Origin: a virus
Taxonomy: Duplodnaviria; Caudoviricetes
Length of the DNA: 64,000 bases
Strand: one strand, 5' to 3'
Virus record (IMG/VR): IMGVR_UViG_3300037408_000403
Coordinates: 3,026 to 67,025 of that record
Shown: positions 1 through 64,000 of the stretch, piece after piece
How positions within the stretch are numbered: position 1 is the stretch's first letter
How the letters are laid out: every line of letters begins with the position of its first letter
Position numbers and translations under genes: made by a program
The notes under the pieces: model-generated
What the model saw: only the letters and a program-made list of their open reading frames with translations
Told to the model about the DNA's origin: nothing
The model's database searches: none

Positions 1-141
1 ATCCGCAGACCAGGCCTTGTAGCGAGAGGGAGGAATGATCTCCCGACCTCATGATTATGAAGAGTACGGCTCCGGTCTTGTATGATGCAGGTTATCAATT
101 ACTTATTGTTCTAAAGTGGTGTTCTCCACGTTCATTTCCCA

Positions 142-149
142 CAAAAGTA
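142..149 (-). promoter_or_regulatory. Candidate Bacteroidota -7 promoter box (TACTTTTG), pointing out of the window to the left
   Basis: Exact TAnnTTTG match on the minus strand, with a TTTG 17 nt upstream (consensus spacing is 19-21). Confidence 0.4.
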
Positions 150-211
150 CCCTTTTCTCATGCCCTCAAAATGTTGTTGAAAACATCAGCTAAAGGTACT
201 GTTTTTATTGC

Positions 212-219
212 TATATTTG
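212..219 (+). promoter_or_regulatory. Candidate Bacteroidota -7 promoter box (TATATTTG-CA)
   Basis: Exact TAnnTTTG match in intergenic DNA; no clear -33 TTTG. Confidence 0.45.
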
Positions 220-266
220 CATCGTTGTGTTTGTTCAGATGATGACTATGCTAATGGTCTCTTCAC

Positions 267-297
267 AAAAAAGCCCCAGCGTTCTGCCGGGGCTTTT
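267..297 (-). terminator. Intrinsic terminator ending the late capsid/fibre/lysis operon (possibly bidirectional)
   Basis: GCCCC...GGGGC stem with A6 on one side and T4 on the other, just past the 319 stop codon. Confidence 0.8.
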
Positions 298-318
298 CAT
301 TTGGACTTAATGGTATAG

Positions 319-1146
319 TTATGAAAAGAGTTCTCCTGATCTTCTGTATGGTGTTTTTCGCTGCATGAGCTGGCTGCGGATCTTCGTCAGCTCGCTCTGG
401 TACCTGTTTGCCTCTATCTGAGCATCATCAATGTAGCGGTTAGTGAGATACCACTCCTTGACAAAGTATGCTGCCAATGCCTCTTTTATGGCTTCCTCTG
501 CTCCCTGGAGCATGTTCCTGTCCCAGGTGCTTTCCATCTCCACCTCATAAAGGATATGCTTGTCTGATGATTCAAAGGTCTTGAAGGTAAGTCCGGTTGG
601 ATCGTCAATGAAAGGCTCTGCCAGGGTGATAGTAAAGGCTGTATTGGAAACGATGTCTCTCTCCTGATCAATCAAATCCCCTGACATAATAACAAATCTG
701 TGCCCTGCCAGGGCGTTTACAGTGAGGTTAAGGGCCGTGTCGGTGATAACGGCTCCCTCTGCTAACTCAATCGTTCCTGTGGCAGAATTAGCCCCAAAGG
801 AGACACCATACTTATAAGCATCTGTCACATCCTTGGACCAGGCAGATAGTTTACGGAACACCTCAGCCCCTCCTGTTTTCATTATGTCATCAAAGAAGTC
901 TCTCTCATCATCAGTGATGGCGAAGCCTTCAACTGCCGGTGCTCCCGTCTGGTCCTTGGCAAAGCGGCCCCGGTATGCAGTTCTCTTCTTGCCCCTCTCG
1001 AAGATGTCATCAAGAGCTATAACAAATAGCAGCTTATAGATGTCAGTGACCTCTGCCTCTGCCTCAAGGTACTCTACCAGGGTGTTATAGCCGCTTCTGT
1101 AAAGGTCCTTGTAGCTGTCTAAGTTGGTGTTATATAAATAAACCAT
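319..1146 (-). CDS. Hypothetical virion protein (possibly adaptor/ring-like) with an apparent internal beta-rich insertion
   Basis: Last ORF of the late operon; ATG at 1146 lies 4 nt after the upstream stop; helical N- and C-terminal parts flank a GTIEL...FKTF beta-rich segment. Confidence 0.5.
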   Translation of the reverse strand: MVYLYNTNLDSYKDLYRSGYNTLVEYLEAEAEVTDIYKLLFVIALDDIFERGKKRTAYRGRFAKDQTGAPAVEGFAITDDERDFFDDIMKTGGAEVFRKLSAWSKDVTDAYKYGVSFGANSATGTIELAEGAVITDTALNLTVNALAGHRFVIMSGDLIDQERDIVSNTAFTITLAEPFIDDPTGLTFKTFESSDKHILYEVEMESTWDRNMLQGAEEAIKEALAAYFVKEWYLTNRYIDDAQIEANRYQSELTKIRSQLMQRKTPYRRSGELFS

Positions 1147-1150
1147 GTCG

Positions 1151-1747
1151 TTAGAATTTAATTCCGTATTCAACCTTAATATAACTGTTCACGAAGTTTC
1201 CGACCTCAAGGCCGTAGATCCTCCCTTTCTTATCGAGGTACTTCACCTCACCGGAGAATATAATGTTCTCACTCCCCATGCCGGCACCTATGGAACCATA
1301 GACCCCGGTCTGAGGTACTTTTTTCTCATAGGGTACCGGATATGGGGCCGGCACCTTTATCTCTGTTAGGATCTCCCGGATGGTGGGCCGGTACTCCCAT
1401 GAAATATCTTTCAGGGTGCCGAAGGTTTCAAAGTTTACCCAGGCTGCAATCTCATCATTAACGATGCTGTCACGGTAGGCTGTTATAACAGGATCTACTG
1501 AAACAGTTGTCCCGGGAGGAAGGGGCCTGTCAATATATTGGATCTCTTTTATGATAATGGTTGTGTCCCTGATGATGGTATCAGGCTTCATCTCAGCCAC
1601 AGCCACCAGGCTATCAAGAAATGACTGAGGGACCATAACATATCCCTCCTGATCCGAGGCAAGCCGCTTGCGAAGAACAGACAATGCAATAAACCCTATT
1701 AGGAGGATAATTGCAATGAGGATGATATTTGTAAGCCTTTTATTCAT
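1151..1747 (-). CDS. Putative spanin-like lysis protein (N-terminal TM, Pro-rich linker, C-terminal amphipathic beta-strands ending in Phe)
   Basis: IILIAIILLIGFIALSVL TM segment; ends YIKVEYGIKF; lies in the lysis region. Confidence 0.55.
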   Translation of the reverse strand: MNKRLTNIILIAIILLIGFIALSVLRKRLASDQEGYVMVPQSFLDSLVAVAEMKPDTIIRDTTIIIKEIQYIDRPLPPGTTVSVDPVITAYRDSIVNDEIAAWVNFETFGTLKDISWEYRPTIREILTEIKVPAPYPVPYEKKVPQTGVYGSIGAGMGSENIIFSGEVKYLDKKGRIYGLEVGNFVNSYIKVEYGIKF

Positions 1748-1758
1748 TCTTCTTAATA

Positions 1759-3363
1759 CTAATTTGTTAATACCAAAGCCCCCAATGCAATCATATTGGC
1801 TTTGGCGGTTGCACCTGATCCTGTGGGTGCTGCATTAGTTCCACCATCAAGCGAGACTTCATCTCCAGCATCAATCCCTATGCCGGCAGTTTCAAGGGCA
1901 ATAAGAATATTATTTACTACAATCTCCGTAAGTGCCATGTTCTGTGCAGTAAAGAAATATATATTTGCCCATTCGGGATGTGCTATAAGAGAAGTAAGGT
2001 TATTCCCACTCACATTAAAGTCCTCAATATCCCACGCACTATATGTAGTCAAAGCAGTGAGATTATTATTTTCACAGTAAAATTCTGCAAGATTTGTCCA
2101 CTCGGGATGAGTAACAAAAGAATCTATCTGGTTCGCTTGTATGTTTATTGTGTAAATACTTACCCACTCAGGATGACAGATAATTGATGTAAGGGTATTA
2201 TTTCCAACGTCAATATATGTCATATTAATCCACTCAGGATGAGTAGTTAACGAATCGAGTTCATTCCCATTAAGATATAAAACTGACAAATTAACCCACT
2301 CAGCATGCGTCTCAAAAACATTTATACTATTACCATTGAGTTCAATATTCTCTAACGCAATGCAATTTGCACTTATCTCACAAGAGGTAATACTTTGCGT
2401 TAGTGCACTGATATGCGTAATAGTTGAACCATTAGCTATGGTAACAGTGCCACCTGCAGTATATGAATGATTATAAGCCACAGGGCTTCCCGTAAGTGTA
2501 ACATTAGTTGTAGATCCGTCATTCCAATCTATAATCGTAGAACCAGTTCCAGCAAGATAAATCGTAAACAACCCAGCTTTGGTAGTTACTATCTCGATAT
2601 CAGAAGAAGTTAATGGTAATGTTCCTTCTGGATCTTCAATTTTGTCTCCCAGGTAATATAGATTATCATCATATATACACCTGGCTCCGGCACTAAGGGC
2701 GGCCCAGTCAGCATTCGCTTGCACAAGAGGAATAATGTCTCCAGTCCTATACTGTGATTCTGCCAGGTTACATGCAAGCCATTCAACTCCACCAATGCAG
2801 ATGGTAGGATAAACCTTCCCATCATTACCGGTATATGTGCCAGACTGTCCATCTGCAAGATCTGTTGTATTTTTAATGATACGAATCCCCATTCCAGTAT
2901 TATTCAAGGCCGGAGCATCCGCAGCATAAATAAATGAGAACGTATCACTGTTATATAAAAATCCAACGCCACTTCTATTATCCCCACCATAGTTATCAAC
3001 ATCAGAAGAATGAAATCTGCAATTATTCTTAATACCAGCAAATGAACCGGAGGCAAACCTTATCCCGTTACCCCTGGCATTGAATAAATAGAAATTGTTG
3101 GCCCCGGTGTTTGGAGTATTCCAATAGATAAGACTATTTTCTTTTACATATCCCCCCACAAATGTAGGATCAGCCTCTTGGTCCGAAGCAATAAAATCTC
3201 TTAATGCTTCCCATTCAGCTAATGTAGCAACATGAGATCCTGGTGCTGTTATGCCTCTCTCATCCTCTATTGAAAGCCTGTTATACAGATAGCCATATCT
3301 TACCGAAGCAAAGAGACTTGCTGCATGAAAAAGGATGGGCTTATCTGTTATGACGAGTCTCAT
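1759..3363 (-). CDS. FISUMP (circularly permuted) + leucine-rich-repeat protein
   Basis: YGYLYN...EWEAL...GIRIIKN precedes DGKVYPTICIGGVEWLACNL; C-terminal 22-aa repeats with THPEWxN. Confidence 0.75.
   Translation of the reverse strand: MRLVITDKPILFHAASLFASVRYGYLYNRLSIEDERGITAPGSHVATLAEWEALRDFIASDQEADPTFVGGYVKENSLIYWNTPNTGANNFYLFNARGNGIRFASGSFAGIKNNCRFHSSDVDNYGGDNRSGVGFLYNSDTFSFIYAADAPALNNTGMGIRIIKNTTDLADGQSGTYTGNDGKVYPTICIGGVEWLACNLAESQYRTGDIIPLVQANADWAALSAGARCIYDDNLYYLGDKIEDPEGTLPLTSSDIEIVTTKAGLFTIYLAGTGSTIIDWNDGSTTNVTLTGSPVAYNHSYTAGGTVTIANGSTITHISALTQSITSCEISANCIALENIELNGNSINVFETHAEWVNLSVLYLNGNELDSLTTHPEWINMTYIDVGNNTLTSIICHPEWVSIYTINIQANQIDSFVTHPEWTNLAEFYCENNNLTALTTYSAWDIEDFNVSGNNLTSLIAHPEWANIYFFTAQNMALTEIVVNNILIALETAGIGIDAGDEVSLDGGTNAAPTGSGATAKANMIALGALVLTN
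1969..2310 (-). repeat. 66-bp periodic LRR-coding repeats (ccactcaggatg-like unit)
   Basis: Unit starts at 2098, 2164, 2230 and 2296 (66-bp spacing), with a further copy at 1969. Confidence 0.85.
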
Positions 3364-3803
3364 TTGATCGTGATATAAACTTTTTTCCCTTGTTTCACTG
3401 CGGCCTCAATGCGAGAGACAATCAGTAATTCGAATTTTCTGCTGTCAATAACCAGTCCAGGGGCCTTATTTCTTCCGACAATAATACATCCAGCCGAGTC
3501 AATAGCTGTATTACCTGAATGTATCAGGACTCCTTCAAATCCCTTGACATTATGCAAGTACGGCAACTTGCGCTTAAACTTAGGAGACATCTCGAGCGTT
3601 ACCCGGTATCTCCCAAAAGGAATTGCTGTCTCATCATATACTTTTGCCTCGCCAAGGTCATTAAGATCTCCATCACGATTATAGTCCCTGACCTTATCTT
3701 CGATGGTGTCACAGATAAATTCAGAATCCATTGAAAGATGACCTATTGTATAGTCCTCTTTCATGTACTTGCGCCACAACACTATATCCAACTCAGTTGC
3801 CAT
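3360..3803 (-). CDS. DUF5675-like protein, putative endolysin
   Basis: YTIG...CDTIED...TAIPFGRY...SPKF...GVLIHSGNT..DSAGCIIVG motif set. Confidence 0.75.
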   Translation of the reverse strand: MATELDIVLWRKYMKEDYTIGHLSMDSEFICDTIEDKVRDYNRDGDLNDLGEAKVYDETAIPFGRYRVTLEMSPKFKRKLPYLHNVKGFEGVLIHSGNTAIDSAGCIIVGRNKAPGLVIDSRKFELLIVSRIEAAVKQGKKVYITIK

Positions 3804-4371
3804 TGTTTATCTTATAAGATCCAATAAATTCAAGGTTATCCATTGCCCACTGACGGCTCTGCTCCGGGTCATTATCCCAGTCAGATCCATCCATGATACA
3901 TTTACAGTCCATCTTTCGCATTAGATAATGTGAGAGCTCTATGCAGTACATTCTTTTCTCTGCCTCCTTCCCTGTCCTTCCTCTCCACCTTCCGGTAAAG
4001 AGTTTATAAATAAAGTCATAGAAGTTTTTATAATCATATGGAACTCCGGTACCATAGATAAATAGGTCCAGCTTGGCAGAGCTGATATCCTTCTGCGGCT
4101 CGATTCGGTATATAAATAGCTCCCTGGATTTGCCATCGTTGTAATATCCTTCAAACGTTCTGCTTCTGGAAACAGGGAATTGAGATCCACATACCCATCC
4201 GGCAATCATGATATCCGAATGGTTCACAGGCTTGCGCCATATCCTGTTAAAGCGCAGGGCATACAGGCGCATGAAGAAATGAATCCACTTAGCAAGAATG
4301 TTCTCGCTACGAACATAGATGATATATGCCCCGTGATCCAGTGCTGGGTTCAGTTCATTCAATGTGGTCAT
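3793..4371 (-). CDS. Permuted papain-like (YiiX/YaeF-type NlpC/P60) protein
   Basis: His (NHSDI) precedes Cys (MYCIEL), with a GVPYDY motif in between. Confidence 0.65.
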   Translation of the reverse strand: MTTLNELNPALDHGAYIIYVRSENILAKWIHFFMRLYALRFNRIWRKPVNHSDIMIAGWVCGSQFPVSRSRTFEGYYNDGKSRELFIYRIEPQKDISSAKLDLFIYGTGVPYDYKNFYDFIYKLFTGRWRGRTGKEAEKRMYCIELSHYLMRKMDCKCIMDGSDWDNDPEQSRQWAMDNLEFIGSYKINNGN

Positions 4372-4549
4372 TGTCCTTGGCCTTTTGCGGAGATGCAGTA
4401 CGCAGCCCCAGGTTTAATATGATGATACCTACCTGCCTCCGAGAATGGTCATAGTGAAGATCAAATAGCGTCAGCTTGCCGATGCGGACCTTCACAGCGA
4501 GCTTATCCCACTGCTTGTTTTTTGATTTCCAACCGTTGACAATATCCAT
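4355..4549 (-). CDS. Hypothetical protein
   Basis: Compact ORF packed between its neighbours. Confidence 0.55.
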   Translation of the reverse strand: MDIVNGWKSKNKQWDKLAVKVRIGKLTLFDLHYDHSRRQVGIIILNLGLRTASPQKAKDNDHIE

Positions 4550-4551
4550 GA

Positions 4552-4785
4552 CTATGATACTTTTAATTCCTTAGCCTTCTCAAGGCACTTTATCCGAATC
4601 TCATGTTCTGTAAGTTTTGCATCAACCTCATTGAACTTATCGTCATACTTCCGTTCATACTGTCTGATGACTTCAACAACATCACTGATCATCTCGGTTC
4701 GTAGTGTTGAGAACTGATCTTTAAACCATGCCTTGTCTGGCGCATCACAACTGCTTTTTCTGCGCTTGAATAGAGAGAATATCAT
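4552..4785 (-). CDS. Hypothetical coiled-coil protein
   Basis: Compact ORF; heptad-like C-terminus. Confidence 0.55.
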   Translation of the reverse strand: MIFSLFKRRKSSCDAPDKAWFKDQFSTLRTEMISDVVEVIRQYERKYDDKFNEVDAKLTEHEIRIKCLEKAKELKVS

Positions 4786-4835
4786 TGACTTTCACTTTAA
4801 AATTGGTTTGACTTTTATCTTGTATTGCATTGAAT

Positions 4836-5273
4836 CTATTTGCAGTCTGGCATTAACGCTGTCCTGCTGTCGTTTTTTTTTTCCTCTCCCTCAAGGATCT
4901 CAATGATCCTTGCATACCTCTCAAGTGACTTATCCTCCATAGAACGGACCGTATATCGTACTGCTTGATCAACTCTCATGACATAGTTACCAACATGAAT
5001 AAGGTTCTCTCCCTGTCCCTCTACTGTACGAATCAGTGAATCCAATCTCTTATCTACTAACCTCATCCAAGCAGTAAACTCCTGCTGATTATTAAGTACC
5101 AGGGTGATATTTTCATCAACTGTCTTTTCCTTATCAGCCTTGCGGTCCACATATTCAAACACTCCCCAGGTGGTAACAATAAATGTTGCCATCGCACCTA
5201 TCACAACCTTGATAGCAGTGGCGTACTGGTTAAACCATGTTATGTTCTGCAGGTCCGGGGATGCTTTCTTCAT
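4836..5273 (-). CDS. Membrane-anchored coiled-coil protein (lysis accessory candidate)
   Basis: One TM (AIKVVIGAMATFIVTTWGVF) then coiled coil; start overlaps the holin stop. Confidence 0.6.
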   Translation of the reverse strand: MKKASPDLQNITWFNQYATAIKVVIGAMATFIVTTWGVFEYVDRKADKEKTVDENITLVLNNQQEFTAWMRLVDKRLDSLIRTVEGQGENLIHVGNYVMRVDQAVRYTVRSMEDKSLERYARIIEILEGEEKKNDSRTALMPDCK

Positions 5274-5608
5274 CAGTCTTTCTCCTTAGAATAAATGATC
5301 TTCTTCTTAAATACCTCGTATATGGCTGCGGCAACACCAAGCCCAAGAAGGAATGATATGGTAAGAGCTCCCACGTTAGCCACCCACTCAGGAATGAATT
5401 GAGTCACGTTAAGCTCTATGTCACCTGTCATAACAAGCAGCACCATAGCCGCATCAAAGAGGACGGTGATGGCAAGTTCGGGCCAGTTATCTTTAAGCCA
5501 GAACGAAAGAGAGAAAGTCTTATCCTGTTCTCTGCGTCCACTGTACTTCGTCAGGAAGCATATAGCTATCCCGAGAATGTTGAGAATGATTGCAAGTAGT
5601 GTTTTCAT
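5273..5608 (-). CDS. Putative holin (3 TM, basic C-tail)
   Basis: Three hydrophobic segments, FKKKII tail, position at the head of the lysis genes. Confidence 0.65.
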   Translation of the reverse strand: MKTLLAIILNILGIAICFLTKYSGRREQDKTFSLSFWLKDNWPELAITVLFDAAMVLLVMTGDIELNVTQFIPEWVANVGALTISFLLGLGVAAAIYEVFKKKIIYSKEKD

Positions 5609-5629
5609 TGTATAGTTTTTATTAAGTTA

Positions 5630-8629
5630 TTACTCTGGTTGTCCATCCCATCCGGCTATCCTGGCAAGCATCCACCATTGAGCCTTAGCGAGCCTAATTG
5701 CCCCTGTCTCAGAAATATGTCCTATTGTTCCGGTCCCTACGTTTGTTGGTGTCATGTATTGATAAGTATTTCCATCATAAGTTCCAGTACTCTGATTTCC
5801 ATTATTATCATAAGAAAGGATATCTGCCCAGTCAAATAATATTCTCGTTGGATCTTCTTTCACCCAGTCTCTTATATAATCCATCTTAACCTGAGCTTGA
5901 TAGGCATTTTCGGGAGGATCTGATGCTTGTACCGGTCCGGTGGTATATATGACCTTTGTGTCAATATTATTTGTCTCACAGTAGTCACGATAATATTCTA
6001 TAGCTGCAAGATAGGTGTCCATGCTTACATCATTGCCAGTATATACCTTGTCCCCGGCATCTAATCCCATCGGAAGATCATCATTACCACCAGGAACTCC
6101 AACAGCATATCCCCACCATCTAAATCCATACTCTTCGTCCCAATCTGGTGATGGATTTCCTGACACTATATCCCAGCACCATGAATACCCTATTACAGAG
6201 TAGGGGCGTGAATTATCTGAGTAACTTTGAATTAATCCTGTAACCCAAGCACTGTCTATTGGCCTATCTCCTACCGGATATGCGTACCAAGAGAACCAAA
6301 CATCAGTGTAAACATATCCACTCGGATTATCATTGGATCTTAGATATTGATCGGTATAAGGCTCTCCTATACCTACGTTTACTGCGTAGGCAGGTTCGGC
6401 TGTCTCAAGCAATGTTAGACCAGTTCTATATGCAGATGAATGTGATCTACCAGAGAAGTAGATAGACATCTTTTTTACTTCAGCCATATATGCCGCAGGA
6501 ATAATATCGTAATCATCAACTATTGTATGATCTGCAATTATCTGAGAACCTATTGGTGGAGGATTCTGGTTTGACAATGTTATCTGAATAGTGTCATACA
6601 CTGCAGAAGCATCAGCAGCATCAGCCCTTACTGTAACAATTCCATCAGTTGACGCTGTAAGTAATCCGCTTGTAGATATGGTCCCCGTTCCAGTTCTATC
6701 TACCTTCGACCAAACGATAGATGTATCAGTAGCACTATTAGGTGATACGTCAGCATACATTTGGAGTGTGCCGTCATCAACAGAAATAGTCGTAGCCCCG
6801 CCTTGCCCTGCAATATTTATAGAAGTAATAAGAACAACCTCCTCTTCTTCAACTTCATCAGGAGGATATATTAATATCTTATCTCTTCCGCTTTTTTGGA
6901 AATTACCATCTGCGAGAATAATTCTTGAACCATAATGTGTTGGAGGAATAAATGTTGCAGTAGTGTTAAAGTAAATATTTGAACTAAAAGAAGTATCAAC
7001 AGAGTTAATAGCAAAAGCTCTAACATAATAAGTAGTCTCCGGCTCAAGATCAGATAGGCTTCCAGTATAAGCCCCAGTCCCACCGCCTACTACTACCTTG
7101 GTATCGCTTAAAGTTGGATTAATACTCTCCGACCAGCAGAATCCTCGGCTTGTAACTAATTCTCCACCATCATAGGAAACCGTTCCATGTGCGGTTGCAC
7201 TTGAATCGGTAATTGATGATATTTGCGTAATACTTACTGATGGTGCCGATGCCTCAAAAGTTCCTGATTCGAACCATCCAAGGTCGGGTGCTGTTCCATT
7301 AAACGGAATGTTTAACGTATCAAGACCAGCATCAATCATATCACTGGTAGGCCTTAACTTCATGAAGTCAATGTCTGGTAGTGAATTATCAGCCTTTCTT
7401 GCTCTTAGCATTTCTGTCCAGTCCACACTAATAAAATCGGCATCGTTAACAACGACAGCAGTTTCTGAGTTCCAGCTATTGTGACTTTCAGGCCATTCTA
7501 CTGATTGATCTTCTGCAACAAAGTAATAGTTCTCCCCATTCTCAGAGTCTATTGAGTGCTGCTCGTTATCGTAAGATATTGAATTAGCCGTTATCCAATT
7601 TGGCCCATTAACGTCTCCATAAAAGTTATAATTCATCCAACCCCAACCCATAGGCCCGATGTCATCAGGACCACACTCCTTATATCCATTATGATAAGCC
7701 GTACAATTTAGATATTGAGAGTTTTGCCTTGTATAGCCCCTGTTATTATCCGAGAACCCATAGTGACCATTCATTGCCCCAATACAGTGAAGCAATTTAC
7801 GCTGAATTGGGATGATGGTTTCCTGATCTGTTCTAATAGAAGCTCTTAATTTAAATCCACATCCTTCGCCATATAGCATACCACCATCAAACGCCCAGCA
7901 ATTTTTATACTCGATATAGCCACCACCCCCACCGGCAAAGCCATTATCAGAATATTGCCAAGCCCTACACCCTTCGTAAATAATAACTGAGGAGTAAACC
8001 CTTGACCCGTAAAGATGAGCATAGTTGTTGCACTGAAAGGCAACCCCATTCTGCCCGGGCCACCATGAAAGAGAGTCGCATACGTTATAGGCATCACAAT
8101 TCGTTATCCAGATAGTGTCATAATAATCGTACACCCCAATTCCTATTCCCCCTATATCATGAAATGTCATATCAGTAAATGAGGCATTACCAACATCCTC
8201 AGCAGTTATACCCTGCGTAATGACATCTACAAAGCGTTCTCTTAGATTTCGTATGGTAAGTCCCTTAAAATGGATGTTTTGAACTCCCTGTACTCTTATT
8301 CCAAAGTTTACACCAAGAGAGGGATTGACAACATTGGAACCGTCAAGTATGGGGGTTTCTCCGGGATAGGCTAAATAATAAACACCAAGTGCCTCGGTAC
8401 CACCTTCGGCCCATATGCCCTCGCCATCAAGTGTCGTGGATGGATAAACCCCTCCTCTAAAATATACTGTATCTCCGGGTTGTGCAGAGGTCATCCCCTT
8501 TTCCCACGTCAACCAGGGCTGCCCAATAGTTCCAGCGTTATTATTATTACCATTCGTAGCTACATAGTATTTAGTAGCATTAGCAGATATGCTTAATGAC
8601 AGCATTATGATGCTGAGTAAATTTTTCAT
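5630..8629 (-). CDS. Multidomain protein: signal peptide, PL9/pectate-lyase-like beta-helix, FN3, Ig-like (Big_2), C-terminal alpha/beta domain
   Basis: MKNLLSIIMLSLSISANA signal; YYVATNG...PGDTVYFRGGVY and LRPTSDMIDAG...APDLG; TTYYVRAFAINS; VWSK...GTISTSGLLTA. Confidence 0.75.
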   Translation of the reverse strand: MKNLLSIIMLSLSISANATKYYVATNGNNNNAGTIGQPWLTWEKGMTSAQPGDTVYFRGGVYPSTTLDGEGIWAEGGTEALGVYYLAYPGETPILDGSNVVNPSLGVNFGIRVQGVQNIHFKGLTIRNLRERFVDVITQGITAEDVGNASFTDMTFHDIGGIGIGVYDYYDTIWITNCDAYNVCDSLSWWPGQNGVAFQCNNYAHLYGSRVYSSVIIYEGCRAWQYSDNGFAGGGGGYIEYKNCWAFDGGMLYGEGCGFKLRASIRTDQETIIPIQRKLLHCIGAMNGHYGFSDNNRGYTRQNSQYLNCTAYHNGYKECGPDDIGPMGWGWMNYNFYGDVNGPNWITANSISYDNEQHSIDSENGENYYFVAEDQSVEWPESHNSWNSETAVVVNDADFISVDWTEMLRARKADNSLPDIDFMKLRPTSDMIDAGLDTLNIPFNGTAPDLGWFESGTFEASAPSVSITQISSITDSSATAHGTVSYDGGELVTSRGFCWSESINPTLSDTKVVVGGGTGAYTGSLSDLEPETTYYVRAFAINSVDTSFSSNIYFNTTATFIPPTHYGSRIILADGNFQKSGRDKILIYPPDEVEEEEVVLITSINIAGQGGATTISVDDGTLQMYADVSPNSATDTSIVWSKVDRTGTGTISTSGLLTASTDGIVTVRADAADASAVYDTIQITLSNQNPPPIGSQIIADHTIVDDYDIIPAAYMAEVKKMSIYFSGRSHSSAYRTGLTLLETAEPAYAVNVGIGEPYTDQYLRSNDNPSGYVYTDVWFSWYAYPVGDRPIDSAWVTGLIQSYSDNSRPYSVIGYSWCWDIVSGNPSPDWDEEYGFRWWGYAVGVPGGNDDLPMGLDAGDKVYTGNDVSMDTYLAAIEYYRDYCETNNIDTKVIYTTGPVQASDPPENAYQAQVKMDYIRDWVKEDPTRILFDWADILSYDNNGNQSTGTYDGNTYQYMTPTNVGTGTIGHISETGAIRLAKAQWWMLARIAGWDGQPE

Positions 8630-9459
8630 GCTGCTATTCTAAGTTTACGTTTATAGTTTGGTAAGAGTAGAAGGATAAGCCATAATGCTAACTCATACTT
8701 AGCCTCAAGGTAGTCATATATAGCTTGCTCATCTTCGGTATCATCAGCTACGCTCCTGAGAATGATCTCTTTAACATACATTTCAACAGGGAGTCCTCCT
8801 CCTCGTGCATTACCTATCGTAAAGCCACCCATGTTAGCGGAGCCAGATGTCCACGTTGTTGCGGTAGTTTCATTAATCTGAAACTTGCTTGAAGCCCCAT
8901 TAAATAATACTCTGACAATAACCCAGGTTTCTAATGGCATATTGGTGTTCTCTGAAGAGTATGTCCCGGCAGATGCCCTAAGATTAGGTGAGGAGTCGTT
9001 CTGTCTTATTCTCCCGTCTCCTGCCCCGCCATCAATCATTGTATTTACTGCAGTCCAGTCCTCTTGCGTACAAACCATGTATATCATTTCTGGCTGAACA
9101 TAGGTAAATGTAGCCTTGAGCCCGGAGTTTCCATAATATCTATCAATACAGTGTACTACCCCACCACTATATACTGGTCCTTCTCCCGAATTTAGGGGAA
9201 GCAAGTCTCTGCCACTCCCGAGGTAATCTTCCCATTCAGTGATCACATCAGTACCCGAGTCATCAAAGGTGGTTATTGTTGATTCTTCATCAGCTATATA
9301 CCACCCTACCGTATATCCATCAGAGGAAAGAAATGATGGCGGCTCTGCGCTGCCTCCACTACCTGCAGAAGTAGGCGCATAAAATGGATATCTCTGTATC
9401 TGCGCATTAAGAGGCGCAATAAGAAGGAGCAGAAACGTTAATAGCAAAAGTCTTTTCAT
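8626..9459 (-). CDS. Signal-peptide protein with a LamG/concanavalin-like domain
   Basis: Start chosen at MKRLLLL (TGATG overlap with upstream stop); LNA|Q cleavage; ends IYDYLEAKY followed by a hydrophobic-basic tail. Confidence 0.65.
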   Translation of the reverse strand: MKRLLLLTFLLLLIAPLNAQIQRYPFYAPTSAGSGGSAEPPSFLSSDGYTVGWYIADEESTITTFDDSGTDVITEWEDYLGSGRDLLPLNSGEGPVYSGGVVHCIDRYYGNSGLKATFTYVQPEMIYMVCTQEDWTAVNTMIDGGAGDGRIRQNDSSPNLRASAGTYSSENTNMPLETWVIVRVLFNGASSKFQINETTATTWTSGSANMGGFTIGNARGGGLPVEMYVKEIILRSVADDTEDEQAIYDYLEAKYELALWLILLLLPNYKRKLRIAA

Positions 9460-10595
9460 CAGTATTTTGGTATTTTGTAACCTGATAATTGTATAATTAA
9501 CATCTTTGGTTTTCGTCCGATAACTACTCCTGGCGATTTTGCAAATACCCACACTCCAGGTGGTATCTTGGTATTGGCAAAAGATGTGTCTATTGTTCCA
9601 GTTGTTACAGAATTAATACCAAGTGGATCTGTGTTGAGCTTTATGGCACCATTTCCGGTGACGTTTATGCTATCGTTCCAGTACACCTGGATAGAAAGAG
9701 TATCAGTTCCAAGTGGTGTAGTTCCAGCAACCATCACAGCTCGCAACTCTGTCACTCGCAATGAGTCGCTGCCAGAGTTGTAGAAAGATCCATAAATTGT
9801 AGATGTAGTAAAAGAGGCAGTATCAGATTCGTTCCCTCCTCCAGCACCAAATACAAATAATGGGATAGTATCAGCAAATACCGGGGCATAATCCTTAATT
9901 AGCTCTACTCCCGACAGCCTTGGCAGGTAATTGCCCTCTGCTGTCCCAGTGCTATCACCGAGAGCAATGCCATATTCTGCTGTTGCAATATAAGCATCAA
10001 TACTATCTGCAATATTCTGAGTTGTTGCGACAATGCCTGTCCCATTAATGGTAGGAGCATTTGTTACCTCAAGATTAGTAAACCACCCCTTAGCAACCCT
10101 GTTCGTGGTATTGGCTATCGAACCAGTAAGAGTAAGACTGTTTGCTCCAAGTGCAACAGAACCGGTTGCCCCTGTATATGGGACGTATGCTTGAGAGGTG
10201 AAATATCTTGTTGCGTAAACGGCAGAATCTACAACGCCAGCCTCTATCTCTCCTATCTCAGTATCAACATAATATCTCGTTGCAAAGACAGCACTGTCCG
10301 CCTCTCCACTGCCACCCGTCCCGATGTCGGCTCTTAGTGCTGGAATAGAATCTTCTAATGCCAGAATCCTAAGAAGATGTGCAGCAAGCGAGTCAGCCTG
10401 ACTTTCTATAAAACTATAATTGAGATTTGTTGACAAACGCAGACTTGCAAGTGAGTCGTAGGTCTGAGTCATATTTGTATTTATAATTCCTCTTGCAGCC
10501 CCCCATGTACCACCTGCTCCAATCTGTGTAGGCTCCTGTGCATATAATCCTACTGAAAGTAGGATGATGCTGAATATGGTTACTATTTTTTTCAT
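9459..10595 (-). CDS. Signal-peptide fibre-like protein (coiled-coil N-part, beta-rich C-terminal head)
   Basis: MKKIVTIFSIILLSVGLYA|Q; coiled coil; repeated DSAV(F/Y)ATRY; YVPYTGAT motif. Confidence 0.65.
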   Translation of the reverse strand: MKKIVTIFSIILLSVGLYAQEPTQIGAGGTWGAARGIINTNMTQTYDSLASLRLSTNLNYSFIESQADSLAAHLLRILALEDSIPALRADIGTGGSGEADSAVFATRYYVDTEIGEIEAGVVDSAVYATRYFTSQAYVPYTGATGSVALGANSLTLTGSIANTTNRVAKGWFTNLEVTNAPTINGTGIVATTQNIADSIDAYIATAEYGIALGDSTGTAEGNYLPRLSGVELIKDYAPVFADTIPLFVFGAGGGNESDTASFTTSTIYGSFYNSGSDSLRVTELRAVMVAGTTPLGTDTLSIQVYWNDSINVTGNGAIKLNTDPLGINSVTTGTIDTSFANTKIPPGVWVFAKSPGVVIGRKPKMLIIQLSGYKIPKY

Positions 10596-10873
10596 ATCAT
10601 TGCTTCAATTAATTTTTCGATTATTTTATATCCGAAGATCATCATCCAGCCCCCACGAATTGTACAAAAGAAATCATACCACTCTGGCGTTCCCTTGTGT
10701 AACCACTTGTCCCATACAAGCTCTTTCCCTGCACCAATTATAAATACCGCAAGACAAGCTACCCCTACACCATAATTATATGGGTCTCCTTTAGCAAATA
10801 GAGTAAATGCAAGAAGAACAATAAATGCGATTGTCGCACCTGCAATGTCATGGAGTTTGTAGTCTCTTCTCAT
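10592..10873 (-). CDS. Small membrane protein
   Basis: LHDIAGATIAF...GAGKELVWD hydrophobic helices; ATG at 10873 directly follows the upstream stop. Confidence 0.6.
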   Translation of the reverse strand: MRRDYKLHDIAGATIAFIVLLAFTLFAKGDPYNYGVGVACLAVFIIGAGKELVWDKWLHKGTPEWYDFFCTIRGGWMMIFGYKIIEKLIEAMI

Positions 10874-10874
10874 T

Positions 10875-12713
10875 TTAATTAGCTGATAAGGTAACAAGGT
10901 ATATACTATTTGCGGTTGCATTTTCATTTATTGCAACCTGAATGTTGTTTGGTGAAGCTAAGTTGAAGTTTTCTATAACTCCAGAATATACAGTTCCTAA
11001 TATTTCCAGTGGTGATCCCAATACAACAGATCGTATAAGTATATTTAAGTCTACTATTCCAATCATATTGGTACTAAAACTAAAATTTAATAAATTTGAA
11101 CCTACCTCAATATCTCCACTAACCAGAGAAAAATCGCCAACGGACGGGGTGCCTTCTACTATAACATTGGTTTTAGTATATGTCTGTACTGTATTATATG
11201 TATCACCATCATAAGAAGTTTCAAGTGCTACATTAATAATAAGTGTAATCGGATCAAAAAATCCAGTTCCTTCTACTGATCCAATTATGTTATCTCCAAA
11301 CCTATAATTTTGCAGAGGAACTGTTACGACATTACTTCCATCATCTGAAATAATAAACTGCACTACATTAGGGGGAGTGGCACCCGGCCAATCCCAGTAA
11401 TTATCCCATAAAATAGCTCCACCATAAGACTCATCTTTTATAAATGTACCAGTATACAATCCATCCCCCTCCTCATATACTGTCCATGATCCAACGAAGT
11501 TTTCTATATAAATTTCTGACCCAATTCGATTATCCTTCATATATCCTGAATCCATAAATAAACCCCAGTACTCCGCCCATAACTTAAAAAACCTATTAAG
11601 AATAACTTTCTCTGCTTCAGTAATGACCTCGCCATCTTTCAATATGCCTATCGCTGAAACATCATACGGTTCAAAATCTGCGTACTTAATGAATGTTCGC
11701 ATCGTCTCACTAATAATAAGATCAGCATGAGTCTTTTGCTGAAGAACCCCAGCGCCATTAAACCACCAATCGTCAGTGCCGTCTGCGGCAAGATAGGTTG
11801 CATTATTTAGTACAGCAAATGTTGCCCCTGTTGTAGGAGGAATGGCCTTACTTACCCAATCCTTGTCAATTACAGATATAATATCATAGTGATCCTCAAA
11901 CACATAACTCCAATCGTTTTCATAAGCACATAGCGCCCCAGATGTAGCATCTTCCCATTCGGTGTCATCAGTAATCTCTGGAATGGGGTCTCCGTTTTTA
12001 TAATGTGTTACAGCAAGATTCTGAACAGTCCATATTTGTGTTCCTATCTGAACGGTATCATATAAATTTCCATCATAATCTACCATCTGCTCCCCGGAAG
12101 TCCAACCTACTGCTGAATCCCTCACAAGACGAACTGATAAACCAAAATATGGCCTTGCGCCCGGATATACCTCTAACACTGAGGTATTATATTCGCTATC
12201 GGGACCACCATAAGCTGGACTATATATCATCCAATACCTATTCAAAGCATAAACAGTAGTTGTCCAAAATTGTCCACTCGTTCCGTAAAGCTCAAAGGAT
12301 GACCCAATATCTTCAGTGTAACCGGGTCTCCATGACGATCCAAGAAAGGTGAATCCGCTACTATTATTTGCGTCAAGATTCCATAGCCAGTGATTGGTTC
12401 CAACCTCTTTTACAGCTTTTGCGGCAAGTTCCTCGCCCCCAAGAAAGGCAATTAATGTATCACACTCAGTTTTTGAAGGGATATGCCATCCATCCGGAAC
12501 TAAACCTCGAACATCCGATGTGGCGTACCAATTATAAAATAATCCATTTCCCGAACGAGGAGTATTTATGTCTGATTTTAAGTTGTCTCCATCATACTGA
12601 CCTGTCCAGAGGAAGAGGAACTTATTCTGCAGGGACGGTGGCAGCCCCATCATCGGGCCTCCCCTGGAACCGAGCTTATTGAAATTGCGCCCTATGTTGT
12701 TAACCGAGAACAT
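10875..12713 (-). CDS. Mosaic structural/adhesin protein with an inserted circularly permuted FISUMP domain
   Basis: GLFYNW...VPDGWHIPS...LSVRLVRD precedes DGNLYDTVQIGTQIWTVQNL. Confidence 0.75.
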   Translation of the reverse strand: MFSVNNIGRNFNKLGSRGGPMMGLPPSLQNKFLFLWTGQYDGDNLKSDINTPRSGNGLFYNWYATSDVRGLVPDGWHIPSKTECDTLIAFLGGEELAAKAVKEVGTNHWLWNLDANNSSGFTFLGSSWRPGYTEDIGSSFELYGTSGQFWTTTVYALNRYWMIYSPAYGGPDSEYNTSVLEVYPGARPYFGLSVRLVRDSAVGWTSGEQMVDYDGNLYDTVQIGTQIWTVQNLAVTHYKNGDPIPEITDDTEWEDATSGALCAYENDWSYVFEDHYDIISVIDKDWVSKAIPPTTGATFAVLNNATYLAADGTDDWWFNGAGVLQQKTHADLIISETMRTFIKYADFEPYDVSAIGILKDGEVITEAEKVILNRFFKLWAEYWGLFMDSGYMKDNRIGSEIYIENFVGSWTVYEEGDGLYTGTFIKDESYGGAILWDNYWDWPGATPPNVVQFIISDDGSNVVTVPLQNYRFGDNIIGSVEGTGFFDPITLIINVALETSYDGDTYNTVQTYTKTNVIVEGTPSVGDFSLVSGDIEVGSNLLNFSFSTNMIGIVDLNILIRSVVLGSPLEILGTVYSGVIENFNLASPNNIQVAINENATANSIYLVTLSAN

Positions 12714-13009
12714 CAGCCAAGTTTTGTGATGTTCAGTACACCATCAAGCACAGAGATAACATGACCGTAGCTCACGCCAATGATCTCTACCTGGCCTACA
12801 CCCATATAGGTGCTGTCTGCCTCTGCCACAGCCTCATCTCCTACTGCAACCCTTACTCCATCGCCTGTTGCAGATACAACCGCTAAACGGTACACCCCTG
12901 CTTCCAGTGCTGTCGTTTCAGCATGTGCAGAGGTTCCATCTATGTCCTGGCTTGCTCCTAAAGGCAGAACCGGGATAGGTTTTCCGTTTTCATCTACTGG
13001 CATTTTCAT
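12713..13009 (-). CDS. Small beta-rich virion protein
   Basis: MKMPVDENG start; beta-sandwich-like pattern; coupled to the downstream gene. Confidence 0.55.
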   Translation of the reverse strand: MKMPVDENGKPIPVLPLGASQDIDGTSAHAETTALEAGVYRLAVVSATGDGVRVAVGDEAVAEADSTYMGVGQVEIIGVSYGHVISVLDGVLNITKLG

Positions 13010-13037
13010 ATTATATCGTATTAATGTTGTTACTATT

Positions 13038-15713
13038 CTATGTGTTTGAAAGTCTGCATCTATGGTCAATAAATCCAAATGTGCTTATATCAAAAGCTCC
13101 AACTGCCACAGAAGCGTCATGTTCAATGGTAGAAGTTGAGCTTACTCGTAATTCAAAGTGTCCTGCACTGGCTCCTGTGGCTAAGTCCCAGTAACCAAGT
13201 GAGGCGATGCCGGTTCCAATGGCAGGAGTGACGTTCTCCTCTACTATCTCAGAGAATACAATAGCGGAGTTTGCATTAACAGATGTGCTCATGTCTGCCG
13301 TTGCCCTGAATCTTGCGATAGAGTTTGGCGGTGCCGTCAGGGTAACTGCTGTGGCAGTAGCAGTCTTGCTGGCCGCAACATCATTCACCTGAGTAACCCA
13401 AGTAAAATGATCATCAACCTGAACGAACTGCTTTATCCCTGCTGCTCCTGCATCTGTCCTTATCCAACCTATACGCCTGTATTTTGTATAATTAGCTGGC
13501 AGAGTAGTTCTGTTTGCCGTTGTTGAAAACATAACATCAACAACACCGGTATCGGTCCTCTTAATCAGGATAACCTCATACCACGTTGATGCTGCAACAG
13601 ACCCAGTATTCAATCCTCCTTGATCTGTGCCTACTGCCCACGCAGCATCCAGTCTCTTGGTGATAGCTGATGCTAATACCATATCTGCAGTGCCGGCTTC
13701 ATCTCTTGCTTCGCCAGCCGCTATTGTGATGTCATTTACAGTATCAGCGGCATTGGACATTGTAAGGCCCCATATATGGCCTCTGGTAAACTTATTTGTT
13801 TCCATTACCGCCCCTGCTGCGGCTACATTGGTGGCATCTGTGACATCGGCTGCGGCTTCTATGCCTGCCAGCTTTGAAGAGTCAGCATCAGTGTAGTTAT
13901 TTTCTGTCTTAACGTATGTTGTGCCATCGGCAATGTCATCCATGTCTCCTGAGAATGACCCTCCGGCATCGGCCCATTCAAGAAGATTAGTTGAGTTATT
14001 CCATTTGAGGTACTTATCTGCATTAGGATCAGCAGGGAAAACGGCATCTGCCCCTCCAACTGCATGTCTGCTTGCATGTACTAAGGCAGCTTTCTCTGTG
14101 TCGAGCTCCTCGATGGCAGCCTGGACATTAGTTGAGGATATGTCCCCTGCCACCGCAAACGTCACCTGGCTTGCTGCAAGGCTCGGGGTACCTCCACCAG
14201 GGACCGGACTGGTAGAACGGTAGTCTATTATCTCCTGAAGCTGACCGTCACCCTTATAAATGAAACAATAGATGAGCTTATACTCTGAGTTGATATTAGT
14301 GCCTATCGTAACAGGTGCGGCCTCATTTCTTGCCTCAATAATTGTATTATAGGCTGTTGACCTATGTGTCGGAATGATGTATATGGGAGTGGAGATATCG
14401 AGGCTTGCATAAACCCACATACGCACAAAGTCTGAAGCAGCCACGTTCTTCAATGTATAATCATCGGTATCGAGCCATTGTGGCTGACCGGCTGTTCCAA
14501 CATAAGGAAGAGAATAGTTTGCAAATGTATATTGGTTTGAAGCTGTTTTCCTCCATCCCCTCATTGTAGTGCACTGGCCTATTTCGTAATCTATATCTTC
14601 ATCATGGAAGAAGCCTGTCTCTACCTGGAGCAAACCGTCAGATGCGGTAGTGGGGTATGTTAATTGGGCCCCGGACTCGAACCTTGTGCCAATAGTATCG
14701 TGCGCCCACAGATGCCAGTCAATATCTCTCTGATGTCCGTGACACTCTAACTGACAAGCTCCTGACGTTCCGTTCCAGAATACAGTGGCAACAAAGACAT
14801 TGTTGCGGAAGTTCCAGGGAGAGTCCGACCAGTAAAGTTTACCGGTAGCATCTTTGAAATAAAAGAAATATAGGGTGTTTGCCGTAATTGTGTTAGCTGA
14901 ATTATCCCTGTCTGCCGTAAGATCGAGGTCGCATGTGATTGTCTCTGCCGTGCTGAATCTTACTCCCTGGTACCAGTATGCAATAGCTGTAATCGAAAGC
15001 CTTTTGTCTCCATCGCTCCATGATAATGGCGCATAAGATTCAATGCCATGAAAAGGCTTCTTGCCTGAGATGAGGTTTGTGATATCTGTCAGGTCGCTTA
15101 CATCTTCGGGGATAGCCTGGTTATCGCTACCCGGGGCATGCAGATCTGCAAGAAGAGCATCAGTAAGATTATTCTCTGTCTTAACGTAGGTGAGGCCATC
15201 AACAACATCATCCATATTAACCTGCCCGTGATCATGCACGATTGGAGCATAAGTCTCGTCATGGTCGTGAGCAATAGCGGCATAAGCCTCATCGTGATTA
15301 TGAGCTATGGGCGCATAGGCTTCATCATGATTATGGTCCGCAGCAGCCATCTCCGAGAGAGCTACATCACCAAGATAGATCTCCTCAAGGTCATTGGGGT
15401 TCTCCAGGTACTCAATGACCTCCGGGAGATACTGTTCAATAGGATGGTACTGCATGACCTTATCTGCAGTGACATCTATCTCAATAGTCTGTAAGGGAGC
15501 GACCTCTAACTCTGTGCTATTTACCGGTCCTTCAAAGCTGATGGCAGCATCTTCCGGTAGCACGAAGTCAATATCAGGGGCGTTTGCCAGGGGCTCAACA
15601 GAAAGAGCAGGACCTCCGGCAAGGACGATGTCTATGCCGGTAGGCCTGTTAACTCCTTCAATGAATATCTCAGGACTAACCTTCTGACTGATATCTATCT
15701 GAGCCCTGTTCAC
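13038..15713 (-). CDS. Tail fibre-like protein
   Basis: His-rich tandem repeats (HNHDEAYA), duplicated MDD..DG.TYVKTENN.TDA, NVQAAIEEL and IEAAADVTD fibre motifs. Confidence 0.7.
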   Translation of the reverse strand: MNRAQIDISQKVSPEIFIEGVNRPTGIDIVLAGGPALSVEPLANAPDIDFVLPEDAAISFEGPVNSTELEVAPLQTIEIDVTADKVMQYHPIEQYLPEVIEYLENPNDLEEIYLGDVALSEMAAADHNHDEAYAPIAHNHDEAYAAIAHDHDETYAPIVHDHGQVNMDDVVDGLTYVKTENNLTDALLADLHAPGSDNQAIPEDVSDLTDITNLISGKKPFHGIESYAPLSWSDGDKRLSITAIAYWYQGVRFSTAETITCDLDLTADRDNSANTITANTLYFFYFKDATGKLYWSDSPWNFRNNVFVATVFWNGTSGACQLECHGHQRDIDWHLWAHDTIGTRFESGAQLTYPTTASDGLLQVETGFFHDEDIDYEIGQCTTMRGWRKTASNQYTFANYSLPYVGTAGQPQWLDTDDYTLKNVAASDFVRMWVYASLDISTPIYIIPTHRSTAYNTIIEARNEAAPVTIGTNINSEYKLIYCFIYKGDGQLQEIIDYRSTSPVPGGGTPSLAASQVTFAVAGDISSTNVQAAIEELDTEKAALVHASRHAVGGADAVFPADPNADKYLKWNNSTNLLEWADAGGSFSGDMDDIADGTTYVKTENNYTDADSSKLAGIEAAADVTDATNVAAAGAVMETNKFTRGHIWGLTMSNAADTVNDITIAAGEARDEAGTADMVLASAITKRLDAAWAVGTDQGGLNTGSVAASTWYEVILIKRTDTGVVDVMFSTTANRTTLPANYTKYRRIGWIRTDAGAAGIKQFVQVDDHFTWVTQVNDVAASKTATATAVTLTAPPNSIARFRATADMSTSVNANSAIVFSEIVEENVTPAIGTGIASLGYWDLATGASAGHFELRVSSTSTIEHDASVAVGAFDISTFGFIDHRCRLSNT

Positions 15714-15719
15714 CGTGCT

Positions 15720-16130
15720 TTACGTTTTCGAGGCTACTATCTCATGAAACTTGCCCTTCTGCTTGAGGATATATACATTATCCGGGCACTCGACATCAGG
15801 AATATGAACATCAACCTGTATCATGTTGGTGTTTCCCTCTGCTGCCATTGTCTGTGCCGATGTAAGGATAAGTTGCACCCTCATGTCGCTACCATCTCCC
15901 TCCACATCCTTCACATCCATCTGCGTCCATGCCGGTATAGCGGCAGGATCAGGATCAGTGACAAGGTAAAACCGGGCGATGATGGTGCCAGTGATGGCAT
16001 TATAGATGACAACCAGCACTTCCTCTACCTCAATAGGACTAATATCCTGAGAAGGGTCGAGCTGGTTGCCCTCTGAATCAAGAACTCGAAGCAAGTATTT
16101 GGGAGTAGATCCCGCCAGGATAGCTGCCAT
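15720..16130 (-). CDS. Putative fibre-attachment/structural protein
   Basis: Beta-sandwich-like ORF directly upstream of the fibre gene. Confidence 0.5.
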   Translation of the reverse strand: MAAILAGSTPKYLLRVLDSEGNQLDPSQDISPIEVEEVLVVIYNAITGTIIARFYLVTDPDPAAIPAWTQMDVKDVEGDGSDMRVQLILTSAQTMAAEGNTNMIQVDVHIPDVECPDNVYILKQKGKFHEIVASKT

Positions 16131-16142
16131 CCGAGTTCACCT

Positions 16143-16907
16143 TTAGAATGTTTCGATGTATGTTACAAACACCTCTACCTTACCTGTCGTGAGGTTAGCC
16201 CAGAACACATTAGGAGTAGCAGCAACATATACACTGCTTGCCGCAGCCGCAGGAGCAACTGTCATAGCATGGTCAGCAGCCATGTATGTAATTGCATCAG
16301 CAGCCTTAATGGTTCCGCTTCCTATAAACTCATGTCCGCTTGACGAGTTACCGGTCTCTGCTGCAAGGGTAAGAGTTGCTGTAACAGTTCCACCTGTGTC
16401 AGCTACCTCAGTTATGTCAGCATGAGTAAGAGGCACTGTAAAGGTCGTAACCCCGGTAACGGTAGCTGTAAATGATCCGTTAAGATGAGGCTCGGTAAAT
16501 CCTGCAAGGGTAACAGTGACTCCGCTTACGAGCCCGTGATTTGCACCTGTGGTTATGGTAGCCACGTTGGAGGTCAAAGAGACCAGTGCCGATGCCACTG
16601 CTTTTGAATTGAATACTGCTGATGTTTTTGTCTTTACATCTATTACCCTTGCAAAGGCAGGGATAATTGCTCCCAGGTTAATAACCTGTTCTGATGCGTT
16701 TCCCGCAGTTGCGAAGTTGAAGTCACAACCGGCAACGCCAACACCACCGATAATTTTCTTTACCGTCTTGATGTTTGAGAAGGGGATGTCGTTCTGTGTG
16801 AACTGTGTGGCATTTACTCCGAGCTTCTGCTCTGTCCCGTGAACACGAGACTTGAGAATGAGCTGAGGCACTGCCATTGCGATGCGTAAAATCTGACCTA
16901 TCTGCAT
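16143..16907 (-). CDS. Structural (head decoration-like) protein with an inserted FCCH-like beta domain
   Basis: ATITTGANHGLVSGVTVTLAG...LNGSFTATVTGVTTFT segment in the middle of the ORF. Confidence 0.55.
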   Translation of the reverse strand: MQIGQILRIAMAVPQLILKSRVHGTEQKLGVNATQFTQNDIPFSNIKTVKKIIGGVGVAGCDFNFATAGNASEQVINLGAIIPAFARVIDVKTKTSAVFNSKAVASALVSLTSNVATITTGANHGLVSGVTVTLAGFTEPHLNGSFTATVTGVTTFTVPLTHADITEVADTGGTVTATLTLAAETGNSSSGHEFIGSGTIKAADAITYMAADHAMTVAPAAAASSVYVAATPNVFWANLTTGKVEVFVTYIETF

Positions 16908-16938
16908 TTCCTTAACATTTAATTGTTATTACTATTAT

Positions 16939-17571
16939 TTAAAGCACCCATGCAGAGACAGCAGAGGAGAACTGCTCCATTGCCATCTTTGCCCTGTCAC
17001 CATATCCTGACACAGCCAGCACCTTAGCGGCACACAACCATGTCATAGCATCTGACAACAGGTCTGCAATATCTTCAGGCTGATCGTTCTTGACGTACAA
17101 AGCAATAGGTGTGAGGGTACCAGCTCCAGGATCTACTACCTTAGAACACTCGAGGTAATAGTCAAGGGTGCCTCCTATTGATGTCTGTACAAGGGCAACT
17201 GATGGCCTACCATAGCCGCCTTTCAGGAACTCGTTCTCCTGTATCTTGTAATTGGGGTTCTGTGCTGAGATAGCCTCTCTCACTGATTTCTTCCATAATG
17301 GATATTTGATCTCATAGAGGCGAACAAAGTCCGAGGGCACCGGTATATAAGACTTGTCATCAGCATATCTGACAAGGCTTGCCGGAGGGCTCTCGGAGGT
17401 AAGGGGTATTGCCGTAGGGGATAACAGGTGCAGGGGTGCCTTCTCGAGGACCTCCCTGGCACTTTCATCGAGCAGTGGTCCAACGTACTCATCAAGGGGG
17501 ATGTTCACCCCCTCCGGGGTGAACTCATCCATCTTGATCTTTACGATATTTATGAGAGCACTGCGGTCCAT
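16939..17571 (-). CDS. Putative head-tail adaptor (P22 gp4/T7 gp11-like position)
   Basis: Size, position after the capsid genes, VPSDFVRL motif, helical C-terminus. Confidence 0.55.
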   Translation of the reverse strand: MDRSALINIVKIKMDEFTPEGVNIPLDEYVGPLLDESAREVLEKAPLHLLSPTAIPLTSESPPASLVRYADDKSYIPVPSDFVRLYEIKYPLWKKSVREAISAQNPNYKIQENEFLKGGYGRPSVALVQTSIGGTLDYYLECSKVVDPGAGTLTPIALYVKNDQPEDIADLLSDAMTWLCAAKVLAVSGYGDRAKMAMEQFSSAVSAWVL

Positions 17572-17573
17572 GC

Positions 17574-18047
17574 TTACGGCAGGTCAGGGAATTTCACCTT
17601 ATTGGCTTCTGCCTGTTTTTTTACTGCCGCACCATTGGGCATCTTTGAGAGAGCTATCCCGAAGGTGTCAGCCATGTACTGCTTTGCAGCCTGTACGGTG
17701 GTGATGCCAGGGACGGAGGTAAAGGGCTTAACCTCTGCCTGTTTTTCTTCTGGTACCTCTGTTACCTCGGGCTTGGGGGCCGGGGCTTCCTTTATTACTA
17801 AAGGCTTTGGATCTTCTATGACAGGGCTTTCAATTTCTTCTGAATGAATACACTTGAATGATTTTCCGTTTCCGCTATCCATATCCATTGCGGCTATAAG
17901 CTCCTGGTTGTCGGTATTAAATTTGCCGAAAGTTCGGGGCTGTAAGCTGCCGCCTCTGAACTGGACCAATACTTTCTGTCCGTTCACCACGACATAAGTG
18001 TCTAATTGGATGTACTGGATAGATTGATAGGTTTTTCTGAGTGCCAT
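17574..18047 (-). CDS. Hypothetical capsid-associated protein
   Basis: Follows the MCP; Pro/Glu-rich linker and a small C-terminal domain. Confidence 0.55.
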   Translation of the reverse strand: MALRKTYQSIQYIQLDTYVVVNGQKVLVQFRGGSLQPRTFGKFNTDNQELIAAMDMDSGNGKSFKCIHSEEIESPVIEDPKPLVIKEAPAPKPEVTEVPEEKQAEVKPFTSVPGITTVQAAKQYMADTFGIALSKMPNGAAVKKQAEANKVKFPDLP

Positions 18048-18078
18048 GATTTCTTGTATTATTGGTTTATAAGCACTA

Positions 18079-18103
18079 AGGGAGGGGCACTATGCCCCTC
18101 CCT
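18079..18103 (-). other. 11-bp GC-rich hairpin after the major capsid gene (mRNA stabiliser or weak terminator)
   Basis: AGGGAGGGGCA-CTA-TGCCCCTCCCT with no U-tract on the minus strand. Confidence 0.7.
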
Positions 18104-18115
18104 GTGCCTTAATGG

Positions 18116-19474
18116 TTACGCTTTTGGAGCGATGATTGAGTGTGTTGCCGGGTAGCGGACGATAACACCGGTTGTCTCTTCGATGATCACAGCGTCCACA
18201 TTCCTCTGTCCTGATTCTTTCAGGCTGAGTTTCCTTGTTGCCATAGGCTTGAAGGTATGCTTCTCGATGTGATTCATGTCAAGGACGATACCATTGTCAC
18301 CCCATCCTGCCAGGTCAAGCAGAGGATGATGCTTGAACAGCAGTTTACCGAAGTTAGTCTCGATAGCCTTGAAAGTAAGACCCCATTTAACCTCTGTCTG
18401 CTTGGCTTCAAGCTGTTTTATAATGGTGTCAACCTTTGTGAGGTTAGCCATCAGGCCATCGCCACCGAAGAGGATTCTCGTGTCAGCTCCACTATTGCCG
18501 GTGAATATTGATTTGGTCCAGTCAACAAATGTTGCATTGTCAATGGTCCTGTCCGTTCCACCTGTGCCATACTCGAGGCCATTGGTAATAAACCTGGTGA
18601 TCCCACCTGTGGAATACCTGTCTTTACCGTCACCTTCACTGGTAAGGAGTGACCTTACACCAAAGAGGAAGGAATATTCCATCGTGGCTCTCATGTCATA
18701 GATGTTCTGAGCTTCGTAATCTGAGAAGTTCCAGTCAACCTCTTTCTCATGTATCCTCTGGAAGGTTGACTCTTCAACCTGGGCCATGAAGATCTGCATG
18801 TAGTTATAATCCTTAACAGGGATTATTCCATAAGGGGTTGTCTGCGCATCAAGTTCATGTTTACAAGCACCGAGGCGTACAACTCTTGTGTCAATAGGAA
18901 TTGTTGGCAGGATCATCTTTCCGGCAGTGGTTCCTGTTCCGGCAAGGCCGTTAAGAGGCTGAACGGTTATATATGAGCTCCCTACGTTTCTTGCAATGAC
19001 ATAGCATACTAAGTCTTTGCCGTCAACGCCAGTTACACCTTTCATCATACAAGTGTCATCAGCGGCCCACATTGCAATATTGTGTACTGCAAGGTTTGCT
19101 GTAACAGCTCCGTCACCAGCATTAGTGTATGCAGCATGAACCGTGTCATAAAGAGGACGGCTATCAACAGCATAGTAGTCTGAACGGAATGACTTGATAG
19201 ATGTCTGGTTGCCTATCTGCCTGAGAATAGTATCAAGCGGAGTAGCAGCAGGACGCATCTGAGTGACCAGCTTACTCACATAATCCCTGTCGAGATCAGC
19301 AGATCCGGCTTTCACGTTATCAACCGTCACGGGTTCACCAATGACCACTGCTCCTACACCGTAGATGACAGCACCACCAGCAGCCGCAAGGGTGTTGAAT
19401 GCCGCAAGGATAGCCATCATAAACAGCAATCCGAACAGCTTGGTTCCGATATTAAAAATGTTTGAGTTTTTCAT
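18116..19474 (-). CDS. Major capsid protein (DUF5309/SU10-like HK97 fold) with a hydrophobic N-terminal extension
   Basis: TPLDTIL, NYMQIF, EYSFLFG, TGGITRFI, IETNFGKL motifs; follows the scaffold gene; followed by a stabilising hairpin. Confidence 0.85.
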   Translation of the reverse strand: MKNSNIFNIGTKLFGLLFMMAILAAFNTLAAAGGAVIYGVGAVVIGEPVTVDNVKAGSADLDRDYVSKLVTQMRPAATPLDTILRQIGNQTSIKSFRSDYYAVDSRPLYDTVHAAYTNAGDGAVTANLAVHNIAMWAADDTCMMKGVTGVDGKDLVCYVIARNVGSSYITVQPLNGLAGTGTTAGKMILPTIPIDTRVVRLGACKHELDAQTTPYGIIPVKDYNYMQIFMAQVEESTFQRIHEKEVDWNFSDYEAQNIYDMRATMEYSFLFGVRSLLTSEGDGKDRYSTGGITRFITNGLEYGTGGTDRTIDNATFVDWTKSIFTGNSGADTRILFGGDGLMANLTKVDTIIKQLEAKQTEVKWGLTFKAIETNFGKLLFKHHPLLDLAGWGDNGIVLDMNHIEKHTFKPMATRKLSLKESGQRNVDAVIIEETTGVIVRYPATHSIIAPKA

Positions 19475-19514
19475 CTCTGTCTTTAATTTGATTAATTGAT
19501 TGTTATAAAAGTGG

Positions 19515-20333
19515 TTACATTACTTGTCGTTTCTTAACCCTGGCAGCCAATTCATCCATGTAGTTGGGTGCTGTGGCAGGCTTGTCGGGTGAGTCACCGG
19601 CCTTAGTAGGTCGTGGGAGCCCGTCACCTTCTGTCGGTGCTACCTCTTTCTTGGCAACAATAGCCTGGTTACGTCCGGCTATCTCCCCATCTTCCTTAGC
19701 CTTGGCAAGGTCGGTGTCGTAGGTGAAAGCCTTATTCAGTCGTGAAAGGGCCTCCTTGGTGATCCTGCCATTGTTAAAGTCGGAGAGCATGCCGTCAATC
19801 TTCTCGAGGAGCTCCTGTACTTTTGTCTCTTCCAGTCCGTTCTCCTCTGCCCATGCTTCCATCTCTGCTTGACTGACGTTAAGGTTATTGGCATACTCAT
19901 CCTCGAATTTTCTGCGCTTGCCTATGGATTCCTCCCGTGCGGCCTTATTCTTGGACCATCCTTCATAATCGGGATCGCCCTCGATAGCCACGATGTCTTC
20001 CGGTGAGATATGGCGAGCCAGGGCCTCACGGAACGTAGCCCCTGAGATCATGTCCCTTACTATCTCTCCTACCTGTGGCTCTGCATCGAACAGGGCAAGG
20101 AGCTTCTTATTGGCATCCTGTCCCCTGGTCTTGTATTCCTCGAGTGATCCGAGGTATTCATCCATTCCTGTGTCGTAGTCCTCCGGGGACTCGAACTTGC
20201 GGTCAGGATATGCCTTGGAGAGCCTGTCTGCATACCTGTTTACAGGGGCAGGTGCTACCTCCGGTGTAGGCGTAACCTCTGTCTCCTGCGAAACAACCGC
20301 TTCAGGGGTTATGACTTTTTCTTCTTTTTCCAT
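19515..20333 (-). CDS. Putative scaffolding protein
   Basis: Acidic, helical, Pro-rich ends; directly upstream of the MCP. Confidence 0.65.
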   Translation of the reverse strand: MEKEEKVITPEAVVSQETEVTPTPEVAPAPVNRYADRLSKAYPDRKFESPEDYDTGMDEYLGSLEEYKTRGQDANKKLLALFDAEPQVGEIVRDMISGATFREALARHISPEDIVAIEGDPDYEGWSKNKAAREESIGKRRKFEDEYANNLNVSQAEMEAWAEENGLEETKVQELLEKIDGMLSDFNNGRITKEALSRLNKAFTYDTDLAKAKEDGEIAGRNQAIVAKKEVAPTEGDGLPRPTKAGDSPDKPATAPNYMDELAARVKKRQVM

Positions 20334-20373
20334 GTGTATTTCTGTTACTGCAATAACGTAGTTTCTAAAGTCT

Positions 20374-20381
20374 CAAACATA
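20374..20381 (-). promoter_or_regulatory. -7 box (TATGTTTG) of the scaffold/capsid/fibre/lysis operon
   Basis: Exact TAnnTTTG match 40 nt upstream of the scaffold start. Confidence 0.7.
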
Positions 20382-20403
20382 TACATGATGTTGAAAACAT
20401 TAC

Positions 20404-20437
20404 GGATTATTAGTCCGCATTTACGGTTAAATAATCC
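20404..20437. promoter_or_regulatory. 13-8-13 inverted-repeat operator, copy 1
   Basis: GGATTATTAGTCC-gcatttac-GGTTAAATAATCC; same architecture as 45626-45659. Confidence 0.75.
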
Positions 20438-20445
20438 TATATTTA
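20438..20445 (+). promoter_or_regulatory. -7-like box (TATATTTA) for the HTH/TerL operon, abutting the operator
   Basis: One mismatch to TAnnTTTG; 15 nt before the first ATG. Confidence 0.55.
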
Positions 20446-20460
20446 CTGCATAACTGAAGT

Positions 20461-20661
20461 ATGTCAATGAGTAAAAGAGAAGGTTTCGGTAAGGCAAGGC
20501 GCATACGAATCCATGCCGAGTACGAAAGACAACTAAAATGCTATCCAGTTAGAGGACGGGGAGAAATCATAAAAGAGATTGTTTCTAATGTAGCAGATAC
20601 TCTCGGGTATTCACCGGAGTATGTGCGAAAAGCCATTAATAGCATTCTCAAGGGCAAGTAA
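20461..20661 (+). CDS. Small HTH protein, candidate late-gene regulator
   Basis: IVSNVADTLGYSPEYVRKAI HTH pattern; TAATG coupling to TerL. Confidence 0.6.
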   Translation: MSMSKREGFGKARRIRIHAEYERQLKCYPVRGRGEIIKEIVSNVADTLGYSPEYVRKAINSILKGK

Positions 20662-22655
20662 TGGATGGGCAGATAGATAGCATCATCCAGGAGAACAAAG
20701 CCCGGAGGGAGCTCCTCATGTCTCCATACGACCCGGTGACAGGAGAAGGATCACCCATAGCAAGGAAGGTGATCTCATTCTCTGCCGCAGGTCAGCAGAT
20801 GTGTTGGGGCTTCCCCCTGGCAATGTATGAGGAGAATAAAGTATTGCTTGATGCTATTGAGGCACATCAGAGTGTCGAGGCCACGATGAAGTTTGCATCA
20901 CAGATATGCGACTCTTATTCGGTGGCTATATTCATGAAGGACCTGATGAACATGAGGTTCCGACATGACTTTGAGTTTTGGGCCTTCTCCACCGTAAAGA
21001 TACAGGATAAGCAGTCCAAACAGATGATACCATTTAGGCTGAACCGGCCTCAGAGAAAGGCTCTGGCTATCATAGAGAAGATGCGTAGGGACCGGACTCC
21101 TATTCGTTTCATAATATGCAAGGCTCGTCAGTGGGGAGGATCTACCCTGGTACAGATCTACATGGCATGGATGCAGATAATACAGCGTACCGGATGGCAC
21201 TCTGCTATTGTGACAGACGTTGAAGATCAGGCCCGTAATATCAGGGGGATGTTTTCAAAACTGGCAAAGAACTATCCAAAGGTGCTTGGCAGTATTGTAT
21301 TCATGCCACATGAAGGATCAACAAAGAACAGAATCATAAAGGACAGGGGCTGTATCATAGGTGTTGGATCGGTACAGAAGCCCGACAGCTTGCGCTCTTT
21401 CGACTTCGCAATGACTCATATGAGCGAGGTGAGTCTTTGGAAGAGCACTGCACAGAAGTCAGCCGAGGATCTTGCACAGACACTCCGGGCAACAGTACCT
21501 GATGTTCCTGACTCCCTGGCAGCAGTAGAGTCAAGCCCCAAAGGAGTTGGGAACTTCTTCCACCGGGAATGGCTCGCAGCGAAAGAGGGGAAGAGCTCTT
21601 ATGTTCCCATCTATGTCGCATGGCATGAGATCGAGATGTACCAGAAGCCTGTTGAGAACTATGAGGTATTCATCAAGTGGATGCTCTCTGACTCTTATGC
21701 AATGTACCTATGGAACCTGGGAGCGACCCTTGAAGGGATAAAGTGGTACTTCGATACAAAGCGAGGAGAGAACTATGATGACTGGAGGATGAAGAGTGAG
21801 TATTCCTCTGATGACATCGAGGCCTTCCAGTCAACCGGTGCCAGGGTGTTCTCTCAAGCCTATGTAGAGCTGGCCCGGAGGAATAATAAAGATCCCGAGT
21901 TTATTGGAGACGTATTCGGCAGTACCAACAAAGGTAAAACTGCTCTCGATGGAGTGGACTTTAAGGTTGTTGACCGGGGCCCGATGTATGTATGGGGTCT
22001 CCCGGATAAGTCAATAAACATCAGTAACCGATACCTGGTCACTGTGGATATCGGAGGCAGAACGGAGAAGGCAGATTACTCAGTGATCAGAGTGATAGAC
22101 CGGTACTGGATGAGCGAGGGAGGCAAGCCGGAGATAGTAGCCACATGGAGAGGACATATTGATCAGGACCTTCTCGCATGGAAGGCAGCACAGATCTCGA
22201 AACTATATAACAATGCCCTTCTTGTTGTTGAGTCAAACTCCCTCAATACTGAGGAGAGCGAGGGTAATCACTTCCTAACAGTGCTTGATGAGGTTGTGAA
22301 ATACTATCCTAACATCTATGCCCGGACGGAGCCGGATAAGGTACGGCAGGGTCTCCCTATCAGATATGGGTTCCAGACCAACATGAATACAAAGCCGATG
22401 GTCATTGACACCCTGAATGGGGCACTGAGGGAAGAGGCATATATCGAGAGGGACCGCAGGGCATGTGATGAAATGGACACATATGAGGTAAAAGAGAACG
22501 GCACCTATGGAGCTGTCGAGGGGTGCCATGATGATATCGTGATGGCAACGGCAATAGGGCTGTGGATATGCTTTAACTATATGCCTATGCCGAAAGAGTT
22601 TACTCCGTCATCAGGCAAGGGTAAGAACAGAATAATCAGTGAGGCAACTATATAA
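20661..22655 (+). CDS. terL: Terminase large subunit
   Basis: CKARQWGGST Walker A, HMSEV Walker B, VESSPKG motif, VTVDIGG...ADYS and CHDDIVMA nuclease motifs. Confidence 0.93.
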   Translation: MDGQIDSIIQENKARRELLMSPYDPVTGEGSPIARKVISFSAAGQQMCWGFPLAMYEENKVLLDAIEAHQSVEATMKFASQICDSYSVAIFMKDLMNMRFRHDFEFWAFSTVKIQDKQSKQMIPFRLNRPQRKALAIIEKMRRDRTPIRFIICKARQWGGSTLVQIYMAWMQIIQRTGWHSAIVTDVEDQARNIRGMFSKLAKNYPKVLGSIVFMPHEGSTKNRIIKDRGCIIGVGSVQKPDSLRSFDFAMTHMSEVSLWKSTAQKSAEDLAQTLRATVPDVPDSLAAVESSPKGVGNFFHREWLAAKEGKSSYVPIYVAWHEIEMYQKPVENYEVFIKWMLSDSYAMYLWNLGATLEGIKWYFDTKRGENYDDWRMKSEYSSDDIEAFQSTGARVFSQAYVELARRNNKDPEFIGDVFGSTNKGKTALDGVDFKVVDRGPMYVWGLPDKSINISNRYLVTVDIGGRTEKADYSVIRVIDRYWMSEGGKPEIVATWRGHIDQDLLAWKAAQISKLYNNALLVVESNSLNTEESEGNHFLTVLDEVVKYYPNIYARTEPDKVRQGLPIRYGFQTNMNTKPMVIDTLNGALREEAYIERDRRACDEMDTYEVKENGTYGAVEGCHDDIVMATAIGLWICFNYMPMPKEFTPSSGKGKNRIISEATI

Positions 22656-22665
22656 AAACACTATC

Positions 22666-23085
22666 ATGGGAAACGTATTTCAAGATCTCTGGACCCGGAT
22701 TATTATTGACTGGAAGGAATGGAGGGCACACACAATAGCAAGCTGGACGGAGAGAAGGGCACACAGAATTGCGGCACGTAATGTCAAGAGGGATAACAGG
22801 CATATTGATGAGGCTGTCAAGAGGGCCAAGATAAAGAACTCTGAGAATAGAAAGACCTATTACATCATGCCGGACCTTTTCGGAGGCATTAATGAGCTGA
22901 CCAAGGATGAGATAGACTTCTTTACCCGTAAGGGCGTATTCCCAAAGATGAACTATCTCCAAAGACTCGAGAGGTGTGTTACCATCATCACAAGCAACCG
23001 CTATACACAGGCTGACTTTAACAGGATCAAGGAAAATAAAAAACGCAAAACAAATGGACCAGGTAAGAAAACAGAAGATAGCTGA
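22666..23085 (+). CDS. Hypothetical basic protein
   Basis: ORF immediately after TerL; start chosen at MGNVFQ. Confidence 0.6.
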   Translation: MGNVFQDLWTRIIIDWKEWRAHTIASWTERRAHRIAARNVKRDNRHIDEAVKRAKIKNSENRKTYYIMPDLFGGINELTKDEIDFFTRKGVFPKMNYLQRLERCVTIITSNRYTQADFNRIKENKKRKTNGPGKKTEDS

Positions 23086-23617
23086 TGCTATCGCTCTTGC
23101 ACAGAGCAATGAACAGGTTATGCACAAGGATGCTGCAGCAATCTTTGGGTGCAGCCCTCTTGTATTTACCTACCTCAAAAAAGAGAAATACTGGGGCAAT
23201 ATAGGTAGGGACGTATGGGCACAGTTGGAGAAATGGATGTTCTCAGGCAAGAAGCTCAAGGACTATCCGAAGGCTGATGACGTGCAGGATGAAGAACAGG
23301 CACAATCAACCGTGCCGTCAAGAATAGAACTGTTAACAAAAGATATAAAGCCTATGTTTTTGTCTCAGGTTAAGCCATCTGCAAATGCTTTAATCGCTGC
23401 CGCCAAGGAGAAGGCACACCAGATGAGAGACGAGGCAAGAGAGACACGCAAGCAGAAGGGGAAGGATAAGCCAGCACCAGATCCAAAGCCACAAAAGGAG
23501 GTAGAGGCTCAGATAGCAGTAGTGGTGCCTGAGAAGAAAGATAAGGTTGTAAGCAAGTCCGGTGACATCATCGCCAAACTTGCCTTTGAGATTGAGATAC
23601 TTATTAAACTTAAATAG
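23054..23617 (+). CDS. Hypothetical protein with a possible N-terminal HTH
   Basis: MHKDAAAIFGCSPLVFTYLK pattern; start chosen at MDQVRK. Confidence 0.55.
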   Translation: MDQVRKQKIADAIALAQSNEQVMHKDAAAIFGCSPLVFTYLKKEKYWGNIGRDVWAQLEKWMFSGKKLKDYPKADDVQDEEQAQSTVPSRIELLTKDIKPMFLSQVKPSANALIAAAKEKAHQMRDEARETRKQKGKDKPAPDPKPQKEVEAQIAVVVPEKKDKVVSKSGDIIAKLAFEIEILIKLK

Positions 23618-23619
23618 CT

Positions 23620-24027
23620 ATGGGAATAACAAACATGGTCATCCTCAGTGGAAACATGGGCAAGGACCCCGATATCAAGTACATGGATAATGGCAAGCCA
23701 AAGGCCTCTTTCACCTTTGCTACCAATGAAACATACACTGACAAGGACGGCAACAGGCAGACCCGGACCGAGTGGCATAATATTGTCGCATGGGGTAAGG
23801 TCGCAGAGCTAATCGAGAAATATGTCCGTAAGGGAGACAAGCTGCTCATCCAGGGTAAGATCCAATACCGGAGCTGGGATGACAGGGACGGGAACAAGAA
23901 ATACATCACTGAGATCATTGCTGAGGAAATACAGCTCCTCAGTCCTCCTCCCGGGAATAAGTCAGCACCGGAGTATGCGGCATCGGTTGTGAATAACCAG
24001 GCTGCAAATAGTGATCTCCCATTTTAG
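23620..24027 (+). CDS. ssb: Single-stranded DNA-binding protein
   Basis: NMVILSGNMGKDP, TEWHNIVAWG, KGDKLLIQGKI, C-terminal DLPF. Confidence 0.95.
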   Translation: MGITNMVILSGNMGKDPDIKYMDNGKPKASFTFATNETYTDKDGNRQTRTEWHNIVAWGKVAELIEKYVRKGDKLLIQGKIQYRSWDDRDGNKKYITEIIAEEIQLLSPPPGNKSAPEYAASVVNNQAANSDLPF

Positions 24028-24045
24028 TCGGTAATAACTCGTACT

Positions 24046-24918
24046 GTGATGACCGGAATATATAAAATACAATCTAAGTGTAAGCCTGAGCGTGTCTATA
24101 TTGGAAGTGCTGTTGATATAAGAGTACGATGGAATATTCACAGAAGCGATCTTAAATTGGGGGAGCATCATTCAAAGAAACTGCAAAGACATTATGATAA
24201 GTATGGTTTATGTGATTTACGCTTCAGTATCCTCATAGAGTGTGACAAGAAAGATATAGTAGCACATGAGCAATTTTTTATTGACTGCTATCACCCATAT
24301 TTTAATAATGCGATGACTGCGAGAAGCATGCTTGGGTATAAACACTCCGAGGAAACAAAAAGGAAATTCAGCCTTCTGCGTAAAGGGAGACCAAGTACAA
24401 GGAAAGGAACGAAGGTTTCTCCAGAAACCCTCGAAAAAATGAGAAGAGCTAATTTAGGAAAGAAACTTTCGGAAGAGACAAAAAGAAAAATAGGTGAGGC
24501 AGTCAAAGGTAAAAATACTTGGTCGTGGGGGAATAAATATAGATTAGGCAAATATCACACTGAGGAAAGTAACGAAAAAAACAGGCAGTCAAATATTGGA
24601 TTACAGGCTGGGGCTAAACATCCAATGTACGGGAAACATCACACGGCAGAGGCACTTAAAAAAATAAGCGAGGCGTCAAAAGGCAATAAATATTGTCTTG
24701 GTAAGCACCTTACTGAAGAAGCAAAAAGAAAGTTGAGTGCAGCAAATAAAGGTAAAAAACTGTCGGTGGAGACGATAGGGAAGATGTGTGAATCCCGTAA
24801 GGGCAAACATCTTTCAGAGGAAACCCGTAGAAAAATAAGTGAGGCGCAAAAAAGAAGCTGGAATAAGAAACGTAATATAATACCTGAATTAAGTGGAGGT
24901 TGCTGTAATACGAAATAA
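24046..24918 (+). mobile_element. Free-standing GIY-YIG homing endonuclease with NUMOD3 repeats
   Basis: GIYKI...VYIGS...EQFFID followed by many (H/L)SEETKRKI repeats. Confidence 0.9.
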
Positions 24919-25315
24919 GAAACAGATGCAGGAATTGATTTGTCGTCTTAACGAAAGGCGCCTTCCGTATAGAATTGCCATTCAAGATATCTTTCCTACC
25001 AGGTCCCTTGACGTGAATAGTTATTACTGGGGTGTGGTCCTGAAGCATATCTCAGATGCCACAGGGCACACACAGGAAGAGTGTCATAAGGGATTCAAGC
25101 GCAAGCACCTTATCCGTTATGACATGAGGTACAATCCCGACACTAAGCGGTATGAGTGGAAGACAGAGGAAGGATCAACCACTGAGCTCAATAATAGAGA
25201 GGTATGGGACTATGTGCTTAAAGTTCGTGTTGAAGCTGAGATAGACATGGGGATAACCATTCCCCTTCCGAATGAGGTTTTTATCAGTGAGTTAATATTT
25301 GAGGCAGAGCTATGA
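24893..25315 (+). CDS. NinB/DUF1367-like protein
   Basis: TRSLDVNSYYWGVVL and STTELN motifs. Confidence 0.65.
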   Translation: MEVAVIRNKKQMQELICRLNERRLPYRIAIQDIFPTRSLDVNSYYWGVVLKHISDATGHTQEECHKGFKRKHLIRYDMRYNPDTKRYEWKTEEGSTTELNNREVWDYVLKVRVEAEIDMGITIPLPNEVFISELIFEAEL

Positions 25316-25575
25316 GCCGCAAGAAGCGAGATGAATACTACGTTCAGATTGACTTTGGAGATTACCAGAAGGGATATCTGTTCAAGGATAAGGAGTTCAT
25401 AGCCCTGGAATATGAGATCCCGTGTATGGGAGGGCCCTTCAGGGTGTATTGCAGAGTCACGGCAGAGCTCATTGAAGATAAGGCCTTTCATACCCTTCTT
25501 GCAGCTTTAGAGCCAAAGATTGTCCGCAAACTGACTGTGGACGAGAAGAAGTTTATCTACGAGACATGCTGCTGA
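25312..25575 (+). CDS. Hypothetical protein
   Basis: ATGA-coupled ORF. Confidence 0.55.
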   Translation: MSRKKRDEYYVQIDFGDYQKGYLFKDKEFIALEYEIPCMGGPFRVYCRVTAELIEDKAFHTLLAALEPKIVRKLTVDEKKFIYETCC

Positions 25576-25576
25576 G

Positions 25577-26275
25577 GTGATTCAACTATTTAACATAGAC
25601 TGCATGACCTTCATGGCCGACATACCAGACGGGCACTTCGACCTCGCAATCGTTGACCCTCCATACGGCATAAATGCTCCGGCAATGCAGATGGGACATG
25701 CGCCAAACAGGAAGGGTGATGGCGGTTATCCAGCCGTAAGCACAACCGTAAAACTTAAATCATTTACCGGAAGCGGAAAGCTAAAAGATAGGATACTAAA
25801 AAGGTCTAATACAGAATGGGATCTCAATCCCCCAACAGAAGAATATTTTTCCGAGCTAAAGAGGGTATCGAAGGATCAGATTATATGGGGTGCAAACTAT
25901 TTTCCACTGCCACCTTCACGGGGCATGATCTGTTGGGATAAACTGCAACCCTGGGATAACTTCTCTCAGTTCGAGCTTGCATGGTCATCATTTAATAGTC
26001 CTGCAGCTATGTTCAGATACTCTAATACAGGAGGCGCAAACGCTGAACAAAAGATCCATCCTACTCAGAAGCCGATTGCTCTCTATAAGTGGCTACTTAG
26101 GAAATATGCCAGCAAGGAGTTCAAGATAATAGATACTCATCTCGGCTCAGGGAGCTCGGCCATAGCAGCATACGACTTCGGATGTGAGTTTGTAGGGTGT
26201 GAGATAAATGAGGAATATTTCAAGGCCGCATCAGAGAGATTAAGAATCCATCAGTTACAACCAAAGCTCTTTTGA
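25577..26275 (+). CDS. DNA N6-adenine/N4-cytosine methyltransferase (beta class)
   Basis: DLAIVDPPY, HPTQKP, IIDTHLGSGSS, GCEINEEYF. Confidence 0.9.
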   Translation: MIQLFNIDCMTFMADIPDGHFDLAIVDPPYGINAPAMQMGHAPNRKGDGGYPAVSTTVKLKSFTGSGKLKDRILKRSNTEWDLNPPTEEYFSELKRVSKDQIIWGANYFPLPPSRGMICWDKLQPWDNFSQFELAWSSFNSPAAMFRYSNTGGANAEQKIHPTQKPIALYKWLLRKYASKEFKIIDTHLGSGSSAIAAYDFGCEFVGCEINEEYFKAASERLRIHQLQPKLF

Positions 26276-26276
26276 T

Positions 26277-26414
26277 ATGAAACAGAAGAAGAAGTTCATA
26301 GGAGTGATCATCACCGGGGAGCCGGTGACGGTACAGAACGCAAGGAAGGCAGGGATTGTATTGCCACCCGTGCCAGTTACAGAACAACCTAAAAAGAAGC
26401 CCGATGGAAAATGA
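26277..26414 (+). CDS. 45-aa basic hypothetical peptide (below the ORF-track cut-off)
   Basis: Translated by hand, MKQKKKFIG...KKKPDGK; fills the gap between neighbours. Confidence 0.45.
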   Translation: MKQKKKFIGVIITGEPVTVQNARKAGIVLPPVPVTEQPKKKPDGK

Positions 26415-26423
26415 GCGCATATC

Positions 26424-26876
26424 ATGGGCCAGATACTACTGGATCATATTCAGCAACAGCATGAGATACTACCTCGGAGGATGGCTAAGGAGGCAGCACT
26501 AAGCAAGATAAAGGCCTGGTACATGCGCCACTACCCTCTCTGTCTGTTATGTGGGCACAAGGTCCGGGAAGATGGAGATCTTGCACACATTATCCGAAGG
26601 TCATACACGACTGAGATCATGACACTAAAGCTCAATACGGGCTTATCGCATCGTGAGTGCCATGAGATCTTTGACAACAATGCAGAGCAAGCCCAGTTCC
26701 TCCCTCGTATTGCTGAGGTATGCTACATCATCTGGCTCCTCGATCCTGAATACTTTAACCAGGTAGCCGATAACTACCCCCAACTCCATCCTATTTTCGA
26801 GAGGTTCCCGGAGGTAGGAATAACAGAACTGGACCATCACGGAGAATTGATACAGTTGACATACCTGTACCAATAA
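26424..26876 (+). CDS. NinG/HNH-like Zn nuclease
   Basis: CLLCG...DLAHII...SHRECHEIFD. Confidence 0.6.
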   Translation: MGQILLDHIQQQHEILPRRMAKEAALSKIKAWYMRHYPLCLLCGHKVREDGDLAHIIRRSYTTEIMTLKLNTGLSHRECHEIFDNNAEQAQFLPRIAEVCYIIWLLDPEYFNQVADNYPQLHPIFERFPEVGITELDHHGELIQLTYLYQ

Positions 26877-26901
26877 AAGCCGGGGCATCTCGTACCCCGG
26901 C
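26875..26901 (-). terminator. Intrinsic terminator of the ejection/portal operon
   Basis: GCCGGGG-loop-CCCCGGC-TTTTAT on the minus strand. Confidence 0.75.
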
Positions 26902-26947
26902 CAACCCTAAAACAAACCTAACCTATGAAAAAAACCCAGAAAGAAAA

Positions 26948-28945
26948 CTATCCTTGTGGCCCTCTCCCGAGTGCCCTTTGTGCTAACTCCATCGCCTTCG
27001 GGTCTGCCTGTCCAGCCTGAGCAAGCAGCTCCGGTGGTAGCTGTACCTGTCCCGGGGCACCTCCCTGGTTCATCATCTGCTCTTCCTGCGCCTTGACAGA
27101 GGCAAGAAGTTTATCTGCAAACGGCAGTGACGTATGTTCAAGGAACATCTTGAGGTCAATGAGCTGTCCCTCGAGCAGCTTCATCAGTGTCTCATCAATG
27201 ATCTGCCGGTAAACAGGCGTATCAGTACCCTGTGCCACTACCACATCCCAGGCAAGATTCTTAACCCTTTCCGGGTCATAGATCCTCGAGTCCTCGCTCA
27301 CGGACCTGCCGTTGATAGCCAGGTACCTCTTCTCCTTATAGAACTGCGTGATGACCTTCAGTGCCTTGGTGTCTCTCTTGCGGATGAAGTTCTGGAAGCT
27401 CATCATGTAGTCGAGAGTGTTCATCGTGGCGTTCTGTGCCTCCTGAGCATACAGTGAGGCCGGTGTCCCTGATGCGGCTTTCTCCCCTTGTATTGCACCA
27501 CGAACACCTGACACCTCTTGTAAGAGCTGCATCTGCAGTGCCAGCATCTCGTTTATTCCTATCTGTGTTGAGTTGGCACTTATCTGCTGAGGTACCTGTC
27601 CGTGCGGTTTGGGAGTATAAACGATGGTACCATTGAAGGCCCTCCACTCATTTGCAAAGTCCTTCTCACTCATGTGTTCCGGGATGACATCTTCGGGTAT
27701 CATCAGCACACCCTTGGCTGAGGCTGCAATAATAAAGTCCATCAGGATGATAAGACGGTTGATATATCTCTGCTGGTCAATGATATCCTCAACAAAGCCC
27801 CATACTTCACCATCAAGCAGAGGATAAAGAATCCCTGCATACGGATGCTCCTCATGCGCATAAGGTGTCTCACCCTCATACAGGACATGCCCGAAGGGAG
27901 TAAGGAACTTAACATACCAGTATTCCTCGAACTTAGGCTCGGCCTCAATAAGGGGTATCTCCTCTTCCGGTATTCCCTGATCCATCCCGAGACGTATGCG
28001 CTCAGAGTTCTGTGCGGCAATCTCCTTGATGGTGTAAGGAACTATGTTATAGCTGCCATCGAGAGGGTCATGTGCATAGGTCCTCCATTCTCCCCGGAGC
28101 TTCCATATCTCATACAATCGTGCTTTGTTGGGGTCCGTAGGTATATAGAAGTCAAGGTTATCAATGCGGTCTGCACTGAGGCCCTGGTCAGCTATATAGT
28201 CTTTCGTGACCATGCCGGCATAGATCTCCCGTATTCTTTTCTCATCTGCCGGTGACTTGGAGAACGTGCTGACGATATCATCAACGGTAGTGTCAATAAT
28301 CTCTCCCACGAGCCTCATGTCCGTGAGCCGTATGTCGGACACATCGGTATTAAAGAACAGCCTGGTAACGTTTACGTTCTCGATATACAGATCCTCAAGA
28401 TTTCTCTCCTTCCAATATTTATAACCTACCTTCTGCCAGGGAGCACCTGAGATGGCAAACTCCTCGAACTCCCTTGCATCAAGCTCCTTCACTGTATTGT
28501 TTTCAAGGGCACATTGCAAGGCATTGGTAAGCATCTCAGTCTCGGAGGCCTGTTCACGGCCCCGGCTTATGACAAGGCTCTTTGATGGGTTACTGCGGTA
28601 CTGTCCTATCAGGTTCTTAACGAGCTGCCGTATCTGGTTCTGTTTCAGAGGTACCTTACCCTGGTTCATCAGGTAGGTTTCTTCTGTTATGAAGTCATCG
28701 CTGTCGGGGTCCTTTATCATATCGGACCATTGATCTCCACGATAGTATTTACGATTTCGCAGTCTGCGGTCCCGGAAGTCTCTCAGGCTCTCCCAGTATC
28801 TGCGGCACTCCTCGAGGAGATCCATGTTCTCTCTGTCACCCCGGAAGATAAAGGAATCAGGTACCGGTACCTTCTTCTGTTTTCGCATGCCGAGAGCTGT
28901 CAGGCTCTTGCCCTTCAGGTCCTCTTTTGTTGTTATAATCCTCAT
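26948..28945 (-). CDS. Portal protein (P22-like)
   Basis: KYYRGDQW, NQIRQLVKNLIG, VEDIIDQQRYIN, QEVSGVRGAIQG motifs; 665 aa. Confidence 0.85.
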   Translation of the reverse strand: MRIITTKEDLKGKSLTALGMRKQKKVPVPDSFIFRGDRENMDLLEECRRYWESLRDFRDRRLRNRKYYRGDQWSDMIKDPDSDDFITEETYLMNQGKVPLKQNQIRQLVKNLIGQYRSNPSKSLVISRGREQASETEMLTNALQCALENNTVKELDAREFEEFAISGAPWQKVGYKYWKERNLEDLYIENVNVTRLFFNTDVSDIRLTDMRLVGEIIDTTVDDIVSTFSKSPADEKRIREIYAGMVTKDYIADQGLSADRIDNLDFYIPTDPNKARLYEIWKLRGEWRTYAHDPLDGSYNIVPYTIKEIAAQNSERIRLGMDQGIPEEEIPLIEAEPKFEEYWYVKFLTPFGHVLYEGETPYAHEEHPYAGILYPLLDGEVWGFVEDIIDQQRYINRLIILMDFIIAASAKGVLMIPEDVIPEHMSEKDFANEWRAFNGTIVYTPKPHGQVPQQISANSTQIGINEMLALQMQLLQEVSGVRGAIQGEKAASGTPASLYAQEAQNATMNTLDYMMSFQNFIRKRDTKALKVITQFYKEKRYLAINGRSVSEDSRIYDPERVKNLAWDVVVAQGTDTPVYRQIIDETLMKLLEGQLIDLKMFLEHTSLPFADKLLASVKAQEEQMMNQGGAPGQVQLPPELLAQAGQADPKAMELAQRALGRGPQG

Positions 28946-31900
28946 TGCTCGTTATAGTTAGATACAGCTTCAACAAAGTTTCGTATCAGAAGTTCCTGCA
29001 CATCCTTCAGCTCCTGGATCTGTTTCGGGTCTGTCATACCCTCCAAATCTTCATCAATCCCTTTCAGGTCCTTCCGCAGGTCCGTCAGCAGGTCAGCCTT
29101 GTACTGGTAATCAGGAGACATCTCTATCTCTTCCTCTCCCGGATCAATGGCCTTATTCTGCATCCCCACCATAGAGCGATAGTTCTCTATGTCATCCACG
29201 ATATCGTAATAACTCGTATAGACTGTCTTTCTCCAGGGCTCCCGGACCAGGGACTTTAATATAGGAACAGTATTTGAATTAATATTCGACATGGCCTCCC
29301 CGAATGACTTATCTTCGGTAGCAAGCTGATGCGCAGCCTCTATGGTTCCCTGACTTGTCTTGAGTACATCATTCCAGAACATCCCACGACCACCAAGCCA
29401 TGATTCAATGACGTGCTCTATGTTGGAGGGGTTCACATCAAATATCTCCGTGACCTTCTTGATCTGCCCGTTCTCATCCTCATAAAACTTAGATCCTACA
29501 TCAGGATCTCCACCGCCTATCTTAAAGAGGAAGTCGGTAAATCCCTTGACAAAGGTGTTGACGTTATCCATGCCAAGGGATGAGTCTGCTATGCGACCAT
29601 CCAGTGCACGGGTGAAGGCCTCCTTATGAACAGGGGCTCCGGTATATGTCTGATTGGCAAAGATGTCATATATAGGCATTGCCGTTGTCGGTACCAGGGG
29701 CCGGAACGTCAGCTCTCCCTCTCTGCTCAGGAACTCAACCGGGTTCACCGGTGACACTGCGGCAAAAGCATTGGAGAGGCCGTCTTTCAGTGCTGCTCCT
29801 ATCTCCTTCTGTCCGAAGGCTGTCTGATATGCCAATACTCCCATAGCATTGAACCACCTGAATCCGTGCGGCAGTGGTACCGAGATGTATTTCTTCACTC
29901 CCGGTATCATAAAGATGAAGTTGTTGTATTTCAGATAGTCATTGATCTGAGCATATTTATCCTCATCATCGTCATCATCACCTCCCCACAGGGAGTTATA
30001 CATGGCATTCAGGAATCCCATTGCCATACCTGCCGCACCGATGGCAAAGAATTTGCCGGAGTGCTGTTTACCCATGCGGATGACGTTATCACCACCCTGT
30101 ATGGAGGCATTAAAGAAGGCATACAGCGACCCCATGAGAGATGATATCCTTCCCTTGCGATTGAAGTTCACTGTTATCTCCTTGGCCTCGTATGCGGCCT
30201 CCTTGTCTGTCTTACCCTGCTCCTTGGCTACCAGGTACGTTGCAAACCTCGAGAGGTTCTCTGAACGTATTGCCATGTGCTCCATCCATCCTCCGAGCTT
30301 ACGAAGGATCTCTGCATGGATGAGCTTATCAAAGGACGAGTTTTTACCGGTTAACCGGGAAAGCTCTTTGTTTATCTCCACTGCGAGCTGGTCAATATCC
30401 TTGAGGTGCACATATCCTGTCTCTCCTCCGTTGACCATAAAGTCCTGATACATCTTATAGATCGGGTCTTTGGGATCGCCTTTGCCATTAAGATGCTGTA
30501 TGATAGCTCTTCGGGCCTTTGGCAGTATCTTGATGAACTTTGCTGCCTCCGGGCCACTGCCCTTGATAAAGTGTGCAAGGGTAGCATACTGAAGGTCTCG
30601 CATCTGGTTTATCGGTATGAATACCGGGTTCTTTGAGGTGAGGTTGGCAGACATCCACCTAGTGAACTGCCCGATCCTCATTTCCCGGAGAGCGAATGCC
30701 ACATCATCCCACTTGGACGGTGTCTTATTGAGGGCATTGGCTACGTCTGCCGGCAGGACCATAGTGTATTTCTCACCATTAATGAACACATCTATCTCAT
30801 GCTCCTGGGCCAGTGACTTAGGCCTTCTCTTAGTGTGTGACAGGTCGAATTTCTGCCGTACCATGCCTCTCTTCCATAGGTCCTCATCCGGCCTCTCGCT
30901 GACCTCTGTGTAGTTCTTCAGTCCTGTTTTCTCATCATAGGTGCCATCCCATACGGCATACACCTTCTTGAAGCGGTGCAGGTACTTCATGTCCTTGTTG
31001 TCCTTGACAAGACGGGCTGCGTGTTGCTTTATCCGGTTCTTCTCTCCGGTGACAACGGCTGTATGAGCCATATTAAAGATATACTGCATCGGATCTTCAG
31101 CCCTGGTCTTACGTCCGAAGGCCCTGCGCATGGGGTTAACGGTCTTGCCTATATCCTCGGTCTGATAACTGATGAAGTCATCGGCCTCTGTCGGTTGCCA
31201 GCCCCTCAGTGGCACATAATACTGAAACTGCTTCTTGATCTTCAGGTATGTCTCCATATCAATGAAGCCATCAGCGAGCCACCTTTTGATGGTGAAGTCA
31301 GTCGCATTTCTCACTGAGGACCAGAAGCGGTCTATCATATCCTGCGGCAGTCGTGACTCAAAGTTAGCTGCCTTCTCCCGGGCCTCTATTGTCGTATAAC
31401 CGGAGAAGTTTGTCTCATCCGGGGCCTCTGTGGTATTGAGCTTGTCAACCATGAACTCAATGTCAAGGGGTGTGAGATCCGGGTTCTTTAACACTGCGGC
31501 TATCTGTTGCTTGCGCCAGATGCTGTTGTTACGTTCCGGGGCATGCTTGACCTGCATATATTCCTGCAGCTCTGCATAGCTCATGTTGCCCTTGGTCATT
31601 ATCTCTGCGGCAGCACTCAGTAACTCCTTGCCCTGCTCCTTGTCAAAGGTCTGGATGGCATTCTTCACCATCCCATGTGACAGGTTCTCCTGCCGGTATG
31701 GATTGGATATCTCTGTTATCTTCCCTCCCAGGCCCCTTATTTTATTCTGCCACTCACGGATGGCAAGCATGCGGTTCTGCCACAGCTCACTGCGGAGCTC
31801 TCTCTTTGTACGGAGGATATTCTTAGGCGGTCCCTTGGGCTTGTTGGGATCTTCCGGGTCCTCTGTCTCGCCTATTCTGAACTGCACCTTATCTTTGATC

Positions 31901-34900
31901 TGCACTCCCTCGTCATTGAACAGGAGATAAGTGGTCCCTTCATTCGCTGCTGTGAGCTTGATGCCGTCAATGCCGGCACGGAGGAGGAAGTTTGAGGCCT
32001 CCTTTGCTGATCCGAGGGTAGTGGTGAGAAGGTCATACACCTTCTCTGCCGGGGTCGTGCTCCACAATGCAAAGTCAAGGGTGCCGTTGTTGATGCCCTC
32101 CTTATTCAACTGCTGTGAGATCTTCGCTGCCTGAGCATTGGTTAGTATCTCACGCTGACTGAGCCAGTTCATGTCATTAGGTCCCTTGCCCCTGGTGAAC
32201 ATCACCTCATAGAGATATCTGTTCTGTGGCAGAGGGTACTTATTCATGAATTTCAGCACACGGGCAAGCCTGTTTGCTATCTTAGGCTGCTCGTTGTACT
32301 TATCCTGCATCTCACGGAGATATGTCAGAGCTTTTTCGTGGTTGCCTCTGCTATGGTAAAGAGCTTTCTTTACCCATTCAGCACCGGTAGTACCTACCTC
32401 GTTCATTGCTCTGCTAAGGTATTTCTCACGGTAAGCTGCTTTCTCTGCAAAGGCTTTAGCTACCTCGGGCTTATCAGTGAAATACAGACCATATCCCGAT
32501 AGGTTAAGTCCTGTTGATGTCCCTATTCTGCTGGTAGAGAACTTATCAAAGCTGTAAGGCGAGCCATGCCATGCTGTGAGAGCATCAATGTATTCGCCCG
32601 GAGTCTCAAAGTCTTTCGGCTTTGGCTTCATCTGCTTCTCGAGGTTCCTTCGGCTGCGGAGTAACATCGAGTGGATGTCATTAGCACTGAAGTTGATCTT
32701 AAACAGTCTCCTGAACCACTGGCGTATTCTTGCAATGGTCCTCTTAAATAATGATGGTTCAATATTCTGTTCTGCCATGTGGCCCAGGTACTCATCAGCA
32801 ATGATGAGCTTATTGTCCGTCTTATACAGATGCGCTATTCGTGAGATCTCGTTCTGGCTCATGCTGTCGTAGATGTCTCTCAGCATGTCAGAATAGCCCT
32901 CGCCAATGACCATCTTGAGGCCCTTGTGTGCTACTATCTCATGCAGGATGGTAGGCATTACCTCGCTCTCTCTCATCTCTGCAAGCACAACATACACCTG
33001 ATCTGTTGCAGGGTCATATATCCCTGAGATCCTGCTGTTCTTGTGGTCCCTCTCTGCGATTCTCTTTATATGTGCCGGCAGCTCTTCACGGGTACCCACT
33101 ACATTGATCTTGGTGTTGAGCCTGTCGGACCACAGCTCGAAGGTGCCTCGCATGTCTCTCTCTCTGCGGTCTGTGTCCTCGGTGAGATAGTCTGATACGT
33201 CCCTGCGCCTCTCCGGTCCTCTCTGTGGTGCCCGGAACAGTGGGATGCCCTCACGATAGGTATTGAGCATCTGGTCGGTGATGGGGAGGGTGTGTACTTG
33301 GATACTTGTGTTTCTATTGGCAAAAGCAACTGCATCTGATCTATTGGCGAATGTCCCCAAAGGATTATCGTCTATATCATATACTGTTGCCATCCCATCA
33401 GGCTGTATTCTAATAAATTCAACAGTCTTACTTGTTTGCACTGATCCAGTTATAGTCTGGCTCCCGAACTTCTTGCCTATCTTGTTTGCAACTGAGGGCA
33501 GGATGGTATCATAGAAGCCTATCATGCCTTTGCCGCCAACTTTGAGGTCAATTCCTGATAGGGATTTAACTCCCGTAGAGTATTCCTTAGTGGATTCTCC
33601 ATTAATCATCTTTTGGGCTATTTCCTTGCCAACCGTCCCCTCAAGTTCATTCTCCGTTAAGTTGAAATTGCCCTCTACATTACCGTCTTTATGAACGCTT
33701 ATCTTATAAATCTCATCATTTGTATTATAGGAATAGGTTATTTCATCCACCTGTTTGCTCAGGTCATATCTCTCATTCTGTACCGAACCAGGGGTCCATG
33801 CAACAGCATCATAACCATTGTCAATAGCATAACGTATCATCCTTCGGAGAGCAAGGCCGGCCCACTGGTCGGTCTGCTTGAACGGCATGTCAGCGACCAT
33901 AGGCCGTAAATTATTCATGGGCATTTCATTTGCTACATTCAGCAAATATCCATGAATTTGCTCTGGTGTTGAACTTGAAAAGCGATATGCGAAAGAGTCA
34001 GCAATTATTTCATTATCGTACCTGAGAAAATAGGTACCGTTTACATCATCTTTCTCAATAGAGGTATTCTTAGTATTAAATCTCCGCTTTTCATTTGTAT
34101 TTTCAAATCCTGTCCTCTTACCCTGCTGTGCCCAGTCGCTCTGTATCTCCTCGATAAAGAGCACTGTCCTGCCATCATCGGTCCTGCGAGTATTGAACCT
34201 TACATGAGCGAGGACGTTTGACTCATCCCAGTGTTTAGATTTATAGAATTTATTCTGATATCCAAGGAGTTGATTTGCTTTTTTAATGGCCCCCTCCTGA
34301 CTCGTCCCTCCTGTATCAGGAACTCTAACACCCTCTCTGTTTACAACATAGTAAGGCCACGCAATACCGGGATCTGTATTTGATACAACATAATAACCAT
34401 CGGGAAGTTCAAGTTCTTTTTCCGGCAATGGCATGGTCAGCAGCAGCTCTTGATAGTCCTCCCCACCGGGAAGCTGGTACTGTGAATACTTGGGTTTAAG
34501 AGGATCATCAGGTAAATCATGAAAATCATCACCTATCATTTCAGCAAGAAGCTCCTCACGAGTCATACTTTGCATCCCATCTACATCTATGCCTGGGAAC
34601 CTTTCAGCATACTCAGCAATAAGCTCATCATTACTCCAATTCTCAAATGGAACTGATTCAGCCCCTGTTTTGTACTCAACCTCCTTGATCTCTATCTTAT
34701 TGGCAGCTACCCATACGGCAATTTTATCCTTGGTAAGGGAGGGGTTGCTGCTTGCCAGGTCATCCCATCCCATCCAGTCCAGTTCGGCCTGTTTCGCTCC
34801 GTTCTTCAGGAGCATGGCCTTCCACTGCTGCGGAGTACCTTTCTCCTGCTTGATAGCCTCGAGGGCCTTCTCGATAGGTGAGAAATACACATCATCCGAG

Positions 34901-37900
34901 ATGCGGAATTGTGCAATCTGATCGTTCAGAACATCTTGAGGGCTTTGATATGGTGCTGTTGGCTCATTTATTAATCCCTCATCAGCTAAACTCTTATAGT
35001 TATTGACAATATCATCTGCCTGTTTGATGACAATGGCATCAAGGAGCTGGGAACCAAGGGGCTTGAGTGCATACTTTATGCGCTGAAGGAATAAGCTGTT
35101 AAACTCTTTATTTGAAGCAATGACAGCACTCTCTCCGTGCTTGCTTATTTCATATACTAACTCCTTGGCAAGCTGGTCGCTGTCTATGGATTCATCATAA
35201 AGCAGGTACTTGGTTACATTGTTCTGCCGGTTAAGAATAATGGCATGTAGCTTAGGGGTGGTTCCCCTTTTCATTTTGCTTAGGTATTCGGCAACATCCT
35301 TCGATTGTCCTATCTTTGTGAGTTCCGTGCTTGGGATATAGAGTTTTGTCCTCTCAAACTGAAGAACATCAACTTCCTGAGATGTCTTGTAGTCTTGTTT
35401 AGAGTAGTTCTCCTGTCTTTCATTGTAGTGGCTAAAGACTCCATATATGCCTTGGTCTGTATCAATAATAACACCATCATTAAGAGATACACCAATATCT
35501 GTAAGTGCATCTAATAGCTTGCCCTGTATTGACTTATCTGATTCTGACGGATCTACCCGGCCTGATGGATGGTTATGCACTAAGGTCACACTCTGAGAGC
35601 CAAGCTCCTTCGCTGCAGCAACGATAAGTTTGACATCAATAAGTGTTGATGTTGTACCTGATGTTGAAAGGTACTGCACCTGGTAGTTGCCATCAGGCAG
35701 AATATGAACGGCAAAAGCATTCTCTGTCGCAGCATCCTCGAGGTTCTTGAAGAGGAATGCAACGTCAGCAGGACTGGTTATCTTCGGAGTTCCCGTAAGA
35801 GGAGCACCGATAAAGTTAACCTGTCCCCTATTAACGAGTATCCTCTCGAAATATGTTACTCGATCACTGGTGGGTGTGGGATCGTAATTATCCGACTCCC
35901 ATAGGCTACCTTGTCTGGCGGTAGCTGCTCTGGAGGCTTCAGAAAGGTACGATAATCCTTCGGGGAACTCTGGCGGCCTTGTTGTTTTATAGACCCCTTT
36001 GCTGGTGATATATTCCGGTGACGGCTCATGTAATCCTACCTGTCCTTTCTCGTCTGTTACAGCCTCTAAGATAGTAAATAATCTCTTAAATGCAGCATCT
36101 ATCCTCTCTTTTTCAACTCCTTCCGGGTATGGATTTAGCCCGAATATCTTATAGAAGCTGTTCTTGGTTGAGTGAACGAGGTACTGACTTAACTGCCCTC
36201 TTTCGTCCAAGTTGCTCTCAACCCATGACTCAAAGGCCCTGGCTGCCATTTCATGCTCTGTGGTCCAGTAGTCAGATGCTCGCATCGCATCTATATCCTT
36301 GGCATCATAGTAATACTTGGTAGGCGTATTGCGCTCCTCTTTATTGTCCTTGGAGTATTTATCAAATGAGGATTTGGCATCATCCAGATACTTAATTCTT
36401 TGCTCAAGCTCTGCTACGGCACCAGATCTTCTTCCCTCTGAATACTTATAGGCACTGTGACCTGCTATCTCAACATAAAGTTCGTTGAGGGCCTTAAATA
36501 CTTCGGTTGTTGGCAAGCTGCCGATGAATCTGCTCTTGGTTTCGATCTTTGCCGGATCTCCATAGTCTCTATTTTTGATCCTCTCTAACAATGTGTCGAG
36601 CCTCTGCTGCTGTGCTGGTGTTGCCGGAGACTTCTTTTTGCCCCAGTCTCTCTGCCGTGTCAGGTAGTTGCGGATGCCGTTAAGCTGCATATCCACCTGC
36701 TTCTGTCCTTCTTCAATCCTTGCTGCAAAGCGTTCCAGGGAGACCTCGACAATCTTGGGCTGCTTGTATATGGTGTCAAGTACTTTCTTGAATGCCTCTG
36801 TTACTTCAGGACGGGCCTTGCTTCTTATTGCACCACCATGCGAAAGATAGTCGGTATCTCTGTTCTTAGATGCTTTTACGATACCTTTTTCGTCTTTCTC
36901 AAGTGTCACACCACGATCAACGGTCATAAGATAATGATCGAGAGCATGGAACCACTCATGAGCTACTGAACCGGCACCATTAATCCTTGTGAGATTGAAT
37001 ACAGCCCTGTTTCTTTCATAATGAGCTGCTGCCTTACTAAGCCCCTGTCCCCTGGCACCAAAGGCAATAGATAGCTGTCCATTCATAGAGAGAGCCCGGG
37101 GTGGTACCCCGAGTATGTCAGCAAGGTCCATGAGACCATCAAAGGCATAATTGAGGATGCGCTGTCTCTCATCCTGCGGCACCCAGTTACCGAACTCCCC
37201 TCCGGTGAATCCGAAGGTATCCTGGAACTGTGCTGTGGTCACATCTTCCTTGCGATACTCCTTACCAGTGCGCTGAATGTTATCAATATGCGGCCTCTCA
37301 GGGAATGCCGGCTTAAAGTTGATAAGCATATCGGCATTCTCGATCATCCACTTGTAGGCATCCTCCATTGTCTCGAAGCCGTCCTGCATCGTGTGACGCT
37401 TGCGCTCCCCTGCCTTACGATAGACCTCATATTTCTTGTTGCGGTCAGTGCCTATCTTGAATTTAGATGCTATCCATGTGAGCTGTATTGCCTGTATTGC
37501 TTCTGCCTCTGTTTTGAATATCTCACGGAACCGGTACACAACGACACGATCAGATAGCGGACCATCACCGGCTACCTTAAAGGGTTGGAATGTGCCATCT
37601 TCTCTCTTCCCGAGCTTCCAATGCTTCATCCACTGTGGTGTTGCATCTTTCCTGTTACCAGACCTCTTATCTGTATTAAGTTCAAGATCCTTCCTGGCAC
37701 CTCCTATCTTTGCCCCGAAATCCCGGATAGCATTAACTTCTTTTTCGCTCTCAAGCAGATCCTGTTGCTCCTGCTTAATCTCCTCATCAGTCATCGGTTC
37801 ATCCTCTGACTCATTCTCTTCTTGCTGCAGTGGTGTAACCTCCTCCGGGGCTTTCTCTTCCTCCTCCGGTGGTGTCTCCATTCTTATCTCTGTCTGAGCT

Positions 37901-40900
37901 CCACTTATAGCAAGGTCAATCTTCTGATCAAGGATATTGTTATTGCGGTCTATCTCCTCCTCTGCCTTCTTTATTGCATCATTAAAAGGAGCCAGGGCAG
38001 CCTGTAAGTTGTTCCCTGTTGGTGCGAATGTACTTTCTCCACCAAATAGAGACTGTTCCCCGGCTGCTTTCTTCTCCTCCTGTTGCCTGTCTCCGAGTAG
38101 TTCATTTCTCTTCTGAAGGGATCTTTCTTTTGCATCTCTCTGGTCCTGTATGCGGAGGATTCTTTGCCCAATACCGACATTAAGCTGCTCTGTTTCTCTT
38201 ATGAGCCGCTTTATCTCACTGATCTTATCCTTGGGTAATACAGTCTCATCAATCTCTGCCAGGTACTTGTCTATTCTTCCCTGTGTATGCTCTGCTGCGA
38301 GGGTTGCTGCCTTCAGATCTGATTGCTGTCTCTTGGTTGGCTCCTTGATGGCCTTGAGCTCCCTTATCCTTGCATTATGGTCATCCAGACTAATCTCAGC
38401 ATAAACAATGTTTTTGAGGTTCTGAATTTGCTGTTTTTCCTTGGTAGGTTTCTGAGGCACCTCTTCCGGGTTAACCTCTGGCTTAACTTCCTCTACCGGC
38501 TTATTAAGATAGATGGTGGTATCATCGAAGTATGTTTTGATACCAAAGTACTTGGCAATGTCTTTTGATAGTTGTCCTGGCTGCAGGACATCCATTTTAC
38601 CTACACGAGTAAGCTCGTCCAGGTATGCTTTAACGGCTGCCTCATTAAACTCTCCTACGTTCTCGGGAGTAACTATTGCAACTGTTCCCTTTTCTGATAC
38701 CTCTTTCTTTACCTCATCATCTACCTGATATGCCTGTTCCTCTGTAATAAGTCCTTGGGAGACAAGTGCCATCAGCTTCTTATATACAACATCTCTTAGA
38801 TTGACTTGTGTACCGGCATAGAAATGATTGGCATCACCTTTATGGCTGCCCGTTGTTTTGCTCAGGAACACTCCATTAGTGAACCATATCCTGTTGGCAT
38901 CAGCCTTCTCAACCAGGTTAACATCAAATCCTTTCTTCTCCAGGATCGAGGCCTCAATAGCTTTGACTCGGTTGTTTACATAAGCAAAGAAATCGTTGAT
39001 TTTATTGCCGTTGAATGGTCTGAACCCTCTACCATAAACAGACCAGATATAACTGCTTGTCTCAGACTTCTTGAGAGAGTTGAAGAATCTCTCTACCTCT
39101 TTTGGCAGATTGAGTTCTCTAAGATATTCTGCCGGGGACTCAAGGTTATATATGCTCTGCGCAATTTCACGAGCCTGTTCAATGCCGGACTTTCCGGGAG
39201 GATTTAAGGTGAGGATCTTGTTGAGACGGTCAATATCGTCCTCGGGAGGAGCAGGTGTTTCCTCGGGAATTATGTCTCCTGCTGGCTGTTCTCCGGTGTC
39301 TGTTCCGGTATCAGGCCCTCCCTCTTCATCCTGCGCTCCAGCATCTCGGCCTTCAGCTCCTTCATCTCCTGTAACGGCTGTGTCCCCTTCGCCTCTGCTC
39401 TCACCTTGGCGATGGTTATCAAGCCATTCCTGTATTTTACTCGTTCTTCCGGTGTCATTGAGGATCTTCTTTAATTCGTTAAATTGATTTTCATTAAGAC
39501 CGTATGGGAATACTTTGAAATAGTCGGGGTCACTCTCTGTAAGGTCCCGTAAAGATTCAATAGTATTACCTAACTCACTGAGCTCTTGCTCAAAGATAGA
39601 CATAATTGCCGGATCTTCAATGGCATCCGGCACTGTTTCGTCTGCCATGTTGATAAGTTCAGCTCGCTCGTCATCTTCTGTGAGAGGAACCTCTACTGTG
39701 GCTGCATCCGTCTTTTCCTGTATTGCCCTGAGCCTTGACCTGACATCATTGCGACCGGCCATGCCTCTCAGGATGTCTGCAAAGGCATTTGCCTGGTCCA
39801 TTGCTCCCTCCATGCCCACGAGAAGATTGGGGAACCTCTGGAATACACCAACCTCATTGAGTTTATCGAGGCTGATGCCCTCTTTCGAGTACATCCATAT
39901 ATTCTTCAGTCTCTCAGTGTTGTTCCTGCCAAAGTGAGTATAGTAATCCTCCATCGAGATACGACCACCACCCAGGAGGAACTGCAGCACCCCTTCTTCA
40001 AATGACTGCGGCTCCTTGGCAAGCATGGCCTCATCCTCTTTTGACATGGGCCACCCCTTCTTCTGTGAGATCTTCTTGGCTCCGGCAGTGAAGTCAACCT
40101 CTGCTGCCGGCTTCTTGGTACGGGTAGCATTGCCAAGCCACTCCTTAAACTGAGTGACTGACATTGTGGTTATGTTCCCGAGTCCCTTCCAGTCAGCATC
40201 ATAGTTGGCAAGGTAGTTCTCCCTGGCCTCGTCTGCTGTCTTGAACCCGAGCATTACCTTATGCTCATCGAACTTGCCGGTGCCCGGGTCAACCTGGTCA
40301 ACGACAAAGACCATCTGAGAGTCAAGGTTGTCTCCCAGGAACACATCTACCTGATCGCCATCCTTACCCTTGGTCCTCTTAAAGTAGCCATAGGTATTGT
40401 TCATCAGATTGGACCACTTCTCTCCATCCTTATCCACACCTGAGCGAATTGTGCCGGCAGGGTTCTCGATGGTAATAGCAAGCCCCTGAACTTTCACATG
40501 GCCCTTCTTGTAGTTTCCAGCCTTCTTCTCTGCTTCTGTGGGCTTTGTGTCAACCTGGTCACTTGCGGCAATTACGTCAACGTCAGCCTTATCATACTTG
40601 ACAAAGTGAGCATTATTGTAGGCGTTCCAGGGCTCAATGGTTCCGGCTTCATTACGGAGCTTCGCCATGCCCTTATTGTCAGGCTCGATGACTTCATATA
40701 TCTTACCGTCATATACGCTCTTAACAAAGTCACCAGCCTTAAACTCTCTTGGATTGAGGCCTTTCCCTGGTATTACAGGTTGTTCATTGCGAGCATCTAT
40801 AACCCTGCCAATGAGCTCATTAAGTTTTGCTGCACGTTCTGTATCTCCCTGGTCAAGTATGTCTTGCATACCTGCTTCAAGTTGAACAATCAGGTTATCA

Positions 40901-43203
40901 AGCTCCTCAGTAGTATATGTGCTCAGGTCCCTGTCAACGTCTATTGCAGTTTCAATTACAGTTTCAATTACATCTTCATCTTCAGGGTTTGTTACAGGTT
41001 TTGTTATAACAGGTGTTATAACAGGTTCCTGTTCTGTCGGTATCTCTGCCTGTGCTGAGGCTGCTGGTGGTGGAGGAGGATTCTTGGGTACCGGTTTCTG
41101 TGGCACAACGGCATGTATGCGGTACTCATCCGGGGTGAATGGATCTCCGCTGTCCTGCATGACCACCTCAAACTTCACCTTGGGATATAGCTCCTGCAAC
41201 TTATTCTTTGTTGTCTCGGCTGACTTCTGAGTATTATACACCTGGTCCACAACATAGTTGCCGTTCTCCTGGGGTGTGATGGTCAGCTCTGCCTTGCCGT
41301 CTGATATCTTTCGTGCCTGTGGCTTCTGAGGCTGTTCTGTAACTGCCTGACCCTCAACGGGGGCATTTGGGGGCATTTGGGGAGTACTCCCTGTTTCGCC
41401 AGGAATTACTTCTCCCTGCTGTGCAGGTGCCCCTATGATCTTATTGAAGTCCTCCGGCTTGATCTGTGCACTGGCACCGATACCATCCTCGGTAATCTCG
41501 TCAACAATGAGGGAGCCGTCAGTATTCACATCGGCTACACCCCACTTCTTACCCTGGTATTCTATTGTCTGCCCGGGCTGATAGGGTGACTGCGCTGTCG
41601 TTACCTGCTTGTCAAGGTTCTGCTTGGTAGCATTATACTGGTTCAGTTCATTGGCAACCCACTCATCGTAAGGCACATCCTTAGACTCCATGACATCGGT
41701 GCCCTTGACCATGAATGGTTTACCGGCAGGATCGTTGGCATCGTAGGCAGTGAGGACCATATTAGCCTCGTCCTCTGCATCATTGGTATTGGTGAGCACA
41801 ACCTTGCGTCCGTCCTTCAGGCTTGCGAACTTGACGATATTGCTCTCCGGGACGTTTGGATCTCCACCCTTCCATACATACTTCTGTCCCTCCTGACGTA
41901 TCTGTGTCTCCGGGTCCTGTGGCATATTGAGAGGACCGGCAACCTGTCCGGCCTCTCCTTTGTAGAACTCACCGTCCTTGACCTTCTTTGCCAGGTCTGT
42001 GGTCATGGTGAACACACCTCCCATCCCTGCACCGACAACAATGCTCTCCGGGACGTTATCGAACAACCCTACCTCTGGATTCTCCCCTGAGAACTTTGAT
42101 GCAGCGTTCTGTCCTATGGTAGTAAGGCCCTCTGACAGACCCTCATGTACTGGGGCGAACCATAATCCGAACCTCTTGTACCCTTTTGCGATGATACCCT
42201 TCATGGCATCAGAGGTGAAGAGCTGCTCTATGCCCTTGCCTCCCTTCTGCATGTAGTAAGATTTCAGCATCTTACCCATCTGCTCAGTGCCAAGCCACTC
42301 GAATAACCACTCGAATGTACCTGTCATGACTGCATCAGCCATCTTCATGGCCTCGGTCATGTCCTCCCGGTCCTTTATCTCGTCATATTTTACTGACCCG
42401 GTGCCGGCACCGAGGAAGGCAGCTCCACCGGGGACGAACATAGCAGCAACAGTCATCGGAAGAGACTCTGCTATACTGCCTATGGTAGCCTCGAGAGCCT
42501 TACCATACTGACCTGACTTGAAATAATCAGTTGCACTCTTATCCCACCTGGTTATCTCCTCTGTCTTGCGCTCGATGTTATCATCAAACCACTTGGCAAC
42601 CTTGCCCTCAGCAATGGTATTGCCTATGGTCTCAGTGTCAACTGATGGCAGTGTTGCTCCTAATCCTTTCTTCGGCACCCATAAGTCTTTCTCCTGCATG
42701 AGGATCTGCGCATCCTCCTGGCTGATGGTTCCTTTCCTGAGCTCCCTCTTTATCGCTGCATCAGCAAACATCCTCATGGGCGCATTGGCTATTGCCTCAA
42801 TACCTTGTGGTATGTTGACCGCCATCTGTCCGAGGGCAAGGCCTCCCTTCTGCAGGGATTTCTCTGTTGCCTGATGGAAGTTCTGTTTTGCCTCACCGAG
42901 ATAAGCGTTCTTGTCAAGCCACTCCTGTTGTCCCTTGGCGAGCTCATCCAGGTTGAGGATGTTTTCTGCCTCTGCATCTTCCTTTGACACTCCACCTGCT
43001 TTGATGGCGAGGCCATTGACAAACTCATCATAGCTCTCAGGAATACCCTTGATATTGGGATTGGCTCTGAGCGACTGGTAGAACATCTCGCTCTTGGCAG
43101 GGTCCTGAAGGGTCCTGCTGAAGGTTTCAAAGTCAGATGGTAGTCCCTTGATATTTGGGTTAGCGGTGAGCGACTGGTAAAATAGGTTCAGCTTATCGTC
43201 CAT
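28942..43203 (-). CDS. Giant polyvalent ejection-type protein (InPase-like, LPD1-like/zincin, JAB/RadC x2, metallopeptidase, ART, LPD38-like)
   Basis: GNYKKGH...DGDQVDVF...DEHKVMLG; DFGAKIGGARKD; HEWFH; HNHPSG; EEIQSDW; HEIVAH; WHGS...GYGLYFT; ITVNFNRKG...FFNASIQG. Confidence 0.85.
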   Translation of the reverse strand: MDDKLNLFYQSLTANPNIKGLPSDFETFSRTLQDPAKSEMFYQSLRANPNIKGIPESYDEFVNGLAIKAGGVSKEDAEAENILNLDELAKGQQEWLDKNAYLGEAKQNFHQATEKSLQKGGLALGQMAVNIPQGIEAIANAPMRMFADAAIKRELRKGTISQEDAQILMQEKDLWVPKKGLGATLPSVDTETIGNTIAEGKVAKWFDDNIERKTEEITRWDKSATDYFKSGQYGKALEATIGSIAESLPMTVAAMFVPGGAAFLGAGTGSVKYDEIKDREDMTEAMKMADAVMTGTFEWLFEWLGTEQMGKMLKSYYMQKGGKGIEQLFTSDAMKGIIAKGYKRFGLWFAPVHEGLSEGLTTIGQNAASKFSGENPEVGLFDNVPESIVVGAGMGGVFTMTTDLAKKVKDGEFYKGEAGQVAGPLNMPQDPETQIRQEGQKYVWKGGDPNVPESNIVKFASLKDGRKVVLTNTNDAEDEANMVLTAYDANDPAGKPFMVKGTDVMESKDVPYDEWVANELNQYNATKQNLDKQVTTAQSPYQPGQTIEYQGKKWGVADVNTDGSLIVDEITEDGIGASAQIKPEDFNKIIGAPAQQGEVIPGETGSTPQMPPNAPVEGQAVTEQPQKPQARKISDGKAELTITPQENGNYVVDQVYNTQKSAETTKNKLQELYPKVKFEVVMQDSGDPFTPDEYRIHAVVPQKPVPKNPPPPPAASAQAEIPTEQEPVITPVITKPVTNPEDEDVIETVIETAIDVDRDLSTYTTEELDNLIVQLEAGMQDILDQGDTERAAKLNELIGRVIDARNEQPVIPGKGLNPREFKAGDFVKSVYDGKIYEVIEPDNKGMAKLRNEAGTIEPWNAYNNAHFVKYDKADVDVIAASDQVDTKPTEAEKKAGNYKKGHVKVQGLAITIENPAGTIRSGVDKDGEKWSNLMNNTYGYFKRTKGKDGDQVDVFLGDNLDSQMVFVVDQVDPGTGKFDEHKVMLGFKTADEARENYLANYDADWKGLGNITTMSVTQFKEWLGNATRTKKPAAEVDFTAGAKKISQKKGWPMSKEDEAMLAKEPQSFEEGVLQFLLGGGRISMEDYYTHFGRNNTERLKNIWMYSKEGISLDKLNEVGVFQRFPNLLVGMEGAMDQANAFADILRGMAGRNDVRSRLRAIQEKTDAATVEVPLTEDDERAELINMADETVPDAIEDPAIMSIFEQELSELGNTIESLRDLTESDPDYFKVFPYGLNENQFNELKKILNDTGRTSKIQEWLDNHRQGESRGEGDTAVTGDEGAEGRDAGAQDEEGGPDTGTDTGEQPAGDIIPEETPAPPEDDIDRLNKILTLNPPGKSGIEQAREIAQSIYNLESPAEYLRELNLPKEVERFFNSLKKSETSSYIWSVYGRGFRPFNGNKINDFFAYVNNRVKAIEASILEKKGFDVNLVEKADANRIWFTNGVFLSKTTGSHKGDANHFYAGTQVNLRDVVYKKLMALVSQGLITEEQAYQVDDEVKKEVSEKGTVAIVTPENVGEFNEAAVKAYLDELTRVGKMDVLQPGQLSKDIAKYFGIKTYFDDTTIYLNKPVEEVKPEVNPEEVPQKPTKEKQQIQNLKNIVYAEISLDDHNARIRELKAIKEPTKRQQSDLKAATLAAEHTQGRIDKYLAEIDETVLPKDKISEIKRLIRETEQLNVGIGQRILRIQDQRDAKERSLQKRNELLGDRQQEEKKAAGEQSLFGGESTFAPTGNNLQAALAPFNDAIKKAEEEIDRNNNILDQKIDLAISGAQTEIRMETPPEEEEKAPEEVTPLQQEENESEDEPMTDEEIKQEQQDLLESEKEVNAIRDFGAKIGGARKDLELNTDKRSGNRKDATPQWMKHWKLGKREDGTFQPFKVAGDGPLSDRVVVYRFREIFKTEAEAIQAIQLTWIASKFKIGTDRNKKYEVYRKAGERKRHTMQDGFETMEDAYKWMIENADMLINFKPAFPERPHIDNIQRTGKEYRKEDVTTAQFQDTFGFTGGEFGNWVPQDERQRILNYAFDGLMDLADILGVPPRALSMNGQLSIAFGARGQGLSKAAAHYERNRAVFNLTRINGAGSVAHEWFHALDHYLMTVDRGVTLEKDEKGIVKASKNRDTDYLSHGGAIRSKARPEVTEAFKKVLDTIYKQPKIVEVSLERFAARIEEGQKQVDMQLNGIRNYLTRQRDWGKKKSPATPAQQQRLDTLLERIKNRDYGDPAKIETKSRFIGSLPTTEVFKALNELYVEIAGHSAYKYSEGRRSGAVAELEQRIKYLDDAKSSFDKYSKDNKEERNTPTKYYYDAKDIDAMRASDYWTTEHEMAARAFESWVESNLDERGQLSQYLVHSTKNSFYKIFGLNPYPEGVEKERIDAAFKRLFTILEAVTDEKGQVGLHEPSPEYITSKGVYKTTRPPEFPEGLSYLSEASRAATARQGSLWESDNYDPTPTSDRVTYFERILVNRGQVNFIGAPLTGTPKITSPADVAFLFKNLEDAATENAFAVHILPDGNYQVQYLSTSGTTSTLIDVKLIVAAAKELGSQSVTLVHNHPSGRVDPSESDKSIQGKLLDALTDIGVSLNDGVIIDTDQGIYGVFSHYNERQENYSKQDYKTSQEVDVLQFERTKLYIPSTELTKIGQSKDVAEYLSKMKRGTTPKLHAIILNRQNNVTKYLLYDESIDSDQLAKELVYEISKHGESAVIASNKEFNSLFLQRIKYALKPLGSQLLDAIVIKQADDIVNNYKSLADEGLINEPTAPYQSPQDVLNDQIAQFRISDDVYFSPIEKALEAIKQEKGTPQQWKAMLLKNGAKQAELDWMGWDDLASSNPSLTKDKIAVWVAANKIEIKEVEYKTGAESVPFENWSNDELIAEYAERFPGIDVDGMQSMTREELLAEMIGDDFHDLPDDPLKPKYSQYQLPGGEDYQELLLTMPLPEKELELPDGYYVVSNTDPGIAWPYYVVNREGVRVPDTGGTSQEGAIKKANQLLGYQNKFYKSKHWDESNVLAHVRFNTRRTDDGRTVLFIEEIQSDWAQQGKRTGFENTNEKRRFNTKNTSIEKDDVNGTYFLRYDNEIIADSFAYRFSSSTPEQIHGYLLNVANEMPMNNLRPMVADMPFKQTDQWAGLALRRMIRYAIDNGYDAVAWTPGSVQNERYDLSKQVDEITYSYNTNDEIYKISVHKDGNVEGNFNLTENELEGTVGKEIAQKMINGESTKEYSTGVKSLSGIDLKVGGKGMIGFYDTILPSVANKIGKKFGSQTITGSVQTSKTVEFIRIQPDGMATVYDIDDNPLGTFANRSDAVAFANRNTSIQVHTLPITDQMLNTYREGIPLFRAPQRGPERRRDVSDYLTEDTDRRERDMRGTFELWSDRLNTKINVVGTREELPAHIKRIAERDHKNSRISGIYDPATDQVYVVLAEMRESEVMPTILHEIVAHKGLKMVIGEGYSDMLRDIYDSMSQNEISRIAHLYKTDNKLIIADEYLGHMAEQNIEPSLFKRTIARIRQWFRRLFKINFSANDIHSMLLRSRRNLEKQMKPKPKDFETPGEYIDALTAWHGSPYSFDKFSTSRIGTSTGLNLSGYGLYFTDKPEVAKAFAEKAAYREKYLSRAMNEVGTTGAEWVKKALYHSRGNHEKALTYLREMQDKYNEQPKIANRLARVLKFMNKYPLPQNRYLYEVMFTRGKGPNDMNWLSQREILTNAQAAKISQQLNKEGINNGTLDFALWSTTPAEKVYDLLTTTLGSAKEASNFLLRAGIDGIKLTAANEGTTYLLFNDEGVQIKDKVQFRIGETEDPEDPNKPKGPPKNILRTKRELRSELWQNRMLAIREWQNKIRGLGGKITEISNPYRQENLSHGMVKNAIQTFDKEQGKELLSAAAEIMTKGNMSYAELQEYMQVKHAPERNNSIWRKQQIAAVLKNPDLTPLDIEFMVDKLNTTEAPDETNFSGYTTIEAREKAANFESRLPQDMIDRFWSSVRNATDFTIKRWLADGFIDMETYLKIKKQFQYYVPLRGWQPTEADDFISYQTEDIGKTVNPMRRAFGRKTRAEDPMQYIFNMAHTAVVTGEKNRIKQHAARLVKDNKDMKYLHRFKKVYAVWDGTYDEKTGLKNYTEVSERPDEDLWKRGMVRQKFDLSHTKRRPKSLAQEHEIDVFINGEKYTMVLPADVANALNKTPSKWDDVAFALREMRIGQFTRWMSANLTSKNPVFIPINQMRDLQYATLAHFIKGSGPEAAKFIKILPKARRAIIQHLNGKGDPKDPIYKMYQDFMVNGGETGYVHLKDIDQLAVEINKELSRLTGKNSSFDKLIHAEILRKLGGWMEHMAIRSENLSRFATYLVAKEQGKTDKEAAYEAKEITVNFNRKGRISSLMGSLYAFFNASIQGGDNVIRMGKQHSGKFFAIGAAGMAMGFLNAMYNSLWGGDDDDDEDKYAQINDYLKYNNFIFMIPGVKKYISVPLPHGFRWFNAMGVLAYQTAFGQKEIGAALKDGLSNAFAAVSPVNPVEFLSREGELTFRPLVPTTAMPIYDIFANQTYTGAPVHKEAFTRALDGRIADSSLGMDNVNTFVKGFTDFLFKIGGGDPDVGSKFYEDENGQIKKVTEIFDVNPSNIEHVIESWLGGRGMFWNDVLKTSQGTIEAAHQLATEDKSFGEAMSNINSNTVPILKSLVREPWRKTVYTSYYDIVDDIENYRSMVGMQNKAIDPGEEEIEMSPDYQYKADLLTDLRKDLKGIDEDLEGMTDPKQIQELKDVQELLIRNFVEAVSNYNEQ

Positions 43204-43210
43204 AACAGGC

Positions 43211-44266
43211 CTAATTGAAGATTGCGCTTACATCGGTGACACCCTGGCTGTCCGGCTCAAGTATAGCCGGCACTGTGGGCTCGTTTATGAATAGATCTGA
43301 ATACTTCCCGTTGAGAGCCTTTATCTCTTTCACCCTCTTCCGTGCCGTCATATCTCTCTCGTTTATCTTCTGCAGTTCTGCATCGTAGTCATTTCTCTTC
43401 TTCAGCTTGGCCCCCTCGGTCATTACACTTTGGATCTCACCGTCTGTAACTGCCTCTCCCATCGCCATCTTGCGAACAATGTTCTTGTACCTGTCCCAGT
43501 TTTCAAACACATATTGCTTTATCTGTGTGTTGCTTCTGAGATCTTCCGGCTGTATCTTATTCTTTATCACGACAGGTATTGCCGGGTCCTGTCTGAGCAT
43601 CTTAATGATAGCCCCTGCCTGACCTTCTGATATTGGAATGGTCATGCCGTTCTCCATATCTTCTATGGTTGTGAACGGTGCCTTGGTGCCGTACTGCTGT
43701 CTGTATCGTACCTGGTAGGGGTTATTAGCATCAACACCTGCCGCCTCTTTCCGTAGGTTATACTCTTGCGCTGTCTCATTCATCCTTGCCCTTGATGCCT
43801 GTTCATAGAGCTTGCCCTGGTTCTCGGTTCTAAAGGCCTCAAGTTCCTTCTGCTGTTCAAAGTTTGTCTTATTAACATCGTCAGTATGAGTTCTCTGCTC
43901 TCTTGCCTGTCCTGCCGCCCATTCTTGCTGATCCTTCTGCCTGTCCCATGCAACCTGATTATCCATGTCCCTCTGTTTAGCAGCTATCTCCGTCAGCCTA
44001 ATGCGGTCCTTACGGGTTCCGAACTCTGAATTGGATCTCAGCAGCTCATTACTGGCTCCCATAATCCCCGGGTTAACGGCCTTGGGAACTACAGTGGCGT
44101 TCTTCCCTGCCCCTACCGTATCGAAGAGTAACCGGAAGGCATCACCAATGGCATTGGTTTTCATTATTTTACGCTGTGCAGCATCACTCTGGTCTTTCTT
44201 AGCCTGTTCTTCCTTTACATACTCATCGTAATCGAAGATGGAGGAATATGGGTACTCTTGTTGCAT
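43211..44266 (-). CDS. Putative second ejection (internal virion) protein
   Basis: Gln/Lys-rich coiled coil with a GDAFRLLFDTVGAG segment; sits between the first ejection gene and the giant gene. Confidence 0.55.
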   Translation of the reverse strand: MQQEYPYSSIFDYDEYVKEEQAKKDQSDAAQRKIMKTNAIGDAFRLLFDTVGAGKNATVVPKAVNPGIMGASNELLRSNSEFGTRKDRIRLTEIAAKQRDMDNQVAWDRQKDQQEWAAGQAREQRTHTDDVNKTNFEQQKELEAFRTENQGKLYEQASRARMNETAQEYNLRKEAAGVDANNPYQVRYRQQYGTKAPFTTIEDMENGMTIPISEGQAGAIIKMLRQDPAIPVVIKNKIQPEDLRSNTQIKQYVFENWDRYKNIVRKMAMGEAVTDGEIQSVMTEGAKLKKRNDYDAELQKINERDMTARKRVKEIKALNGKYSDLFINEPTVPAILEPDSQGVTDVSAIFN

Positions 44267-44277
44267 AGTCGGCTATA

Positions 44278-44982
44278 TTAATTTTTATCAAATGATAAAA
44301 GTTCCTTGGCAGCGATACTGGCCTGACGTGCCATACTAATCTTTATTTTTGCCTCTTCAGTGTGGTGCTTTCCAAGCGATCTTTTATTCCCTTCCATCGC
44401 TTTACTTATTTTTCTATTTATCTCTTTAGGTCTTTCTCTTTGAGCTCTACTCATATTGCGCCTTGTTTCTTCCGACTTCTTTCGTCCCTTATGTGCCTCG
44501 CTCATCTTCCTACGAGTCTCATCCGAATGTTTCAATAATCCCTTCTTGCCTTTATTATGATTAACTCCACCACTATTGCGCCATGTTATAAGAGCATCAT
44601 TTGTTCTTATATGTAGCCCCTTATTCCATGACGGTTTGCCCTTATGAGCATCACTTAGCTTTTTCTTGTGCTCTGGAGTTAGACTCATTCCCATAGTGCT
44701 CCCAGCAGTCAGGGAGCTATTAAAGTAAGGTCTGTAAGAGTCAATAAAATATTGTTCTGTCTTAATGAGGTCTGCCTTATCACAACCAACAATTACAGAA
44801 AACTGTAAATCGGCCTCTCCGTATTTATCGTAATGTCTTTGTAGTTTTTTAGAGTGATGATTTCCTCTTCTCAAATCTTCATGGTGATATTGCCACCTTT
44901 TATGAATATTAACAGCACTGCCAATGTAGCTCCTGTTGGGCTTGCACTTAGATTGAATTTTATAGATCCCTGAAATTTTCAT
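44278..44982 (-). mobile_element. Free-standing GIY-YIG homing endonuclease with NUMOD3 repeats
   Basis: GIYKIQSKCKP...YIGSAV...HHSKKLQRHYDKYG; HSDETRRKMS repeats. Confidence 0.9.
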
Positions 44983-45566
44983 TACTCGTAATTGAATGTA
45001 TTTGTCGAAGGGATTGCCGTATTCTTTCTTTTGAATAAACTTGAGAGTTTTTTATCCCAGTCTTTAAATGCTCCATCGGCATCAGCCTGGGCGAACCCTA
45101 TCCCTGCGTTCATTGCATTGCTCATGAGGTTTGACCAGTTCTGCGACTTCCCCTGAAGGTTCTGAGCCTCGAGGTTATCAAGGCCTATCTTCTGCCCTGT
45201 GTACTCTCTGCGAATAGCATCCTGATACTCTGTGCCATACCCTGCGATCTTGTTTATGCTGTCGGCATATCCTCTCTGAGCTTTGTCTGCCGTTGCTACC
45301 TTCATTTCGTCCGATGCACCTGAGATGGCATTGTTCTGTGCCGTTTTCTTCATCATGTCATCGTACTGGGTGCGCAGGGTCTGGATGGCAGACTTCCCTT
45401 GTGTGGTATCAAGAAAAGGAGTGTTATACTCTTTGTCGTACCAGGTATCGAGTTCTGAGCGTCTGCGCCTGAGCTGCTCATCAATCTTGTTATTGGCTCG
45501 GGCAGAGCCTATTGTGCCGAATAAACCGGACACTACCGAACCTATTGCCAGGGCTGTGCCAATCAT
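44982..45566 (-). CDS. Putative first ejection/DNA-pilot protein
   Basis: Gly/Ala-rich hydrophobic N-terminus (ALAIGSVVSGLFGTIG) then Gln-rich coil, typical of podovirus ejection proteins. Confidence 0.6.
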   Translation of the reverse strand: MIGTALAIGSVVSGLFGTIGSARANNKIDEQLRRRRSELDTWYDKEYNTPFLDTTQGKSAIQTLRTQYDDMMKKTAQNNAISGASDEMKVATADKAQRGYADSINKIAGYGTEYQDAIRREYTGQKIGLDNLEAQNLQGKSQNWSNLMSNAMNAGIGFAQADADGAFKDWDKKLSSLFKRKNTAIPSTNTFNYE

Positions 45567-45595
45567 GATTGAATGTATGTGTTAATTAACGGTGG

Positions 45596-45603
45596 TAAAC
45601 ATA
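45596..45603 (-). promoter_or_regulatory. -7-like box (TATGTTTA) of the ejection/portal operon
   Basis: One mismatch to consensus; 22 nt from the operator, the same spacing as at 20374. Confidence 0.65.
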
Positions 45604-45625
45604 AATCATGACTTTCTATTGATAG

Positions 45626-45659
45626 GGATTAATTATCCATAAATCAGGACAATTAATCC
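45626..45659. promoter_or_regulatory. 13-8-13 inverted-repeat operator, copy 2
   Basis: GGATTAATTATCC-ataaatca-GGACAATTAATCC. Confidence 0.75.
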
Positions 45660-45681
45660 TCTTTTTCATTCTGTGACATAG

Positions 45682-45689
45682 CACCTTTG
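45682..45689 (+). promoter_or_regulatory. -7-like box (CACCTTTG) of the TerS-like/nozzle operon
   Basis: One mismatch to consensus; also exactly 22 nt from the operator. Confidence 0.55.
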
Positions 45690-45706
45690 ACATAAATTCA
45701 ATTCAC

Positions 45707-46255
45707 ATGCCAGCACGACAGCAACTCAGGTCACGGGAAGGGATCAAGGAAAAGACAGAGGACCAGATTATCGAGAAGATAAAAACTAAAGAAGGCTTCC
45801 AGAGATATACTTCTGAAGAGAAAATCAAAGCATTACAGGCAGTAATAGCAACAGGGTACAACATTTCTCTGGCAGCAAAGCAGGTAGGGATGGACCGAAA
45901 GACCATATCCGTATGGACACAGATGTATAGCATGACAGCAGCCAGGGAGGGCATCTTAGAGCTTGTGGTTCAGTTAGTCAATGAGGACATAGAAAAGAAA
46001 AAGGAAAGGTTTGAGAAGGCTGCATATGATGTCAAGGAATACATTTTGACCAAGGTACATGCGAGAGCAAAGAACGAGAAGGACCTTGACAAACTCTCAA
46101 GGGCTCTCAGGGTAGTGCATGATGTGGGAACCACCAAGGTAGAAATGCCTGACCCCAATGACAACAACCCACAGAGCATCATTGCCTTCATGACATCACA
46201 GATAATACTTCACCAATCACAAAAGAAAGACACTAATGGCACAGCAGGTAATTGA
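45707..46255 (+). CDS. HTH + coiled-coil protein, putative terminase small subunit
   Basis: YTSEEKIKAL...NISLAAKQVGMDRKTISVW HTH, helical oligomerisation-like region, extended tail. Confidence 0.55.
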   Translation: MPARQQLRSREGIKEKTEDQIIEKIKTKEGFQRYTSEEKIKALQAVIATGYNISLAAKQVGMDRKTISVWTQMYSMTAAREGILELVVQLVNEDIEKKKERFEKAAYDVKEYILTKVHARAKNEKDLDKLSRALRVVHDVGTTKVEMPDPNDNNPQSIIAFMTSQIILHQSQKKDTNGTAGN

Positions 46256-48764
46256 ACTGGCAGGAGGCATTGTCCGCAACCTCCCCGACAACAGGGTAGC
46301 CGATGGCACTATGCAGGAGATCATCAATCTCAGACCCAAGGACGGAGCATGGAGGCCTGTCGGCCCCAAGGAGGCAGTAGCACAGGCAGACCTCACTGAT
46401 ATCCTCTGCATCCACACCATAGATGATGAGACAAAGATCTATATCGGGAAGGAACTTGATGATATGATTTGGTATTTAACATACGTTGTGTATGTTAACG
46501 GAGTTGCCAATGCTGTAGCAGCACAGCTCATTGTTGTCGAAGAAACTGATGAGCTCCTCTTTAGTGCACTGCATCGGTCACTTCTCATCAGTAACATCAC
46601 CCAGGAAAAGATGGCGGTACTTGTGTACGACCCCACAACCCTGACATATAAAGTGTTCGAGGACGGATGGCCCGAAATACCAAGCATGGACTATACTGCT
46701 ACGTCTCCTGTTGGCGGCATTCCTTTCGCCTCCCCTGTGGATCTTACTGTAAGCGGTGCGGCTGATGCCCTTGCACAGGTCCTCGTGCAGATAGCAGATT
46801 CCAATCCGCATACCATCACGGGCCCTGTGGCATTTAGGTTTGCATGGGAGCTGGTAGATGGCACATTGGTCAAACACACTGCCCCTCTTAGTGTGGTTGC
46901 CTCAACTATTGATGAGAGTGCACCCGGAACAATTACATGGACTGGCGCATATCCTACATTTAGTAGCACGTTCTCCCAGGGTGAATACGAGGCAATAGTT
47001 AAGCCATATTCAGGCATCATTAAGTCTCTCAATGTATATGCTACCAGGCAACAGACACCAATAGAGGGCACTATTGATGACTGCCCGATATTTGCTGATC
47101 TGGACCTGAAGGACGAACAGTTCTATCTGATAGCAAGCGTCCCGGTTGATGATATGTTTGTCCTCAACCTTACTCTCATTGGATTTCTCGGGAGCCTTAA
47201 CTTTGTAGGCCTCGAGACCAGGCCGGCAATGACAACGGATAACTTCTCGCATCATGCCATCTTTGCAAAGTCAATGTTCCCATATAATAACAGGATCTTC
47301 TTGGGAAACGTGGGGGTAACACTTTATGAGGGCCCGAATCCCACAGAATGTATTGAGAGTGATACTGGTGGCGGATATGATGAATATGATGTTTACTTTC
47401 AGGTTGATGTTCACACTCAATCCGGGATAATGACCGTTGAATCCTCGTTCAGAACATTTCGTCTTAGCACAGTTGGCGGTGTTGTTACTTTCAATCTCAA
47501 GAGATATTATTCATATCCTGATGCCAGGGCCAAGACATTAAGGATCTATCTAAGACTGGGATCTACATATTATCTCGTCTCGAGCCTATCCTTAACAGCT
47601 AATGAGATGCTTAATTTTGCATTCTATAATGGTACAGGCATAGATAATGACGGCTATCTCCTCTATGGTATATATGAGTTCTCAGATACCCTTACTGCTT
47701 ATGAGGTGGCAGCAAGGACAGCACTGAACACCACGTACTACGATCAGAACCGGGTGCAGCTCACCGAACTTGATAACCCCTTTGTCTTCCCGGCCATCAA
47801 CAGCTACCGGATAGGGAATGGGAAGGTACTTGGCATGTCATCCAACTCAGTTGCTCTCTCTCAGGGCCAGTTTGGTCAGTTCCCAGTGTACTGCTTCACT
47901 ACCGATGGCATCTGGACCATGAACATCGGCAACGGAGATCCACTCATCACTAACATCGTGCCTCTCTCAAGGGAGGTGTGTAACAACGCTAGGAGCATAA
48001 CGATGATTGACGGAGGGACAGTATTTGCTACTGACAAGGGCCTTCTCATCATCACGGGTGTCGTTCCCTTCGAGATAAGCACCCTGGCAGAGGGACAATA
48101 CCTCTCACGGCTGACGGGGACCGTTAACTATGAGGCCATTGCCAATAATCCCAATCTGTACCAGGTGAGGAACTTCCTCTGCTCAACCGATATCCTTACG
48201 TATATTTCCGGGGCAAACATCGCCTGGGACTACATCAATAAGGAGATTATCGTCTGCAACCCATCGTATAACTATTCATGGGTGTACTCCGTGCCTCATA
48301 AAGTATGGTTCAAGATCTCAGAGGTGTGGATTCGGTTCGTGCCAGACTTCCCAAGAGTATATGGATACCGGGAGGTGACTGTTGATCAGACTACTACTCC
48401 GTATCTATGCGAGGTGTCTGAAGAGGATTTCACTGGTCTTATCACCATCCATCTTGAAACAAGGCCCATGAAGCTCTCTCCAAGGGCATACAAGAAGCTC
48501 AATCGCATGGTAGTAGGTGGTATCGTCAATGACTCCCTGGACCATCCTTTCAGTGTGAACCTCTTCGGTTCGGCAGATAGGATCATCTGGTACCTGCTTA
48601 ATGCAAGCAAGACCTTCAGCGAGAAGAGCCGCCTGATAATAGGCAGATCAACTCACTCATGCCAGTATTACATTCTGGTAATCGGAGGACAGGTGGATGA
48701 GGAAGCATACTTCACTCATATCGAGGTAGATTACGAGGAAAGATATTCGGACAAACTAAGGTAG
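46236..48764 (+). CDS. Tail nozzle/stabilisation protein (P22 gp10/T7 gp12-like)
   Basis: GTMQEIINLRP start, NRIFLGNV, GQFGQFPVYCFTTDGIW, FATDKGL beta-propeller-like strands; 842 aa. Confidence 0.7.
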   Translation: MAQQVIELAGGIVRNLPDNRVADGTMQEIINLRPKDGAWRPVGPKEAVAQADLTDILCIHTIDDETKIYIGKELDDMIWYLTYVVYVNGVANAVAAQLIVVEETDELLFSALHRSLLISNITQEKMAVLVYDPTTLTYKVFEDGWPEIPSMDYTATSPVGGIPFASPVDLTVSGAADALAQVLVQIADSNPHTITGPVAFRFAWELVDGTLVKHTAPLSVVASTIDESAPGTITWTGAYPTFSSTFSQGEYEAIVKPYSGIIKSLNVYATRQQTPIEGTIDDCPIFADLDLKDEQFYLIASVPVDDMFVLNLTLIGFLGSLNFVGLETRPAMTTDNFSHHAIFAKSMFPYNNRIFLGNVGVTLYEGPNPTECIESDTGGGYDEYDVYFQVDVHTQSGIMTVESSFRTFRLSTVGGVVTFNLKRYYSYPDARAKTLRIYLRLGSTYYLVSSLSLTANEMLNFAFYNGTGIDNDGYLLYGIYEFSDTLTAYEVAARTALNTTYYDQNRVQLTELDNPFVFPAINSYRIGNGKVLGMSSNSVALSQGQFGQFPVYCFTTDGIWTMNIGNGDPLITNIVPLSREVCNNARSITMIDGGTVFATDKGLLIITGVVPFEISTLAEGQYLSRLTGTVNYEAIANNPNLYQVRNFLCSTDILTYISGANIAWDYINKEIIVCNPSYNYSWVYSVPHKVWFKISEVWIRFVPDFPRVYGYREVTVDQTTTPYLCEVSEEDFTGLITIHLETRPMKLSPRAYKKLNRMVVGGIVNDSLDHPFSVNLFGSADRIIWYLLNASKTFSEKSRLIIGRSTHSCQYYILVIGGQVDEEAYFTHIEVDYEERYSDKLR

Positions 48765-48792
48765 CTTCCGAGCGAAAAGGCAGATAAGTTTG

Positions 48793-49038
48793 TTACTTTG
48801 TGACCTGAGCCGCCAGCTCCGGCTTCTTTGCAGCCTTTATAATGTTGGCTATCAACTCTTTGAGCTCACGGGTCTTATTCAGGACCTCTTTTCTCTGAGC
48901 TGAGGGCATCTCTGCAAACTCATCAGATGTAGAAAATTGCTCATAAAGGGTTGTTAAGCAATGGGTATATTCTGAGAGGTCTGCACGATTAAGAGTGAAG
49001 TCGGAGATAATTTGGACATACTGGGCTGACATTGACAA
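48793..49038 (-). CDS. Small helical hypothetical protein with its own promoter
   Basis: 81-aa ORF with TATATTTG 25 nt upstream. Confidence 0.6.
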   Translation of the reverse strand: MSMSAQYVQIISDFTLNRADLSEYTHCLTTLYEQFSTSDEFAEMPSAQRKEVLNKTRELKELIANIIKAAKKPELAAQVTK

Positions 49039-49063
49039 GATGATTTAAGGATTCTGACTCTGA

Positions 49064-49071
49064 CAAATATA
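49064..49071 (-). promoter_or_regulatory. -7 box (TATATTTG)
   Basis: Exact TAnnTTTG match upstream of 49038. Confidence 0.6.
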
Positions 49072-49137
49072 TGCAAAACATCAGTATTTACTTCATTGGT
49101 TCAGCAAATATTTTATGCCATTCGTCAAAATTATTTA

Positions 49138-49524
49138 TCACCCTTCCCCCTGGAATATCTCTCGTCCCTTGTAGGTGTTGTTGCGGCTGTTGAACCCATA
49201 GGAGAAAAGGAGGAGGTCATCGCATGCCTCAATGAAGTTGTGACCATAGCCCTTGCCCAGGTAGGTGTCAGGCTCACGTTTGAATCCCAGGCAGATCCTT
49301 CTCTTTCCCCTGGCATAGAGGTGGTACACATGAACCACCTTCTTCTCTGCTATCCTGCGAGTGATATCGGCAGCGACAGATACAAAGTGTTCTCTCTGCT
49401 CCTGTGAGAGGTCCCAGGCAGGTTTGTTTCCCATGCCGGCTGTCCTGATAAACTTCGCCAGTAGCTCAAGCTGGTACTCTTCGCCCTCTATGAGGACTGA
49501 GAGATGGTCGTAGGCTATTCTCAT
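49138..49524 (-). CDS. Hypothetical protein
   Basis: Start chosen at MRIAYD, after a purine-rich AGGAGAGAGCAA. Confidence 0.55.
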   Translation of the reverse strand: MRIAYDHLSVLIEGEEYQLELLAKFIRTAGMGNKPAWDLSQEQREHFVSVAADITRRIAEKKVVHVYHLYARGKRRICLGFKREPDTYLGKGYGHNFIEACDDLLLFSYGFNSRNNTYKGREIFQGEG

Positions 49525-49537
49525 TTGCTCTCTCCTT

Positions 49538-49708
49538 TCAATTAATATTACACTTATCTCCAACCAAGTCTGCTACAGCTTGTAAGTCAACTATTACATT
49601 GCGGTCTGTTATAATCCAATAGACTACCCATAGAAATGTTACAGTTATAACAAAAGACAAGGCTACTATTATTAACATACACAATAACCATACTAATCTT
49701 CGTATCAT
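49538..49708 (-). CDS. 56-aa membrane peptide (below the ORF-track cut-off)
   Basis: Translated by hand, MIRRLVWLLCMLIIVALSFVITVTFLWVVYWII...; ATGA-coupled. Confidence 0.55.
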   Translation of the reverse strand: MIRRLVWLLCMLIIVALSFVITVTFLWVVYWIITDRNVIVDLQAVADLVGDKCNIN

Positions 49709-49959
49709 TTCTCTCCTCCTAATAATTTATCTTGCTCTGACTCATATACTCCTAATAATATATCTCGCTCTGCCTCATATCTTCCATCACCACGCAAATA
49801 ACTTATTGCATTCCATAAGTCATCTAAGACGATAGTCCCAAGTGGTAATAAGTTACCCTTACCATCTTTTAGACCCGATAGATAAATTGCCAATTTCGAT
49901 AATGATTCTGTATTAATCTTTATCTTATGGTAATTACATTTATTTGCCTCGTTGTTCAT
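49705..49959 (-). CDS. Hypothetical protein
   Basis: ATGA-coupled at both ends; ends GGEK. Confidence 0.55.
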   Translation of the reverse strand: MNNEANKCNYHKIKINTESLSKLAIYLSGLKDGKGNLLPLGTIVLDDLWNAISYLRGDGRYEAERDILLGVYESEQDKLLGGEK

Positions 49960-49971
49960 TTCTCTCCTCCT
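49705..49971. repeat. 16-bp direct repeat TCATTTCTCTCCTCCT at 49705-49720 and 49956-49971, forming gene junctions
   Basis: Exact match; reads AGGAGGAGAGAAATGA on the coding strand; a degenerate third copy lies near 49521-49540. Confidence 0.8.
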
Positions 49972-50066
49972 TTCATAGTTCTACTAAACCATTCTATCGT
50001 TGCTTTCCGTCTATATGACCTATATATTGGAAAGTATTTTTCTGCAAATTCTTCTTCTGCTTTCAT
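49956..50066 (-). CDS. 36-aa hypothetical peptide (below the ORF-track cut-off)
   Basis: Translated by hand, MKAEEEF...MKGGEK; coupled to the next gene. Confidence 0.45.
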   Translation of the reverse strand: MKAEEEFAEKYFPIYRSYRRKATIEWFSRTMKGGEK

Positions 50067-50116
50067 AATTTCTTACTCTGGTTTTATATGAATACCTTTA
50101 GTTGCTATATAAGTAG

Positions 50117-50389
50117 TTATGCCCCATTGCTGGAATACCAGTCATCTAAGGCTTTCACATTTCCAAAATCACATTCTTTCCCTCGCTCAATTCTGCTTAT
50201 AGTGGCTGGACTTACATTAGTTTCCTTTGCCACATCTCGCAACGATAGTTTTAACCTTACCCTACGCTCTTTGAAAGAAAGCAACGAGGGCATAACATTG
50301 TATAAACTCAAAAGCAGAGATACTGCTTCGCTTCGAGTTATGTTATGCTTCAAAAGTTCGTCTATCGTATGTAATATTTTTTGTTCCAT
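50117..50389 (-). CDS. XRE-family HTH regulator
   Basis: ERRVRLKLSLRDVAKETNVSPATISRIERG. Confidence 0.85.
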   Translation of the reverse strand: MEQKILHTIDELLKHNITRSEAVSLLLSLYNVMPSLLSFKERRVRLKLSLRDVAKETNVSPATISRIERGKECDFGNVKALDDWYSSNGA

Positions 50390-50424
50390 CGGCTTCTAAG
50401 TTTATACTTGTCCGTTAGGCACAA

Positions 50425-50706
50425 TTAAGCCCGTGCAAAGTTTTTCATAATCATACCAGCCTCGCCATCACATGTAAGCTCAATGCAGGTGGAGTATTTT
50501 TCATCCATCCAAGGCGTTTTGGCGTTTGCTGTTTTTTTACTTAAAAACTCACCCCTATTCTCCTCACCTGCATTTTCGCTGGCAATCTTACGGGCTTCGG
50601 CTTCCGTTTCTGCTCGCACTATAAATCCAAAGGCTTTATCGTACCAAGGGTACCAAGGGTTATCGTCTTTTAAGTTTTTTACTGGTCTTAGTTCAAATAT
50701 TTTCAT
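50425..50706 (-). CDS. Hypothetical phage protein
   Basis: WYDKAFGFIVRAETEAEARKIA motif. Confidence 0.6.
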   Translation of the reverse strand: MKIFELRPVKNLKDDNPWYPWYDKAFGFIVRAETEAEARKIASENAGEENRGEFLSKKTANAKTPWMDEKYSTCIELTCDGEAGMIMKNFARA

Positions 50707-50841
50707 AATAAACTGTGCCTAGTAATGTATATAGCAAATAGCCGTGTCAGGCATTTTAGAAACTATTTGCGGTTTATTAATATTTGTAATTCTAATCAAC
50801 ATTTGTGTTCGGCTACTTGCCATATACCCATACGTTAGCGA

Positions 50842-51264
50842 TCACTGTTTGATAAAGAATATCGCAACTACTTCACTGGTCATTGTGAATCCCACATAGT
50901 AACCTGCTTTGTCCCATGAGAAATACAATTCAGAGCTACCAGCTCTTAATGATGAATTAAGGCTTCCGTAATCAGTCAGTCCGTCAACATAAGATGCAAG
51001 AAGGACATCTTTTTTATAGGCATTGTCAACATCAAGATCGTTCAGCTCCATTATCTCCCCGAATTTTTCAAGGCAGTGCTTTATTCCTACTGGTGTTTGA
51101 GCAAACGGCATTATGTACCCTTCATTTGTTTTGTAGAGTAACTCATCTTTTACTACATCAGCTTTGTCAAGTGAAAGTGCAGATGAGAAATTTACTCCGA
51201 GGATCTGTGCCTGTGATGCTGCAGAGAGCATCATTACGATTGAAATGATAATCAGTTTTTTCAT
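50842..51264 (-). CDS. Secreted hypothetical protein
   Basis: MKKLIIISIVMMLSAASQA|Q signal peptide. Confidence 0.65.
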   Translation of the reverse strand: MKKLIIISIVMMLSAASQAQILGVNFSSALSLDKADVVKDELLYKTNEGYIMPFAQTPVGIKHCLEKFGEIMELNDLDVDNAYKKDVLLASYVDGLTDYGSLNSSLRAGSSELYFSWDKAGYYVGFTMTSEVVAIFFIKQ

Positions 51265-51274
51265 AGTTTAGGTT

Positions 51275-51862
51275 TTATAACATTACTTCATAGTAGTCAA
51301 TGTGTTCAAAGAAAAGCCTCATGAATGGTCTTACTCCTTTGAGGTAGAAGCCAGAGTTGCGCCATAGGCGGTGCCTCTCATAGCTGATGATCCTGTACCC
51401 TGCCCTCTGGAGCAGTAATCCCATGCGGTACCGGTCTATCTCGTGGTAGTGGCCCTCCCACCATAAGAACTTGGGCTTATTGGGCAAGATAATAAACATC
51501 TTCGAGGCTTTGTGCATCACCTTGCGGATCTGTAACAGGGCATGCAGAGGATTGAAGAGGTGTTCGATGGTGTGAGAGAAGAGGATGTAATCATACTTTA
51601 TCGCTCCTCCCAGGGGAATCACATCTAAGTCTCCATAGGTGTTCTCTATCCTCAGATATTGAAACTTCTCTTTTATCCTTCGTGTGAGGGGGCTCTCTCT
51701 GCCTATGTCCAGCATCCGATTATTGGAAAAAACGCCATAAGCACTCTCCATGAAGGTATCAAGCCTCCCTTCCAGGTATTTTAGGGTTAATTTTATCCCG
51801 TTCTCTGTCTGCTCTGTCTCGATGAACGGGTCACGGGAGAGCTCTGCTACTTCTTTCTGCAT
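51275..51862 (-). CDS. Class I SAM-dependent methyltransferase (Methyltransf_11/23-like)
   Basis: MLDIG, GDLD, YDYILFSHTIEHLFNP...FIILPN...HYHE. Confidence 0.75.
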   Translation of the reverse strand: MQKEVAELSRDPFIETEQTENGIKLTLKYLEGRLDTFMESAYGVFSNNRMLDIGRESPLTRRIKEKFQYLRIENTYGDLDVIPLGGAIKYDYILFSHTIEHLFNPLHALLQIRKVMHKASKMFIILPNKPKFLWWEGHYHEIDRYRMGLLLQRAGYRIISYERHRLWRNSGFYLKGVRPFMRLFFEHIDYYEVML

Positions 51863-52095
51863 TTCAGTTCTTGTGTTAAGGTGAAACATTTCTCTGTGAT
51901 GGTGAATGTGTGCTTCTGTTCAAGCTGCTGGATCTCCTCTGCCGACCATCCGCATCTGATGGGATCTGTCGTGACGATCTGCTCTATGCGGTCGCAATAC
52001 TCTTTTGTCTCTGTGGTCTTGCAGACGTAACAGTCAGAAAAGTATGGCTCATCACATGAGAGCAGCAGCATCAGGAGCAGGGGGAGTTTTCTCAT
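51847..52095 (-). CDS. Small Cys-rich lipoprotein
   Basis: MRKLPLLLMLLLS-C lipobox; CYVC and further Cys residues. Confidence 0.6.
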   Translation of the reverse strand: MRKLPLLLMLLLSCDEPYFSDCYVCKTTETKEYCDRIEQIVTTDPIRCGWSAEEIQQLEQKHTFTITEKCFTLTQELKCRKK

Positions 52096-52514
52096 GTCAA
52101 GTGTTTTGTTTTAGTTATCGTTTCGTCATAGACAATGAATGAAGAGGCTACGGTAATTACGGCCAGGATGCAGATGATCCCTACCACTGTGACATCAGGG
52201 ACCTTGAGCCAGTATCCTGCGAGGAGAGCTATCGCCCCAAGGATTGCCACAATGATAAACCATTTCCGGGCCCTGGGGAACAGGGGCTTCTCTTCGGGTT
52301 CCTCTGCTGCATGAGTCATCTGGTCCCATAGACCACCTGTTTTAAATGGCGGCTCTGATTGGCGTGTTCCAAACATGGCCTGTTTCTCCTGGGCCCTTCT
52401 CATGCGGTACCGTGCCTTGATCGCTTCAACCTCACAGAAATTATCCCCAGTCAGGATCTCGATCTCCATCTTGAGCTCCCGGATCTCTTTCAGTCGTGCC
52501 TGGTAGCTGGTCAT
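52092..52514 (-). CDS. Hypothetical membrane protein (two C-terminal TMs)
   Basis: Hydrophobic hairpin near the C-terminus; ATGA-coupled. Confidence 0.6.
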   Translation of the reverse strand: MTSYQARLKEIRELKMEIEILTGDNFCEVEAIKARYRMRRAQEKQAMFGTRQSEPPFKTGGLWDQMTHAAEEPEEKPLFPRARKWFIIVAILGAIALLAGYWLKVPDVTVVGIICILAVITVASSFIVYDETITKTKHLT

Positions 52515-52924
52515 AGTGTTAGTGTTAGTTGTCCTTTAAGTTTCGATTCCTTGATTGTGTGGTCCCGGTGCTTCCGGTCATAGCGGTTGTGGCATCTCTG
52601 ACACCAGAATCGGAGATTGGTATCAACATTATTCTCCGGGTTGTGGTCCAGGTGCGCAGTAGTACAGACCACTTTTATGAAGCGCACATTGCCCTCTAAG
52701 TCTCCAACATAGTTCTGTGTGATAATCCTGCCGTCCGCAGCACTAAATATTGCCCCGTTATCATCTTGGTAAACATCTATCCCATTCCACCTACCCCTGC
52801 AGATAAATGAATGGTTCTGTACTTTGCACTGTTCACACTTATTACCTGCCCTCTGCCTTGTCCTCTCCCGGATCTCGGGCCAGTTCTTAGGGTACCTGTG
52901 CTTATTCTCGGGTTTGATGGGCAT
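52511..52924 (-). CDS. HNH endonuclease-like protein
   Basis: CEQC...TTAHLDHNPENN...NLRFWCQRCHNRYD. Confidence 0.8.
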   Translation of the reverse strand: MPIKPENKHRYPKNWPEIRERTRQRAGNKCEQCKVQNHSFICRGRWNGIDVYQDDNGAIFSAADGRIITQNYVGDLEGNVRFIKVVCTTAHLDHNPENNVDTNLRFWCQRCHNRYDRKHRDHTIKESKLKGQLTLTL

Positions 52925-52926
52925 AT

Positions 52927-53130
52927 TTAGGGCTTCAGCTTGTTATCCTCGATCCATATAGCATGCCGGGCCTTGTTGAAGATATTGCCGGCTACATAGA
53001 TGGCACATCCGGCAAGCCAGAATGCCGCATAATCAAGTTTCCCCATCAGATACATGACAAGGATTGCGATGGTGCATCCCAGGAATAGCAGGTCCACCGT
53101 CTGTCTCAGAATTGATTTTAATAGTCTCAT
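52927..53130 (-). CDS. Small membrane protein
   Basis: Two hydrophobic helices. Confidence 0.5.
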   Translation of the reverse strand: MRLLKSILRQTVDLLFLGCTIAILVMYLMGKLDYAAFWLAGCAIYVAGNIFNKARHAIWIEDNKLKP

Positions 53131-53147
53131 TATTTCGTTATATTTAG

Positions 53148-54020
53148 TTATTCACACAGTCCATAAAAACTCATACAGCTTTGCTCTTCATCACCAAACA
53201 GGCCACCCATAGGGAGTTTATGTGTCACATACTTAATTACATCAGGTAATAAGGGATAGGCACCTTTGTAGGCCCATGATGGGATTGAATCAGGCCCGAA
53301 AAACGTACTGCCAGCTTCCACTTCATATCTGCATATCTCCGCAAGTCTGTCGGGGAAGAATTTTGCCAGACTTCTTATGTCAACATTATTAGCCATTATA
53401 CAGGGGAAGCAACCCACTCTTTTCATGCCCATGCTATAAAGCGGATTGGGGCTCATTCCATTGCTAATTATGTAATCAATTACCTGTTGTCCCGACCAAT
53501 CGAATACAGGCCTTATAATATCGTCAGCATGATTTTCCCTAAACCGGAGTATCTCTTTTTTTCTATAAGTGTGATACTTGTCCTTTCCCGTTTTATCTTT
53601 TCCATAAGGATGCACATAGTATTTAAAGTAAGTACATTGCGCACTCATCTTAGATCTTGAGATGCTCTCGGCCTTGCGAATACCTTGAATGATCACAACA
53701 TCATCATTTATTTCATCAAGGATGTAGTCTATCATTGGCTTGCTTTTCAGTTCCTCGGTGCAAAACCTGGCTCGTACTGACGGAAATCGCTTCTTCTTTT
53801 TTGCTAAATCATAGAAGCCCTCATACTTTTTACTCTTTAAGGTAACTATATTTAGCCCCAAGTCTCGACCAACCTGCTCTATGTGCTTATAAGTGATGTC
53901 GCTCTCCCAACCTGTATCGCAGAAAACTGTGATGAAATCCTTTGTGATATTGTTCCTGGTCCAAATGAGAGATGCGAGTGAGTCCTTCCCTCCAGAGAAT
54001 TGTACTATTATTTTTGCCAT
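53148..54020 (-). CDS. PAPS-reductase-family protein
   Basis: FSGGKDS PP-loop, FCDTGWE, RFCTEELK, GIRKAES..R, RVGCFPC. Confidence 0.88.
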   Translation of the reverse strand: MAKIIVQFSGGKDSLASLIWTRNNITKDFITVFCDTGWESDITYKHIEQVGRDLGLNIVTLKSKKYEGFYDLAKKKKRFPSVRARFCTEELKSKPMIDYILDEINDDVVIIQGIRKAESISRSKMSAQCTYFKYYVHPYGKDKTGKDKYHTYRKKEILRFRENHADDIIRPVFDWSGQQVIDYIISNGMSPNPLYSMGMKRVGCFPCIMANNVDIRSLAKFFPDRLAEICRYEVEAGSTFFGPDSIPSWAYKGAYPLLPDVIKYVTHKLPMGGLFGDEEQSCMSFYGLCE

Positions 54021-54054
54021 TTGTCGTACTTCAGTTATGTAGTAAATTTCGTTG

Positions 54055-54555
54055 CTATGCCACCAGAGTTAAGGCGTGTATCAGTTTCTCCTCCTCTGTG
54101 GTATCAGTATAAGCCCCGGGGAGAGATCGGGCCTCTGAGGGGCTATTTTCGCTTTCCGGGGGAAGAAGGCCCAATAATCTTGCAGCTCTCTCGGTGTCTG
54201 CCCTGTGCTTCTGTACTTCCATGCGGTACTCTGCTATGACCTGTGCAAACCTGGCCCTGAACTCTCTGTCAGTGTCAATCAGATTGCTGACTACCTTGCG
54301 GCAGTGCAGGGCGGTGGCATGGTTAAGGCTTATCTCTCTTCCTATCTTGGATGGTCCCCAGTGCTCAAGCTCCCACAGGGCAGTTACAAATGCTTGCCGT
54401 GCTGTCACGATAGGCCTCTTGCGAGTCTTTGAGAATATTTCTTTCTCCTCCACACTGAAGATCCTGCATACGATCCCCTTGAGTGTATGATGAATGTTGA
54501 AGGGCAGTAGCCTTTTAATATCTACTCCCGGAATGATGTAAGGTGATATCGCCAT
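54055..54555 (-). CDS. DnaA C-terminal-like HTH protein
   Basis: IFSKTRKRPIVTARQ...IGREISLNHATALH. Confidence 0.75.
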   Translation of the reverse strand: MAISPYIIPGVDIKRLLPFNIHHTLKGIVCRIFSVEEKEIFSKTRKRPIVTARQAFVTALWELEHWGPSKIGREISLNHATALHCRKVVSNLIDTDREFRARFAQVIAEYRMEVQKHRADTERAARLLGLLPPESENSPSEARSLPGAYTDTTEEEKLIHALTLVA

Positions 54556-55177
54556 AGTTGTGATTGTTAAAATGAGTTAAGTAGTCTGTTATTGAAGTGC
54601 CGTTACGGTCCCTGGCATCGTGGCCGGCAGCGAAATAGTTCTTCACTCCGTATGCTCCTGCCAGGTGTGCTGCGGCAAGTACACCTGCTCTATTGGTCGT
54701 TGTATCGAGGATATCTGATAGCACCCTCTCATTCCATGCGAGCAGTTTCATCATGGCTTCTCTCTGTGTCTCCACCGGGAAGCATGAAGGATCTGTCCTG
54801 AACCTCTCGGCAGTGATGTCATAGCCGAGGGTCCTTAGTGTATTCTCCGTGAATTGCCACAGGCCCATAGCTCCTATGACGTTGATGGTGTCCCACACCA
54901 TCGAGCTCTCTTTCATTGCCAGGTCGGTAAGAAAGATCTCAAGCGATCTGTCAGCCATTAGCTGAAGGTACTCGTGTACTGGTTCCTCAGCATCATGACT
55001 GACTATCTCTCCCGGTGCCATTATTGGCACTGTCAGAAGAAACAGGATCATCATGGTAATTGATTTCTTCATCTTGTGTTCGTTTTGTTTACAATAGCCG
55101 CATGGCTCTTCCATGCCGCACATTCCTGAGCAGTCAGAGGCCCAGCGCAAAAGGAATAACAGCATCCTGCGGATCAT
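54515..55177 (-). CDS. Lysozyme-like/lytic transglycosylase with an N-terminal hydrophobic anchor
   Basis: LAMKESS catalytic Glu, GAMGLWQF, AAAHLAG; start at 55177 (coupled) or 55072. Confidence 0.7.
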   Translation of the reverse strand: MIRRMLLFLLRWASDCSGMCGMEEPCGYCKQNEHKMKKSITMMILFLLTVPIMAPGEIVSHDAEEPVHEYLQLMADRSLEIFLTDLAMKESSMVWDTINVIGAMGLWQFTENTLRTLGYDITAERFRTDPSCFPVETQREAMMKLLAWNERVLSDILDTTTNRAGVLAAAHLAGAYGVKNYFAAGHDARDRNGTSITDYLTHFNNHNYGDITLHHSGSRY

Positions 55178-55719
55178 GGCTGTATTCTCTTGAAGGTTAT
55201 AACCCATACCCAGGGATTGTTGTCCCAAGATCCGGGGCCGTTGATTTTATCCCACAGGTCTGCAAAGGACGGTTTGTATATCACTGTCTGACCACCATCC
55301 AGGGAGGTGCCCTCTACCCCTTCTTCCTCGGCATCCTTCTCAGAGATGTCCTGAAGCCTCTCTGCCCTCACTTCAACAATCCTTAGTCTTATGCGGCATG
55401 CCTCCTTGGGCATGAAGATCGAGGGTTTCCAGGGTCCCTCAGTAGGTACACCATCCTCCTCTGCTGTTGCCTTCCACTCATAGGGCCATCCGGTAGGAAA
55501 GTTGTGCTGCTTCGGCCTCCATGTTTCTCTCACCCATAAGGTATTTCCAATAAGTCCAAAAGGACATGAAAGCATAAATTGTGCAAACTCCCAAAAATGT
55601 GATGCGATAACTACATTCCCATCAGATTGGTTTTTTAATGCTCTTCTGGTCTGTGTCTTTCTGCCCTCAAGGATCGCCCGGACCATTGGTGTGCTGAATA
55701 ATATCGACTTCTCTTTCAT
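55174..55719 (-). CDS. ASCH-like phage protein
   Basis: ILFSTPMVRAILEGRKTQTRR, LWVRETW, PSIFMPK, RLQDISE.DA..EG, NPWVWVI. Confidence 0.8.
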   Translation of the reverse strand: MKEKSILFSTPMVRAILEGRKTQTRRALKNQSDGNVVIASHFWEFAQFMLSCPFGLIGNTLWVRETWRPKQHNFPTGWPYEWKATAEEDGVPTEGPWKPSIFMPKEACRIRLRIVEVRAERLQDISEKDAEEEGVEGTSLDGGQTVIYKPSFADLWDKINGPGSWDNNPWVWVITFKRIQP

Positions 55720-55895
55720 GGCCTTGTGATATTACTCATGACTACTGCCCATAATCCTATCGCTGCTGCAAAGCATACCGCAAGGATAATAACTGCATAT
55801 ACGGCACCGAGGATCTGCTTCTCCCGGCTGAAGGTGAGCTCCTGCTTCTTTTCGTACAGTGCCCTGATTTCGTTGTCTGTTAGTGTCTGTTCCAT
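55716..55895 (-). CDS. 59-aa membrane peptide (below the ORF-track cut-off)
   Basis: Translated by hand, MEQTLTD...ILGAVYAVIILAVCFAAAIGLWAVV; ATGA-coupled. Confidence 0.5.
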   Translation of the reverse strand: MEQTLTDNEIRALYEKKQELTFSREKQILGAVYAVIILAVCFAAAIGLWAVVMSNITRP

Positions 55896-55900
55896 AGTTG

Positions 55901-56548
55901 TTATTTTTTTCGTTTATCTTCTCCGGGGAAGAGAATAACATTGAACATCTCCTGCATCCGGCTTGATATGTATTCGCCATAGAGTTCCTTGATCTCCTTT
56001 GGCTCCAGGTTAGTACTGATGAAGGTCCGCAAGTACACATCGGTAAAAACCCGATATCTTCTCTGAAGAACCTCAATCATCACGTTAGTATGGGTGCCGT
56101 AGAACTTAACACTGTTGGCTCCCTGGCCTAAGTCATCTATCATCAGCTCCTTTGGCTCTAATCCGTTATGGTTCTTTGTAGCACAGTATTTCATTATAGC
56201 CTCAAATCCGCTTATTGCATACTCGGCCATGAGATCATCTGAGGTTACACATACCAGGCCCCTGCTGAATGAATGGAGGTAGTACCGCATGACTTTAAAA
56301 AACAACGTCTTGCCTACACCATAAACTCCATACAGATAAAGCCCTTTGTTTATATCCCAGTCGCATGTAGTGTCATTGCTGAAATACTTGACTCCGTTGA
56401 CATAAATCCTTTCGATCTGGCTTGTTGTCTTGAAGTCAGGGCATACTGTGGAGCGAATGAGTCGCATGCGCTCAAAGTGATTGTCAGTACATTCAAAGTG
56501 TTTTCTTTGAGGTGGCCTGATCTGGTTTAGGAAGTCATTTATTTCCAT
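55901..56548 (-). CDS. DnaC/IstB-like AAA ATPase (helicase loader)
   Basis: GVYGVGKT Walker A, LMIDDLG Walker B, STNL, SRMQEM. Confidence 0.85.
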   Translation of the reverse strand: MEINDFLNQIRPPQRKHFECTDNHFERMRLIRSTVCPDFKTTSQIERIYVNGVKYFSNDTTCDWDINKGLYLYGVYGVGKTLFFKVMRYYLHSFSRGLVCVTSDDLMAEYAISGFEAIMKYCATKNHNGLEPKELMIDDLGQGANSVKFYGTHTNVMIEVLQRRYRVFTDVYLRTFISTNLEPKEIKELYGEYISSRMQEMFNVILFPGEDKRKK

Positions 56549-57288
56549 TAGAATTGCGTTTGAGGTGTAGCATAGTCTCTTTGCCTTTCGGGGATTCCGA
56601 ATGGTTTTACTGCAGATCCGTTTAGGTTCTCGAATACCTTAAAAAACCGTACCCCCTGCTTATTGTTATCTCTGAGTTTTCTAAGGGATAAAAAGTTCTT
56701 GGACCAGAAGGGGTCTGTTCTCGCTCTCCTGACGATGTTTAAAATGTGCTCAGGAGTATAACCATCAATTCTGATTAACTTATCGAGGGTGTCACACCAG
56801 GCATCTTTGTCTCTTTTGATTGCCGGACGAAGGTTGTCCGGGAATAATATTTTAACACTCTCAAACAGTGAAATGACTTGGGAGGTATATTCTTTTATCT
56901 TCTCTCCTCTTCTCTCCTCTCCTATATTGTCATTTGCTTTGCTTTTGCTTAGCATTTGCTTAGCATTTGCTTTACCGCCTAATTTGCCCGACTCGCTTCG
57001 TTTTGCGGTGATGTCAATAAACTTCTCCATCTGCTCATCCAGAAATTTTATTGATACCCTCCCAGCCTCGTCAATGGAGATAATTTGGTTGCCAATAAGT
57101 TGCTCAAACAATTTTTCAGCACCGCTAAATCTTTGCTTAGCATTTGCTAAGCAAATGCTTCCCCCCTTTAACCAGTAGTAGCAACATAGGTTAATAAATA
57201 GCCCTTGTGCCTCCATAGAGCAGAGCGTTATATCTCCGGTAATCCACTCAGAAGGTTCAAACTTGAAATATGGAAGTTCCTTTGCCAT
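56548..57288 (-). CDS. Replication initiator (YdaU/DUF1376-like N-terminus)
   Basis: LPYFKFEP...QGLFINL, RSESGKLGG, internal iterons. Confidence 0.75.
   Translation of the reverse strand: MAKELPYFKFEPSEWITGDITLCSMEAQGLFINLCCYYWLKGGSICLANAKQRFSGAEKLFEQLIGNQIISIDEAGRVSIKFLDEQMEKFIDITAKRSESGKLGGKANAKQMLSKSKANDNIGEERRGEKIKEYTSQVISLFESVKILFPDNLRPAIKRDKDAWCDTLDKLIRIDGYTPEHILNIVRRARTDPFWSKNFLSLRKLRDNNKQGVRFFKVFENLNGSAVKPFGIPERQRDYATPQTQF
56891..57155. repeat. Putative replication origin: 11-bp iterons TTTGCTTAGCA plus a pyrimidine tract
   Basis: Direct copies at 56944, 56955 and 57132; inverted copy at 57145-57155; CT-rich tract at about 56891-56925; lies within the initiator gene as in lambdoid phages. 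Confidence 0.7.
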
Positions 57289-57693
57289 TTAGTTTATTTT
57301 TAAAATCTTACGTACTTCTTTAATATCATGATTAGTGAACCTGACCCCTGCCCCTCGTTTCATTAAAACTACTGGGGGTCTATTCTCATAAATGTAAAAG
57401 ACTACCGCCTCCTCCCCATCTACAATACAATATGCTCTCAACTTTTCCATCGCATAATTTGGGTAGGATTTACAGTTTTCGATAATACTATGGCATAAAT
57501 CACAAACGGTTATAAGATCTTCGTTATCATAATCCCAAGGATCATTGCCATTTATATATCTCTTATGATGGACCGCTAATGTGTTTTTGGTATCACAACA
57601 AACCTTACAGGTCCATTTATCCCTGTCAAATATCTCCAATCGCTTCTTTTGCCACCTTGGGTCCTTTAGCTTATCTGAATAGGTAGCCACCAT
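57289..57693 (-). CDS. HNH-like protein
   Basis: LKDPRWQKKRLEIFDRDKWTCKVC...LAVHH...LITVCDLCH. Confidence 0.8.
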   Translation of the reverse strand: MVATYSDKLKDPRWQKKRLEIFDRDKWTCKVCCDTKNTLAVHHKRYINGNDPWDYDNEDLITVCDLCHSIIENCKSYPNYAMEKLRAYCIVDGEEAVVFYIYENRPPVVLMKRGAGVRFTNHDIKEVRKILKIN

Positions 57694-57694
57694 G

Positions 57695-58480
57695 TTATGC
57701 CACTTTTATGAACTTGTTTACGAAGTATATCTGGCCCTTTGGAGACACCTTGGTTGTGACCGTGACAAAGGTTGTCCCATCGGGCTGTGTAATGCTTGTC
57801 TTTTTCAGCTCAAAGAGTTCAAGCTCCATAGCTCTCTGTGTCGGTTGGTTATAACTCTCTCCCCTGGTACATAGGTACCCATGCTGTCTCAGCCACTCAA
57901 ATAACCTGTTCTGGCCTATTTCAACACCGTTTTGTTTGAGGATCTTAGCGAGCTCCCCTACAAGAATGCTTGTCTCGCTCGCTGTTACAGCATCAGCAAA
58001 TAAGACCTTCGGTGCGGCCTCCTCGAGAGCTTTCTGCTGATCAAGCGTCTTAGCCCCGAGCTTCATCACATCCTCGATTAGTTTTTCCTTCTCCTCTTCT
58101 GCCTGGAGCAGCATCTTTGCGAGGTCCTTCCGGGAGATACTGTCGAGCTTGGCATATCCGTTCTGCATGAGCTCCTTTATTCGGTCATTGCACCAGATGG
58201 CAAAGTGAGGACTGAGCCACCTGGCGAACTCAAGGGCTACATCTTCATGGAACCAGGTGCCGGCATTATTGCCTCCTTTGGTAACTTGCACTAAATCAGC
58301 CAAAGTGCTATTTCTCACTTCGGCCAGTGCTTTTATAAACTCCTGTGATTGTTGATTCTGCAACCAGTCGGTTGGTCGCTTACCAAACGATCTTGCCATT
58401 TCAGTGGCATCTACATATACTCTTCCTTCTTCGTTTCTGAAGGTAACAGGGCTCTGGTTATACTTGAATATTGAGTTCAT
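57695..58480 (-). CDS. Antirepressor (KilA-N + ANT C-terminal domain)
   Basis: VDATEMARSFGKRPTDWL...GTWFHEDVALEFARWLSP; PKVLFADAV...QNRLFEWLR...KGQIYF. Confidence 0.9.
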   Translation of the reverse strand: MNSIFKYNQSPVTFRNEEGRVYVDATEMARSFGKRPTDWLQNQQSQEFIKALAEVRNSTLADLVQVTKGGNNAGTWFHEDVALEFARWLSPHFAIWCNDRIKELMQNGYAKLDSISRKDLAKMLLQAEEEKEKLIEDVMKLGAKTLDQQKALEEAAPKVLFADAVTASETSILVGELAKILKQNGVEIGQNRLFEWLRQHGYLCTRGESYNQPTQRAMELELFELKKTSITQPDGTTFVTVTTKVSPKGQIYFVNKFIKVA

Positions 58481-58725
58481 GCAGCAACAGTATTAGGGAT
58501 TAACTTTTCAATCTTTGATAACATCGCATCCAGGACCATGTAGGTTGCGAATACGGAATGGCGATAGCCGGCCTCATCCTCGGTCAGGAGGTAGGCATCA
58601 GCCATACAGCGAAGATGTTGACGAAGCCTCTGTGGATCGTCTGAGTGGATTACATCATTTAGGATTTCTTCGGGGGATAATGCCCCAAGGGTTGTGCCGA
58701 TGGCACCAGTTGACTTGCTCAGCAT
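58477..58725 (-). CDS. 82-aa helical hypothetical protein (true start within the 58477-59211 ORF)
   Basis: Upstream part of the long ORF is occupied by promoter and structured leader; ATG at 58725. Confidence 0.55.
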   Translation of the reverse strand: MLSKSTGAIGTTLGALSPEEILNDVIHSDDPQRLRQHLRCMADAYLLTEDEAGYRHSVFATYMVLDAMLSKIEKLIPNTVAA

Positions 58726-58753
58726 AGCAATTATGTTTAAGTTTTGTGCCAAC

Positions 58754-58915
58754 AAAAAAGCGGTGGCACTTACGCTGCTGAATCCGTCAACGGGACTGGG
58801 AGTCCTCCTCCCTCGCAAGTAACCACCGCCATATTGTAGTGGGCTAAAATAGAAAAGCCCGCTATTTTTCGGGCAGTCGGCTGCCCCATTGACATAATTC
58901 AGCGATGTAAAGATA
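58754..58915 (-). ncRNA. Structured leader/attenuator RNA with promoter (TATCTTTA at 58908-58915)
   Basis: Several mutually exclusive stems and two U-tailed hairpins; see the corresponding finding. Confidence 0.6.
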
Positions 58916-58981
58916 TGAACATTTTTTAATCTGCCGCATATCTCAGTGCATTTTTTACCTTTGATCTGAAAATTATATTGT

Positions 58982-59254
58982 ATGGAAGAGGAACCTTCTT
59001 TGTTCGATAAGCTGATAGGTCCAGCAACAGGCTTGTTATGGATGGTCCTTTGCGCTGTAACATTACTTGGAGCCTCCAAGGATGCTCCACAGCTTATTAC
59101 TGGCCTCTTCTTTGTTGTGATAGCGGTGTTGATTCCGGTATTTGGAATACTGATTGAGTTGACTGGCAATGGAAAGAAAAGGTCAGTAGTTGTTCTTGCT
59201 TTATACTTCATAGGATGTATAATGTCGTTGTTGTTAAATTCAGTATGGCATTAA
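58982..59254 (+). CDS. Small 3-TM membrane protein, oriented against the early operon
   Basis: Three hydrophobic segments in 90 aa; divergent from the leader promoter. Confidence 0.6.
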   Translation: MEEEPSLFDKLIGPATGLLWMVLCAVTLLGASKDAPQLITGLFFVVIAVLIPVFGILIELTGNGKKRSVVVLALYFIGCIMSLLLNSVWH

Positions 59255-59971
59255 ACTCAAGTCAACCACCAGTCCGGGCCGTGCAGCATGCACTGAGCTC
59301 TTTCCGGTCTGTTCTATTATCTCCCGGACGAACCGGGCCTCATCGCTGTGTTCGTTACTCAGGTGGAGCAGGATAATGTTCATTACTCCTGCCAGGTCCA
59401 CACTTTTCAGGATGTTCTTTGTTGCCTCTAATGAGAGGTGTGTCAGCATCAGCCTTTGCCGCATGGCAGGGTGAGTGCCTGTTCTGTCAAGGATATCATC
59501 TGCATAGTTTGCCTCTATCAGGACGTGATTGAGGCCCGGGATCTCATAGTTAAAACAGTATGAGTCGGTGACAAAGAGGAGGCTCCCCATGTCCTGATGC
59601 TGGATATGATATGCCAGGCACGGGACATCATGCTCAACGGCAAGCGGCAGGATCTTGAATCCTCCCATCTTATAGCCTCTTCCCTCCTGCACGATCTTTG
59701 TCTGAGGACCATTAAGAGGAATGTTGTGTGCAATGAACACATCATGATGCGCCAAGGCAACGATGCCGGCCTTCATGTACTCCTTGATATACTTGGAATG
59801 GTCCTGATGTGCATGCGAGACAACAAGGCCCTGTATGCTCCTTATGTCAAAGTTAAGAGCATTCTTTACCGAGGAGAAGCGGACCCCGGCCTCAATGATC
59901 AGGGTCTCACTTCCACTGGTTAGAAGATAGCCGTTGCCGGCAGAGCTGGATGCCAGTACCCGGAGAATCAT
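59240..59971 (-). CDS. MBL-fold hydrolase (YycJ-like exonuclease partner of RecT)
   Basis: SSSAGNGY, VSHAHQDHS, VEHDV, FVTD, IEANY, LLHLS. Confidence 0.85.
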   Translation of the reverse strand: MILRVLASSSAGNGYLLTSGSETLIIEAGVRFSSVKNALNFDIRSIQGLVVSHAHQDHSKYIKEYMKAGIVALAHHDVFIAHNIPLNGPQTKIVQEGRGYKMGGFKILPLAVEHDVPCLAYHIQHQDMGSLLFVTDSYCFNYEIPGLNHVLIEANYADDILDRTGTHPAMRQRLMLTHLSLEATKNILKSVDLAGVMNIILLHLSNEHSDEARFVREIIEQTGKSSVHAARPGLVVDLSLMPY

Positions 59972-59972
59972 A

Positions 59973-60083
59973 TTAATTAGTTAATACGATGATTGCAAGT
60001 AGCATCGAGATCCATCCAGCAACAACTCCTATTGCATACATAAGCAATGGCCTTTCGTTCCAATGTAGATTCTTCTTTTCCAT
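59973..60083 (-). CDS. 36-aa single-TM peptide (below the ORF-track cut-off)
   Basis: Translated by hand, MEKKNLHWNERPLLMYAIGVVAGWISMLLAIIVLTN. Confidence 0.45.
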   Translation of the reverse strand: MEKKNLHWNERPLLMYAIGVVAGWISMLLAIIVLTN

Positions 60084-60920
60084 CTACTTTGCGTAATCAG
60101 GTATCGCTTCTGGCTGCTCCGGTGTGGAACCAGTCACATCATCGTATTTAACATCCTCAGCCACGACAATCTTCTTGTCTGATTTCTGTGCCTCGTCCCT
60201 CTGTGCCTCCGGGGTGTAGTCCTCGTCTGTGGTGATGGCGTTCATCATCTCTATCGAGAGGTAGCCATAATGAGAGAGAAGGTTTCTGAGGACGGTCTTG
60301 ATTGCCATGCCGTCATACTCCTTAACCCAAATACTATCCTCACTGCCATAGGTCCGTGAATACTTCTTGGCATGGGCGTCCACCTGTTCCTTGGTCATGT
60401 ATAAGGTCTTACTGAACCCGTTGAGCAGGACAAAGTGTGCAAAGTATCCCACAACCTTGTCTGATTTCTTCTGTCCCTCGAAGGCTATCTCACCGGTGAG
60501 TTTATCAAGGTTCTGCAGCTCACCCTCATATACCTTGTCTGCATTAATGGTCTTATAGTATCCGGTCCTCGTTGCGAGCTGGATATAACCACGATAGCCT
60601 ATCTGGAATTGAGGGATGGCTACCCCCTTCTTTCTGTATGGTACTATCCATGAGAATCCGAGCGACCTGATGACAGGCAGTTTCAGGATTGCGGCCTTCA
60701 GCGACTCGCTGATGACCTGTTTAGGATCACAGGTGACGAGCGTACTGTCTCCCGAATAGATCTCCATGACGGAGGCGATGAAAGGTGCTGCGGCCTCTCC
60801 CAAGGCGTTCTCGAACTGCTGCTTCACGTTAGGGTTCATCAGCATGTCCCTCATTCGTGCAATGTTGGCCTGGTTAGGCTGCGGCACTGCCGGTGTCTGA
60901 TTCTGTTGTGTCTGTGTCAT
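60084..60920 (-). CDS. recT: RecT-family single-strand annealing protein
   Basis: LGFSWIVPY...QFQIGYRGYIQLATRTG...VVGYFA...MAIKTVLR. Confidence 0.88.
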   Translation of the reverse strand: MTQTQQNQTPAVPQPNQANIARMRDMLMNPNVKQQFENALGEAAAPFIASVMEIYSGDSTLVTCDPKQVISESLKAAILKLPVIRSLGFSWIVPYRKKGVAIPQFQIGYRGYIQLATRTGYYKTINADKVYEGELQNLDKLTGEIAFEGQKKSDKVVGYFAHFVLLNGFSKTLYMTKEQVDAHAKKYSRTYGSEDSIWVKEYDGMAIKTVLRNLLSHYGYLSIEMMNAITTDEDYTPEAQRDEAQKSDKKIVVAEDVKYDDVTGSTPEQPEAIPDYAK

Positions 60921-62877
60921 TGTTTATTACTGTTAGTTGTTTGTAATTAGGATCTACATAGAGATTGATAATCTGACATTTCATCTCTGGTATAAGTGTC
61001 GTGCTCTCCCGGTTATCAATCCAGATGGGAGCCCATATATTTGTGAATGTGCTGAGAGACCGAATGACATCCATGCCTCCCATAATTTTGCTGGCACTAT
61101 TAAGATCAGCAAATGGCACTCCATCAATGGTCATGGTGCATGTTTCAACTTCGGCACCATTAAGCTGCTGGTCGAAGAGCTTGAACTTAACGATTTTGAA
61201 CTTGCTGTTAACCCTTCCTTCCACAGCCTCAATCTTAGCCTTGATGTAGGCAGCGATGGCGAACTCTGTCTTTTCGAGGTCTGCAAGCTCCTGGGAGAGC
61301 CTCTTCTGGTCCTCGAGGAGCTCACCGGTCCGTGTCTCTGCCTTAGCGATGAGGGCCTTATCAGCGAGCAGCATCTTGAACCCGTCAATCTTATCCTGTA
61401 TGATCTGTTTCTCAGTATGGAAAGCTGAGAGATCAATGGTTTCCGGGATGGAGTTAAGGTTCTGCTGCAGAGCCTCAATCTCATTGTAGATGCCGACATG
61501 TTCATTGTTGTCCCGGAGGAGTTGTCCGAGAGCAGGTGACTCCTGGGGGATCTTCTCTTCCAGGCGATGTCTCTGCTCCTTTGTCTCTGCTATCTGGTTG
61601 ATGAGAGCAGCAATGTTCTCGGCATTGGTTTTTATGGCAGCATTGGTATGCTCTATTCTATCCTTGATAGCCTTACCAGCCCAAACATTCTTTTCCAACT
61701 GAATCGCCTTATTTCCATTGAAGGCGTATTCCATCTGCTGTTTCTTCTCGAAGATATCATTATCATCGAGGGGCCTCTTACAGGTAGGACACATGAAGTC
61801 TCCCTCATCGAAGAGGAGCGTCTTGCCATTTATCTCCCTCCATTGGGCAATAAGAGTCTCTCTCTCCGTCACGAGGGATGCAGCTTCGTTAGCGAGATGT
61901 GCGGCCCGGGCCTCAAGCCTCTCCATGTCTTTTGTCATTGTGAGGATGGAGTCGGTAAGCTCCTTATGCTTTATTTTCACCTCCTCAACCTCTCTGTTGG
62001 CATTATAGCGGACCTCGAACTCAATGGCCTGTAATCTTGTTTTCTTACTATTGATGGTGTCCTGCAATCCTCTTCTCTGTTCTCCCAGGGCATTGAGCTT
62101 GCTTGACTCCGATGCGAATCGTGCCTCAAGCTCCTTCATCTTATCCTGCTGCTCTGCAAGGCTCTTCTCAAGTGCCTCCCAGTTACTCGCTACCGGAATG
62201 CCTCTCTTCACCTCATCAATACGAGCCGGTATCACATCGAGCTGGTCCTTGATCTTCTTCTTCGTAGCAGCGATCTCCCTCTTATACTCCTCTACCGTCT
62301 TGCCCCTGAGTCCCGACATCATTTCTATCATCTCCTTGGTGAGCTTGATATCCTTGTCCGAAACATCACCTGCCATCTTGAACAGCATGCCTCTCTGCTC
62401 TTGCCAGGGGAGGGACGGAAAGTAAAGAGGGTTGGTGAGGATCTTGAAGGTGCTCTCCGGGCAGATGAGGGTATCAATCTTTCCCTGATATTCTCTCATT
62501 GTGACCGGCACTCCGTTCACAAAAAAGGTGCTCTCATGTCCCTGCATCGTGGCCTCGGCAGATCCTCTCTGCTTTACCCACTTCTCCTTGAAAACCCTTT
62601 TCAGAGTCATGGCCTGGTCATCCACCTGCAGTAGGGCCTCTACCTCATGATCGAGATAGTGGAGAGGATCTCCGTTGCCATCAAGGGTCTTGATGTTGAA
62701 ATCCTTGCGGTCATCACTGTCTTTACCGAAGAGAAGGAAGAGCCATCCATCCATCAGGGTTGTTTTCCCTGTGGCATTGGCTCCCCGTATAAATGTCTCC
62801 CTCGGGTCAAAATCGGTTTCAAAGGTCTTTATCCCCTTAAAGTTCCGAAGCGTAAGTCGTTTTAATAAGATCTTCAT
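60874..62877 (-). CDS. SMC/Rad50-like AAA ATPase with a long coiled coil
   Basis: GANATGKTT Walker A, central CPTC zinc hook, LNSAS signature, IWIDNRES Walker B. Confidence 0.85.
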   Translation of the reverse strand: MKILLKRLTLRNFKGIKTFETDFDPRETFIRGANATGKTTLMDGWLFLLFGKDSDDRKDFNIKTLDGNGDPLHYLDHEVEALLQVDDQAMTLKRVFKEKWVKQRGSAEATMQGHESTFFVNGVPVTMREYQGKIDTLICPESTFKILTNPLYFPSLPWQEQRGMLFKMAGDVSDKDIKLTKEMIEMMSGLRGKTVEEYKREIAATKKKIKDQLDVIPARIDEVKRGIPVASNWEALEKSLAEQQDKMKELEARFASESSKLNALGEQRRGLQDTINSKKTRLQAIEFEVRYNANREVEEVKIKHKELTDSILTMTKDMERLEARAAHLANEAASLVTERETLIAQWREINGKTLLFDEGDFMCPTCKRPLDDNDIFEKKQQMEYAFNGNKAIQLEKNVWAGKAIKDRIEHTNAAIKTNAENIAALINQIAETKEQRHRLEEKIPQESPALGQLLRDNNEHVGIYNEIEALQQNLNSIPETIDLSAFHTEKQIIQDKIDGFKMLLADKALIAKAETRTGELLEDQKRLSQELADLEKTEFAIAAYIKAKIEAVEGRVNSKFKIVKFKLFDQQLNGAEVETCTMTIDGVPFADLNSASKIMGGMDVIRSLSTFTNIWAPIWIDNRESTTLIPEMKCQIINLYVDPNYKQLTVINNDTDTTESDTGSAAA

Positions 62878-62878
62878 T

Positions 62879-63175
62879 TTAGTTGATATTTGTTATAGGG
62901 ATTATGTATGTCCAATTATCCTCGAGGATATAGGGCTCAAACAGCCCCATGTTCCCTTTGATTGAGTCAAGCCACATATTGCCGTCCCGGTTAACTGATA
63001 CTGCGGCATAGCGGCCATCAAGGTCTGTCGTGTGGGTGAGCACTACTGTTCCGTCCTTTAATACCTGGTACTCAAACTTCCCGGCAGGACGATTGACCCT
63101 CTTACGGAGGATCGTGATTGACTTCTGCAGGACTGGGTAGGTCATGGCTATCATATTGAGGTCATGCTTCCACAT
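62879..63175 (-). CDS. Hypothetical protein
   Basis: ORF in the dense early-gene array; start uncertain. Confidence 0.5.
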   Translation of the reverse strand: MWKHDLNMIAMTYPVLQKSITILRKRVNRPAGKFEYQVLKDGTVVLTHTTDLDGRYAAVSVNRDGNMWLDSIKGNMGLFEPYILEDNWTYIIPITNIN

Positions 63176-63387
63176 TTGCCACAGAATACATATCCATTGG
63201 CCTCCTGATCAGGATGAGGATCAATGTTTGCCTTCTCGATGAAAGCAATTACGTTGTCTATCGCTAAGTCATAACCATACGATGCTGATATGCTATCGTG
63301 GTCTGTATCTCCGAATGTGCACCCTTTGATGCCCGGGCCTATCTTCATTCGTTCAAGGCTCGCTATAAGATCTCTCTTCGTTGCCAT
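63151..63387 (-). CDS. Hypothetical protein with a C-terminal CxxC
   Basis: YVFCGKCG; packed ORF. Confidence 0.5.
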   Translation of the reverse strand: MATKRDLIASLERMKIGPGIKGCTFGDTDHDSISASYGYDLAIDNVIAFIEKANIDPHPDQEANGYVFCGKCGSMTSI

Positions 63388-63390
63388 AGC

Positions 63391-63603
63391 TCAGTAGATT
63401 GTTCCGTTAGCCAATGCACGATCTCTTGCCTCCCTGCACTCAGCAAGGGTGGGTTTTACACAGGAGAATAATCCCCCGTTAGTGTGGCGGTAGTCATACT
63501 GGATGAATGACCTCATCCTTCCCCTGCGATCAGGGATCTGGAATCGCTCGTGTCTCTCTTCGCCCTTCGGACAGGTGGAGCAACCTTTTACATCTGTTGT
63601 CAT
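63391..63603 (-). CDS. Small phage protein (DUF3873-like)
   Basis: GCSTCPKGEE...QYDYRHTNGGLFSCVKPTLAECR. Confidence 0.65.
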   Translation of the reverse strand: MTTDVKGCSTCPKGEERHERFQIPDRRGRMRSFIQYDYRHTNGGLFSCVKPTLAECREARDRALANGTIY

Positions 63604-63624
63604 GTTCGTTGTGTTTGTGTGTTG

Positions 63625-64000
63625 TTATCTGTTTGCTTCAAAAAATGCTCTTGCAAATCCTCCCGGTGTTTTGCTCCTCTCGTTCTTCTGCTTGCTGTTT
63701 AACTTGTTCTGCATCATACTTCCGAAGAGAGGAAGAACCGGCTCTGATTTGACGGGCTTATTGAACCGGCCATATAGACCAGTCTTTTTCGTGTAAGGAT
63801 CTCCGTAATCACAGGGTTGAAAGAACCAAGCATCGCCAAGCTCAGGGACCAGTTTGTTTGTCCTGCCGACAGGCTGCTCTATTGCAAAGAATCCTTCTGG
63901 TTGTAACTGGGCTACTATTTCAAGGGTTGCGAGGACCATTGCAACACTGTGCTCTACTGTATTATCAAACTCAAAGGTCTTGTGACCATCATAGTCGGCT
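63625..64000 (-). CDS. C-terminal part of a DNA cytosine-methyltransferase-like protein (truncated by the window edge)
   Basis: Frame is open to the window edge; FFAIEQPVGR, FQPCDYGDPYTKKT, RSKTPGGFARAFFEAN. Confidence 0.6.
   Translation of the reverse strand, partial: ADYDGHKTFEFDNTVEHSVAMVLATLEIVAQLQPEGFFAIEQPVGRTNKLVPELGDAWFFQPCDYGDPYTKKTGLYGRFNKPVKSEPVLPLFGSMMQNKLNSKQKNERSKTPGGFARAFFEANR

Follow-up and report, generated by a model that had tools for sequence, protein, structure and literature searches.

The window, a 64,000-nt stretch of the complete, circular genome (67,025 bp, about 67 kb) of a temperate Bacteroidales phage, holds two divergent intergenic regions from which late operons are read in opposite directions. 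Leftward from the first region, the operon begins with the genes for a 272-aa protein (phrog_22323, function unknown) and the major capsid protein (18116..20333, minus strand). The rightward operon begins with the gene for a basic three-helix HTH protein of 66 aa (20461..20661, plus strand; pI 10.1), whose stop codon overlaps the start of the gene for the large terminase subunit, TerL, at 20661 (20661..22655, plus strand). From the second region, the leftward operon (26948..45566, minus strand) encodes a 194-aa protein, a GIY-YIG (homing) endonuclease, a 351-aa protein, a 4753-aa protein, and the portal protein. The first gene on the right encodes a 182-aa HTH protein (45707..46255, plus strand) and is followed by the gene for an 842-aa conserved late protein (phrog_32516, function unknown; 46236..48764, plus strand). 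The original prediction described these four units as morphogenetic. All are late operons, but they are not purely morphogenetic, as the TerL operon also holds genes for an SSB and a GIY-YIG endonuclease.

Two paired 13-bp sites in divergent regions

Each of the two regions carries, at its centre as predicted, a 34-bp site composed of two 13-mers split by 8 nt. The centres of the two boxes are 21 bp apart, which corresponds to two helical turns and therefore places the paired boxes on the same face of the DNA. Site 1 consists of box 1 (20404-20416; GGATTATTAGTCC), a quasi-palindromic 13-mer of the form GG-N9-CC, and, 8 nt later, box 2 (20425-20437; GGTTAAATAATCC). Site 2 is built in the same way from GGATTAATTATCC (45626-45638) and, after 8 nt, GGACAATTAATCC (45647-45659). 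The genome has a third divergent intergenic region, outside the window, which is the CI/Cro switch; the repeats found there differ.

At zero mismatches, the degenerate 13-mer of the original prediction occurs exactly four times in the 67,025-bp genome, namely at the four boxes, a count that is circular because the consensus was derived from those same boxes. The whole genome was also scanned with a non-circular query, the 26 box positions of site 1 only. Site 2 is the top other match (22/26), followed by a runner-up at 18/26, and the maximum scores across 40 first-order Markov random genomes are 16-19/26. The two sites are thus one type of element, as had been proposed, and this element is not common at random positions.

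Promoter geometry and conservation

Four -7-like boxes border the sites. On the capsid side of site 1, TATGTTTG (20374-20381, minus strand) is an exact TAnnTTTG consensus and might function alone. The box of the small-HTH/TerL operon, TATATTTA (20438-20445, plus strand), abuts box 2 of site 1, and the start codon follows 15 nt after it. At site 2, TATGTTTA (45596-45603, minus strand) belongs to the ejection/portal operon and CACCTTTG (45682-45689, plus strand) to the operon of the 182-aa and 842-aa proteins, 17 nt before its start codon. The boxes at 20438-20445 and 45596-45603 deviate from TAnnTTTG at the last base only, and the one at 45682-45689 retains only nAnnTTTG. Apart from the abutting box, each lies exactly 22 nt from the edge of its site; the positions of both sites and all four boxes, and these distances, are read directly and agree with the original description. 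All four 8-mers qualify as -7 elements of Bacteroidota primary-sigma (sigma-ABfr) promoters, and all four positions are kept in relatives. The relaxed pattern nAnnTTT[AG] has a frequency of 0.0023 per strand position, so three matches at three fixed positions would occur by chance with a probability of ~1e-8, or 3e-7 if 1 nt of slack is allowed. A further ATGTTGAAAAC-like motif (20388..20398), kept in most relatives, lies in the 22-nt gap between site 1 and its capsid-side box.

Bacteroidota promoter elements are described as "centred at -7 and -33" (PMC7366714). None of the four boxes has a TTTG, the -33 element, 19-21 nt upstream, so the absence on which the original prediction drew is real. 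However, a global analysis in Flavobacterium johnsoniae was unable to identify the -33 element (PMC7366714). Because this element is often undetectable, its absence is a weak and non-diagnostic sign of dependence on an activator.

When each 8-mer is taken as centred on -7, the box centres can be placed relative to predicted start sites. At site 1, the leftward capsid-side promoter has box 1 near -40 and box 2 near -61, and the rightward TerL-side promoter has them near -39 and -18, respectively. At site 2, the leftward promoter has box 1 near -40 and box 2 near -61, and the rightward promoter has box 1 near -61 and box 2 near -40. Written as box 1/box 2, the arrangement is -40/-61 at the capsid and ejection/portal promoters, -61/-40 at the promoter of the 182-aa protein, and -39/-18 on the TerL side. 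Positions near -40 and -61 are those of classical class II and class I activators, which recruit polymerase.

The fourth promoter, on the TerL side, had been expected to be repressed by the box next to it. In nine of nine phages, including the window phage, the right box of site 1 does abut TAnnTTT[AG], with the start of a small ORF 15-25 nt later. Simple cover does not describe the arrangement, however, as the distal box lies 21-22 nt from the promoter's own -7 box in the same nine phages. This promoter therefore has the same -39/-40 box as the others and a second box at -18, and the outcome there may be activation combined with throttling, not plain repression.

The layout is kept in eight related phages whose TerL proteins are 48-61% identical to that of the window phage, each with its own site sequence. 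At site 2, the order -7 box, 22 nt, 13-mer, 8 nt, 13-mer, 22 nt, -7 box is found in seven of eight phages, the window phage among them; in the exception, a third box is present 21 bp on. The leftward -7-like box of site 2 is of the same 8-mer type at 22 +/- 1 nt in 7/8 phages, and nAnnTTTG is kept at the rightward position in 7/8. The equivalent of the capsid-side box in relatives lies at 22 +/- 2 nt. In aligned flanks, information content peaks at the predicted -7 8-mers. Conservation of the 22-nt spacing had been proposed as a check, and the spacing is indeed retained despite diverged box sequences, which supports reading it as the signature of a putative phage-specific DNA-binding regulator.

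The boxes of the two sites of one phage are more alike (18.25/26) than those of different phages (13.7/26; permutation p = 5e-5). Operators that co-evolve with a phage-specific protein would be expected to differ between phages and match within a phage. The orientation of the boxes, direct or inverted, varies from phage to phage and from site to site. The unit thus consists of a pair of in-phase, quasi-palindromic dimer sites; of the single symmetric 34-bp element first envisaged, the pairing of half-sites stands but the fixed dyad does not. Across the clade, only the late module is conserved and the early region is mosaic, which favours a binder tied to the late module.

A 21-bp repeat pair next to TerL also recurs in the wider family. 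An unbiased offset scan of 96 distinct intergenic regions between the capsid and TerL sides, compared with shuffles, gives a sharp peak at 21 bp for direct repeats (23 versus 3.6 in shuffles) and inverted repeats (20 versus 5.5), and many different box sequences contribute to it. No sharp common distance between repeat and -7 box was found in this wide family, and the exact geometry is therefore limited to the closer clade.

A candidate regulator and alternative readings

Judged from gene position and sequence, the likeliest box-binding protein would be the 66-aa HTH protein. A small-HTH gene follows site 1 in every case. Distant relatives have, as the first gene beyond the repeats, one for a tandem form of this family (phrog_27246; hhalign probability 73%, E 3e-5), with a membrane protein gene standing between it and TerL. 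In one distant phage, the homologue of the 182-aa protein is encoded far from the single box pair, and the pair stays beside the small-HTH-family gene. The 66-aa protein is modelled as three helices (pLDDT 77), and weak HTH matches (Sigma70_r4, HTH_Crp_2, HTH_28) are scattered among 14 family members. The protein matches no regulator family at threshold in Pfam or PHROG and no small-terminase family profile, and a fold search with the model (Foldseek) returned nothing at E <= 0.001. The putative recognition helix varies along with box type, a co-variation confounded with phylogeny because the small proteins that share a similar helix are also closest to one another overall. A late activator whose gene sits in a late operon, downstream of its own operator, does not account for what triggers the timing; in the Mu C and Ltr paradigms, the activator is encoded in an earlier, repressor-controlled operon. 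A small HTH gene that is translationally coupled to TerL also resembles one for a small terminase.

The 182-aa protein encoded after site 2 is a second candidate binder or, alternatively, a small terminase. It consists of an HTH plus long helices and has sub-threshold matches to HTH_28 and HTH_Tnp_1. Its match to a small-terminase PHROG (phrog_4102, E 0.0056) ranks below other weak HTH matches.

We favour, with moderate confidence, a model in which each region holds two adjacent sites for a phage-encoded regulator, bound side by side by two dimers and controlling four late units. Two dimers of one sequence-specific protein would occupy the paired boxes on the same DNA face, between back-to-back late promoters read by the host primary-sigma polymerase of the Bacteroidota -7 type. 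From near -40 and -61, they would activate the promoters of the capsid operon, the ejection/portal operon, and the operon of the 182-aa and 842-aa proteins. As the boxes occupy activator positions on both sides, one bound complex could switch on both divergent promoters of a region, and the two sites together would control all four transcription units. On the TerL side, box 2, in the spacer near -18, probably limits or autoregulates the small HTH/TerL operon. A more specific version is tentative: the late module may bring its own control cassette, in which an HTH protein of 66-75 aa, encoded behind site 1 and acting as two phased dimers, activates both divergent pairs from -40/-61 and throttles its own TerL operon through the -18 box.

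The same boxes could instead be operators for a phage protein that, when bound, silences late promoters, in the lysogen or during early infection, and frees them once it is removed or titrated. Being temperate, the phage has to keep its late genes silent; on the TerL-side promoter, box 2 of site 1 spans -12 to -24, where repressors classically act; and the perfect -7 box on the capsid side may require no activator. Repression is nevertheless unlikely: at three of the four promoters the boxes stop upstream of -33 and spare the -7 element and start site, and the exactly conserved 22-nt gap fits helical phasing with polymerase, which simple occlusion does not need. The repeats in the CI-like repressor region are also different from these boxes.

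Somewhat less probable again are pac-type packaging sites bound by a small terminase (the 66-aa protein, the 182-aa protein, or both), with the promoter position being secondary. Small terminases bind phased repeats, as at lambda cosB and SPP1 pac. Both sites lie directly upstream of HTH genes in a terminase-like context, with the 66-aa gene adjoining TerL and translationally coupled to it. The weak PHROG match and helical layout of the 182-aa protein fit this reading, and among the Atlas look-alikes of the 66-aa model are HTH_Tnp_1 clusters with the small-terminase family PF10668 in 14% of their members. However, neither protein matches a small-terminase family at threshold, two equivalent packaging sites 25 kb apart would be unexpected, and packaging leaves unexplained both the exact 22 nt to -7-like boxes on either side and the distance from box to start codon. 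The least probable readings are replication-origin iterons, another structural DNA element, or chance resemblance. Iterons are often phased at about 21-22 bp, and the early region encodes a protein with a DnaA C-terminal HTH domain (DnaA_C). Yet two origins, each lying exactly midway between promoters, would not be expected; across the clade, the DnaA_C protein is not conserved; and the relatives' boxes are unlike DnaA boxes. Chance resemblance is ruled out by the scan with the site 1 query, the permutation test of box matching within phages, and the odds of the -7 spacing.

To our knowledge, almost nothing is known about the timing of virion genes in temperate gut Bacteroidales phages or about how activators work with the Bacteroidota primary sigma factor, which is an unusual one. 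The layout described here points to an undescribed phage-encoded switch for virion genes, and the clade, a large one with more than 550 TerL relatives in species-representative genomes and more than 550 in IMG/VR, offers a compact, testable model of two short fixed-phase sites and four promoters, with many natural site variants, each paired with its own candidate protein. If the cassette encoding the 66-75-aa protein exists as proposed, it would represent the first late-gene activator system to be defined in Bacteroidota phages, and its fast-evolving specificity would supply many natural orthogonal regulator-operator pairs for sigma-ABfr promoters. Confirmation would define an activator geometry for these promoters, aid the prediction of late promoters in gut phage genomes, and provide orthogonal inducible parts for Bacteroides engineering.

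Comparison with known systems

No description of such late control was found in the literature on Bacteroidota phages. In geometry, the sites recall class I and class II activation by CRP in E. coli, where site centres fall near -41.5 and -61.5 on one face of the DNA and divergent promoters can share a symmetric site. This likeness is one of geometry only, based on predicted start sites, and CRP is a host global regulator acting on sigma-70 promoters.

The closest analogues appear to be Mu C, Ltr/RinA, and phi29 p4. Mu C is a small dimeric phage protein whose dyad overlaps the upstream portion of four late promoters (those of lys, I, P, and mom) that host polymerase alone reads poorly (PMC4461284). 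Similarly, the four late units here share one type of site at the upstream promoter edge, and a box centre near -40 is compatible with a Mor/C dyad overlapping the upstream promoter element. However, Mu has one site per promoter, whereas here a double site is common to two divergent promoters; the Mu C gene lies in a middle operon, whereas the candidate lies behind its own site in a late operon; and the host sigma and promoter type here are of the Bacteroidota -7/-33 kind. The 66-aa protein is not demonstrably Mor/C-like: it has no Pfam match to the Mor family profile at threshold, no sequence similarity to Mu C was found, and Mu Mor (1rr7), whose fold joins N-terminal dimerisation helices to a C-terminal HTH, ranks 48th in the Foldseek search with the model of the 66-aa protein (E 4.6).

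Members of the Ltr superfamily (RinA, LtrC, ArpU) are small basic proteins of Gram-positive temperate phages that bind phage-specific repeats just upstream of terminase genes and turn on the genes for packaging, morphogenesis, and lysis, with specificity that co-varies with the repeats (PMC3753634). The 66-aa candidate is likewise small and basic and is encoded beside TerL, and the repeats are phage-specific and upstream of a terminase gene. It has no Pfam or PHROG match indicating homology to RinA, LtrC, or ArpU. Unlike in the Ltr systems, the candidate gene is downstream of the repeats, inside the TerL operon, and the repeats are 13-bp quasi-palindromes 21 bp apart, with two sites serving four divergent operons.

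In the divergent A2b/A2c-A3 region of Bacillus phage phi29, p4 represses the promoter that it overlaps and at once activates a neighbouring late promoter with no upstream element. This system differs in that p4 acts at the early/late switch together with the histone-like p6, that its sites and spacing are other than those seen here, and that the region has no second copy. What phi29 shares with the arrangement proposed here is one regulator between divergent promoters, activating one and repressing another.

Late transcription units and the paired sites

The phage genome is represented by a single contig of 67,025 bp (46% G+C), whose ends overlap by 85 bp; the genome is therefore complete and circular. 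The lysogeny module lies in the genome bases just before the window (retrieved locus L018:738-2918) and marks the phage as temperate. It comprises a CI-like repressor with a Peptidase_S24 domain, a small divergent Cro-like gene, CAGTA/TACTG-type repeats between the two, and a Bacteroidota-type tyrosine integrase with an arm-binding domain. From the CI/Cro switch, the early operon runs leftward around the circle into the window (63939-48793). It codes for an SMC-like ATPase, RecT, a metallo-beta-lactamase-fold protein, a KilA-N/ANT protein, a DnaA_C-HTH protein, PAPS reductase, a methyltransferase, and HNH endonucleases.

The remainder of the genome consists of four late transcription units that diverge from two intergenic regions. 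The capsid-side unit runs leftward from 20333 (272-aa protein, major capsid protein, then tail and lysis genes), and the TerL-side unit rightward from 20461 (66-aa ORF, TerL, SSB, GIY-YIG endonuclease, and others). From the second region, the ejection/portal unit runs leftward from 45566 (194-aa protein, GIY-YIG endonuclease, 351-aa, 4753-aa, and portal proteins), and the fourth unit, encoding a 182-aa HTH protein and an 842-aa protein, rightward from 45707. Two GIY-YIG and two HNH homing-endonuclease genes are present (24046-24918, 44278-44982, 52511-52924, and 57289-57693), two of them within late operons. Their homologues are placed elsewhere in two relatives (G013 and G014), which suggests that these genes are mobile.

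Each region holds a site made of two GG-N9-CC 13-mers (boxes) with an 8-nt gap and centres 21 bp apart: 20404-20416 and 20425-20437 at site 1, and 45626-45638 and 45647-45659 at site 2. Every 13-mer is itself near-palindromic (4-5 of 6 base pairs). A direct read of the window agreed with all coordinates and sequences of the original prediction. This includes the spacing: exactly 22 nt separate three of the -7-like 8-mers (20374-20381, 45596-45603, and 45682-45689) from a site edge, and the fourth (20438-20445) abuts site 1. The pattern nAnnTTT[AG] has a frequency of 0.0023 per position in the genome, so three at fixed positions would arise by chance at ~1e-8.

A whole-genome scan with the degenerate 13-mer returned four perfect matches, the four boxes, a count that is circular because the consensus was built from them. 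For a non-circular test, the only query was the 26 box positions of site 1. The best other match in the whole genome was site 2 (22/26), ahead of a runner-up at 18/26, and the same query reached maxima of 16-19 in 40 random genomes. One-mismatch 13-mers numbered 23, after the eight rows of the true boxes were dropped, against 18 +/- 4 expected. Two such single 13-mers, 13064-13076 and 27822-27834, one where two late genes meet and the other within the portal gene, were set aside as probably due to chance. A ATGTTGAAAAC-like motif at 20388-20398, in the 22 nt between site 1 and the capsid-side 8-mer, is kept in most close relatives and is absent from site 2. A second factor dedicated to the capsid promoter could bind there.

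Conservation of the architecture among relatives

TerL searches identified more than 550 relatives in species-representative Bacteroidales genomes, as prophages, and more than 550 in IMG/VR. The isolated Bacteroides phages BF1-TP2, BKO1-TP3, and BS-TP4 are distant TerL relatives (~40% identity), and their GenBank records label TerL 'tail spike protein'. The closest relative in the genome collection, locus L019 (JAAZBI010000099.1; TerL 58% identical), belongs to a MAG labelled Mollicutes, and two more relatives bear Eubacteriales and Oscillospiraceae labels. All three are probably mis-binned phage contigs, since nearly all other TerL matches are from Bacteroidales. In relative G002 (L005:2989-6135), the TerL frame spans 1048 aa rather than the usual ~665 aa and aligns with the window TerL in one segment only (residues 4-499); it may contain an intein or an inserted endonuclease. 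An exact-peptide search of IMG/VR with the 842-aa protein returned no match.

Relatives whose TerL is 48-61% identical keep the synteny of capsid, scaffold-like gene, divergent gap, small ORF, and TerL. Their divergent gap contains two boxes 21 bp apart and a TAnnTTT[AG] abutted by the right box. The layout with its fixed spacing is kept, but the box sequence is not: the strict box pattern had no match in the first relatives.

The second region was retrieved from seven of the relatives by record-wise searches, and everything was aligned on the 34-bp core. At site 2, seven of eight phages share, within 1 nt, the order 8-mer, 22, 13, 8, 13, 22, 8-mer, the left flank bearing, on the minus strand, an 8-mer of the TATGTTTA type and the right flank nAnnTTTG. 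The remaining phage, relative G001 (L012:19315-19380), has three boxes at a 21-bp period, then 23 nt, then TATATTTG; its rightward -7 box is displaced in step with the third box. At site 1, all nine phages show an 8-mer, 22 +/- 2, 13, 8, 13, and an abutting 8-mer, with the small ORF starting 15-25 nt further on. Across the aligned phages, the columns richest in information are those of the predicted 8-mers and of the outer GG/CC of each box; the gaps and the 8-nt spacer carry little.

Box sequence varies from phage to phage but is similar at the two sites of a given phage: 18.25/26 positions are identical within one phage, against 13.7/26 between phages (permutation test, p = 5e-5). The orientation of the box pair, direct or inverted, also differs among phages, and the two sites of a single phage can differ in it as well, which indicates that what is conserved is a pair of quasi-symmetric boxes in phase on the helix. 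When 11-mer pairs were scanned without bias for their offset in 96 distinct capsid-side/TerL-side gaps across the wide family, a sharp excess appeared at exactly 21 (direct, 23 vs 3.6 in shuffles; inverted, 20 vs 5.5), drawn from at least a dozen unrelated box sequences. The distance from repeat midpoint to TAnnTTT[AG] gave no sharp peak in 37 intergenic regions of the wide family; the exact -7 geometry is confined to the closer clade. Distant complete genomes carry the box pair once, beside TerL only, so the second copy belongs to the subclade with a second divergent region. As a cis-regulatory architecture, the site pair is real and conserved, with solid statistical support.

Promoter geometry and candidate binding proteins

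Promoter elements of sigma-ABfr, the Bacteroidota primary sigma factor, are reported to be centred at -7 and -33 (PMC7366714). If the 8-mers occupy -11 to -4, 79 bp separate the two predicted starts at site 1 and 101 bp those at site 2. Relative to these starts, box centres fall at -40 and -61 for both the capsid and the ejection/portal promoters, at -61 and -40 for the 182-aa/842-aa promoter, and at -39 and -18 for the TerL promoter, whose -18 box lies inside the promoter spacer. Every promoter thus has a box near -40, the classical place of an activator that replaces the upstream element, and in three of them a second box follows upstream, at the distance of one class I step. The lack of a -33 box is weak support for activation, because this element was not identifiable in a global analysis of Flavobacterium johnsoniae (PMC7366714).

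A face-of-helix contact with polymerase would need just such a strictly conserved 22-nt gap. The favoured reading is therefore that a single bound complex would activate both promoters of each divergent pair. The -18 box may limit or autoregulate the TerL operon, whose products would be needed in small amounts. If the boxes were instead repressor operators, the -18 box would be readily accommodated, but not the boxes of the other three promoters, which lie upstream and in a fixed phase; CI operators in particular were rejected, as the repeats of the CI/Cro region differ. The terminase context of both HTH genes would suit DNA-packaging sites, a role at odds with two sites 25 kb apart and with the way their phase relative to -7 boxes and start codons is conserved. 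There is little support for either origin iterons or chance. DnaA-box-like sites for the 166-aa DnaA_C protein were also discarded: only one half-site resembles a DnaA box, the relatives' boxes are unlike DnaA boxes, and the protein is not kept in the clade.

As for the binding protein, no early-region protein is kept across five relatives, conservation being confined to the late module, and the small early-operon proteins gave no regulator-family match when a late regulator was sought among them. Wherever the sites occur, so do two HTH genes: the 66-aa ORF that follows site 1 (20461..20661, plus strand) and the 182-aa gene that follows site 2 (45707..46255, plus strand). The small HTH protein ranks first as the box binder, an assignment that is tentative and falls somewhat short of even chances; the 182-aa protein or an undetected early protein ranks second. 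If such an activator is encoded downstream of its own site, a trigger from elsewhere would have to set its timing.

The 66-aa protein is basic (pI 10.1), with a predicted fold of three helices (pLDDT 77). Its family has only scattered weak HTH matches (e.g., Sigma70_r4, HTH_Crp_2, and HTH_28). Foldseek against the PDB found no match to the model at E <= 0.001, and a profile search against solved structures gave weak HTH matches only, with no significant neighbour. Homologues retrieved with the small-ORF profile were ten unnamed proteins only, and the Atlas look-alikes of the model are unnamed clusters. The family's last helix tracks box type (EYV[RG]K with GGA[CT], DKV[RS]R with GG[TC][TA]AA), a correlation confounded with overall relatedness. 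In distant relatives, the direct repeats are followed first by a gene for a 127-149-aa tandem form of the family, phrog_27246 (hhalign probability 73%, E 3e-5). Such phages, including Bacteroides phage BF1-TP2, have the phrog_27246 tandem-HTH gene and one for a rhomboid-like membrane protein between the 21-bp repeats and TerL (loci L007:3155-4026, L125, L036, and L152). The 182-aa protein has an IS3/Fis-type HTH followed by long helices, a weak small-terminase match, and a poor model (pLDDT 57, too low for fold search). Its homologue in one distant complete genome is encoded at a long distance from the only box pair there.

Relation to known late-control systems

Literature searches turned up no published late-control system for Bacteroides or Bacteroidales phages, in line with the original statement that none was known for Bacteroidota phages. 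Protein p4 of phi29 acts at divergent promoters, a functional likeness to the control proposed for the sites described here. Mu C is a dimer that serves four late promoters (PMC4461284), the number also predicted for this genome; Mor/C membership of the candidate is unsupported, as no profile match was obtained. The Ltr proteins RinA, LtrC, and ArpU are small and basic and bind phage-specific repeats before terminase genes (PMC3753634). The small basic candidate and the phage-specific repeats near TerL are functionally alike, but Ltr membership is likewise unsupported by a profile match, and the gene position differs. The architecture is probably a variant of a known theme, phage late-gene control via a phage-specific DNA-binding protein.
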